Shown piece after piece: positions 1 through 64,000 of a DNA stretch of 64,000 bases; the first letter of the stretch is position 1, and the number at the start of each line of letters is the position of its first letter. The stretch is from Hormiphora californensis (Eukaryota > Animalia > Ctenophora). The stretch lies in the NCBI GenBank assembly GCA_020137815.1, contig CM035356.1, positions 124,001 to 188,000 on the forward strand, read 5' to 3'. The notes under the pieces were generated by a model that worked only from the letters and a program-made list of their open reading frames with translations, had not been told where the DNA came from and searched no databases. A program made the translations under genes and the position numbers.

Positions 1-1528
1 GTGAATCTGCACCGGTGTACCCCGCTCCCGCAGCCGTTTCCTCATTCTTGCCATATTAGCGAGAGCTCAAGAAGCCTAGCGACCGCCAGTGTGAGGGATT
101 GGTTCAGTGGTACCCTATTCAATAACTATAGGGCATTGCATGGTCCTACCAACGGCCTGTCTACAACGGCCCCCACCGCCCCCTTATACATGCCTGTCTC
201 ACCCTCCCTACCATTTCCCCTTCCTTCTCTTCTTTTTTGGCTAACCCTCCCTACAATTTCCTTTTCCGTTTCATTTCTTTTTCTTTCTTCTTCTTTTCTC
301 TATTTCTACTTTCTTCTTTCTTCTCATTTCTTCTTTCCCTCAACTCTCCCTGCTTTTCCCTTTACTTCTTCCCCTCATCCTCACTATTTGAAACCGCTTT
401 CCACTTGGAGGCAGTGATGAATTCCTCGCAACAAGGTTTTTTTTTTTTTTTGGTTTTTGGAAAAAAAATTCAGTATTATTATATGCTGGACTATAACACA
501 TCCAGGTCCTCGTGTTTCCATCAGCATCCTTCTAATTTCACTCAATACCCCGTCTCAACTCTCAAGATGATCTGAGTACCCAATTAAAAAGAGGTATGTG
601 TGGTATGGGGCAGTAAGCAGCACACTGTCACCCGAATAGGACTGATTGACTCCCAATTAGAAATTGCATCTGGAATCATGATTCCAATTGAAATCTCTAA
701 TTGATTAATCAGTAATTCAATCACTGCTCAACGCACATATCCAAGCGATTGCATCTTTCTTTGGTTTAGGTTTAGTTCGTGTGCACTGCTTTTCCGAGAT
801 TTCTAGCTTACAATTGCTATAGTTTTTGACAATACTGCTGTATTGAACCCACTGATCTCAGCACCATTCTTTGTTCATCAATAGAGCTTCAGCTAGTGAT
901 CATTAAGCTTTTCAGACTGCCCTGCCCACTCAGTGTCGCTAGCTCAATTGATCACATTCCCACCGTATAGTGGTCCACCTGCTTCATCCTAGCCTCATGA
1001 CTCATCTGAGTTTTTAAATGCAAATGCAATGGGACACTATGATTCATAGCATGAAACAAAACGAAGACCGCAAACGATGATCATGTAAACTGCAACGCTT
1101 TTTGGGTATAGTTATTCGGACGTCTCTCCACTTTTTCTCTTGTCGATTGCTTTCGGAAAGTTTTATGAAATGTTCCGACCACTTTTCTGACAACATTTCT
1201 CGATAGTGGGTTCAATATAGGCGCGGCGCTACTGTTTTAAAAGCGCGTTCGTCTATTTGCGCGTCCCTTTTGATCCCCAGAGATCACTAACGTGACGTCA
1301 TTTGCAAATGGCTCCTGACCCTGTTCTGCACGCGGAGCGCGCGAGAACTGTGGTCAGAGCATTGGCCTGACAGAAGCCATCAGTTAGGAAGGAATTAATC
1401 CAGCACACTCCCGTAGTTTGTTTTCACACAACTATCACCGTTTTTGCGTGACAGCTCGCCAACCGACCCACAGAATATATGGGACACCCTGTAGTTAGTA
1501 CTAATAGTAGTTACCACACAACACTCAC

Positions 1529-10551
<9,023 letters not shown>

Positions 10552-11122
10552 TTTATGGTTTCATTTGGATTTTTAATGACATCTCCACAAATTTTCGACA
10601 AAAAACAAAAAGTGCGAAGAAATTTTTAACCTCCGAATCGTGATGTTTTAGCGCGCGACATTTCACTTTGCGCGCGGCATCATCACGCAGTTGTTTAATA
10701 AAAACTCCGCGCCTATTGTCGAAAACCAAAATTTGACATTTGTCTATTTTACTGTGAGCGTGACTGGGTGTGATGTCGTAATGGATGGGAAAAGGAACCT
10801 GAGTCCGACCGCGACCCCCAACTAAAGATTAACACGGTATATTGAATTCAACCAAATGAAAGGTAAAAAGTCACAATATATTTTACAATTCATCCATACA
10901 CGTAAACAGTTTAACACACATATTGATAACATTTGTCGTTGTACGATCAATAGCCGTAGAAAAAAGGGCGGGACCAGGATCGGCCTTAGAAAAAAAGAAA
11001 CCAAAATCGAGTGTTCTGATACAAAAACTGCAAATTTTGCCATTTTAATGTCATTGTTAGAGTCGGTAAGAATCACCCCAAAGAGAGTTCCACTCTGTAA
11101 AACCTGCTTCATCATCAGGTGG

Positions 11123-12581
11123 CTATGAGCGGCACTTTGGAATTGAAATCCCGCCACAACTGATAGAAAGGATCACCCAGAAAATAGCCTGAAAAAGAAA
11201 AATGAAATGAAAACAAAATCTGGGCAAGATCATCAGATAGACTTCTAGTGATCGATCACTACAAGTCTAGATCCCCTATCAATGTATCTCTAACCCCTCT
11301 CCCACATACAAGATTGCAACTTACAAATCCAATGGCTCCGATCATGAGATACATTTTGATATTCTTCCAAAACATAGCTCTCCTTAACTCCCTACTTTGT
11401 CTCTGGAACTGAGTGCTCTGGTTGGTTAGATCCTCTGTCTTGTCCACCAGCAACTCAATCCTCTCCCCTCGCGAAGTCAGGGAATCTAAACAGATTGAGA
11501 GGCCGAGACTAGTATGTATCGATTTTTTATGAAAAATTACCTAAAAAGTCTAGAATTGTTCATACTTTCTTTTGTTATGTTCTTTTATAGTCTGATTTTA
11601 AATAACTGTCGTTTTCTTAGAGTTTTCATATTACTTAAATTGACCATTATAAGTCCGGTTCCTGATGAGATAGAGACTTGACATTTGGAGGTTACGAAGA
11701 TCTTGTTAAGTTCTTCCGAACCTCTAAATTTCAAGTCTCTATCTTATCAGTAACCGGAGATATGACGAATTTTGTTATTTTTGAGAAACGACAGTTATTT
11801 AAAATCCGACTATACATTTGCTCGCGAAAATAGAGTCGAGCTGGGCAAACTTTCTTTATATTCTAAAAATCAAATCAAAAACTTACCAATATTTTTCACC
11901 ATGATTTGTTTTAGATCATCGATCTCATTTTGTACTTGACGGACAGTTGAACCCTCGGGATTTTCCACATAGTACCTCTGAAGAAAACAAAAATTAGAAT
12001 ATCAACAGCCCGACACTTGCACTATGGGACTTTATATTTAATCTTCAAACATCAGAAAAGTTGAAGTAACCTTCCGAATGGTGACCTCGAAACTACCGAC
12101 ACAGCTCCACTGGTTCTCCCCATTTTTAGTAGCAGGGGGCTCAGCAATTTCACATCGCATTTCAGCAGTAGCAGCAGTGGGTGATCTTTTTAGGGGTTGT
12201 CGAGCGCTCATAATGATATAACAGGCTATATGATTTTGTAGGTTGTGAGCTAGGTAGCGGGCTATACAATAAAACAGGGGGATACCTTTCTATACGTGAT
12301 AGACACCTCTCCTACCAATTGCCAGGATCCCGTGAATGGACCCGTCATAACACACAATAAGGTTACAACTACCCTGAACTAGGTATCTCCAAATGATTTC
12401 CTATTACATATCGAGTAAAATAGTAAGTACAATATCACAAGTAGTACAAAGACAAAAGTGTATGCAGCAGTTGGAATTTGTGTAGACAATGTACAAGAGA
12501 TGAATTAAGGAGAAAAGTAAATGGGGCACCACTACCAGCCCTCCAACCAACTATAACAAGAGAGCTTCAAATAGACCCAGG

Positions 12582-12644
<63 letters not shown>

Positions 12645-15600
12645 GATAGAGAGATAGAGAGAGAGAGATAGAGAGAGTGAGAGAGAGAGAGAGAGATAGA
12701 GAGAGACGGGGAGAAATAATGATATATAGAAAAGAGAGGGCTGGCCAATGCAGTGATGGTACTCAGCACGATTAGGACATACAACTACAACAGGCAGAGA
12801 CAGAGAGCCTTGTAATGTTTAGGAGGCCAAGAGATTAAAAAACGAACGTATTTGGAGGAGAATGGGAGATAGCATTATCAGTTGGTGATGAGATCCCCTA
12901 TTCGCGGGCTTCGTTTGCCGCGCTTCGCGCGGCCCTAGTGTAGGGGTGGCCGCGTCACCAACATTATCAGTTATTGTCGTGAGGTGAGCCGGTGGTTAAT
13001 TAGGGAAGGGATGTTTAGATGATCAGCAGTCACTTGATTCAGAAGAGTCGTTTTACGTAACTACAACCACTGCTTATAAAAGGATGCGAAACCAGGGTAT
13101 GAGATTGTAAGTTACTGTGCTGAACAAGGAAAGCCATTACACAGACTCAATATATTGCTATGGCAACCCTCCCTATACGGAAACAGATGGGAGTGAAATT
13201 GGTACTCGTGATCTACAGCTAAGTCTAATATGGTGTAGACTGGTAGACACTGCATCTGTAGTACTGGTTGATACCAGTTACACAGACGTAGATCAGTAAA
13301 ATTACACACATCACTACACAACGCACTATTATAGCACCAGCTCCCACTCCTGCTTTTTAATTTATGATAACATGAATGAAGGGCAGCTTTTGGTTGTACT
13401 AACCACTTGATTTTGGAGCACTTTTGAGAAGTCACTGTCCATAGCATAGGGGAGAGCTGTGGCAGCGGCACCACCATATTGCCTTTGGAACCTGGGTAGG
13501 GAATTAAATACAGTGTTAAAAAAGGTAGATAGTATTGCTTTTGACTGTTGACATGGAAGTAATAAAAAGTGGGAAGAAGAAGTAAAACTTCAGTTAACCC
13601 TTTGGGACCGATAGTGGCGCCATCGACAGAAATATCTGAAAATTGCTGGAGACACTCCTAACAAGCCTACTTGAAAGCAGAACCAAAAAACTCGTCTCTA
13701 CGAACTTTGTTTCTGTGGGGTCACCAGTGACCCTATCGGTCTCAAATGGAATGCAAACAATTGAGATTTCGTAGCTATTTTGCCTCATAACTCGAAAACC
13801 GCTCATCTTAGACCCTATGTTTCTTCATCAAGGGGGTTGTGTATAATACACTTTCTCCGACACGGGACTCAAGCACGGGGGTGCAGGTAGCCTACAGAAG
13901 GCGGGTGTGACAGTGATTTCTTTTTGTGTGCATGAAAATGCAGAATCGGTTAGGGACCGTTCCCTCCTCCCAATGGCTTGTTGACAAAGCCCTAACCAAG
14001 CCAGCGGAGGGGGATTAAGAGCTCAAACGGGCATACGATGGTGTGGTATGACTTTAGGTGAAAGTGAAGTGTCTTGTCCAAGTGGAAATCCGGGTTCCTT
14101 ATGTACTGCGGAAGGGGTCTTAATCCCCCTCCGCTGGCTTGGTTAGGGCTTTGTCAACAAGCCATTGGGAGGAGGGAACGGTCCCTAACCGATTCTGCAT
14201 TTTCATGCACACAAAAAGAAATCACTGTCACACCCGCCTTCTGTAGGCTACCTGCACCCCCGTGCTTGAGTCCCGTGTCGGAGAAAGTGTATTATACACA
14301 ACCCCCTTGATGATTATTAAGCCCGGCGGCCCCCGTGGACTCTCAGGGGTAGCCTAATTGGACTCCCTTGTTCTGGAATAGATTGTTCAAGCCTACCTGG
14401 ATCTAAGCCCTGGCTCTGGAGCCTGTGGATGTAGGCTCTACAGTTGGAGATGTGTGACCGAAACTTGATGTGATGCTTTGAAAATAACTGACTTCTAATT
14501 GGGTACCCCCGCAAAGTTATTTGTCACAAACTATCCCGAAATTGTCCGAAACTATCCGATTTCCTGTTTCCTGTTCTCCTATTGGATGCTGAAGGAACCA
14601 ATGAGAGCGCGCCACCCGGTGCCCTCCTATTGGCTAACAAGACCCCTTCCGCAGTACATAAGGAACCCGGATTTCCACTTGGACAAGACACTTCACTTTC
14701 ACCTAAAGTCATACCACACCATCGTATGCCCGTTTGAGCTCTTAATCCCCCTCCGCTGGCTTGGTTAGGGCTTTGTCAACAAGCCATTGGGAGGAGGGAA
14801 CGGTCCCTAACCGATTCTGCATTTTCATGCACACAAAAAGAAATCACTGTCACACCCGCCTTCTGTAGGCTACCTGCACCCCCGTGCTTGAGTCCCGTGT
14901 CGGAGAAAGTGTATTATACACAACCCCCTTGATGATTATTAAGCCCGGCGGCCCCCGTGGACTCTCAGGGGTAGCCTAATTGGACTCCCTTGTTCTGGAA
15001 TAGACTGTTCAAGCCTACCTGGATCTAAGCCCTGGCTCTGGAGCCTGTGGATGTAGGCTCTACAGTTGGAGATGTGTGACCGGAACTTGATGTGATGCTT
15101 TGAAAATGACTGACTTCTAATTGGGTACCCCCGCAAAGTTATTTGTCACAAACTATCCCGAAATTGTCCGAAACTATCCGATTTCCTGTTTCCTGTTCTC
15201 CTATTGGATGCTGAAGGAACCAATGAGAACGCGCCACCCGGTGCCCTCCTATTGGCTAACAAGACCCCTTCCGCAGTACATAAGGAACCCGGATTTCCAC
15301 TCGGACAAGACACTTCACTTTCACCTAAAGTCATACCACACCATCGTATGCCCGTTTGAGCTCTTAATCCCCCTCCGCTGGCTTGGTTAGGGCTTTGTCA
15401 ACAAGCCATTGGGAGGAGGGAACGGTCCCTAACCGATTCTGCATTTTCATGCACACAAAAAGAAATCACTGTCACACCCGCCTTCTGTAGGCTACCTGCA
15501 CCCCCGTGCTTGAGTCCCGTGTCGGAGAAAGTGTATTATACACAACCCCCTTGATGCCTATGTTTCTTCATAACACTTATATAAACCCGGCCATTCTGCA

Positions 15601-18600
15601 CATTTTACACACCCTATGGACCTCTGTATCTCATCTGTAGCCGATGATTTTCAGCGACTCTCTAAGATGTATAGATAACACTGAGGGAGTCGGTTAGTCG
15701 CTAGCACCCGTTTGAAAAATGCCGTTTTGGACCTTTATCGGTGGCCAATCCTTTAGAAATGCACGTAAAATCCAAATTTCTATATTAGCGTTAGGGGACG
15801 ATAGGGTCACTGGTGACCCCGGCATTATTTGCCCTCTGAGCGTTGTAAATTTGATCAAATCATCACGAAACTTCATACCGGGGTAAAACCTATGGTTTTC
15901 TTTTGATTTGTAGGTCCATTATTGGCTTACTTATACCGTTTTAGAGATATGGCCAACTTTACACCAAAATTTCAACTTTTATGGCTTAGAGTTGGCATTT
16001 CTAGTAAACTAAGATGTTCAAAGCTTAAAATGACCCCAAAAACAGCCAAAAAGTGTCTATTCTAACCCGGAAAACCATTTAAACTTCTTAGATTTAGTTC
16101 GGACAGACGCTAGATGCATAATTAGCGTGGGGTCACTGGTGACCCTATCGGTCTCAAAGGGTTAAAGCATGTCAAAGTATCACTGAACTTCTATTCCCCA
16201 GTATCTGTGGTTCTCCAATTATACCATGCCCTCAAAACCTATAGCATGCCCACCACTCCGGGCAGGCAGGCCCTTCAGAAGAATGAGAAGGTTTAGAACA
16301 TGAAACATGCTGCCAGACCGAACCCAAGGAACCGAGATTAACCCTGCGACACCACCATCCAAGACCAACTACAACCTAACAGCACCGTCCCCACTAAACC
16401 TCCAACCCCAACTACCACCGCCTATCACCAAGAGATCCGGAACAGCGAAAGACCGAGACCCCCACTAAGATAGTAATTAGTAAACGTGGACACTCGCCAG
16501 AAACCGAGACTCAGATCAAACTCATCAGCCTGACACCGTTTCGGGGCTTTAATTCGGTACGCGTACACAAGGTACTTAGTCAGGCAACCTCGATAATCTG
16601 AGACCACCGTTCGATCTAAACCCAGTTGCCCGGAATGAATGTGTCGACTGGCGGTGGTAGTTGGGGTCCCTCTGCACTGCCTCCCCCTTTGACAGGTTTA
16701 TGACAATAAAGGTATACCCATCCAAACACACACTCCACTGCGAGGGCGAGTCTCAACCACTTCACTGACTCCACTACTCCACATTCCTGTACTCCCTGCT
16801 CACTGAGCAGCCTCTCTCCCCGTATCCTTCACCAGCTTCCTAAGACTCCTCCCTCTAAATCCTAGAAGCTGCTCTAGTCAGACTATCCACTACCTGCCCT
16901 CGAGCCCCAACCTCTACAGCCATATTAAAACACCTCCACCCAATATCCATTAGCCTCACACTCCCTCTCAAGGTCCGTGTATCGCTCAATCTTGAGAGTA
17001 TGGGCATCCCCTATTCTCTCTTCTGCAGGGCAAGTGAGCTCCCACCAGATCACCGGCTTTACCTCTCGCGAGAAGACAACAAGATCAGGCCTTAGCCCTT
17101 AACCTGGTCTGGGCGATCTCCGTCGGGAACTTGAGCTGACTTCTGATGTCAATTGTCAAAGAGGACAACCCAGACCTTAGCGCCTGACAGGATCCCACAC
17201 CCACTAACCCTCTTCTTCCCCTTCTTACCCTCTGCAACGAACTCGATACTCCGTGACAAAATGACAAACTGTTCGTCTGTACTGCAGACTTGAATTGTTC
17301 ATACGGTGACAGTGTCAAGCGACTCAACTGCTGGCAGACGTGACCAATGCACTGCGCGCTCATGGTGCCTATTCCGTGTACTGCGCGTCAACCCCGCGCC
17401 AACACCTCACATTAGAGAGAGATGTCGACCGCGCGTTACGTGGACGACTGTGTTCCTGGAACACCGTGTGTAAATCAATGCTGTCTGATTTTCAGGAACT
17501 CACAATTATTACACGCAATACAAGGGGTTACATTTTGGGATTCTAGGAAGCTGATTACTCGCACCTTTGCATGATATCATTCAGGAACGCAAACGCTTTT
17601 GATCTTGGAAAATCCTGAAAAAGGTGGATAGATATTAGAAAAAGTTAACGCTTTTACAGCGAATTTTTTCCCCGCCCGGTGAATGCCGAAGGCATTCACC
17701 CGGATGCCTTTTGTAAAAAGGCATAGGGGTTTAGAATTCGACAATTTTATTTTACATACTAGTGAAGTGTCACGCTTTTTTGTAACGTAACCCGCTCAGT
17801 TGCGAGGGACAACGATGTTGCTCCTTCATCAAATACTTCAATGGCACGTTTTCAGGAAATGTGAGCCGCGCAATGTGGCGCGCAATTTAGTGCTACTAAA
17901 ACACAATGATTTGTTCTATACGGTTTGACTGATTCATAGATGATCGGAAATGCCTGTCCAGCCTTCCCATTAGATGGTTATGAAAATAAAGGTTGGTGGG
18001 GAAACATAGCATTATGAAACATAATGCAGTTATTCTTGTTCTTCAGAAGAAACTAGCTCCTATAACAGTTGAAAGGTCACTGACCTCATCGGTTATACAC
18101 AGATAAGTTATCATATCAGAAGCGATGTAGTGGAACAGGTATTTATCGTGGGTGTAAGTTAACTTTCCATCTCTATCTACTTTTCTCAGAATCTCATTCA
18201 TCACCTTGTGGGGAGGAGGGTCAGGTGGGGAGGAGGGTCAGGTGGGGAGGAGGGTCAGGTGGGGAGGAGGGTTAGGTGGGGAGGAGGGTCAGGTGGGGAG
18301 GAGGGTGAGATGGGGAGGAGGGTCAGGTGGGGAGGAGGGTCAGGTGGGGAGGAGGGTCAGGTGGGGAGGAGGGTCAGGTGGGGAGGAGGGTCAGGTGGGG
18401 AGGAGGGTTAGGTGGGGAGGAGGGTCAGGTGGGGAGGAGGGTCAGGTGGGGAGGAGGGTGAGGTGGGGAGGAGGGTGAGGTGGGGAGGAGGGTGAGGTGG
18501 GGAGGAGGGTCAGGTGGGGAGGAGGGTCAGGTGGGGAGGAGGGTCAGGTGGGGAGGAGGGTCAGGTGGGGAGGAGGGTCAGGTGGGGAGGAGGGTCAGGT

Positions 18601-18926
18601 GGGGAGGAGGGTCAGGTGGGGAGGAGGGTCAGGTGGGGAGGAGGGTCATCGGATGAGATTTGTGAAATATAGAAGTGAGCAGCATGTAAATAACTAAAAT
18701 GATAAACACTATCTCTCACAATGTACAAATCAATAACAGATCTGTAGTTCAAAACAGAACACTGAGTAGCTGACAACACTCTATTTAATGTGTAAATAGA
18801 GACTACTAAATTATAATAGAGACTACTAAATTAGAATGTACGCACCTCATCAAAGTTTCCAGCGTACTGTGCATATTTTGTAAGGATCGTTGTTTTCCGT
18901 GCTACCACTGTGTAATAAATTGACAT
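11123..18926 (-). CDS. VAMP7: Vesicle-associated membrane protein 7 (longin R-SNARE), 7 exons
   Basis: Exons 18926-18846 (MSIYYTVVARKTTILTKYAQYAGNFDE), ~18204-18085 (KLTYTHDKYLFHYI..YLCITDE), ~17614-17565 (DFPRSKAFAFLNDI), ~13491-13404 (TALPYAMDSDFSKVL), ~11976-11887, 11485-11325 (RGERIELLVDKTEDL..FWKNIK), ~11188-11123 (..CGGISIPKCRS*). Confidence 0.95.
11588..11812. mobile_element. MITE family with AGTCGGATTT termini (related copies ~39530-39755, ~49553-49706, partial ~34663-34694)
   Basis: Shared inverted ends AGTC(G/T)GATTTT..AACTGTC / GACAGTT..AAAATCCGACT and a shared internal segment (GATAGAGACTTGA..TTCAAGTCTCTATCT) in the first two copies. Confidence 0.8.
12882..12961. mobile_element. 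Mutator-like MITE (related: 49821-49990, 19178-19291, 41057-41132)
   Basis: TTGG...CCAA ends, each copy with a perfect 9-bp TSD: CATTATCAG, TTTTCATCT, CCTTTTAGT, GGTTAGCGG. Confidence 0.85.
13598..16161. mobile_element. Non-autonomous piggyBac-like element in VAMP7 intron
   Basis: TTAA on both sides; TIR CCCTTTG(G/A)GACCGATAG; internal GGGTCACYRGTGACCC repeats. Confidence 0.9.
13826..15556 (+). mobile_element. Nested non-coding insert: inverted 5' arm plus ~2.3 tandem 622-bp units (Penelope pseudo-LTR-like architecture)
   Basis: 12-bp TSD CCTATGTTTCTT (13814-13825, 15557-15568); both outward ends are CCCCTTGATG; period 622 with about 5 substitutions between copies. Confidence 0.75.
16200..17300 (-). 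pseudogene. 5'-truncated, decayed RLE non-LTR retrotransposon (HERO-like) with 3' UTR; boundaries approximate
   Basis: Minus-strand peptides IEFVAEG..GILSGA.W; QLKFPTEIAQT.LRPDLVVFS..ELTCPAEERIGDAHTLKIERY..VEVGARG, with frameshifts. Confidence 0.8.
17664..18040 (+). mobile_element. Helentron-associated (HINE/DINE-1-like) element; other copies 22684-23129, 33346-34001, 3' end ~34530-34582, fragment ~25600-25640
   Basis: 5' TTTTTTCCC(T)GCC plus palindrome CCGGGTGAATGCCGAAGGCATTCACCCGG; 3' GG(C/T)(A/G)GGGAAA plus hairpin GCATTATG..CATAATGC then TCTTGTT; GTCC microsatellite in the 33.3-kb copy. Confidence 0.75.
18208..18648. repeat. 17-bp G-rich minisatellite (GGTGGGGAGGAGGGTCA)n, ~26 units
   Basis: Read directly; abuts the VAMP7 exon-2 acceptor. 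Confidence 0.95.
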
Positions 18927-19543
18927 GGCCCCTATAATCTGAGAGAAGGGTTAGAAATCATTAACAGACATGACGTGTTAGTATTTAGTGTAACGGCACT
19001 GTTAGCACCAGACCGATACTAACAAATTGTGTGTGTAACACTGCTTTCATGACCAGGCAAGGAGAGGACAAAACCGAAACCTCACTGGATGCCGTGCATT
19101 ATGTATTGCTATGCAGCAGTGTGGACGAGTAATATACCAATCTTTTTGTGTCTGGTCCCCTTGAGTTGCCTTTTAGTTTGGTAACGCAATTACCCCTACT
19201 GCCTACATTGCGGGCACGCTGAAACGTGCCTTACTATCGCAATGCCCTATGTAGGGCCTTCTACAGAGTAGAGGGGTAATTTCGTTACCAACCTTTTAGT
19301 TGGTTATATAAAGGGTTATAAAAAGGTGGTGGTAAAGGGGGACAATGACGGAGAATTTTCCCATGAGAGGCTTACACTGAAAACTTCTCTTGTATTTGTT
19401 CGGGGGCCCTCACTTGCTGTAATGTATATTGTTGTCTCCTCCTACTGAGTAGTATAATCAGTGGTATAATGTAACGATTCACTCTTCTTCCCCTGTTCAG
19501 TGAACTAGGTCACCATCCACTAAAACAAACTCCCCGATATAAG

Positions 19544-21238
19544 ATGTCAGAGAAGGGGAAACTAGTGTCGAATGGGGAACAGGAGCATAGCTACGGGAGC
19601 AGTGAGACTGGAGAGGAAACGAAAAAATTAGAAGATGTCTACGAAAAAATCGGTGAGAGTTTGGATGCTATGTGTGATATTATAATTATTATATTCCCTT
19701 CAAACTATAAAATTTCCCCAATCTAGGTGTTGGTCCAGCTCAGTACTTGTATTGGACATGTCTCAGTGTCATTACCTACTTTGATTTTTCTGAAATGGTT
19801 GTTATAGCAACTATAGTCCCCATTCTGAGGTGTGAATGGCAACTTGATATTGTATGGGAGACGATGATTAATGTTAGTTCATTCTTTTTCAGTGCCATAG
19901 GTACGTGTTAGAGTGGTGGGCAGGTACGGGTTAGCTTGTGTCATGTACTTCGCGACAGTTGTAGCCGGCTACTTCCGTGATGACACTAACAATGTTTCCC
20001 CTATATTTTACCTAATCAATGAACTGTCAGTTCTACCAGCTACCTCCCCCACCTTACTAATAAAGTTAACACTTTCAGCAGGTGCAATTCTTGGAAAACT
20101 GCCCGATATTTATGGTCGACGATTTATCCTCCTTATCTTCCTAGTATCTCTCTTCATCACAACTTGTGCGTCAGCAGTGGCCCAGACTAAATTACAATTC
20201 CTCATCACCAGGTGTCTTGTGGGTGTCTGTATGGGGGTAACATTCCCTACCGCCATCACATTCAGTACGGAGATTGTTCGTAGTAAGAACAGGGAAATCG
20301 GACCAAGCTGTATTACAGCAGTATGTAACCTGAGTGTGTTTGGGTGTGCTGTTCTTGCGTGGCTTCTCCTCAAAAAAATCGGCTGGAGATGGTTTATCGT
20401 CCTCAACGCCATTCCTCTAATCCCGTGTGCTTTATTTTTGTTCTTCCTTCCCGAGAGTCCGAGATACTTGGTTACGAGTGGCCAGGGTGCAGCCACTGCA
20501 TTAACTTGGATGGCAGCCAGAAATGGTGTCACCCTTGCCCCAGCTGACACCTCGGTGACAATCCATCAGGAGGCCCAACTAGGAGCCTGGTCAGATGTTC
20601 TCAGTGAAAAGTTTCGGAAGGAAACCATCCTATTATCAGCCATATTCTTTGGAAACCTCCTCATTCTCTTTGGTTTGATAGTCTTTGTCCCTCTAGCACT
20701 TTATTCTGGGTTCTGTGGGGGTGACCAGGAGGCCCCAGTTCACAAGTGTGAGGAGGTAGACCAGGGATCACTTCTTCGGTTGGCCCTCATAACCTCCGGA
20801 GCAGTTTTCTCTACATTTGCAGCATACATCGCTGCAGTAACACTCGGTAGGAAGGTTTCATTAAGGATTTTCTCAACTGGAGGATTCATCTCAACAATCT
20901 TCCTCTATCGATGCTTCTCCAAGATATTCACAGTTGTCGTGTTTTTTGTTATTAAGTTTCTACAAACCTCCCACAACGTTATTTCCCTTATCATTGTTCC
21001 GGAGTACTACCCAACGGCGTTCCGAAACGCAGCGATTGGGTTTATCAACAGTTGGGGTAAGTTAGGAGGGGTAATAGGTGCAGGACTTGTATATGTGCTG
21101 TTCTATATTAGCCCGTATTTAGTGGTCGGCATGTTTTCATCTGCTGCTCTGTTGGTCATGGCCTGTTCGTGGATCTGGGATAAAGAAACGAAGGACACGA
21201 AAATGAGTGACGTAATTGAAGAGCAGCAAATATCTTGA
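19544..21238 (+). CDS. MFS transporter, SV2/SVOP-like; exons 19544-19652, 19727-19900, 20082-21238
   Basis: GxLPDxYGRR, PESPRYL, PEYYPTAFR, DKETK motifs and ~12 hydrophobic segments; phase-1 GT-AG introns; CAGCAG acceptor at 20076-20081. Confidence 0.92.
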
Positions 21239-21626
21239 GACTGCAGCTTTAACGGAAAATAAAAAGAATCAAACTTTTTGAATTCGGATAATTTTAATTT
21301 TATTCTATCACATTTGAATGTTTGATACCATAAATTATGATTTACAAATACAAACACGTGTGTTTGTATTTGTACAGTACTCCAGGGAAATTGTATTGCC
21401 CTGTCGAGTTCTCCTGAGGACCCACTCCCCACAAACCACAGTAAATTAGAATTTCGGTATAAAATAGCTAACCTGTAGCCCTGCAACAGGTCCGGTCGCA
21501 GGTTCACTGTCTACTCTGGCTTTCGGGATTGCACACCACCAAAACATTTTTCAAAAAGAAAAATAAACATTTTACCAAATTGATTATTGACCAAACCAAA
21601 GCGTGAAAAACTGAAAAATTGGCCTA

Positions 21627-21770
21627 TAGTGGAAGCTCTTACGGTGTTCCCACGACCGTGGGAAAAGAGAGATATATAGAAATACTAAGAGAGAGAAATT
21701 TCTCTCTCTTAGTATTTCTATCTATCTCTCTTTTCCCACGGTCGTGGGAATACCGTAAGAGCTTCCACTA
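21627..21770. repeat. Near-perfect 144-bp palindrome (MITE-like); same terminus recurs inverted at ~24835-24863
   Basis: TAGTGGAAGCTCTTACGG...CCGTAAGAGCTTCCACTA with almost no spacer. Confidence 0.85.
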
Positions 21771-23368
21771 CTACGCTACATGGCTATTAGCAGTCTCCAA
21801 AAATTTAGGAAAAATGCACACACTAGGGGACTGCAGTGCATGCATCGTGGAAAGATAAAGACATTTTTGTTCAAAACAAGATTATTTGCACTATACGGTC
21901 AAACATGGTTTTCTAGCAATGTTTTGAGGTAAAAGAGATAGAAATGTCAAATTGATATATAATTATACAGATAAAAAAGCGATACAATAGATGCCTCCCC
22001 CAAATGATGTTCCATATACCGTATCGTCTCACACTGCTAATGAGGCTCCCCCGAATCATAGTGTTTTGTAACCCGTATCGTCTCACACTGCCAATAAGGC
22101 GTCCCGGAATCGTGTCACATATCCATCACCCTAATTTGAAACACTAACAAAATTTGTTAGTGCACTAACAAATTTGGTAGTGACGTCACTAACAAAATTT
22201 CCTAATAGTGCCGAAAGGATGCGGAGCAAGGGGAAAGAGCTTCAGAATTACTAAGTAAGTAGCTAGAACAAATGTTAATTCTGAGAAAGAAGAGATGAAG
22301 CAGAAGTACGAGGAAGTGGTTGATGGAATGTCATTTTCTCAAGAACATGTTACTCTGGTAAAAGAGGAACTACATCAGCGAATCGAGGACAGTGACTCGA
22401 AGATCCTCGAGTTGGAGGACGTAATATCGAAACAGGCCGAGATGATTAGCATTTACAAGCAAATGTCTGAGGAGGTCACAGGCGGTTACTGCAATATGAC
22501 AGATGTGGAGTGTGTGAGAAATGATCTAAACGATGATTGGACAACCCGAAAGAGTTAAAACCACTGGGACCGCCTACAGTCTGCACCTTTGATCCTTAAT
22601 CCGCATTTGTAGATGCTCTCACCGGTTTACGGTTATGCTCTGAAATGTGACCGGCTTGTGGTCGGCAGATGGATCACTGAACATTTTTTCCCTGCCCGGG
22701 TGAATGCCGAAGGCATTCACCCGGATGCCTTTTTACTTTGTAAAAAGGCATAGCAGGGTTAGAATTCGAAAACGACATTTTGGTATACTAACTAATCGGT
22801 AGAGGGACATTTTTTGGTCACACTTTCGTTGCGAGGGCAACGGTGTAGCAACAAGAGCCGCGCACACAGTTACGAGCTGCTCCTTCATAAACCACTTCAA
22901 TGGCACGTTTTCAGGAAATGTGTGGCGCGCAATGTGGCGGCGTGGCGCGCAATTTAGTGCTACTAAAACACAAGGATTTGCTCTATACTGTTTGTTTGAT
23001 ATATAAATGATCGGGATTTTGTGTCCCGCTCGCTGCTATAGCGGATCTAGTCATGATTTCCTTTCTTCGTAGATTCACACGGCAGGGAAATTCAGCATTA
23101 TGTTAGAACATAATGCAATTAATCTTGTTACAGTTTACTGCTCGTAGGTTCAACGGCTGGACGCTTCTTTTCATTTTTCAAGGTCAAGGAGTTAAGTAAC
23201 AAAATAACAAATTAATTAATTTCAGTGCCTTCTTCCTCGGTTCCTCTTCAATCCTCAGGTCACCAGTTTAGTGTGCGCCAAAGTTTATCTGGTAGGAAAT
23301 GTAAATGTAAATGTAATATAATCATTTATATATACCACTTTATAGTGTAAAATAATGGAGCACGCACC

Positions 23369-24573
23369 AATAATAATAAATAATAATAAAAATGACAGTT
23401 TATATCCCGCACTGACACAGTTTGTATACAGACAACTCGTTTTCCTTAATTTGAAAGGGACTGCAGTAGACTGCCTGCTCCTAGCACGGTTCTCTGATAA
23501 CGGTGAGTTAGTGGGGAACTATCCCACTTGGATAAGATTATTACGGATGAAGTAGCAGCCGTCAGGATCTTCTGATCGTATCCGCTTCAAAGTGGACCTT
23601 AGAGCTTTTTGCTCTTTCAGTTCAGAGGGCGTAAGATCCGGAGAGAGATAAACAGCCGAAAACTGTTTGGAGTCTTTGAGGTTTCGTGCCTTTCTGAGGA
23701 GTGCGAGGAGAGTCGCTCTCTTCTCCAGGGATACTAAGAGCGGTCTAGGGCGCTTCTCATTTCTTTCGCCGATGCGTTTCATCGTAGTCACTTTCGGTTT
23801 CTCAATTAATTCCTCAAAAAGTTCGTCTAAAGTAGTTTTAGCTACTCTATCGGTTGTTTCTGGGAGACCAAACACAACCATGTTCTTCTCTCTTCCGGGC
23901 TGTTGGACGGGAGTAGGATGATTCACTGGTAGTGGTTTTCCCACTTTGGGGGAGGTTGCAGCACAATTCTGTGCTAGCACAGTAGAGTAGGCTTTCACCT
24001 TCTGCACCGATGCTGTCACTGTACTGAGTTGTTGCTTCTGGTGGTTGATAACCGTTTGCTGAAGCTCGATTACGTTAACCCGATGGCGGTCAAGTTCTTC
24101 TTTACATTCACGCAGCTGTTTCTCGAGGTTTTCCACACTGATAACCGTTTCAAAATTGTTCATTGTTGCTCGGGCAAGTTTCATACTGGAGAGAAAAATA
24201 CGCGAAGTAGCCTCGATTATTTCACTCGTAGTTCGGTCCTTGAGACAATGTCTAAAGTACGAACCCCAGTGCTTGCTAGGCGAAGCTAAGCTGTCGTTGG
24301 TTAACATTGAATCGGGTGCAGCTTGAATCGATCTATAACATTGAGTAAACTCATCTGGTGTGATGCTCGTCGTGTTGTCCGAATTCAACAGGTAAACTTC
24401 AGAAACAAAGTCATCCACCGTCTCTTCTAATCGTTTTATCATAGGGTTATCGCCCTCGTACTTCGCTTCCGACATTATCAACGTTTCGTTTTTCTGCCCT
24501 TCGGGGCTGTTACATCGGATTCATCTTCCTGCTCAAATTAATTTGTTTAAAGTAGTGTTGAAAAGTTTGAAAC
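23369..24573 (-). mobile_element. SL-headed, ORF1-only non-autonomous LINE derivative
   Basis: SL-like 42-mer at 24573-24532, intact ORF, ~130-nt 3' UTR, (TTA)n-type tail at 23391-23369; no RT. Confidence 0.8.
23519..24475 (-). CDS. LINE ORF1-like protein (coiled coil + RRM-like + C-terminal domain), 318 aa
   Basis: LEKQLRECKEELD coiled coil; REKNMVVFGLPE, RIG..RPRPLLV, VYLSPDLT..E....LR motifs typical of CR1/L2-group ORF1p. Confidence 0.85.
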   Translation of the reverse strand: MSEAKYEGDNPMIKRLEETVDDFVSEVYLLNSDNTTSITPDEFTQCYRSIQAAPDSMLTNDSLASPSKHWGSYFRHCLKDRTTSEIIEATSRIFLSSMKLARATMNNFETVISVENLEKQLRECKEELDRHRVNVIELQQTVINHQKQQLSTVTASVQKVKAYSTVLAQNCAATSPKVGKPLPVNHPTPVQQPGREKNMVVFGLPETTDRVAKTTLDELFEELIEKPKVTTMKRIGERNEKRPRPLLVSLEKRATLLALLRKARNLKDSKQFSAVYLSPDLTPSELKEQKALRSTLKRIRSEDPDGCYFIRNNLIQVG

Positions 24574-24617
24574 CAACAGCCTACGCTTGACATACTCGCT
24601 CACTTTCAAAAGTGGTA

Positions 24618-25011
24618 TGTCAAGGCCTAACAGCTAACTCCAACCCAAACCCCAACCCTAACCCTAACCCTACTTTAGCCCTAACCCAAAAAACCGTTTG
24701 CCAATTGCCAGCACTCACGAAACACTCAGATTTTAACGCTGGCCCACGTGATAAATTTGAAAAAAAAACCACGCGCAGCCCAGATTTTATTTGTCAGCAC
24801 TGCGGCGCACAGAAACGCCGCAGAAACGCCGCGCGCGTGGGAAAAACCGTAAGAGCTTCCATTAGCAACCGGGCCGGGCCGGGCCCCCTTTAAAATAGGC
24901 CAGCGTTAAAATCTGGGTGTTTTGGGAGTGCTGACAAACGGTTTTTTAGGGTTAGGGCTAAAGTAGGGTTAGGGTTAGGGTTGGCGTTTGGGTTGGGGTT
25001 AGGTCTTGACA
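24618..25011. repeat. Inverted-repeat element whose arms contain degenerate CCCTAA/TTAGGG arrays
   Basis: TGTCAAGGCCTAAC..CCCTAACCC..GCACTC..CAGATTTTAACGCTGGCC mirrored at 24897-25011. Confidence 0.7.
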
Positions 25012-25274
25012 TTCCCTACCATATGAACTTTGAATCAGCCAAAACGGTTGAGTGGTTTGGCGGTTAGAGCCATTTTAGTGAATCAACTTTTTTGGCAGCG
25101 CGCACCTGTAAACAGGCCTCCAAACACCCAGATCGTAACGGCGCCCTTTAAAATACTTAGTAGTAAACGCTGAACTTTTTTAGGGAACCCTGTCGATTCT
25201 AGACTCGAGTGATATTTAATGATCCATTAATACATTCGTTTAAATTTTTACTCACTCTGATCGTTTCTAGAAAG

Positions 25275-28200
25275 ATGGCGGAGGTTCTAGATCCTATGAC
25301 ACTCATGCTGTACGAGCTACACTCCAATATTTCGTCCAAAGAACTCAGAACACTTACTGCAGTTACCAATGCGCCACATGATATAAGGTACTAGTAAATC
25401 ACCTTAATTTACTATTTGTTTTTTAAACAAGAATAATTGTGGTATGGTGTCTTACCACCTGATTTCCACGCATAGAATATAATCTGGCATGTCCCAGTTG
25501 CCACGCCTGCTTCTAATTGGACACTGATACGTGAGCCGGTGCAGCTGATTCCAGTTGTCTAATGTCAGTTGTCAACATGGATTAATATCAGCTCTTTTTC
25601 CTAAACCCTATGCCTTTTTGCAAAAAGCATCCAGGTGAAGGATTTAGGAATTTCCTAAAAAAGTAACATTCGGACACTTTCTTAACTTTTTAGATGTGAA
25701 ATAGAGGACGGTCTAGATCTGTTTAGTTATCTTAATGAAGAGGATCTTCTTTACAAAGACTATCTCATCATGCTCGCCAATAGTCTCGGTATAAATTCGG
25801 CAATTTAATAGTAAATGTTCAAACCTCCATGCATTTGTGGTACATACTCTCTCTACTACTATGCTAGTAAACATTTGTAAATGGTAACGGTATCCGTGTC
25901 ATAATATGTAATACATACAATGTTTGTGCTAGTACATACATGTATACTTTCCCCGTTATAGAACGAAAGGATTTAGTTGAGACCATTGATCGGTTTTATA
26001 GCGAGGACTGGAAGGAATCTGCGTTTGCATTCACTACGGAAATATTTCTCAAGACAGGTATACTTTCCTCCGTCGTGCATCCACACATTCAGATATTTGT
26101 TGAATTTTCAGCTGTACATAACTGTTATACTGAGCTGCTGCAGTATTCACAAGCACGGTTAGCACAGTTTACAACCTGCAAATGTCTGTATTATATACCG
26201 CATGACTAATGTATGAGTCCATGGTGAGTAGTGGGTAGGTACTGGATTACCAAACAACACTAATCCTAATTGTCTAGTGGTGTGCAGGTGAAGTACCAGT
26301 TGTTTCTCGGAGCTCATTCCGTACCACTGAGATATCTAACAAATATTCATATGACATTGCACTACAATACACCACCCTGGATTCAGACTTTGCTATTGCA
26401 TTGACACAGGTTAGTGTTAGCTTTTAATTGCACTTGATATACGGCTCTTAGTATTAGTTTATTGAAAATAAGTAGGTATCACTTACCATTGCCAATGCAA
26501 TCTCCCAGGGTCTCAAGGAGAGAGGGGTCAAGGTATGCGAGGGAGAATTCGAGGAGGGACAACTTCAGGCACGATATATTTTGGTAGTTCTATCCAAGCA
26601 GTATTTCACACAAGGTCTTCAGGATCATCTCCTCCCTATCCTGGTGGGTGTTTACTATGGAAGATTTGTAGGTATACCTAACGGGTGTTACACATTTGAA
26701 ACAGCTGTAAAATTTTCCCTTTTGAGATACAGCTTCGGGCCAGTTATAGAGCGATTTTTCAGACAATTTTGAATCGGAATAATACGTATGCCGGCAAAAA
26801 CTAAACTGTTCATTTTCATTGCGATATCGCATCATTTCCTCTTGTCACACCAAAGCATGTAGTACGGAGTGTTACAATATAACAACAGTTATTATAGGAG
26901 TAACATCAAAATGCTTTCTGTGGCTTAACAGTGATGCTCCGTCATATTGGCCGCCCGCATCAAGCATCGCCCAAAGCTTTGTCCACGACGTCTAGCAGGC
27001 AGTTCGCGGGCATTGAATGCTCCTTTTTTTGCGTCGTTGAAAAGGCTTTGGGCGGCGCTGTGCGGGCAGGGTGGTGGCCAGTACACTTGCCTCCCATGTA
27101 TTAAGGTCCAGGTGCGGGCCGCCAATTTCACGGAGTACCACTGTAAAATATGAGTAAAACACTTTACTGTTCGCAGAGAGAGGAGGTGAATCCGGCCGCT
27201 TCATTGCAGCGGATATTCCCTGTCTTAGTTGGATTAACTCCTGAGTCACTTGAGGATCTGTGTCCTGAATTCAACTTAATCTCTCAATTCTCTGCAATAT
27301 CAGGTATGCTTGCCTTGCTCGACCCTGTCTCATTGCGCCCCACACGGTGAAAAATGAAAAATAGTTTAACAAAACAAAGGTATGCTATGTGATATTGTGA
27401 TTAACAAGATAAACAACGATATAATGGTACTAAATCAAATAAATTGACAGAAGCTTTCGAGATCACTGTGTATCACGTCTTCAGCTATAATGAGAGTGAG
27501 GGTGGTAGTCCTTATAAGGGAGGAGAAGAGATAGGTGATCCAGAGGGAGGAGATGTGGTTAGGAAGGAGAGGTGATCCAGGGAGGGGAGGTAAGTGATCC
27601 AGGGAGGAGAGCAGCTAGGAAGCGGTAGGTGATCCGAACTTGGAGATGTTGCTGGGTCTAGGACGGAAGGAAGAGGTGATCCGAGGAAGGAGGGAGTTCC
27701 ACTGAGGATTGATGGCGGGTCCCTTGAGGGTACGGTTGACTTCAGGTTTGAGGATGGTAATGGCAGCGTGTTCTAGGAGATCCAAGTGGGAAGAGGATGG
27801 AGCAGTAGTTAGGATTTCCGTGTTGTTCCAGCCAATGGTGTGTGAAGATTTTAGGGCATGTAGGGCAGGGGCGGATTTGATGTTTCCATAGGAATTAGTA
27901 GAGTTATCAAGGCGGTGATGGCGCTCGTGTTCCGTGATGCGAGTAAGAACAGGTCGTTTGGTTTGGCCAATGTAGGAAGCAGGACAGTCCAGACAGGGAA
28001 TACGGTAGATAACGTTGCACGTTGAAGAAGAGGGAGTAGAGGATTTGGTACGGGTGAGGGTGTTCCTAATGGAGGTAGAAGAAGAAGAGAAGGATACAGC
28101 GATGTTGTAGCGGTTGAGGATCCTCTTCAGTGGGTTGGCCAGGTCAGGATGATAAGGAAGGGAGATCCTGTGGATGATGCGTTGAGAGTCTCTCCATTCA

Positions 28201-31200
28201 CGGTCGAAGTCACCAATAGTGGGTTTCCTGTGTAGTTTATCACGTACAGAGTCCATCAGGGTGGTTGTCTCGTGAGGAGGGAATCCATTAGCCAGGCAGA
28301 TAGAGTAGACGGTGTCGAGTTCCTGTTCCACATGTTGAGGAGAGCAGAGAGTGTAGGCACGTCTGGTGAGGGACTGGATGACGGAGCGTCGAGTAGAGGC
28401 TGGGGTAGAGGAGTTGTATTTCAGGTAGAGGTTGGTGTGGGTAGGTTTCCTGTAGATAGACGTAGAAAGATCAGGGTGGATGAGGACATCAAGATAGGGT
28501 AGGTAGCCATCCTTGGGGTGTTCAATGGTGTACTGGAGGTCAGAAGAGAGGGAGTTGATGTGGTGTTATAGGAAGGCGGTAGCGTGATATTGTGATGTTA
28601 CTCATTGAGGTCATGTCGTTGGGAAAACATCAACTTATCTCAGCACTCAGCAGTAATAGTATGTACATACTTATAACCAAAATCCAGGTAGACGAACTCT
28701 AACTTTTTTAAATGATGTCTATTGTCTAATCAAACAAGTGAAATTGTGACGCTATAAAGTTTCCACCGCCATTCTCGGCCCCATACTGTCTCCTGATCCT
28801 GTGATCGCTGTTACCTTAGTCATAAAATATCTCAACAACACTATTCTCGCATTAGGCGACATAAGAAGGTAAATCACTGGATTGAGGATAGATGTCAGAC
28901 AAGGACTTACTACCCAAACCATAAATTCATTCATTATCAACCTCCATATAGGCATGTTTGACGCTACTACGCTGTCATCTTCGTCATCCCCCCAAAACGT
29001 GACATTGAAAATAATAATTGTTACCCACAAACATGACAATGAGTTTAGGATCAGGACTTTAAGGGTGCTACTCAGGGGAAGGGGTACACCCGCAATAGGG
29101 CGGATGTGCCTCCAAAACAGGTGTATTATAGTCAGTATCCCACAGATACAGCCGATAGCAACAATCAGAAGATAATATCCCGTACATCCTGCCTTCCAGA
29201 TAACTCGACGTGTCGTGGTTGTGTTCCAGCCCAGGCTTATTACCGCATCATACCCCATTATTTGTGTGACAGTATTGACGTAGATGTAGAGAACTTCGCC
29301 AGTCATGAGACACACCATATCAACTAATAGGGGAAGGATCGCCCCTATTACTAAACCCCAAACTACCGCCCTTTCTGGGATGTAGAGGTATGGAAACTGG
29401 ATCTGAAGGAATCGTATCGTTGAGAACAAACTCGTAGTGACAACAGGTACTAGAGTGAAGACACCGTTGATATAGGTGAACACAGATTTCCAGCTCCACG
29501 GCTCAATAACCTCCATATACATGTAGTAGGAGTTGTTGCAGATGGGAGCTTGTAGGGTGTCCTCGTAGCACGATTCTAACTTGCCAGGCCATAGCCCCGT
29601 CATCATGCGTGTTGATATGATGGGCATCCCAAGGAGGTCCATACCAGATAGGATCATGTACAGTGTTCGGGCAATGGAGGCCGGTTTTCTGTAGTTGTGA
29701 AGTAGAATGGTGAAGTTGAGCGGACACGAAATACAGGGAAGGAAGAGGAAGAATAGGAATAGAGTGAAGTCAGGATTTGACGTACCCCCTTCACTGAATA
29801 TTGCCATGATTATTACTCAACTGTCAAAAGGATAAGGGTTGTAAGTAATAGGTAGTCAGAGTGACTAGCGTGTGAAGAAGAAAACCCCCATCGCATGATG
29901 GAGAATATAAATATTTATATTCTACAAAACCGAATATATTACAAAACCTTCCTGTATGCAGCGAAGCAACCTGTAGCTACTCAAAGTAAAACTGTGGTCT
30001 TCTGTGAGGCTTTCGGGGTTCTGTTTTCACTTCTCAAGAACCTTCATTGTAAGAAAACTGCAAAATTTTCCAATCGTAGTTATTCTAGGAAGGCCTAATC
30101 TGGAGTATTACACGGTCGCTTGTAGTGGGAATACTGTAATGGAAAACGGAGACACTGTATGAAGACGCGCAACCGCGTCCAATCGGCGCGGTAGTACGTG
30201 CTGACCACAAAGTACTTTTAACAGATTGTTGACAAAAGCACTCGCGCGTTACGCAAATTCCGCGCAGATTACTGTATTCTGCGTTACAGTATTTTCACTG
30301 CAAGCAGCACTGTAACATAGCTAAGAAGAAAATGCAACTAAGTAAGACAGAAATGATAGAGGATCGTTTGATTCTGTACAGCTGGCAATTGGCATACACC
30401 TGTAAACATACGACCATCATGCCATAGCTAGAGTCTATACCTTTTTTAGTTATAAGCCTGTATTGCGGAAGGACTCATATCTGATATCACTATCAGAATC
30501 GAAGGGAATGTTGTACATTGACCTACCCCAATTTCCATTTGTTGCCACTAGACTACTATTGTACAGGTATAGCAGAGGTGATACGATTAGTGAGTATGAC
30601 AGTACGGAACAGACTGAAGATAACAGTCAGTCAGAACTACCACCCTGCAGTGGTACTAAAGTGCACCTCTAGAGCACAATCAGGTAACTATCAGCTGTAC
30701 TTTAATTACATTCGGAGCTTACTTTGTTAATACGTAATTATAAGTCATAACTTGATCTACCAAACCCTTGCTGCAGAGCACAGTATGAGCCATAACCTCA
30801 TAACTTGTATATTCAGGGAAAAACCAGTCGTTTGAAGTTGGCCTGGCTGAGAGAGATAGTTTCACTGTCAGTAGATCGGAAAACAGCATCCTTTTTAGAG
30901 GAGATAAAGGTGAGTTTATCTATCAATTTTGGTGGTTACAAGGGTGGGGTAACATGCTGGTAAATGCACACAAAAGACACTACCCGTCTTCGTGCTATTA
31001 GCCTTGATGCACATGCGACTGTCTAAGCTTCGCTCCCCGTTGACATTGCCTGAAACCGGCTCAAGCGTGTGTTCATGTGTATTGATTGAATCCCGGTACT
31101 CCAAGACCCCATGAACAAACACAATGAATTTATATTGTTTCCTCATTCATATTATCTTGTTTTTTCTTCTTGTCACATTACAGTCTACCCTACAGCTCAG

Positions 31201-32552
31201 ACTCTGTCAATGTGTCATGACGTGTCATAAGGCGGGTGTTTCCTCCTATATTTTATATTTGACTAGGCAAGGAGATGATTGTGACATCTCGTGTGTGTTT
31301 CAGGTATCAAGGGACTGCGGGATAGTCAACAGAATGGGCACTGTGTCATCAGCTCTAATCCAGAGTGCCCCGGTGCCATTCTAACCTCTATGGGACACCC
31401 TCTAACTATAATAGCAGTCACCTCTCCCATCATCCTTCCCACAGGTGAGGGATTTACTATTGTTATTATTTTTATTTACTATTATTATATATCATTTAGA
31501 TTCTAAAGTTAGAATCCGCTTTAAAATACCGCGTTAGGAGACTTATTTTCATTCAACACCTGCTTTACTTGTCTACTGCATATAACAGCTGCCCTGCAAC
31601 ACACGTCATATGAATGGAGGATTGTGAGCTGCTTGTCAACAAGCACACTGAATATGATATATGTGTAGCACACACTTGTGTAGAGTGTTTGATCAACAGA
31701 CAATTCAAATAGTTATACCAGCACAGCTATAATTCAGCTATGTTCCCATTGCAATTCCTGATGCCTGATTCCACTGCAGGCACCACCACACTACTAATAG
31801 GGAGAGAATGGATCAGTATCGCAGCTAAAAGGAACGCATCACAATGCCAAGCTAAGGTGAAGTTGACGTAAGTAAAACATGAAGTAATGACCTAATGACT
31901 TCAGCTAAAATTAGTTATGGAATAATTTTACGATTTGTGACAGCTGTATTATCATGTACTTGTCCTCCACCCCTTACTTAACAAGTACTTCCAGGGTGGC
32001 AGAAGATAACCCTGAGGTACTTTCTGTGCGTGTTACGAGTCCTAAGATTAGGGAGGAGGTTGAGTTTAATGGGTCTGTTGTACTGGGATCGGGAGAGGGA
32101 TCAAACCTTCGGATAACTGTGAGAGAATTGTGATTTGCTCTACTGCTACACTCATCCCGACACAATCTGACATATTCTCCCTTCATTGTATGTTATTATT
32201 ATGTTGTATTTCAGATGCCTGGTGTGGATGTCGGAAAACAACACTGCAAGATCTCCAAGACTCCTGAGGGGCACTGGGTTCTCCGCTCCCTAGCTCCCTC
32301 TCTCTTTATCTTCCTCCAGTTGATCAACCCTGCCCAGGAGGTGGCTGTTGCTCCTGGAACTGAGTTGTTACTGGGTGAGTTTAGGATTATATCGAACTTT
32401 TTATCATGGAAAAATTTGAACGTTATATACAATAAATAAATGTCAATAAATAAAGCCGCACGTCCCGGGCTCCACCAACATGGAGTCAGTCCAATATAAC
32501 AGGTGGCACCCAGAGTAAAAATATATATGTATTCAAAATTGTTCTTAATTAA
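25275..32552 (+). CDS. Multi-exon protein: death effector domain + TIR-like region + two FHA-like repeats (middle exon joins uncertain)
   Basis: Exons 25275-25387, 25694-25788, 25962-26057 (DED: LYELHSNISSKELRTL..GLDLFSYL..RKDLV), 26288-26409, 26509-(26613/26671/26772) (YDIALQY..DFAIAL..LKERGVKV..YILVVLSKQYF), probable ~26999-27111 and ~27177-27303, then ~30568-30683, ~30817-30909, ~31304-31444, ~31780-31868, ~31995-32118, 32215-32374 (VGKQHCKI..GHWVL), 32503-32552. Downstream exons are phase-compatible. Confidence 0.6.
27402..28583 (-). mobile_element. 5'-truncated Penelope-like element (RT C-terminus + GIY-YIG endonuclease)
   Basis: ORF 28331-27615 with NVIYRIPCLDCPASYIGQTKR..RITEH; upstream YLDV..SVYRKPTHT; 13-bp TSD GTGATATTGTGAT (27389-27401, 28584-28596). 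Confidence 0.92.
27447..27488 (-). ncRNA. Minimal type I hammerhead ribozyme in the Penelope pLTR
   Basis: AUAG-CUGAAGA-(imperfect stem II)-GAAAG-CUU-CUGU; palindromic stem III AAGCUU, typical of PLE hammerheads. Confidence 0.75.
28752..29807 (-). CDS. Single-exon rhodopsin-class GPCR, 351 aa
   Basis: Seven hydrophobic segments, TM1 N, TM2 LSGMD, TM3 IRF, TM7 LNPVIY. Confidence 0.88.
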   Translation of the reverse strand: MAIFSEGGTSNPDFTLFLFFLFLPCISCPLNFTILLHNYRKPASIARTLYMILSGMDLLGMPIISTRMMTGLWPGKLESCYEDTLQAPICNNSYYMYMEVIEPWSWKSVFTYINGVFTLVPVVTTSLFSTIRFLQIQFPYLYIPERAVVWGLVIGAILPLLVDMVCLMTGEVLYIYVNTVTQIMGYDAVISLGWNTTTTRRVIWKAGCTGYYLLIVAIGCICGILTIIHLFWRHIRPIAGVPLPLSSTLKVLILNSLSCLWVTIIIFNVTFWGDDEDDSVVASNMPIWRLIMNEFMVWVVSPCLTSILNPVIYLLMSPNARIVLLRYFMTKVTAITGSGDSMGPRMAVETL

Positions 32553-32699
32553 ACCTATAAGAACAGTTCTCAACTCTCAACCCTTCACTGCATACTGGTA
32601 GAAGAAGATTAACGGTGCGCTGAAGACGAGGGAGGTGGTCTAATGGCGGCGTCCGAGGCAGGAGAGCTGGAGCGGTGTGTCTGTAGTAGCTGGGAAAGT

Positions 32700-33172
32700 T
32701 AAGGGGGAGCAGGGGGTGTAATAGATTTAAATAAGCGAGTCGTCAGTCCAATCGAGAAAATATCAAGGGAAGATGATTGTCTGATTTCGACTGGGAGTTC
32801 TGACAAAAAAGCTGTTTCTAAAGTTCTGACAAAGTTCTGACAAAAAAGCTGTTTCTAAAGGCAGAGCTCAGAGGTTGAACAGTACAGCCAACCGTGGTGA
32901 AATCGACAAGGTCAATTATGTCACGGTTAGCCCGGGTTCGGTAAGAGATGTCAGTAGAGCTCTTAAGAAAGAGATAAGGGGGAAGATCAAGATTTATAAT
33001 ACCCGAAATAACTTTGTAGAACAGCTTGAGATCATTAAAGAGAAAGTGAAGGTGAATAGGGAGAATACTAAAGTTGGATAAGTTAAGATAATATATTTCC
33101 TCACTCCAACTCACAGTGGGATTGACGCCATACACCCACTTGATGGCCCTCTTCTGAGCTGCCTCAAGCTTT
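32700..33172 (-). pseudogene. 3' fragment of a CR1-group LINE ORF2
   Basis: LEAAQKRAIKWV..LPI..NDLKLFYKVISG..FRNSFFVRT. Confidence 0.8.
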
Positions 33173-34069
33173 ACACGGAGACCCGCCTACTTATATATAA
33201 TATCAAGAGACAGAGAAAGAGACAGAGACAGAGACAGAGATAGAGATAGAGACAGAGACAGAGACAGAGACAGAGACAGAGACAGAGACAGAGACAGAGA
33301 CAGAGACAGAGATGTACCAATAAAGAAATTAGCCTCTTGGAAATATTTTTTCCCTGCCCGGGTGAATGCCCGAAGGGCATTCACCCGGATGATGTTTTTA
33401 GCACGCACGTGCTAAAAAGATCATTCAGGGTTTAGAAATCAGCAGATCGTGGGGGTTAACTAAATGTCCGTCCGTCCGTCACGGACAACGCCTAACAACA
33501 AGTCTGCTCCTTCATAAAACTTTCATCTCACGCTTCGTTGATTCAACAAAGGAAATGATTAACACTTATTGTGGCGCGCAATTACTCGCTGATAGCACTT
33601 CCCACTATCACCTGAAATCACTTTGGGCGCCCTACAGCCATGCCATGAAGTGGTAGAACGTCTTCCAAGCATGAAACTACTGTCACACTAGTGACTCGAG
33701 TTGAGATGCGGTTAAAGTTGAAGCACTTGGTTACCAACTGGGGTCTCCTAAGCAACTGCCTTGGTTGCCATAACAACTGTCTTGGTTACCATGGCAACTA
33801 CTTTGGTTACCATAGCAACTGCGTTGGTTACCATAGCAACTAACCTAGTTACCTTAGTAACCAACATCGCATCAGCCAAAAAATGCTCTTTGAGCACAAA
33901 ATTCATCAGGAAATCCAGTTTTGAAGCTTATTCATCAATTTTAAATCCATTTGTGGCAGGGAAACACTGCATTATGAACACATAATGCAATAATTCTTGT
34001 TTCAGTCAAAAACTTCGAACTTCAGTGTGTGTCACAGGCCGTAGTTTTGGCGTTTTGGGCGCACGAAAA

Positions 34070-34220
34070 GGGGGGGGGTTTATATCGTTGTATATAGTAT
34101 TGCAAAAGGGGGGGTTTTTATATCGTTGTATGTAGTATTGCAAAAGGGGGGGGGGGTTATATCGTTGTATGTAGTATTGCAAAAGGGGGGGTTATATCGT
34201 TGTATGTAGTATTGCAAAAA
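34070..34220. repeat. ~35-bp tandem repeat x4; a 21-bp repeat also lies at ~33760-33863
   Basis: G(n)TTATATCGTTGTATGTAGTATTGCAAAA units; TTGGTTACCATAGCAACT-type units. Confidence 0.9.
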
Positions 34221-34835
34221 GCTGATTTTACTATTGGTATCTCGGTTGCTGCAGTAGTATGGTTGTAACATGCAGCACGTTTAAAACCTACCACCTCTTC
34301 ACAATTCACATGCAACACATTCCCTTAAAAAAGATCTAAAACGCATCAACAAAACACACTTCCAATTTTATCGAAATGGAAGTATTCGACATCTGATCAT
34401 ATATTTCTGAAGTAAGGTACACCTTTGCCCACTAAAGTCGTAGTATCGGTTATATCCAGGAACGGTATCCAGATGCGCCATACAGACTTCGCGTAATTAC
34501 TAGGGATGATAACTTTTCTTCGCAGCTTCACACGGCAGGGAAATTCAGCGTTATGTTATAACATAATGCAAATAATCTTGTTATTTGACGAAATTGGCCA
34601 AGAAACAAAGGCGTAAAGCCCAAACAAGTTTCCGACAAGCTAATAAAAATAGTGTGCAACCCAGGGGGTGACAACTTCAAAAAAACCGACTTTAATATAA
34701 TTCCTGATCATGTGTAATTTTACAGGAACGTCTTCAGTTGTGACAGTACAGTGTGAGGAGGAGGTGGATGAAGGAATCGGGATGTCAGACACTTGCTCCA
34801 AAATATCTGGATAGAGAAGAGGAGAGAGAAAGAGA

Positions 34836-35003
<168 letters not shown>

Positions 35004-35358
35004 AGGACTGTGTGCATGAAAGTTGTACACGATGTTGTGGATCTGACTCTGTGTAACATGCAAAGAAGTTTGCTTTGGTTACACGTCTATTATAAACACA
35101 TACAAGGCTAAAGTTGTAACAACGATAGATAGTACAAAATAATAGTTGACATAATTTAATTCGACAAACACAAAAATTGAGTCATTTAACTTTTATTTAC
35201 GTAAGAAAAGAAAAAAAAGCTCCGCTTTTAAACGCGGTCAATATCACGATGAGGCCTCATGAGGCCTGGTTATGGCTATTCATATTATCTTAGTGGTAGG
35301 TACATAGTGAGTAAGTTTGCATGTCCTCTAAAATACACAGTGACACGCGTCCAACAAT

Positions 35359-38300
35359 TCATTCTTTCATCACGGTTGTGTATGTAGGCTCCTTGTCACC
35401 CCTGACCTCATGGTTATCGTAGATTTCCTCGTCTCCCTCCTCCTCTGAGTAATCAGGTGATTTGGTGCAAGTTGGGGGAAGTGGTGGTGGTAGGGACGGT
35501 ACCTGATCCATTCCACTACCATCTCCATGATAACCTTCTGCTCTGTGATTTGTATAAATCTCATTTATTTCCAGTAGCATTTCAGATCTTGTTTTCCGTT
35601 TGAACACCCCCGCACGAGCCAGGACTACCACTAACAAAGCCAGGAGGGTTGAACCACCAAAAACAGCCCCAACTACGGCCAGAAAGATACTTGTAGTAGC
35701 GGGCCTTACCCCCACAACAGTAGTGATTCTCCCTGCTTTCGTTTCACCGTTATTGTAACTGGTCACATCAACAATTCTGGAGGTGTATTGGACTAGCAGG
35801 GTGAGATTGACAAATGAAGCTGCCTGCTCTACATCAACCTGTGTATCCACGCTGATAATCCGAGAGTTAGCCCCTCCTGATTTTAGATTCCTAACCTCAC
35901 AAGTCAAGTTTACACACTCCCAATCTTTGTCATCCTCCTGACAGTCAACCACGGGCAAGCTGGAGTGCTGCGTACCATTTGAGATTTCCAGGAACTCGTT
36001 TTGTAGATTTCGGTAATTCAGGGTTTCCTCTGTTCCCCTGGTACACGAGAAATCGCCGGTATCAGGACCAGTTATGTTCGATAAGTATATCACCTCTTTC
36101 CCACGGTACATAACTGGATACATGATGTTGACCTCAACCGACGCGACCATGGGACTATCAATGTTGTTAAGAGTTAAATCGAGGGACTGACTTGGACCAA
36201 GACCATACAGAGTTGTGGAGCTCGATTTGTACCCTGAACTGATCAGTCCTGTCATGCTATCTGGTTCGAAGCTGCTTGTTGTGGTAATAGCTGAGAGTTT
36301 CAGTGTTGGAATCTCAAATTGGAGGGTGTTATCAGCTGGGTTGAGTTCCTTTGATCTTTGTGAGGTGAGAGTGACTGTGAAGTTAACCCTCTCCCCATAT
36401 CCTGAAGCTGCGTTTGGCAGTGGCAGATTGAGAACCATCTCCATCTGGTTGGTAGTGGTGGATGTTATTTCACACCACGAAATCGAGGGGTTAGAAGCGC
36501 AGGGACCCTCACAGCCATCACTCAGTGAGACTGCGTAACTATCGGTCGTTATCGCCTCACTGCAGTTGCTCATATTTCGTTGAAGGGATGTGAATGGTAG
36601 GTCAAAGTTTAGGAACTCATTTATGAAGGTCCCTGCTTTTACCTGCACTGTAACTGTAAAGTGAAGCGTCTCCGAGCCGCTTCCAAGATAGAGAGTTGTG
36701 TTGTTAGGAGCAACGAATGAACCTCCTTTCTCCCTGGTGACTGTCCATGTGAGGTCTACAGCAAAATCAGCCTCACACACTTCCTTCCCACACACTCCTA
36801 CAGGCTGTAGAACACGGTCAATACTCACCAGACTATCAGGTACAAATGCAACCTCACGGTGGCTCGGTATTGGATGGTGACGGAATGAGAATGTAATGTT
36901 AATAGGAGACATGTCAAATTCTCGGGCAGTCACGTATCGATCAAAGGTAACATTCCTACACATCACCACGTTAGTAATGATCCTCTCAAACTGTGTCTCA
37001 CTGGCGGTTATGTTAGCGTGACGGGATACCCAGCTGACTGTGATATTAGCAGCAGTATTCTGCTCAGAGTGACTCAAACACACAGAGCAAGTGAAGGCCG
37101 TGGAAGCCCCATCGAGATCGTAGCTAGCTGGACACGTTAACTCTGGAATAAGTGACGTGACGGGGAGAAAACTGTAGATTGAGATGAAATCGATACCCGA
37201 GATAGCTATCTGTGAAGATGTAACTGCAATGTCAAGTCCGAAAGACTCGATATTTTCTTCTGTGACCACCTGTACAGCTGTATCTGCAATACCCTCCCCA
37301 GTAGCAAGGTATATGCTGACTGAACTGGAAAATGACGAGGCAACCGCTATATCAGAATAACCGTTACCGTCCTGGTCTTGGATATTTGCCAAGGTAGCTC
37401 CAAACATACCACAAATACCACTCACAATCCGGTTATGTTCAAATGAACCACCTGCCGAGAGCCGGTACACATGCACCACACCACAGTCCAAAACAGAGCC
37501 CACTTTTGTGGAGGGTGCCGAGATGAGAAGCTCCAGGATGGTGTTGGCATCTTTCCAAAAGAGTAATGCCGAACCGAAACCGTCAAATAGGTTTGGTGAT
37601 GTCAATGTGACGAGGATTGTTCCCACTTTTTGTATAGAAACAGTTCCACCCAGAATGTCAGACGTCTGTAATCTTCCTGAAACACACAATTTGATATTTA
37701 GTTGAAGTTCTGTCAGGCCAATGCTCTGACCACAGTTCTCGTGCACTCCGAAACGAGAATGGGTCAGGACAATGCTCTGACAGTTGAAGTTAGAAATATA
37801 AAGTTGAAAACATGGCCATTTCATACCTGACGTTGCTTCATATAAAACCCCAGAGAAAAGGATGGAGTGGTATGATGCCAGCCCTAATGATGTTATGGAG
37901 CTGTTTCCTCCTGTATCCATCTCCATGGTACCCTCCCTCCAGACTGCTCCTTCATAAAGCATCCCACTATCGTCCAACTTGTACCCGGGTGAAGTTAATG
38001 TTATCCTTCCCTCTGCATTATACCCTCCTTCAACACCCAGCAGACATGTATTACTCGCACTGTACTCTTTCGCCTTGTCGTTGGACGAGATACCCGTGTA
38101 AAACTCAATCCACGCTGATAGGAAGTTCTGGATTTTGATTTTCCTGACATCTGCGAGGCCGGTTTGCAGTGCAAACGAATACTCTTGTTTACAGTATCCA
38201 ATCACATAACTATTTGTAATATCTAGAACTAGATTATCTTGGTCACAAGACCCGCTCTTCGTCTGTGAATTATAGTCGTACGCTGCCACAAAAGTTCCAG

Positions 38301-39032
38301 CTGCACTATCAAATGTGATGGTGAGAGTTCTTGTTACAGAATTTCCCACCACCTCTACTTTTCCCTGAGACGTGCCGGTATGCCGGAGTTGAACACATGC
38401 TGTAGTTGTATCCCCATACTCCAGTGTCACCCCTGATCCTACCTCCTGCCAATTGGTCCGGTCACAATACGATATTTTGGATTGGATTCCACCCCCTGTC
38501 GATACCTCATAACACCTCCCCCGGGTGTTGATCACATTTTTACCAGACATTGCACAAAAGTTTATCTCGTGCCGAAAGCGTGGTGCACAGACTAGGAGCT
38601 TGCTCTCATCGGGGGAGAGTGACACAAGGAGTCCTAGATTCTGGAATGTTGTATCCTCATACTTTGAAGGAGATGGGATTGAGTTGATTGTAGAGCATGT
38701 GTCAGTGTGGTTTAGTGTTTCTCCACGACCTACAAAATATAAAATGTCAGCAATTCGATTAGATTTTTATCCAATTATGAATTGTCACTTGTTCTAGTGC
38801 TCTCCCTCTAAATTCTGCAGCTTTATTCACCTGGTAGAGAACAGTTGAACACTGCACCATGGGCGTTCCCTTCCATGGGATCTCCGACAAACACTGCCTT
38901 ATCTCCTAGCGATATGCTCGCCCCAAATCCTCCAAGACCTGAACCCACAATTCTTGAATTTTGACTCTCCTCCGTTGCAATATTGAAGGCGATAGAGGAG
39001 GCCGGAAAAAAGAACAGCAAAAGCAAAGCCAT
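35359..39032 (-). CDS. Integrin alpha subunit, ~1190 aa; exons 39032-38831 and 38729-35359
   Basis: Signal peptide ending AFNI, FG-GAP repeats (FGASI..VGDP, LVCAPR, ISAP), DQDGNGYSDIAV calcium loop, TM helix followed by GVFKR (GFFKR variant). Confidence 0.92.
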
Positions 39033-39805
39033 GGCAGGCAAATTGGTATATTGAGTAGTTACGAACCGTTGCACACAACCTTCACAATAGGAACTAACAA
39101 CTACCCAGGGGCCTGAGGTTATTTCTAGTTCATCGTATATTATATATAACTTCCGCGGTATCTACTCAGTGTAAACCCAACTTCTTGAAACCAGAATGAG
39201 AAACGTTGAATTTGCGATCTTCCGAATTTAGATAAACACATCGCATGACTCGTCAGACCTGATTCCCGATTCAATCATCTACTTTTAGACGGGAAAGAAT
39301 CCTTATTCCTCTCCACCGAATACATCTGTCTGTTTTCAGTAATCAGTTTTGAATTGGGCGTCCGGCGTGTGTGTCAACTGTCACACAAATTGATCTGGTT
39401 TCATGTCTATTAACGGATGGCGCGAGTACTCCCAGATAGATACATCCGCGCGTTTTGAACCATGCTGCGCGCGGAGGATGGTAGTTGGACTTTTGGCGCT
39501 GACAAGGACATCCGATACATTTCAGTGTAAAGTCGGATTTTTTTAAACTGTCACCCCCCTGAAATAACAAAATTTGTCATATCTCCGGTTCCTGATAAGA
39601 TAGAGACTTGAAATTTGGAGGTTCGGAAGAACTTAGCAAGATCTTCGTAATCTCCAAATTTCAAGTCTCTATCTCATTGCATCAGGAACCGGACTTATGG
39701 TCATTTAAAGAAATTTGAAAACTCTAAAAAACGACAGTTATTTAAAATCCGACTTTAGCGTTTTCGGTGAGCATCTGATAATAGCTGAAATAATACAGTC
39801 AGCTG

Positions 39806-39951
39806 TCAGACCCCGATTTACCAGGAGGATAAATTCGCCCCGATACAGGAAATTAACGGTATTTGACCCCGATATACCGGGCACCCCGATTTACCGGGCA
39901 AAACCCTTTCCAGTTCCCCCAGAGCATCCCGGTAAATCGGGGTCCGACTGT
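39806..39951. mobile_element. Short TIR element (Tc1/pogo-like MITE); similar end near 63980
   Basis: GTCAGACCCCGATTTACC / GGTAAATCGGGGTCCGACTG inverted ends. Confidence 0.7.
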
Positions 39952-40058
39952 ATAGTGTAAAAGTAAAAACAATTGGTTACTTCAATGGCGATAAATAAAA
40001 AGGACAAATTATGGCACTCAGACGCACAGCTGATAATAAAATATGTTAATATGAAACA

Positions 40059-43000
40059 CTAATCAGAGACTGATACCTCACGTTTTTTGTGCTTCTTTTT
40101 CTCTTTTTTGTGCTTTTTAGACTTAATGCTACCCTCCAATTCTCTAATTTTACTTTTAAGATTTTCAGATTTCGATGTCTGTTCATTATCGCTACTCTCA
40201 CTTCGTCGCCTCTGCTTCTTTTCTCTCCTTCCCTCTTTTTTGGAGTCTCTCTCAGTTTTCTCTCTTCTCTCATCGCTGTCCTTGTGACGATCCCTTCTCT
40301 CCTCCTGATCACGAGGTCTATCTTCTCGTCTCCTGTACTCTCTTGATCGGTCGTCGCTTTCTTTCTACCTTTCTTTCATATCGCCTTTTATCATCCCGAC
40401 TTCGATCTCTCCTGTCTTCATTTCTCGTCCTCTCATTCCTGCCACCATCTCTATCCCTCCGATTATCATCATCGTCTCTTCTATCATCATACCGTGGTCT
40501 TCTTTCCTCTCTCCTCCCTTCATGACCTCTTTCATCACGGCGGCGATCACTCGATCCATCTCCTCTCCTACCACCCATTATATCGTCACTGTTGCCTCTT
40601 CTCATCGTATCTACCCCTTCCTCCCCTTCTCTCGCCTCGACCCCCACCTCCTCGGCCACTACCTCCTCGGCCCCTACCTCCTCGTCCCCTCCTCTCACCA
40701 TCCTCTTCCGTTTTCCCGTTAAACTTCATCTGATTCTTGGTGTTCCTACTAAAGTAAAGCTTGGAAACACTCTGTGAGAAATCCACGTGAATCCTCCGCT
40801 CATCAATCAACACATTGTCCATTTTAAAGTAGGCCGATTCGCAATCTTCCACGTTGGAAAACTCGATAAAGGCGTAACAGAGCGAGTCACCAGTTTTCCA
40901 ATCTCTGATAACTTCACACGATCTGAAACATAGAGAGACAAAGTTAGCTGGCAATTAAAAATTATTCATTATTCTGAAAGGGAAGGGAGGGCCTTAAAGT
41001 TTTTCCGGAAAACGTGAGATATTCTCAAATTAGGCTACTTTCAGAGAGGTTAGCGGTTGGAAATTACCCCTACCTTGCGGGCACGCCTTACTACCGCGAT
41101 GCATTAGTTACGAGTGGTAATTTCGTTACCAAGGTTAGCGGTTAACCCTTTCTCTCTAACTTAGAGTCTAGAAACAGGTGCGAGTGTGTTACTTACTCGA
41201 TAGTACCAAATCTGGAGAATATTATTTCCATATCGTCTGATGTGGTGACGGGGTTCAGTTTACACACAAAGAGGACATTCTCAGGAGGCTTCATGTCAGC
41301 ATCCGGTAAATCACCTGATAGAAAAGTAAACTAATAATAATAATAATAATATTCATACTTATATCCTGCCCATATTCTACAGGGACAGCAGAGCTTTACA
41401 GATGCTGCCACTGGAGGAAACTCAGAGCAGTTAACTAACTCTTAACCCAAATATAGAGACTCAAACAAAAAACGGTGGAAAAAATCCAAATTATCCGGAT
41501 CACATAAGTGGAAAACAGATTAGGCTCATAACAGACCAAAATAGAAAAAACTCGAAAAAAGGCCACAGGATATATGTCACCACTGTCACTTCATCACTCC
41601 AAATATAGACACAGATCAAATGTTCAGACAACAGATTCTGAACAACTGGATAACTGAAAATCGGAATAAAATTACACACTCGTGCTTCACTCATGCTGCA
41701 AACCCATCGAATAAAGATCAGTTAAAAACTTGTCACGAGGTAAGATACAGACCTAAGTACAATACTTACGCTAGACAGTACAGCGTGATGGGAGGAGTAG
41801 GTACCGAGAAAAGATGTAGGCTGGAAAAAGGAAAAACAACCGGAACTAGCCTGATCCAAAGGCATCCACAAACAATCTTGTCTTTAACCCCGTTTTGAAA
41901 GATTCCACAGCCGGCCGAGATCGCAACTCAAGGGGGAGTGCATTCCACAGATCTGGCAGGAGAACAGATGGTCTCCTTTTCCTCAGTTTAGAATTTGCAT
42001 TAATGCTCGACAGCTTCGGGTACTGGAGCTTATAAGGGTCTGGAACAGCAGTCGATCTGGTACGGCAAGTAACATCAACGATATCTGTAGGTATTTGCTC
42101 AATGAGGTAATCTGGAGCACTTCCATGTACAATCTTATAGGCCATGAGACAGGCCTTAAAGATCACCCGTTGCTCCACAGGGAGAATGTGGGTTTCTCTC
42201 ATGTAAGGGAGGTAGTCCTCTTGATGACCGTGGAGTCCATAGATAAACCTTATACAAGAGTTGAGCACTTTCTGTAACCGAGAGATGAGCTTCATTGGCA
42301 AACCTCCGTAGAGGACATTGCAATAATCCAAGCGGGATATAACCAGCTGCTTAACAAGAAGGATTCTGGTAGAGAAGTCCAGGCATCGGTGGACTTGCCA
42401 TAAGTTCCTCAGTAGCATTCCACAGTTTCTTCTGACACTGTTCACCTGACGTTCCAATGTCAGGTTCTCATCCATATAAATACCCAGAGTCTTTCCGGTA
42501 GTACCTGTGAAGTCAACTGGGTAGATATCTGCATCCCCAAACCTAATACAGGGCTCAAAAGCCAGCTTGTCAATGGCACTGCTCTTCCCTAGAAGAAGGA
42601 GCTCCGTCTTCGACTCATTACACTTCAGCCAATGCTGAACCATCCAAGTCTTGATCTGATCAAGACACTCTTCAACTTTCCTCCTCGTGATACTCCATCC
42701 ACTTTCATCAAGAGGGACTAGACTCACATAGATTTGAGAGTCATCCGCATAGAGTTTGATTTTGAGTCCATACTTGTGTACCAGATCCTGTAGTTCCTCA
42801 ACATATAAAAGAAACAAAACCGGTCCGAGAAGGGACCCTTGTGGCACTCCACAGATCAAGTAGATAATCTTCGATAGTTCTCCTCTAACGTTGACTCTGA
42901 AGTTCCTCAGTCCAAGATAGCTAGTAAACCACTTGAGTGCTGTTCCTCTTATTCCAAATCTCCTTCTCAAAACATCCACAAGTTTAGCATGGTCAACCGT

Positions 43001-46000
43001 GTCGAACGCTGCACTCATGTCCAAAAGGAGTAGAGCTACAACATTTCCCTTATCCATCTCCTGCAGTAGATCATCAAACATCCCCATGAGTAGAGTTTCA
43101 CAGGAATGACCAACTCTATATCCTGACTGGTGAGAGTTGAGTAGGTCATTTTCATTCAGAGCCTGATTCAGTTGATCAAGGACAACTTTCTCTAGAACCT
43201 TAGAGACAAAGGGAAGGTTAGACACCGGACGGTAGTTGGAAAGGCTATCACGATCACCATAGGGGTTCTTGATGGTTGGAAAAACCAGTGCTTGCTGGAA
43301 CAATTCTGGAACAATACCTTGACGGATAGAAGAATTGATAATCTTAGTAAAGAGTGGAGCAAAAACGTCCACGCACTCTTTGATCAACCATGTCGGTATA
43401 AGATCAAGATCACACGTTTTATCCGACATATTCTTAATGATCCTCTTCATCTCATCCTCAGAGACTTCCCTGAATTCCTCAAGAATACAATCCTTATCCA
43501 GGTCCACAAGAGAGTCCACATCCTCCGCAGGAAAGTCCACATCTGCCTTCACTGAGTTCCTGATTTTTTCCACTTTTCCAGTAAAGAAGTCCGCAAAATC
43601 CTCGGCTAGTTTACGATCACAATCCACATCCGGCAACAACACCTCACTGTTTCCAAGTAGTCGATTTAGTTTCCTCTGTAACGCTTTGGAATCCCCTTTT
43701 GATTCTTCAAGATCTTCTTTCAGATAGTTAGTCCTCGCTTCCTTATCAACTCTACTAAACATCTTCTTCATCACGTTATACTGCATCTTCGTAACAGGTG
43801 TCTTCTTGCTTCTCCAAGCCCTCTCCGCAGTCCGACGTCTTCTTAGCGCATCCCTGACATCATCATTGTCTCTCCACGGGCGAACCTTTTTCACTTTCTT
43901 TCTTCTCTTCAAAGGGACAAAACTATCCACTAACTCCTTCATTTCTCTTTCATAGATCTCAAACAAATCATCTGGGGAATCCAAATCAAACCGTCCCTCA
44001 AGGCCACTTCCTCTGAGGGCCTTCATGAACAATACCGGGTCCACTGATTTAAAGTCTCTGTAGGTGTTAACTCGATCCCGTTGCTGTAGGTTTCCAACCT
44101 TAGTCTCCAGTACGACTTCACTCAGAACAAGAAAATGGTCAGACTCTGTTCCCTCAGGATGTATTTCCACAGATTTAACTTTCTCCTCTACCTCCTTTGG
44201 ACATATAACCAGGTCAAGAGTACCTCCACGGTTGTGAGTTGGTTGCCTGGGGACAAGCTGAGAAAACTCATGTGAGTCCAGGAGTTCAGCAAGCTTCTTA
44301 GTGTAGAAGTTGTCCCTATCCTGCCATTGAAAGTTAAAGTCTCCCATAATAAGGGGAAGACCAGTCTTCAATACTAGCTCCGAGAGATAGTCTGTGAATT
44401 CCTCTAGGAACTTCGCTTCAGTGAACCTAGCTTTACCGGTATAGGGCGGTCTGTAAACATTACATATCCGAGTAAGGTCCATTCCTTTACCAATTAAAAT
44501 CTCCTGAATCTGGAACGATTTAAATTTCCTCACTGGTGGTAGTTTCATCTTAACTCCATCCCTGTAGAGTATCCCAATACCGCCTCCTGCCCTCTCCGCC
44601 CTAGGGGATGAGAAAATATTCCAGCCATAGTCTCTTATCTCCTGAAGTTTCGCGGTATCACTAGTCTTCAAGTAGGTTTCCTGAATCAGACAGATATCAC
44701 ATTCCATGTCTTCAAGATGCGCTATAACCCCAGACGTTTTATTCATTATCGAGTGCACATTTAGTGTGCCAACACGCCACGTCTCTTTACCTTCAGTTCC
44801 TCCCACGCCCTCGTCAGATAAGCGTTTTTTCTCTCCTTACTGACACCACTTGTGTTTTCCATCAGTCTTCCTCGAGCATTAACATAATGCGGACACAAGT
44901 TACTTGATGCTGGATGGGATTTCGCATACTTCTTGTCATCCTTACTACCTCCAACATCACAGTTTACACACTTCATCCGATTGAGTTCATTCCCACTCTT
45001 CGCCTTACATTGTCTGGTGTCATGATCTCCTGCACAGAAGGCACAGGTGGCGCTTTTATCTTTACTCGGACAATAGACAGATCCAGCTACATGTCCATAA
45101 CGCTGGCAGTGGAAACACTGAGTAACGTAGAATCTGTCCTTCACAATGTGCTGTCTTAACTTCAGGAAAATCCTATCTCGATTATCAGCAATGGCTTCTC
45201 GTATATCAGGTGTAACCTTGAGCACCGCATACCTCCCAGCAGTGTTAACATGAATGACACTGACAGCCTGCCCAGACTCATATAGCCTCTTCACCACTTC
45301 ATTCTTATCACTCAAGATGGCGTCCAATAGCACCTCTTTGTTCAACAGGTCATGGTCCAGATCGGAAATCAATACCCGAGGATCCATCTTCTTCTGCTTC
45401 TCAACAAACGGAGTAACATTCCAGAAACGGGGACAGCACTTTCTCTGCTTCTTTGAGGTCGTCATCAGTTGCAAAAAACAACTGAGTGCCCTTCCTGTTC
45501 ACCGAAGTGTCCAAGACGGGGATGTTCTTCAGAGCTTTCACGACCTTCGGTTTCACTACCATTTTCCACTTCTCCTCACACATTGGTGTCACTCCTTCCT
45601 CATTGCTGTCTTTGATGCTCATATACCGTTTCACAGGGGTAGCTGGTGCAGCTTTCTTCTCCTGCTGACCAGAACTACACGTTACTTCACTCTCCTCTCG
45701 GTTCTTCTTCAATATCTCATTGACTACTGGGGCCATGAGTCCAGGTAGGCTATCCATCAACTCTTGCTTCAGTTTTGAGAAACCATCCTTCAGATCATCA
45801 CTTGAAATCGAGACTCCAGAATCTGACGATGGTGTAGGACACCGGGAACTGTCCGGAAGCATCCGGTAACACATAATCAACATCTGCCAAAGATCCTTCT
45901 TCGTAGGTCCACCTGGAGCATCCATAGGCTCACCCGGGGTACCAGCATCCTCCTCCAATTTCTTCCACACTGTACTGCCTTTACATTTGTCAGAGAAGCT

Positions 46001-47573
46001 CGTGACAAGGAGCTTACCTTCGAAGTCCTTCTTCGTTCCACTTTCATACTGGGGTGCCAATCCCGACATTCTATCCTGTAACAGTGGCGCGAGGATCCGA
46101 TCCACCAAGATTTGGCTTCCTGGATTTGGCTCAACGAGGTCTCCCAAGATCTGCCCAACTTAGAAAGAGACAGGAACACCAGGCTTGTCTTGTCTTGAAA
46201 AGAGGGGGATTGAGCAGAAGTCTTAGAAGAGTAACGAGGAGCAGTTGAACGGAACCTCAAATTAATTTGTTTAAAGTAGTGTTGAAAAGTTAATAATAAA
46301 TAATAATAAACAATGTTCCCTCAAACACTTATCACTAGTTATTTTCCCTACGTACCTATAATTTCCAGCATCTGTGTATTTGCTTTCAGCTCCTTTTCCT
46401 CGATGTATTCCACGACTTCTTCGGTAGTCAAACCCTCCAAACGGTTGATCGCCTCCCCTACAGCTAACCGGTCTGATTCGAGAACATGGGTAGGCGGGGA
46501 TGGGGACCTTGATGGAATCGGCAGTCTCTGGGGGCAAGGGGGGGGGGGTTAAAAATAGGTAATAAAAAACATTCGACACGGCCAGTGTTATTGATAAGAT
46601 TTCACGTTGATAATTTTGGGAAGTCTATATCACTAATAATTATAGCTAATTATACTTATTACCCCTGGATCATCAAATGGATCATGAAGTATGACGGTGT
46701 GGTTTATCCGGATATCTTGGTATGGTCTTCCCTTTTCATCACAATACGATTCATTGATCTGCCATATAACATCCTCACCTGGAAACAGCTGAGTTAGAAA
46801 CGGGAAGCAAAACCTGAACAAGTTAGCCCCCTCTTTCTCAAGCTCCCCCAAACTAATTTCTTGATTTATTATACCTTCGGCGATAGTTCCAAAGACAGTA
46901 TGGACCCCATCCAGTGTGTCAGCACAGTCAGTTGTTGTTATCAAGAACTGAGATCCATGCATTCCATTACCTGAGTGATAGAAAGGGCTGTGCTACTACC
47001 CCTCCCTTTATCGCACATTTCAGGGATAACAGGCTATCATGGAAAGTCTGGTTTGTTGCCTCGTTACTATTAGAAAGGTTACACAACTTCTGACCTACCA
47101 TCATTGACCATGGAAACAGTTAGCCGGTTGGTATGCTTCAATTTAGGGACAGTTTCCCGTTCAAAGAACTTAGCCTGCTCTCCATAGACCAGTCTGAATA
47201 TAGAACTGCCTCCCTTATCATCAATATCACCTGGATAAAGGGGTCACACGTTAAATGCAGCTGTAAGAGTAACATCACTCATTGTATGATCAATGGTACG
47301 GATTTGGAAATCACCATTGTCATTGTTAGTAAGAAGCTATCTCAACTAGAAGAATTTTGAAGGCACATGACCACTTGGCATGGATTCCTAGATTTAAAGA
47401 CTGTTTAACTCACCGCACTGAATGATAAAGTTCCGCTGAACATTATGTACCGCACAGAAGTTATACATTTTCAATTTGCACAGCTTGATAAAGTTCAGGG
47501 AGGTCCTGGGCCGCTCCTCTGTGAATAGGTCAATGACAATGTCGCCCAAGGTAGTTTCGAGTAGCACCGACAT
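40059..47573 (-). CDS. PPIL4: Cyclophilin-RRM protein PPIL4; the charged tail shows two apparent frameshifts
   Basis: [24 protein letters not shown]; GSQFLIT; [20 protein letters not shown]; [15 protein letters not shown]; [40 protein letters not shown]. Confidence 0.93.
41846..44806 (-). CDS. LINE ORF2: APE endonuclease + reverse transcriptase, 986 codons, no AUG before the first EN motif
   Basis: LNVHSI, QET, GDFN, SDH; [41 protein letters not shown]. Confidence 0.95.
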   Translation of the reverse strand: MGGTEGKETWRVGTLNVHSIMNKTSGVIAHLEDMECDICLIQETYLKTSDTAKLQEIRDYGWNIFSSPRAERAGGGIGILYRDGVKMKLPPVRKFKSFQIQEILIGKGMDLTRICNVYRPPYTGKARFTEAKFLEEFTDYLSELVLKTGLPLIMGDFNFQWQDRDNFYTKKLAELLDSHEFSQLVPRQPTHNRGGTLDLVICPKEVEEKVKSVEIHPEGTESDHFLVLSEVVLETKVGNLQQRDRVNTYRDFKSVDPVLFMKALRGSGLEGRFDLDSPDDLFEIYEREMKELVDSFVPLKRRKKVKKVRPWRDNDDVRDALRRRRTAERAWRSKKTPVTKMQYNVMKKMFSRVDKEARTNYLKEDLEESKGDSKALQRKLNRLLGNSEVLLPDVDCDRKLAEDFADFFTGKVEKIRNSVKADVDFPAEDVDSLVDLDKDCILEEFREVSEDEMKRIIKNMSDKTCDLDLIPTWLIKECVDVFAPLFTKIINSSIRQGIVPELFQQALVFPTIKNPYGDRDSLSNYRPVSNLPFVSKVLEKVVLDQLNQALNENDLLNSHQSGYRVGHSCETLLMGMFDDLLQEMDKGNVVALLLLDMSAAFDTVDHAKLVDVLRRRFGIRGTALKWFTSYLGLRNFRVNVRGELSKIIYLICGVPQGSLLGPVLFLLYVEELQDLVHKYGLKIKLYADDSQIYVSLVPLDESGWSITRRKVEECLDQIKTWMVQHWLKCNESKTELLLLGKSSAIDKLAFEPCIRFGDADIYPVDFTGTTGKTLGIYMDENLTLERQVNSVRRNCGMLLRNLWQVHRCLDFSTRILLVKQLVISRLDYCNVLYGGLPMKLISRLQKVLNSCIRFIYGLHGHQEDYLPYMRETHILPVEQRVIFKACLMAYKIVHGSAPDYLIEQIPTDIVDVTCRTRSTAVPDPYKLQYPKLSSINANSKLRKRRPSVLLPDLWNALPLELRSRPAVESFKTGLKTRLFVDAFGSG
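44761..46069 (-). CDS. LINE ORF1 with CCHC zinc knuckles, one frameshift near 45425
   Basis: [25 protein letters not shown]; the two overlapping ORFs join at SPF/WNVTPF if one base is removed. Confidence 0.8.
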
Positions 47574-49003
47574 ACTAGCTATAAGGATGGAAACGTTTGA
47601 GTTGTTGTTCTAGTGAACGTATCACATGCTAGAGTAGGACAAAGGGGATAGGAGAAGAGTGGGTTACTGTTAGGGTGCTCGAGTTAGAAATGGGAATTAT
47701 GTACACGTAGAGAAAGAAGTGAGGAGGATTTGCTATAGGGAGGTACATATTGCACTATTATTATAACATGTGAACGCATGGGGTGGGGATGTTAGACGTT
47801 CATATGTGGGTGGGTGGTTGTTAGGCTTGTTCAGATTTGCGGGTTCGTCACCCAGGGAATCTCAAAACACAGTGGTTCACCAAGTTCGCAACTGTTTTGG
47901 GGGATCTCGTACACAAGGTTCATCATTCACACATTCACGCATCACAGAGATTCATAAACACGATCATATCAAAACTCAGGAACGGTCGATCACACTGACG
48001 AGACACACACACGATGTTCGGTAGTGGGAGAGAGAAGAACCCCGAGAGAGAAGAATCTCCCGAGAGAAGAATCTCTCCTCTGTCTCTCTTCATTTCTGCT
48101 TAAATATCCCGTCAACAAAACAGTCACGTGACTTCTGTACCAGAAACAACAGGGGTACTACCAAAGTTTGCGACACGCTCTCCGGACTAGAACACCTTTC
48201 AAGTCAAGATGGCGGCCTATTCAGATTCATATATCTGAATAACTTTCCCTAAAAACTAATCTGAACTCTACTAGTAAAACCTGCCGATCTCACTAGCTCT
48301 CTCTGTCTATCAATGCATTCCACAGGTCTAACCGGGCTCTCTCAACACGTTCACATGTCAATAACATTCACATGTCAATAAGCACCAGGTCATATCTAGA
48401 ACTAAGGTAAGGAGACGGGGTGGACTTAGAGGTACGGGGGACATGGGTATCTCTCATATCCCACACATGGGAGGGGTGGTATTACAGAATGGCCAGTGGT
48501 ATGTGTATTGCGGTACTGTTATAACGGATGCAGCAAGAGAGGGTAGAAGCACGTGGAAAAGAGTGACCCCGTCTTCCCTGACTAATAGCTCTCCTCTTTC
48601 TCCCTCCCTCTCGCAAATCTCACCAGGAGAAACTCTCCCTGCACCATCCCTTTGTAATGTGCCAGGATTAACAAATATAAAGGCCGCCTATAACTTGGTT
48701 TTATTATAACACACCGGCAATACGACAAACCTCTCACCCTCGGCCACGTCAACTCTGTGATCCAACACTAAGCTTTCTGGCCAGCCCTGTTTGATTGTCA
48801 GTACGCTCAGATCGGCAACACCTGCAGACATGATTCACGCAATTAGCAATTACTCACCAGTGATCTGTCTATATTAACCTCTTCTATTTGTCTTCTTCTC
48901 ACTTCTGATTCTCCTAACTCCTTCATGGCTATCATTGTCGGTCTTGAGTGAACTAAATTAATCTTTTGTTGGAGTGTCTGGGATAGAGTGAGAGTGAGAT
49001 AGG

Positions 49004-49063
<60 letters not shown>

Positions 49064-49365
49064 TGTAAAACTAATTCGCCTCCTTTGTTTGAGTATCTCG
49101 CACTTTTCGTTCAGAATTCTCTCCTCTGACCTCACTGTGAGACCTTCAAAACATGCATTCTACTACCAATATCATCCATCCCTTTCAATAATGTAGTGAC
49201 TACTACGGGGAGGGAGAGTGAATATCTAATTGAACAACCACTGATCTCTTGATGATCATACAATTGCAATATTATATAGTGAGATAGCTTGTGAGATAAT
49301 AATATGGTCTCACTGTACATGTATTTCATTGGTGAATATCTTTCTTTCTTTCTCTCCCTCCCTCT

Positions 49366-49405
<40 letters not shown>

Positions 49406-50321
49406 GACATAGAGCCTCTAGATCTCTGCTTCTCTTCTCTCTGAAGTGGTTTAGTGCCCACTAAAAGCTATATCACCCTGTACTCATGCCTCCAATCACT
49501 CCTGCACACAACTCGACCACTTGTAGATGATTCTAGTAAGATACAAGGGTATAAAGTCGGATTTTTTGAAACTGTCACCCCCCTTTTCGTGCGCGGAATG
49601 TTTTTGCGCGTCACATCACATGTTAACGTGTGGTGTGCGCGTCAAAATTGATAAATTTCACATGCGCGGTCATTTTGGGGTGACAGTTTCAAAAAATCCG
49701 ACTTTATCTTTATATGACACATGCCGTTTGATATCTTAGATAGCGTCATGGACCTATCTCATCATTTTCCAACTGCCACTCACCAGTAATGATTAAATAA
49801 TAACTGTCTTCTTTTCATCTTTGGTGATAAAATCCCCTATTATGTTCAGGCTTCGTTTGCCGCTCTGCACGCGGCTGGTAGTGTAGGGCCCTACCAGCCG
49901 CACGCCCTAGAGGGTTGCTATGTTCTAACCCTCCCGGGGCGCCCGAAACACAGTCTAGCCAGGCAACTAAAGGGGTAACTGCGTCACCAATTTTCATCTC
50001 AACTTCATCTCTCCTTGTCTGCGTGCAGTAGACGATTGACAGACTGTAATTTCAGGATGCATTGCTGCCTCTCACAACTCTTACTTACCACGGACTAGTC
50101 TCTCTCTCCCTCTCTCTCTTGCTGAAAGCTCCTACTTACTCCTACATTCCCTGTGCTAATTTTATGTACGTATGAAAATAGTACACATTTGTACAGGATA
50201 TTATACTATCCTTGCTCCTCATAATATAATATTCACCACAAAGAATATAATACTCTTTCGATTTACCCTTTGGAATCTCTCTCCCTCGTTGGCAGTTGGC
50301 CTCCCAAGATTCTCTGATATG

Positions 50322-50403
<82 letters not shown>

Positions 50404-50992
50404 TGTTGAAATTTTGGTCTCCTTGATAGTGTATATAATAATATATAATACACGGCACACACGGTATAGAATCCATTTATCATTGTGATCAGAATATTCT
50501 ACTTTTAATTGTCATGTATTTCATCATACAGTCTCGGCAACACACGTTGTATTCACGATCATTAGCAATGCGAGATAGGCTGCGTTATATTCCTTCCCTG
50601 ATGCAAATCACACATGTACGCAATTTTGTACGGAAATGCATCGTTTCCAATCTTAATTCTCTCTCCCTTCCCATTCGCACAGTCGACAGTGATCTTCGTA
50701 TTTCTCGACTGTTCTTTTGTCTTTGTTGCGCTACTTCAATACCCCCCCCCCCCCCGTTAACATGGTGGTATGTGTGTTATTGAACAACATGTTGTGAACA
50801 CACATCATCGGATCTAGTGTAGTTATTGTCTTGGTTGTGTGAATAATTCATTATTATTATTGGTAGTGAGTATAATTACAGCTGTAGTATAGTAGTAATA
50901 GCAGCTATATCACAAACTTCAAGTACTATTGTTTTATTGTCGATGCTACTATGTGTTGAAATTGCCGAGCCGAGACTTGTTTAATTTTAGTG

Positions 50993-51090
50993 AGGAACCG
51001 ACCGAATCAGGAAATAATGATCCCTGATTGGCTGATAACCAGTCACGTGACCTAAATAACGAGTTCTGATTGGTTGTTTACTTGTGTCGG
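50993..51090 (-). repeat. Short dispersed repeat (reads QPIRTRYLGHVTGYQPIRD on minus)
   Basis: Flanked by a ~19-bp direct repeat ACTTGTTT(A/G)ATTTTAGTGA; recalled as a high-copy Pleurobrachia repeat (not verified). Confidence 0.65.
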
Positions 51091-51727
51091 ACTTGTTTGA
51101 TTTTAGTGATATAGATCCACACGGAAATTGGTTTGAAGATAATAGAGGAGAGACTGGAGTGTCATAGGAAGTTTCAATGCAATAATAACAGTGTTATTGA
51201 TGTTCCATTTCATAGACCTTTCCAAGGTGCTCTCCTAGTACACCATGTACATTCAGTACAAGTCGACAAACATTTCATTTGTACACACTATACCATTTCA
51301 AACTTAGCTTAAATAATTCCAAATGTATTATGTCACTTTAAATTGTCTCGTTTTCATTCCTAAGAAAGATTTTCTAAAACCTGCATATTAGCCATCTAGT
51401 CTTGGGTGGTCTCAACTCTCTGATCTCACTCTCCCAAGGCTATTAAAAAGGAAAGATGTGGAAAAGGGAGAAAATGTGGACTATTGTATGTGAGGCCTAA
51501 TGGACGGCTGCTGCGAGTGCAGTAGTCTAAATGGTATTGTCGGGGGCTAAGAGAGATAGGGATTCTTCAAAGAGAGAGAGAACACGCATTATACATAGGG
51601 TCAGACTGAGCAAGATGAGTGTTTAGCACCCTCACGGTAGTAGTAGCACGATACTCTCATAGGGGGGGGGGGTATCTTTGGATCTCTCTGTTCTCTCTGT
51701 GTACACAAAACCTAATTGTTTTACTAT

Positions 51728-52018
51728 TGCAACTCAAGTCACTTATTATAGGGGTTATGTATAATCCCGGATAACCTAGATAATAGGTATTTTCAGCAAA
51801 GCTATTTCAGCATATATACGAGCTGTAATACTCCGAAAATCAAGCCCAGATAGCTCGTATAACCCGGATATACCAGATAAGGGCGAGATAATCAGGCCCT
51901 GATATCCCGGATTTTCTAACGGGCTATCCTGAAAGTACTTATTATCTGGGTTATCCTCGAACTATCAGGGTTATCCGGGATTATACATACCCCCTATTAT
52001 AAGTGACTTGAGTTGCAA
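51728..52018. mobile_element. Foldback/MITE-like element
   Basis: TTGCAACTCAAGTCACTTAT..GGATAACC / GGTTATCC..ATAAGTGACTTGAGTTGCAA. Confidence 0.8.
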
Positions 52019-52247
52019 ATATTTTTCCTTTATCTCTATTCAGTTGATTACCATTGTTCTTAGTATTATCATGCTTATACTCATTGTTTGTTTTGTACCC
52101 CTTTCCAACGTCTCAGATGAAAGAAGGATCATATTTACACTCCATAGTCCATTATAATACTCAAACACTCCTTGTTTAGCGTCGTATAAACCAACAAGAA
52201 ATTCTATCCATAATGAACAACTACAAACTCAACAAACGGTGAACATC

Positions 52248-54891
52248 ATGGTGCACGAAGAAGAAGGAACTGTAGAGTGCGAGAGTATAACTCTAGTCAA
52301 CAACCACCAGGGGGATAGTGAATCAATTTCCTGTAATTATCCTAATGATAGGGAGATAATTACTCTAAATGTTAGTGGACTAAAGTTCCAAACTAGACGA
52401 GCAACACTACGAAGATTTCCATACACTTTACTAGGTAATTCTAACTTATTAGGTATGCTGCACGAATGTATATTCCATCGCTTCAGTGACACTATCAGGT
52501 TCTTAATGATCACCTGATGATTCGTTTTCCATCAGGGATTCCATGAAACATGTCTTGCCACCAAAATAAAAGTATTTCGTTAGTTCTTTAAATTCCAAAT
52601 TCTAAAGTTCAGTTAGTTGATAGATCTTGTTGCTAATTTCCATTTGTCAGAATGTTTCAATAATAATTTCAGGTTCGGCTGAGTTGGAGGAGTTTTATGA
52701 ACCTTCCCTTGACGAATACTTCTTCGATAGAGACCGCTCTACCTTTCCAACAATCTTAGGTAACATATTTAGTCTGTTGACTACTTTTCAACACTACTTT
52801 AAACAAATTAATTCGAGTACTGATGATTGGTGTCATTGACATCATGAAACATATGTTTGCCACAAGCTAAATTGTTTAAATTTGTAGTCAGTTGACTCCT
52901 ATCCTAAATTTATATTGAGCTAATCCCCGTTGTAGGCTATTACCAAAACAACGGAATCCTCTGCCTGCCATCATACGTAAACCCAGATATATTCGGGGAG
53001 GAGGCCAAGTTTTTCAAGCTCCCACCAGAGATCGTGTCTAGGTTCCACGTGGAGACAATGAACGAGATACAGAGACAGGCCGTGAATGGACAACAGAAAT
53101 GGGATTACCCCTACCAGAAGGAAATCTGGAGGGTTAGTACTCAATATTAGTGTGATTTCAAATAACTGATAAGTAATTACTCATTACATAATATACTCAT
53201 TACATATTATGTAACTACTACTAGATATTACTAGGTACATCACCATCATAGCAACAATTCAAATCACTGTTTGTTGAGTGACATTAGGACCCCGTTTTTC
53301 AGCTATTCGATGACCCCGAATCAGGGATTTGGGCCCGTGCCATAGCCTACTTTGACGTGTTTGTTATATTCTGTGCGGTAACAACACAATGTATTGAGTC
53401 TCTACCGGAGATAAGGAATTATGATAGCAGTATGACGGAGACAGATGCACGGCTAGTTGATGCTTATTTCAGGTACCAAGGGGTTTGCGTAGATTGGAAG
53501 ACAATTGTTACATGTTAGTTGTTACCTGTTCGAACCGTGTCCTTTTGACAATATTATATTCTCTAAAGCTGACAATCAAACTTTCCCAAGCGTGTGTGCC
53601 GATGATTATTGAAAATTAGTCTTGGCCCGGCGGTGACCAGAAAGTGCGTTTAGTTGGCAGGGCGGCAGCTAAATTTTAATTGCCAAAACATGCGTGAGAA
53701 ACAATTTAGCAAGCGACAAACCGATCGGGGGGGGGGGGGGGGGGGTTGCGTTATCAAATAAACTTTTGAGATAGTAAATGGTCCGTGTATATTTTGGACA
53801 TTAAATGTCATTTTCCGGGCTTCGCTTAGGCCTTAGAGATACTGGATCACCCTAAAATGTAAAACCCCCAACATTACACTGGTTGTAATCAATAGAGGGA
53901 GTTACATGTTGAGGGCATTATTACTGGAAATTCATTCTTTCTCGCTTTGATCTGAGCAAAGCGAGGAAGGGAAATCCAACCCCCTCCTCTAAGATGTACT
54001 AACCACCAAATTCCCTCTGCAGTTTAGGTACGATAGCATCAATAGCGAAGACGGTAGAGATAGTTGAGTACTTTAGTAACATCTGGTTCACCATAAACCT
54101 TGTATTCAGGCTGGTATCATGTCCCGACAAGAAAGAGTTTGTTAGAAGTGTCCTAAACTGGTAAGACCACATCATTTGTATTTTGTAACTAACACAAAAC
54201 AATCTGATTCTAAGTAGAGCAGAGAATTATGTATACACCAACATACCTTTTTAGCTGCACTCATTCCTTGTTGGCATTCAACCCAATAAACCACATCTCT
54301 CCCAGGTTTGATATCCTAGCCATCCTTCCCTTCTACGTTGAGCTCATCATTACCTCTCAACGTGATGCCCTCGGCTTCTTCACTGTTCTCCGGTTCTTCA
54401 GGACCCTCAGAGTGGTCAGGATTTTCAAGATGACACGATATTTCCAGGGTCTCTTCGCCCTTGGTTATGCCCTCAGCTCAAGTGCGGGAGAGCTTGTAAT
54501 CCTGTCATTGATGCTGGTGATATTCGTGGTTCTATTTTCATCTCTTATCTTCTTCACCGATAAATGTGATCCACCTGATTGCCCAGAGAATGGGTTTGAT
54601 AGCGTGGTGGCAGGGTTCTGGTGGAGTATTATAACGATGAGCACGGTGGGGTATGGAGATTATGTTCCAAAAACTCGATCTGGTAAGGTGGTAGGATCCA
54701 TGTGTGCCTTGACTGGCATCCTCGTCATATCCCTGCCCTTTCCACTAATTATCACACGGTTTAACCGCTTCATGAAACTGAAGTTAGCGAATAGAAAACT
54801 GACGATTGAAGACGGACAGGGTCCCACTGTTGATTCAATAGCACCCGAGTATGCGGGGGTGGCAGTAGATTTTAACAGAAAAAACATGTAG
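52248..54891 (+). CDS. Voltage-gated potassium channel (Shaker-superfamily Kv), 6 exons; start codon uncertain
   Basis: T1 domain (LNVSGLKFQT..FPYTLLG; EYFFDRDR), LFDDPES, S4 LRFFRTLRVVRIFKMTRY, pore WWSIITMSTVGYGD, S6 LPFP. Exons approx 52248-52434/52452, 52673-52759, 52936-53132, 53303-53472, 54022-54160, 54306-54891. Confidence 0.93.
52783..52884 (+). mobile_element. 102-bp SL-headed retroposed insert with hammerhead-like core
   Basis: SL-like 35-mer (one mismatch) 52783-52817; CTGATGA 52820-52826; GAAAC 52846-52850; flanking TAGTC(T/A)GTTGACT direct repeat. Confidence 0.65.
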
Positions 54892-55399
54892 TGAAAAAGT
54901 CCGAGATCCGAATATTGGGGAAATTGGCAGAGAGAGAGAGAGAGTTTATTGTTTCTGTTGCGATGTGTATTGCTGTAACTATCTTTTATTCATGTGTTAT
55001 TGATCATTCCGCTATAAAATAAACTGTGTTAGATTGAGATGTTATATAGAAAATACCGGTAATCGGCCCCAGTGCTGTTGGGTAAGGGTTGTATAGTTTT
55101 GAATTCTATCAAAGATTAAACAATGGGGGAAGGGGAGGTAACGGTAGTGCTTGTCAGCGCTCCCACACATCTGAGAGCGGTGGGTGCGCGCACTTAACAA
55201 GACCAGACACCCCGCGCGTTACAATCATCAACACTTATAAATCAGTGACAAACATTTGTCCCAAAAGAAACATGATTACATTTATCCTACCATAAAATAC
55301 AGAGTTGCACGCGTAAAATAACATTAAAAAACAAAAGAGTTTAACCTTAACCGTGTATAAAAGAATTTGTAGTCTCTCTCTCTGCAGCTACGTGTACCT

Positions 55400-58300
55400 T
55401 CACATTTCCCCAACAGTGTCAATAAGAGATTGAACGACGGCAGGTTCTGCCAGTGTTGAAATATCTCCAAAACTCTCTGTATCCGTCTCCCCTTTGGCAA
55501 TCTTTACCAAGATTCGTCTCATGATCTTACCACTTCGAGTTTTAGGCAAATTAGGCGTAATCTGGGAGAGGGGGAGTAACAGTAAATACTGCTTGTTATG
55601 ACAGAGGGTTGAACAAGGCAATAAACTGCCAAGTGTGTCGTGGACCTGTCACTACCAGGTCGTTTACTATTGTTGGGCTGATCATACGTGCGGTAAAAGT
55701 ACATACACTCTCTCTCTCACATGTCAAGTCACGATCAACATAATATATTTGCATAGCATCTTTCCAGATATCCGACAATTATTTCCCACTATCTCATCTC
55801 TCCCTCCCTCTCTCCCCCAGATCTCTGCCATTATTTCATATCATCTCTCCCTCCCTCTCTCCCCCAGATCTCTGCGTCTCCTCTCCATCTCTCACCCAGA
55901 TAATTGTTTTTCTCGACCTACCACAATGGCCTCAGGCCGGGAAAACTTTCCGATTCGTGTTGAAACCATTTCGCTCATCTCTTTTCTTAGGGTCACATGG
56001 TCAGTCTCTATTGCGTCTTTTAGGATAACATATGCAAAGATACCTGCAGGGGTTTATCAACTTAAATGAATTAGTTAGGAGCTATAATGGACTCCTAAAA
56101 ATTAAAATGTAATTCTACATACTTAGGTGTTCAGTGTTTACCAGGTGGTGACTGTGTGCGGGGAAAGCGATATATTTCAATTATAGGCCAGGCCCTTTTT
56201 GCAAATTTGGTGAACTGAGACATAACAGAGGTTTTCCACTCGCATTGTACTCCTATGGGGTCTCAGAAACACCAAAAAAAAAATTCCACTCCAACCTAGG
56301 TGAAGAAAGTGCCCAAAATGGCCACGCCCTTAATTGCCTGTATTTTCAGCCTCAACCAAAAATAGCAACTTTGCTTTGGATTGGAGTAGAGACAAAAATG
56401 AGGGCACTAAAATGTGTAGAATGAGCAGCAGAATCGATTGGGACCAAGCAGAAGTCGCTATCTTGTCAACTTCGAGAGATAATTGGATAATTAAGTATGC
56501 GCATAACCGTTTTTGAGCCATATGGCTATAGCCACTCAGGAGCGGTTTCGACAATTTTCCTTCACAGGAGCTTGTTCAGCATATAAAAATTAGTGGGGGT
56601 AACAAATATGAAGTTTCTATCGCATAAGGTCAATGCGTTATTCAACTTCAAAGATCAAAAAATGAGGGGAAAAGGAGGGAAAATGACCAAATTTCGACTT
56701 TTTCCTCTCATTTTTCGAACTTTGAAGTTGAATAACGCATTGACCTTATGCGATAGAAACTTCATATTTGTTACCCCCACTAATTTTTATATACTGAACA
56801 AGCTCCTGTGAAGGAAAATTGTTAAAACCGCTCCCGAGTGGCTATAGCCAATCGATTCTGCTGCTCATTCTACACATTTTAGTGCCCTTATTTTTGTCTC
56901 TACTCCAATCCAAAGCAAAGTTGCTATTTTTGGTCAAGGCTGAAAATACAGGCAAAAGGGCGTGGCCATTTTGGGCACTTTCTTCACCTCGGTTGGAGTG
57001 GAAAATTTTTTTTGGCGTTTCTGAGACCCCATAGGAGTACAATCCAAGTGGAAAACCTTTGTTATGTCTCAGTTCACCAAATGGCCCCAAAATGACAAAA
57101 AGCGACTGGCCTATTATTGCATTACCAGCTGCAATTAAAGTATAGAGTAGGAAAACATACATTGTAAAATTTTGAGATATAATATAATTCTTTAGGTAGC
57201 ACTGCTTGTACAACTTATAACACCCCCCAGTGTAATAAGTTTTCACTTATAACACCCCCCAGTGTTATAAGTTTTCACTTATAACACCCCCCAGTGATAC
57301 ATGAAAACTTATAACACTGTTGCACTTAGAAGTCCTTACTCCACTGTTTCTGTCACACTTAAAAACCGTTGGAAAGATAAGCGTGTACGAACTCCCTCTC
57401 TCTCTTTCTTTATGTCACACTCTCAAGCCGTTGCAACACCGAGATCAAGATAACAGTCACGAACTCCCAGACCCACACATTCTTTATCTCTCTCTCACTC
57501 TCGCTAATCTCTCACTCTCTTTACCTATAGATCTCAGGCGTTATCTTATCTCTGCCTACTACCTTATCATGAATTCGTTCTATTGTTACGCCCTAAACTG
57601 TCTCTCACTCTTGTTTTAAAAATTTTACAATGCAATTTTATTATGCCTATTTTCGTTGTACCTGACGTCAACAATAATGTCCCAGATTCTTACACTTTTA
57701 GACCTCGCAGGCTCGGTCAAAAAGTAAACTACATCACTCGCAGGCTCGTGAGGTAGTTACACTTAGTGGCACTCACAGGCTCGTGCACTATAGTACAAGA
57801 ATCTGCCTCGACCTGTGGTCTCGGATCATTATTGTTGCACTTATAACACTCGACCTTCGGTCTCGTGTTATAAGTTTTCAGGTACAACTTATAGGCATAA
57901 TAAAATCCTACATGACACTACAGCATGCAAGTTTTTGATGACTGATTTCTATCCTAATAAACCCGATCAGATCTCGCCGTCTCTATCTCACCTAATAGAT
58001 CATGTAGTCACTTACCCTCTCCCTTGATGTCGTGGGGTACGGGTATAACTGCACTTTCAGCAACTGCAGGGTGATCCACCAACACCCCCTCAACCTCGGC
58101 TGTCCCGATCCTGCGTGATATTCAATAATCAGGTGATGGAGAATCCTCTATCTAACTATGTAATGCGAAAAGGGGTAAAACACGATCCACCTAATGCATG
58201 TTGCTTAGCCCTTAGGCCAAAATATCCGTCATCAGATAAGATCACATCACCTTACCCAGGGTCAGATGATCCCTTTAGGATTGGATCACATCCCACCCAG

Positions 58301-61300
58301 GATCAGATGATCCCTTTAGGATTGGATCACCACAGTGGGTAATTTTCCTGTGTGACCCTACAAAATGAAATATATGCCGTAGAAATCATATTTTTGGGCC
58401 AAAGTGACCTCTCCTAGACTAAAACCGTGCCTAGAAAGCGATTTAGACACTTTTCAGAGTGCTTAGATGCCACCTTTTTGAGATATTTGAAAAAAATTAA
58501 TTAGCTAATTAATAACTTGATTAAGTAAAAAACGTAACTTGGCTCAGGAACCACTTAGAGATCCAATTTTTGATGCAAATTGTCCGGAATGTGCATGTTT
58601 ATATAGGACTTATGAAGCAACATATGGCCTAAATCAAACCGTTTTTGAGTTATATGCCATTTTAGATCAGGCATTTTACACATAAAAGCCGAAAAAGCGA
58701 AAAAATCGCTTAAATTTCGCACTTTAAATGGCTATAAATTTCAAACGGGGGAAAAGTGGGGAATTCCCGCGACACTACAATGTTCCAAATTGTCCATAGA
58801 GTCAGAATATCACAATGAAAAGCTTGGCGTCGAGTGGCGAAGTAACTTTTTTTGGTCATTCATACCCTAAAAATAGCCTAAATTTGACACGCGCGACTGA
58901 GAAAAATCAGTTAGAGTAAGACATATTGAAACCTAGTCACTGAAAAGAACACAAAACAACCATCACGATACAAAAGAAATGAAAGAAAAAGAATGAAAGG
59001 TGTTGCAGTAGTGTGTACATGGATCTAAGCATATTTCACAGCCAAAATGAAAACCCACAATTTCCCTCAACTTCAAACTAACATAAAATCTGTAAATCTC
59101 AATATTTTTCGATGCGGTTTGTTTTACGTGAAACCTTGATTATTTTTACAATCGATATCCAAATTTCAGCAAATTTAAAGACAAATTTTTTTCCCACTTT
59201 GTAGGGTCGTTACCCACTGTGATCACATCCCACCCAGGATCAGATGATCCCTTTAGGATTGGATCACATCCCACCCAGGATCAGACCTCACATACTACCC
59301 ATCAGGCACTGTGTGGGATGTGATCCCCCTTATCGAGAGTTATAGATAGAGAGATAAAGATAAAGATAGAGAGAGGGGGGGGAGTGAGAAAGAGAGTAAC
59401 AGGCCCTTTTCGGCTGAAGGCTGAATTGCATCCAGTAGTTTTAGAAAGAAGGGACTCAATATATTCATGAATAACGGGGAGTGGAGAAATGCTAAATTGA
59501 TCCTCCGATTCAGAGAATCAAGCACGTGGACAGACGGGGAACTGGAAGGGGAATACGTGGAAATTATTATTCATTCATGCATTCCATGTTATAAAGCAAA
59601 CATTATTTTGGCTTTGTCACGTGTACAGGCCCTCTCTACAGGGCCACATCACGGGTGAACGTGAGTAAAATTTATAATAAAACACCATCACATAACGAAA
59701 TCTACTGACAGATCAGATATGTACCTGTGTCCGCTGACATTCATGACATCGTCAACACGACCAGTTAGCCAGATGTGCCCCTCGGCGTCTTTGTGACCTC
59801 CATCACCTGGAGGGATAGAACTGATGGTTTACCATGGTAGGCAAGTCGACACTCGACTTGGATAAATCCTAATGTCGAGGTGCTAATATCTGTTTTGATG
59901 GCGTTTCAGCCACAGTCCTTTCTGCACAGATTTCTCTGCAGTACAACGGGCGCCATCCCATGGCAATAAAAAGGTAGGTAAATCTAAAATTCCGGCATGG
60001 GCATGGCATGTGCCAGGGCCTCCTGCCACTCAGCTTGTATCGCTGCTGATCAATACTCTGTGTAGTTCATCTCTCTTGGAGGCCAGGGAGAATCTTCCCT
60101 CTGACAGTTTTCCATTGGAACCTCCAAGACATCCTCCTCATTCTCTGCCTCTATCTTCAACTCCACGACCTCTCCCTCACTGTCTACCTCCTCTACCTCC
60201 TCACTATCTGTCATCACCAGTATCTTCCCTCCTCATCCGAGTCTTCATCCTCTTCCTCAATAATGAGGCCCATGGACCCCATCATCCCCAATCCTGTCTC
60301 TGTTTCTCAGGGTGGAAGATGTTGAGAGGGACAACATGCTCATTATATACCACTGGACATGCCCACAACACCCTCTTTATCCTCTTCATGACATTCTGCT
60401 CCACATCTTCTTTCTTCCCCATCACATCTTCTTCTGCGATCTGCAAGGCAGTCTCCTCAATAGTATACATTCCTTGGATGTCTCATTCTCTGTAGGCTCC
60501 CTATATCACCCTGACAAGGCTCCTCCTTTCTTTGCTACACTCACCAATAATCATGGCAGCTACCCGGGTAGCCTACCCCAGCCATGCAACTTGCAATGAT
60601 AACGGTCGACTTGAAAGAGAACATGATAACAGTAGCTCGTGCAGGATTATACAAGACGAGATCACTAATGGACAATGGTACAACTCAGATTGTTTGCAAT
60701 TCTCTGCTATAGCACACTGCTGGCATCAATCCAATATAGTGCACGTAATGGCAAAAGGACGTGTAATTTACTCTGACCAACCTGAAAAGTAGTATCCCGG
60801 GTAGTCAGAGAAGTAGGTCTTGATATATCTGTCATGGTCCCCATAAACTGTCCTGGCAAGGCCGGGTGTTGGTTGGGCAATACACAGGTGACCACTCACA
60901 TCATTACCCTCGATTCTCTCCTGGGTAGTAAAGAACATATTATTAGTGTTGTATGAAACAACAGACCTGGTTTTAAACTATCCGAATTAAGGGACTCTTA
61001 CAAGTTTTAGAATTAAAGCAAAGCGGTGCTAAATAGATCTGTATTGTTATCACCTTAGTATCCGGGTTCATTAGGGCCACATCGACACCGTAGAAGGGTC
61101 TCATTGCAGCTCCGGGCTTGTAGTTTTCTGTGTGTGGTCCGGGTCGGGGTGTTATCATGATACCACCTGATATAAGGGTCGGGGGATAAACAGCATACCA
61201 CCTGATATTAGGGGGGGGGATAATGATTGATGAGAGTCTGACGTCTGTCGATAACTAACAGTTGAATTTAACACTATTCAACACAAGGAAGATATAGTTC

Positions 61301-63922
61301 ATGTACTGTTCCACACCTTGTACCAGCCTGAAACCAGCAACTAAACAGCACCAACCTGTCTCTGTTTGCCACCAAGTGTCAACAATTGGACACCGCCCTT
61401 CTCCAACCACATCATAGTACCACTGCCATGCCTTAGGGTTTATTGGCTCACCAACCGTTCCAAGAGTTCGCAAACTTGACCTGATTGGTGGTATGCATAT
61501 CAAAGGGAATAGTAACTTTACCACCCCGTGTTTTGGTTTTGGATGGTGGCTTGAATGTTGATATATGATATGAATGATACAAGAAGGTTCTGAGCAAATA
61601 GAAGTTCGAAATTCCAGGAATTTCGAACTTCGGATCGAAAATCTTATTACCCAGTTGAAATCAAATGTGAAGTCTTCTATAAACAAGGTGGTTGTAGGGA
61701 GTAACACTGTATGAAGCTCTGTTTCTAAGAATCCATGGGGCGAATGCTAGAGTAATATCATACTAACGCAGGTCACAGAACAAAGTTTTTAAGACAAAAC
61801 TCTTCCATTCTTACTACATGATGAATCATCATGTAGTAAGAATCATTGATGATTGGTGAATGTGAAACGTACCTATCATATTTGGTTACAAAGTCGTCAC
61901 TACTCTTCATCAGTAGTCTGATAGCTGTAGGTGCTCCGTAAAACTGGTTCATCTTTAGTCGCTCAACAGTTTCCCAGTATCGACCTAGATATATAGTGAG
62001 ATCAGGGGAACATGAATAGTCTCCCAATGGCTGTCAGATTACAGGTCGGGGCAGGATTCATAAGTTAGTTAGTTAGGGATATGGGACCCTCCAAGCGACG
62101 TTTTATGGAATTGGAATTATGAAGTTGGAATAATGGTAGTGCGTGATAAATGATTCATAAATCACGAGTAAGGGGGTGATCTATAATAATAAGCGTAATA
62201 TTCGACCTACCGAGAAACTTTCGTTCATTCCCCCCGTTCGGAAAGGGCCGTTCTGGGTATATTCTCGCTTCTTTCTTAGTACGGCGTAGCTGAAATACAA
62301 ACATGATCTAAAGATCATGTTTATTTTTCAGCCACGGCGCTCATCACTGCACTCACGCACAACCTGCACTGGACTCACGCACAGCCCCCCCCCCCCCAGA
62401 CAAACGCGACAAGTACTTTGTTTCTAGAATCCAGTTGTGTGAGCATTTAGCTTGTTTCTAGTTGGGAGGGGGGGTCACTGACAGTGATACAGCTGTACTT
62501 TGAGTAGAATAACGCATCTTCACTTTTTTCTAAGCTACTTCCAGTTTCCTCGCTCACGCTTGTTCTCTCTCGTCTTGTTCTCTCTCGTCTTGTTCTCTCT
62601 GTCTCCCTCTCTCTCTGTCTCTCTCGACTTGTTCTTTATTCTTTGAATGAGTCATGGCTGTACGTGGTTCTTTGCTTTTTCACGCGATCATTCATTCAAG
62701 TAGCTTAGTTGAACTTTTTGGGTTGATTAGTTCGGAGTTCCCTAAATTGTCCTCGATGTGGCCCTGAAATTATTATTATCTGTACCTGGGTCTGGGTAGG
62801 TGGGAACACTCTCAAACATCACTGTAGTTGCACCATTACTTAGGGGTCCGTACACCACATAACTGTGTCCTGTAGAGGGACTTGGTATTATTCCACACTT
62901 TTGATAAGGGGCATAGTGGCTACTATACCACCTGTTACCGCCCTTGTTACCTAATAATATCGTTCTAACTAGGCTATATAAACCTACCTGTAATCCATCC
63001 AACATCAGCCACGCACCCGTAAACATCACCCTGCTTGTAATCAAAGACCAGTTTGTGGGTTAGACCAGTGTAGGCCAGATATCCAGCTTGGGTATGAACC
63101 AGACCTGGTAGAGAATACTATAGTGGTTAGGCTTGTTATTGTACCACAGCCAGATGTTTTGGATGGATTGTATCACGTGATGCCCATATTATATGGTGTT
63201 GTGTATCACGTGATGCCCATATATGGTGCTGTAATACCTTTAGGAGCCCCAGTGCTGCCAGAAGTGTATAACATGAAAAGTGGATCTTCGCTGTTCATTA
63301 TCTCCGGATTACAATACGGACTTGCCTGGGCCATCTCCTGTAGGGTTGTGTGTGTGGATTAAATAACACTGCGAGTCACCATTATATGGGGGACATTTTT
63401 CTAAATTTAGAAGTGCCTTTCATGGCTCTATACTTTCTTATCACTTCAAAGCACATCTGTTTCTCATTACCCACCGATTCGAGGGGGACATCCTTGGGTG
63501 ATGATGTGTTGACTGCCCCTGTCCGGTCCATAACAAACACTTTCTCAATGGAGGGCGCCATTTTAACAGCATCGTCTACAACCTCCTTGAGAGGGATGAA
63601 CTTGCCCCCTCTAACACCCTGGTTGGAAAGAGCAACACTACTACTACTATAACGAGACTGTTACACCTTCGTGAACACTACACAGCCTCACAAACGGCCC
63701 GGTTCGGAGAAGGGCATTCTTTTGTGAGACACTCACGGAAATCCATGCTCCCAATTCTAAACTGTAGGGCCCAAGTAAAAGGCCCCCCTACCACTAATCA
63801 CCCTGTTTATCGATCATCACCTACCCTGTCAGCGGTGAATACAACTTTAGCCTGGGACTGCTCAAGTCTTTTCCCCAAGGCTTCTGCACTGAATCCAGCA
63901 AACACCACATTATGGACAGCAC
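55400..63922 (-). CDS. ACSS1: Acetyl-CoA synthetase, ACSS1-like; 5' part outside the window
   Basis: [103 protein letters not shown]. Confidence 0.92.
56183..57114. mobile_element. ~930-bp foldback palindrome in ACSS1 intron
   Basis: Arms of roughly 420-500 bp are reverse complements meeting near 56690; the right arm lacks a ~70-bp block. Confidence 0.9.
57213..57318. repeat. ~30-bp tandem repeat
   Basis: ACTTATAACACCCCCCAGTG..ATAAGTTTTC x3. Confidence 0.85.
58331..59221. mobile_element. Non-autonomous Transib-like element inserted in a ~41-bp minisatellite
   Basis: CACAGTGGGTAA at both ends; 5-bp TSD ATCAC (58326-58330, 59222-59226); the repeat CCCAGGATCAGATGATCCCTTTAGGATTGGATCACATCCCA continues on both sides. 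Confidence 0.88.
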
Positions 63923-64000
63923 CTGTTCAAATAGTGTTATAATACCACGAGTTGCAAAATAATTGCCCCCGTGCATGTCGGTAAATCGGGGACTGTCTAT

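Follow-up and report, generated by a model that had tools for sequence, protein, structure and literature searches.

Three inserts within a 64,000-nucleotide stretch of Hormiphora californensis DNA (hereafter the window) begin with the spliced leader (SL) of their host and were very probably copied into the genome from RNA that had already been leader-trans-spliced. The full account, in which the leader is also likely to be re-added in every round of copying, is given a probability of about 0.5. The leader copies were confirmed at 24573-24532 and 46291-46256 on the minus strand and at 52783-52817 on the plus strand, the last with one mismatch, and they head an ORF1-only element, a LINE and a 102-bp insert, respectively. 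In all three the shared sequence ends at the leader's terminal AG, and a self-BLAST of the three inserts shows nothing else in common, in agreement with a preliminary description that had called the downstream sequences unrelated.

Leader identity and the leader-element junction

The pleurobrachiid SL is 43 nt long, and the window motifs are its 3' 42, 36 and 35 nt. Its 27-nt core occurs three times in the window and not once in 100 shuffles. An exact leader search of metagenome contigs, in which a perfect 27-mer was required, returned 42 loci: 30 are host mRNA 5' ends, 11 are LINE-type elements (10 of them firm) with the same junction as the window copies, and one is an SL RNA gene (L027) sited in a 5S array. 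A Pfam family was found in 26 of the 30 host mRNA contigs and a reverse transcriptase or endonuclease in none, while in L027 the leader is followed by a GTAAG donor. The preliminary description had taken the motif to be a ctenophore SL and proposed a comparison with mRNA 5' ends and SL RNA genes; both carry it, and the identification holds. The window leader matches the published Hormiphora leader, whose extra 5' G is absent from L027 (PMC8527503). The leader search of viral and prokaryote contigs gave 0 and 0 matches. A perfect-27-mer search cannot recover families whose leader has decayed or is missing, and the metagenomes, being at low coverage, are biased toward repeats and against single-copy host retrocopies.

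The junction falls at the AG that ends the SL exon in all 14 element copies (3 from the window and 11 from metagenomes), and in run X1, which may be the window's own source and is not independent evidence, another 21 DNA contigs exit the leader exactly at this AG into unlike sequences, so the expected clustering of junctions at the AG was found. On the other side, 20 contigs of run X1 add missing leader bases 5' and then diverge. None of the 14 element copies has a significant match to the SL intron (best, 4 of 500 shuffles in one of 14 tests), and derivation of the LINE 5' UTR from this intron was rejected (36/500 for the window LINE and 4/500 for the ORF1-only element, nonsignificant over 14 tests). 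In the ten copies with 30 nt of flank, only 1-9 of 30 positions match the region upstream of the SL gene. Host leader identity, junctions at the AG, and the absence of SL intron or SL gene flank give good support to the earlier claim that trans-splicing preceded retroposition. Among the matches listed, the leader-element junction was not found in RNA contigs of one run (X15), which contain pieces of element bodies.

Three kinds of insert behind one leader

The LINE (41332..46291, minus strand) is a ~4.95-kb APE-RT element with an (ATT)n tail, headed by leader positions 8-43. It is full-length, as described earlier, and ORF2 is open, but ORF1 occupies two frames (44761..46069, minus strand) with a frameshift near 45.4 kb; in L019, which has the same leader junction and 77% nucleotide identity, ORF1 is a single 473-aa frame. 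ORF2 (41846..44746, minus strand) encodes an N-terminal APE endonuclease and a reverse transcriptase (Pfam PF03372, PF14529 and PF00078). The ORF1, the APE-RT ORF2 and the short-repeat tail are those of the L2 group, and the reverse transcriptase and C-terminal motifs resemble L2/Crack/Daphne signatures, which makes the LINE a putative L2-group member; at least 120 homologues are present among the matches listed, none with a clade name. Relatives of this LINE make up 7 of the 11 metagenome LINE-type elements, with ORF1 31-85% identical among them, and across the eight families of this one clade the junction is kept within 1-2 nt while identity in the initial 130 nt is 33-94%. A family contig covering 45507-46274 passes unbroken into the leader at a depth of 269, as compared to 33 in the flank. 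The LINE lies in sense in an intron (41315..46355, minus strand) of a PPIL4-like cyclophilin-RRM gene, whose neighboring introns are confirmed by RNA contigs with joints at 40922-41197 and 46527-46663. The site is an ATT-rich tract in which target duplication and tail are inseparable, and no empty-site allele was seen, with contig rows at the ATT repeat left out.

The ORF1-only element (23369..24573, minus strand, ~1.2 kb) consists of leader positions 2-43, a 56-nt 5' UTR, ORF1, a ~125-nt 3' UTR and an ATT-rich tail, with no clear target duplication. The same layout is found in L040. Lengths are recorded for 22 homologue contigs, and 21 of these are shorter than 2 kb. Because the 3' UTR also resembles the start of an endonuclease, 3' truncation of this particular copy may apply. 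The 318-aa ORF1-like protein (23519..24475, minus strand) is predicted to contain a coiled coil, an RRM-type domain and a C-terminal domain. By sequence it has no match in Pfam or PDB, while a Foldseek search with its structure model (mean pLDDT 59.6) places human L1 ORF1p in the top six rows, the best with a weak E of 0.009. An ORF1p-type fold, the lack of ORF2, a tail of its own and the existence of several families suggest, on the modeled fold, that the element works like HAL1, with no membership claimed. A hairpin common to the ORF1-only heads shows no covariation in five sequences, and a search of the element's surroundings for a host gene was negative, with 0 of 39 ORFs passing the Pfam curated cut-off.

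The 102-bp insert (52783..52884, plus strand) joins leader positions 9-43 to a 67-nt body, with no tail, between two copies of a 13-bp target duplication (52770..52782 and 52885..52897, plus strand) that agree at 12 of 13 positions in the window and at all 13 in contigs of X1 and X5. It lies in sense in an intron (52760..52935, plus strand) of a plus-strand Kv channel gene whose flanking exons encode the T1 domain; the orthologous intron of a second organism (organism B) has 120 unrelated letters in place of the insert. Both intronic copies are indeed sense to their hosts, although two of two gives p=0.25 and shows no bias. The insert is not a one-off, since its body belongs to a multi-copy family: depth, which is summed and is not a copy number, is 670-1280 against 30-41 in the flanks in X1 and 2770-5385 against 185-230 in X5.

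Two nucleotides after the leader, the body contains a minimal hammerhead-type motif (52820..52857, plus strand) with a CUGAUGA core, one unpaired base, a 7-bp helix II, GAAA, a palindromic helix III and a 3-bp helix I. The core, a helix II of 7-8 bp, an unpaired base after position 9 and a palindromic helix III are the marks of Penelope minimal hammerheads. A descriptor composed after the sequence had been seen matches twice in the 64 kb and at all in only 1 of 200 shuffles. The G10.1-C11.1 pair is missing, with T facing T, and is present in the loose-end consensus of a sister family. Rfam does not detect the motif and gives no gathering hits in the window. Two other identities for the insert were rejected. 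An SL RNA gene or a snoRNA is contradicted by the lack of both a donor and a match to the SL intron and by an Rfam E of only about 1, and a leader fold-back is not favored by folding (z -0.22). A Penelope-like element truncated at its 5' end provides a comparison hammerhead (27451..27484, minus strand) within its 3' repeat; the ORF remnant of this element, at 28565-27615, has a GIY-YIG match below the Pfam cut-off (E 0.015), and a pyrimidine tract and TAG directly precede the hammerhead core. No parent element was found for the body of the 102-bp insert, which by analogy with this hammerhead is probably a repeat of Penelope type.

Probable renewal of the leader and competing explanations

Element heads are clipped at the 5' end in 13 of 14 copies (median 2 nt; 28-43 nt of leader left) and full-length in one, yet they match the SL gene, and the 11 metagenome copies have no internal mismatch in a summed 136 leader bases beyond the search word. 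A crude simulation without renewal lost the 27-nt core in a median of five rounds. Because clipped copies nonetheless match the SL gene, the leader is probably renewed in each round.

The proposed cycle would begin with transcription of an element copy from upstream, since in no copy is the leader preceded by 5' sequence belonging to the element. The SL snRNP would then, in all likelihood, trans-splice the capped 43-nt leader onto the element RNA. Reverse transcription to or near the cap follows, and its result is visible in the sequence, where copies retain 28-43 nt of leader, carry a tail or are bounded by a target duplication, and have flanks unrelated to one another. The next round probably restores the clipped heads, so that the leader would not be inherited with the element. 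The ORF1-only element would likely borrow a LINE ORF2. In the LINE clade and in ORF1-only elements, the next acceptor is about as likely as not to be the terminal AG of the old leader. The leader end is T-rich and its terminal AG is the only AG after position 2, so such a swap would be seamless and leave no tandem relic; a second leader piece within 300 nt was found at 0 of 43 loci.

The terminal AG lies in the triplet GAG. GAG is generally a poor acceptor, and the host cis acceptors read here are YAG in 8 of 8. In addition, CAG or TAG occurs within 6 nt of the leader in 4 of 13 elements, three times as TTTYAG (seen in 0 of 30 host mRNAs), and should outcompete the leader's terminal AG; 11 of 30 host mRNAs also retain an AG within 6 nt of the leader. 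Host donors lie 100 nt (LINE) and 58 nt (102-bp insert) before the AGs of the leaders and could compete in cis, and a cis donor is said to outcompete the SL (PMC4558846).

A less likely explanation is that trans-splicing is incidental: rare master copies would have their own promoter, outron and native acceptor, and headed copies would mostly be dead ends. It needs no GAG acceptor, and about 30% of Hydra transposable element reads carry an SL, with no obligate cycle claimed in the accessible part of that report (PMC12220107). A single master could escape notice among some eight copies, but the depth of the junction contig is near that of the next contig (269 vs 294), no contig among the matches listed has non-SL sequence before the LINE 5' UTR, and all eight clade families were seen only with the leader, though they were selected for it. 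For the Penelope-type insert, incidental trans-splicing is the preferred reading. The native pyrimidine tract and TAG of the Penelope remnant, and X1 and X5 loose-end consensus strings that open with the hammerhead core right after the leader, make it likely that the leader was joined to an acceptor that the element itself supplies next to the hammerhead; this insert would then have no need of an old-leader acceptor.

A single ancestral capture, after which the leader was inherited as the element's own 5' end and perhaps acted as an internal promoter like Pr77 of L1Tc, is improbable. Trypanosome L1Tc does give unspliced internal-promoter transcripts in a trans-splicing host (PMC1874656), and the rare full-length heads could sustain lineages under selection. 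Four or more unrelated groups (the LINE clade, the ORF1-only elements, L024 and the hammerhead repeats) would, however, each have to capture the leader independently and keep it perfectly, as in the 136 bases above, while the adjacent UTR drops to 33% identity; moreover, leaders differ among ctenophore genera except in a 3' motif (PMC8527503). Very improbable is a jump of the reverse transcriptase from element RNA to SL RNA or an SL-bearing mRNA, or an RNA ligation, for which U6-L1 chimeras are the model. While SL-bearing RNA is plentiful (56% of Iso-Seq reads; PMC8527503), varied landing sites and some SL intron or mRNA bases would be expected, and the 14 of 14 junctions at the exon end, common to families, largely refute it. 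Least credible is an assembly artefact, raised by the Schistosoma mansoni authors for six cases (PMC5832876), or NeSL-like insertion into SL RNA genes. Within the scope of the tests, both are refuted by X1 and X5 DNA contigs that bridge flank into leader at these window sites, by flanks unlike the SL gene, and by the APE endonuclease.

Significance and known systems

A non-LTR element has to restore the 5' end that is prone to loss in reverse transcription, and the known solutions are internal promoters and 5' ribozymes. Re-addition of a host leader at its own last AG would, if true, be a third, found in an animal and scarless in a leader without internal AG: a portable acceptor would cut the element from a passing host transcript, cap it and rebuild its 5' end to the base. 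The host leader would also provide one strand of the hammerhead of Penelope-type repeats. We hold only tentatively, and with some doubt, the joint picture in which LINE clades and their ORF1-only parasites are promoterless, the leader is their portable acceptor, Penelope repeats converge on it, and most SL loci are element heads. The Hormiphora californensis genome has 718 dispersed leader copies of 35-48 bp, termed spliced-leader loci and left unclassified in section 37 of that report (PMC8527503). The leader is the same, and here three of three copies in the window are retroelement heads; the 718 copies would need rereading, and transposon heads may account for most of what ctenophore annotations count as SL genes or list as 'shared first exons'.

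The basic idea of SL-bearing retroelements is already in print for flatworms, a different phylum. A partial leader lies beside retroelements at 597 loci (PMC12582326), and six transposable element genes of S. mansoni have leader sequence (PMC5832876); both reports attribute such cases to possible integration of trans-spliced retrotransposon RNA. In their accessible text, these LTR and LINE loci are mentioned briefly and left out of consideration, and neither an analysis of junctions nor a fixed clade-wide head nor a renewal cycle is described. We found no paper on leader-headed ctenophore retroelements or a terminal-AG cycle, with subscription journals and Repbase reports outside the scope. 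Trans-spliced transposable elements in Hydra were described at the RNA level (PMC12220107), while here genomic copies carry the SL heads. In dinoflagellates, RNA that has been trans-spliced is retroposed together with its leader, and re-splicing takes place at a site inside the genomic leader (PMC12014239); those retrogenes are host genes in which an internal site leaves tandem relics, while the bodies here are elements, the only usable AG is terminal, and tandem relics are lacking. SL-relic retrogenes were reportedly also treated by Slamovits and Keeling in 2008.

NeSL, SLACS, CRE and CZAR are non-LTR elements that insert into SL RNA genes with a restriction-like endonuclease. Both they and the present elements adjoin SL sequence, but here the leader is inside the insert, the sites are dispersed and intronic, the flanks are unlike the SL gene and the endonuclease is APE, which upholds the distinction drawn in the preliminary description. 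The LINE shares ORF plan, tail and L2-type motifs with L2-group LINEs, and differs in having the host leader as its 5' end. HAL1 is likewise non-autonomous and encodes only an ORF1p-fold protein (PMC5753468); the likeness is of fold only, and the window element is leader-headed, with an ATT tail as in the LINEs here. Penelope hammerheads have in common with the 102-bp insert a long helix II, the unpaired base, a palindromic helix III and a short helix I, while the G10.1-C11.1 pair and an ORF are absent from the window copy (PMC4209133). Hammerhead helix I marks the end of the Penelope intron in Drosophila virilis (PMC4209133); the splice site is at helix I in both, and the upstream partner here is a trans-spliced leader rather than a cis exon. 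Newly found here is a multi-copy repeat in which a Penelope-type minimal hammerhead lies 2 nt past the leader.

Leader identity and its carriers

All three stretches of spliced leader (SL) recorded in the preliminary description are present in the window, and the leader-carrying inserts show hallmarks of insertion. The window contains three copies of the 27-nt leader core, against none in 100 shuffles; apart from the leader, no sequence is common to the three inserts. The motif, taken earlier for a ctenophore SL, is indeed the published Hormiphora californensis leader (PMC8527503), and it heads host mRNAs and forms the exon of an SL RNA gene. In the available text of that paper, the leader is carried by 56% of Iso-Seq reads and has 718 genomic occurrences.

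One exact scan of metagenome contigs for the leader returned 42 loci. At 30 of these the leader lies ≤7 nt from the contig end with an ordinary ORF downstream; a Pfam family is found in 26 of these 30 contigs, and a reverse transcriptase (RT) or endonuclease in none. Eleven of the 42 are LINE-type, among them seven that are related to the window LINE, two related to the ORF1-only element and L037, a probable member assigned solely through a common 5′ motif. In three of the eleven just 1-6 nt precede the leader, which leaves their flanks unproven. The locus L024 is a leader-headed APE LINE of a type other than the window LINE clade, with a zinc-finger type ORF1 unrelated to that clade, and adds another independent group to those headed by this leader. 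The scan ratio of 11/12 is not a genome-wide share, because a perfect word was required and repeats were favoured.

In the window LINE (~46291-41332, minus strand), ORF1 is frameshifted and the APE-RT ORF2 is open; the element, with its (ATT)n tail, lies within an intron of a PPIL4-like host gene, sense to it. Its motifs make it a probable L2-group element. In X1, a sequencing run that may share its sample with the window, a contig of this LINE family is unbroken from body into leader, with a depth of 269 versus 33 in the flank. In 21 X1 contigs the sequence departs from the leader precisely at the AG, and 20 contigs supply the 5′ leader bases absent from the window copy before diverging. Loose ends at 46235 in X1 and a second run, X8, mark a sister LINE subfamily, present in both organisms A and B among the runs, that matches through the leader and for 21 nt into the 5′ UTR before diverging.

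The ORF1-only element (24573-23369, minus strand) encodes one protein, whose predicted structure best matches human L1 ORF1p, weakly (E 0.009). The three atlas clusters closest to this protein consist mostly of Ctenophora among entries with a recorded phylum; with the identity of the leader, this assigns the window to a pleurobrachiid-type ctenophore. The metagenome locus L040 has the same layout and its own tail. Homologues of this element sit on contigs <2 kb in 21 of the 22 cases with recorded length; ORF2 homologues, by contrast, are mostly on 3-6 kb contigs. Translation of part of the 3′ UTR (23390-23440, minus strand) resembles the beginning of an APE endonuclease, so the window copy may be truncated; the same stretch alternatively resembles the 3′ end of the LINE just ahead of its tail. 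A short GC hairpin motif lies 15-25 nt past the leader in the window (24490-24520, minus strand) and in L020, L037 and L040, carriers with ORF1s that are either distant or cannot be aligned; five sequences showed no covariation. Directly 5′ of the insert is an inverted-repeat element with telomere-like TTAGGG runs (24634-25002). Elsewhere, the window contains a hAT-type transposase split over two ORFs, with a BED finger and a dimerisation domain (3629-5787, plus strand), a tandem duplication of 622 bp whose copies are nearly identical and which lies inside inverted repeats (13825-15556), a single-exon MFS transporter (19943-21238, plus strand), a GPCR-looking ORF with no Pfam match (28752-29807, minus strand) and a largely intronless integrin-alpha-like ORF (35359-39161, minus strand).

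Junctions and probable trans-spliced templates

In 14/14 copies, comprising the three window heads and the 11 metagenome LINE-type elements, the junction falls at the end of the SL exon, and neither SL intron nor SL gene flank was found. Together with the identity of the leader, these observations favour the earlier proposal that the RNAs were trans-spliced before retroposition, although one RNA run gave host exon joints and pieces of the LINE body with no leader-element junction among the matches listed. We put the probability that the element templates were trans-spliced RNAs at roughly 90%. The accompanying remark that intronic copies are sense to their host gene holds for both, but two of two is uninformative as a bias.

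The SL RNA gene, found at the metagenome locus L027, consists of a 43-nt exon followed by a GTAAG donor, and its RNA has a strong predicted fold (z -3.87). The base immediately 5′ of the exon is C, and the 5′ G of the published leader is therefore probably untemplated. SL RNA and 5S rRNA genes alternate on the same strand at this locus in a 778-bp tandem unit (L027:263-830 and 1041-1610).

Probable leader renewal and its possible acceptor

In eight families the leader is retained exactly and the junction position shifts by no more than 1-2 nt, at identities of 31-85% in ORF1 and 33-94% over the next 130 nt. It is likely that the leader would be renewed in each round. Inheritance alone would erode leaders within a few rounds, since 13 of the 14 heads are without 1-15 nt of the leader; a crude simulation of it, which ignores selection for full heads, gave erosion within a median of 5 rounds.

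As the native acceptor is absent from the RNA after trans-splicing, a stable junction needs either the AG of the old leader or unseen masters. Chances are about even that the acceptor would be the last AG of the old leader, in which AG occurs at positions 1-2 and 42-43 only. Re-splicing of a genomic leader within itself is described for dinoflagellates in the available text of PMC12014239. No tandem leader relic was found in 43 loci. Several observations count against use of the old AG: the terminal triplet of the leader is GAG, versus YAG at 8/8 host cis acceptors in the window (boundaries placed manually, with RNA joints confirming two of them); TTTYAG directly follows the leader in three elements, versus 0/30 host mRNAs starting so; both intronic copies lie downstream of a host donor at an intron-like distance; and the RNA matches listed include no leader-element junction. 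Cis donors are reported to win (PMC4558846, available portion), although in S. mansoni cis acceptors make up 43% of the SL sites (PMC5832876, likewise). TTTYAG or CAG right behind the leader in L020, L024, L040 and the window (24529-24531) may represent a persisting tandem acceptor.

Hammerhead motifs and related systems

The 102-bp insert (52783-52884, plus strand) has a multi-copy body and a 13-bp target duplication that is perfect in X1 and in another run, X5, and it is absent from the corresponding intron of organism B. A minimal hammerhead motif lies 2 nt past its leader. An exhaustive descriptor, composed after the motif had been seen, gave two matches in the window and one in 200 shuffles; the second window match is a minimal hammerhead within the 3′ repeat of a 5′-truncated Penelope-like remnant (27440-28565, minus strand). 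A pyrimidine tract and TAG, a strong-looking splice acceptor, immediately precede that hammerhead. Loose-end consensus strings contain at least one further leader-hammerhead family (four contigs in X1, two in X8). At 52823 and 52827, loose ends in X1 and X8 reveal other families, known from 30-letter consensus strings only, that join leader and hammerhead core within 2 nt. For the hammerhead repeat, an acceptor of the element's own would be a simpler source of the leader junction than the AG of the old leader.

The motif of the 102-bp insert was undetected in an Rfam search. It fits the architecture of Penelope hammerheads in the available text of PMC4209133, where the D. virilis Penelope intron ends at the same hammerhead helix, but is missing the G10.1-C11.1 pair. 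The literature searched contained no report of SL-headed elements in ctenophores, of an SL head fixed across a whole clade in any animal or of a Penelope hammerhead with an SL joined at it, and the available portions of PMC12460157 and PMC9911081 hold nothing further on elements. As far as the accessible parts of these sources go, leader fragments adjoin LTR and LINE elements in flatworms, with the same retroposition reading (PMC12582326; PMC5832876), Hydra TE transcripts carry an SL (PMC12220107), and the ORF1-only element works like HAL1 (PMC5753468). The SL-headed retroelements of the window are real, and their basic kind was already known.
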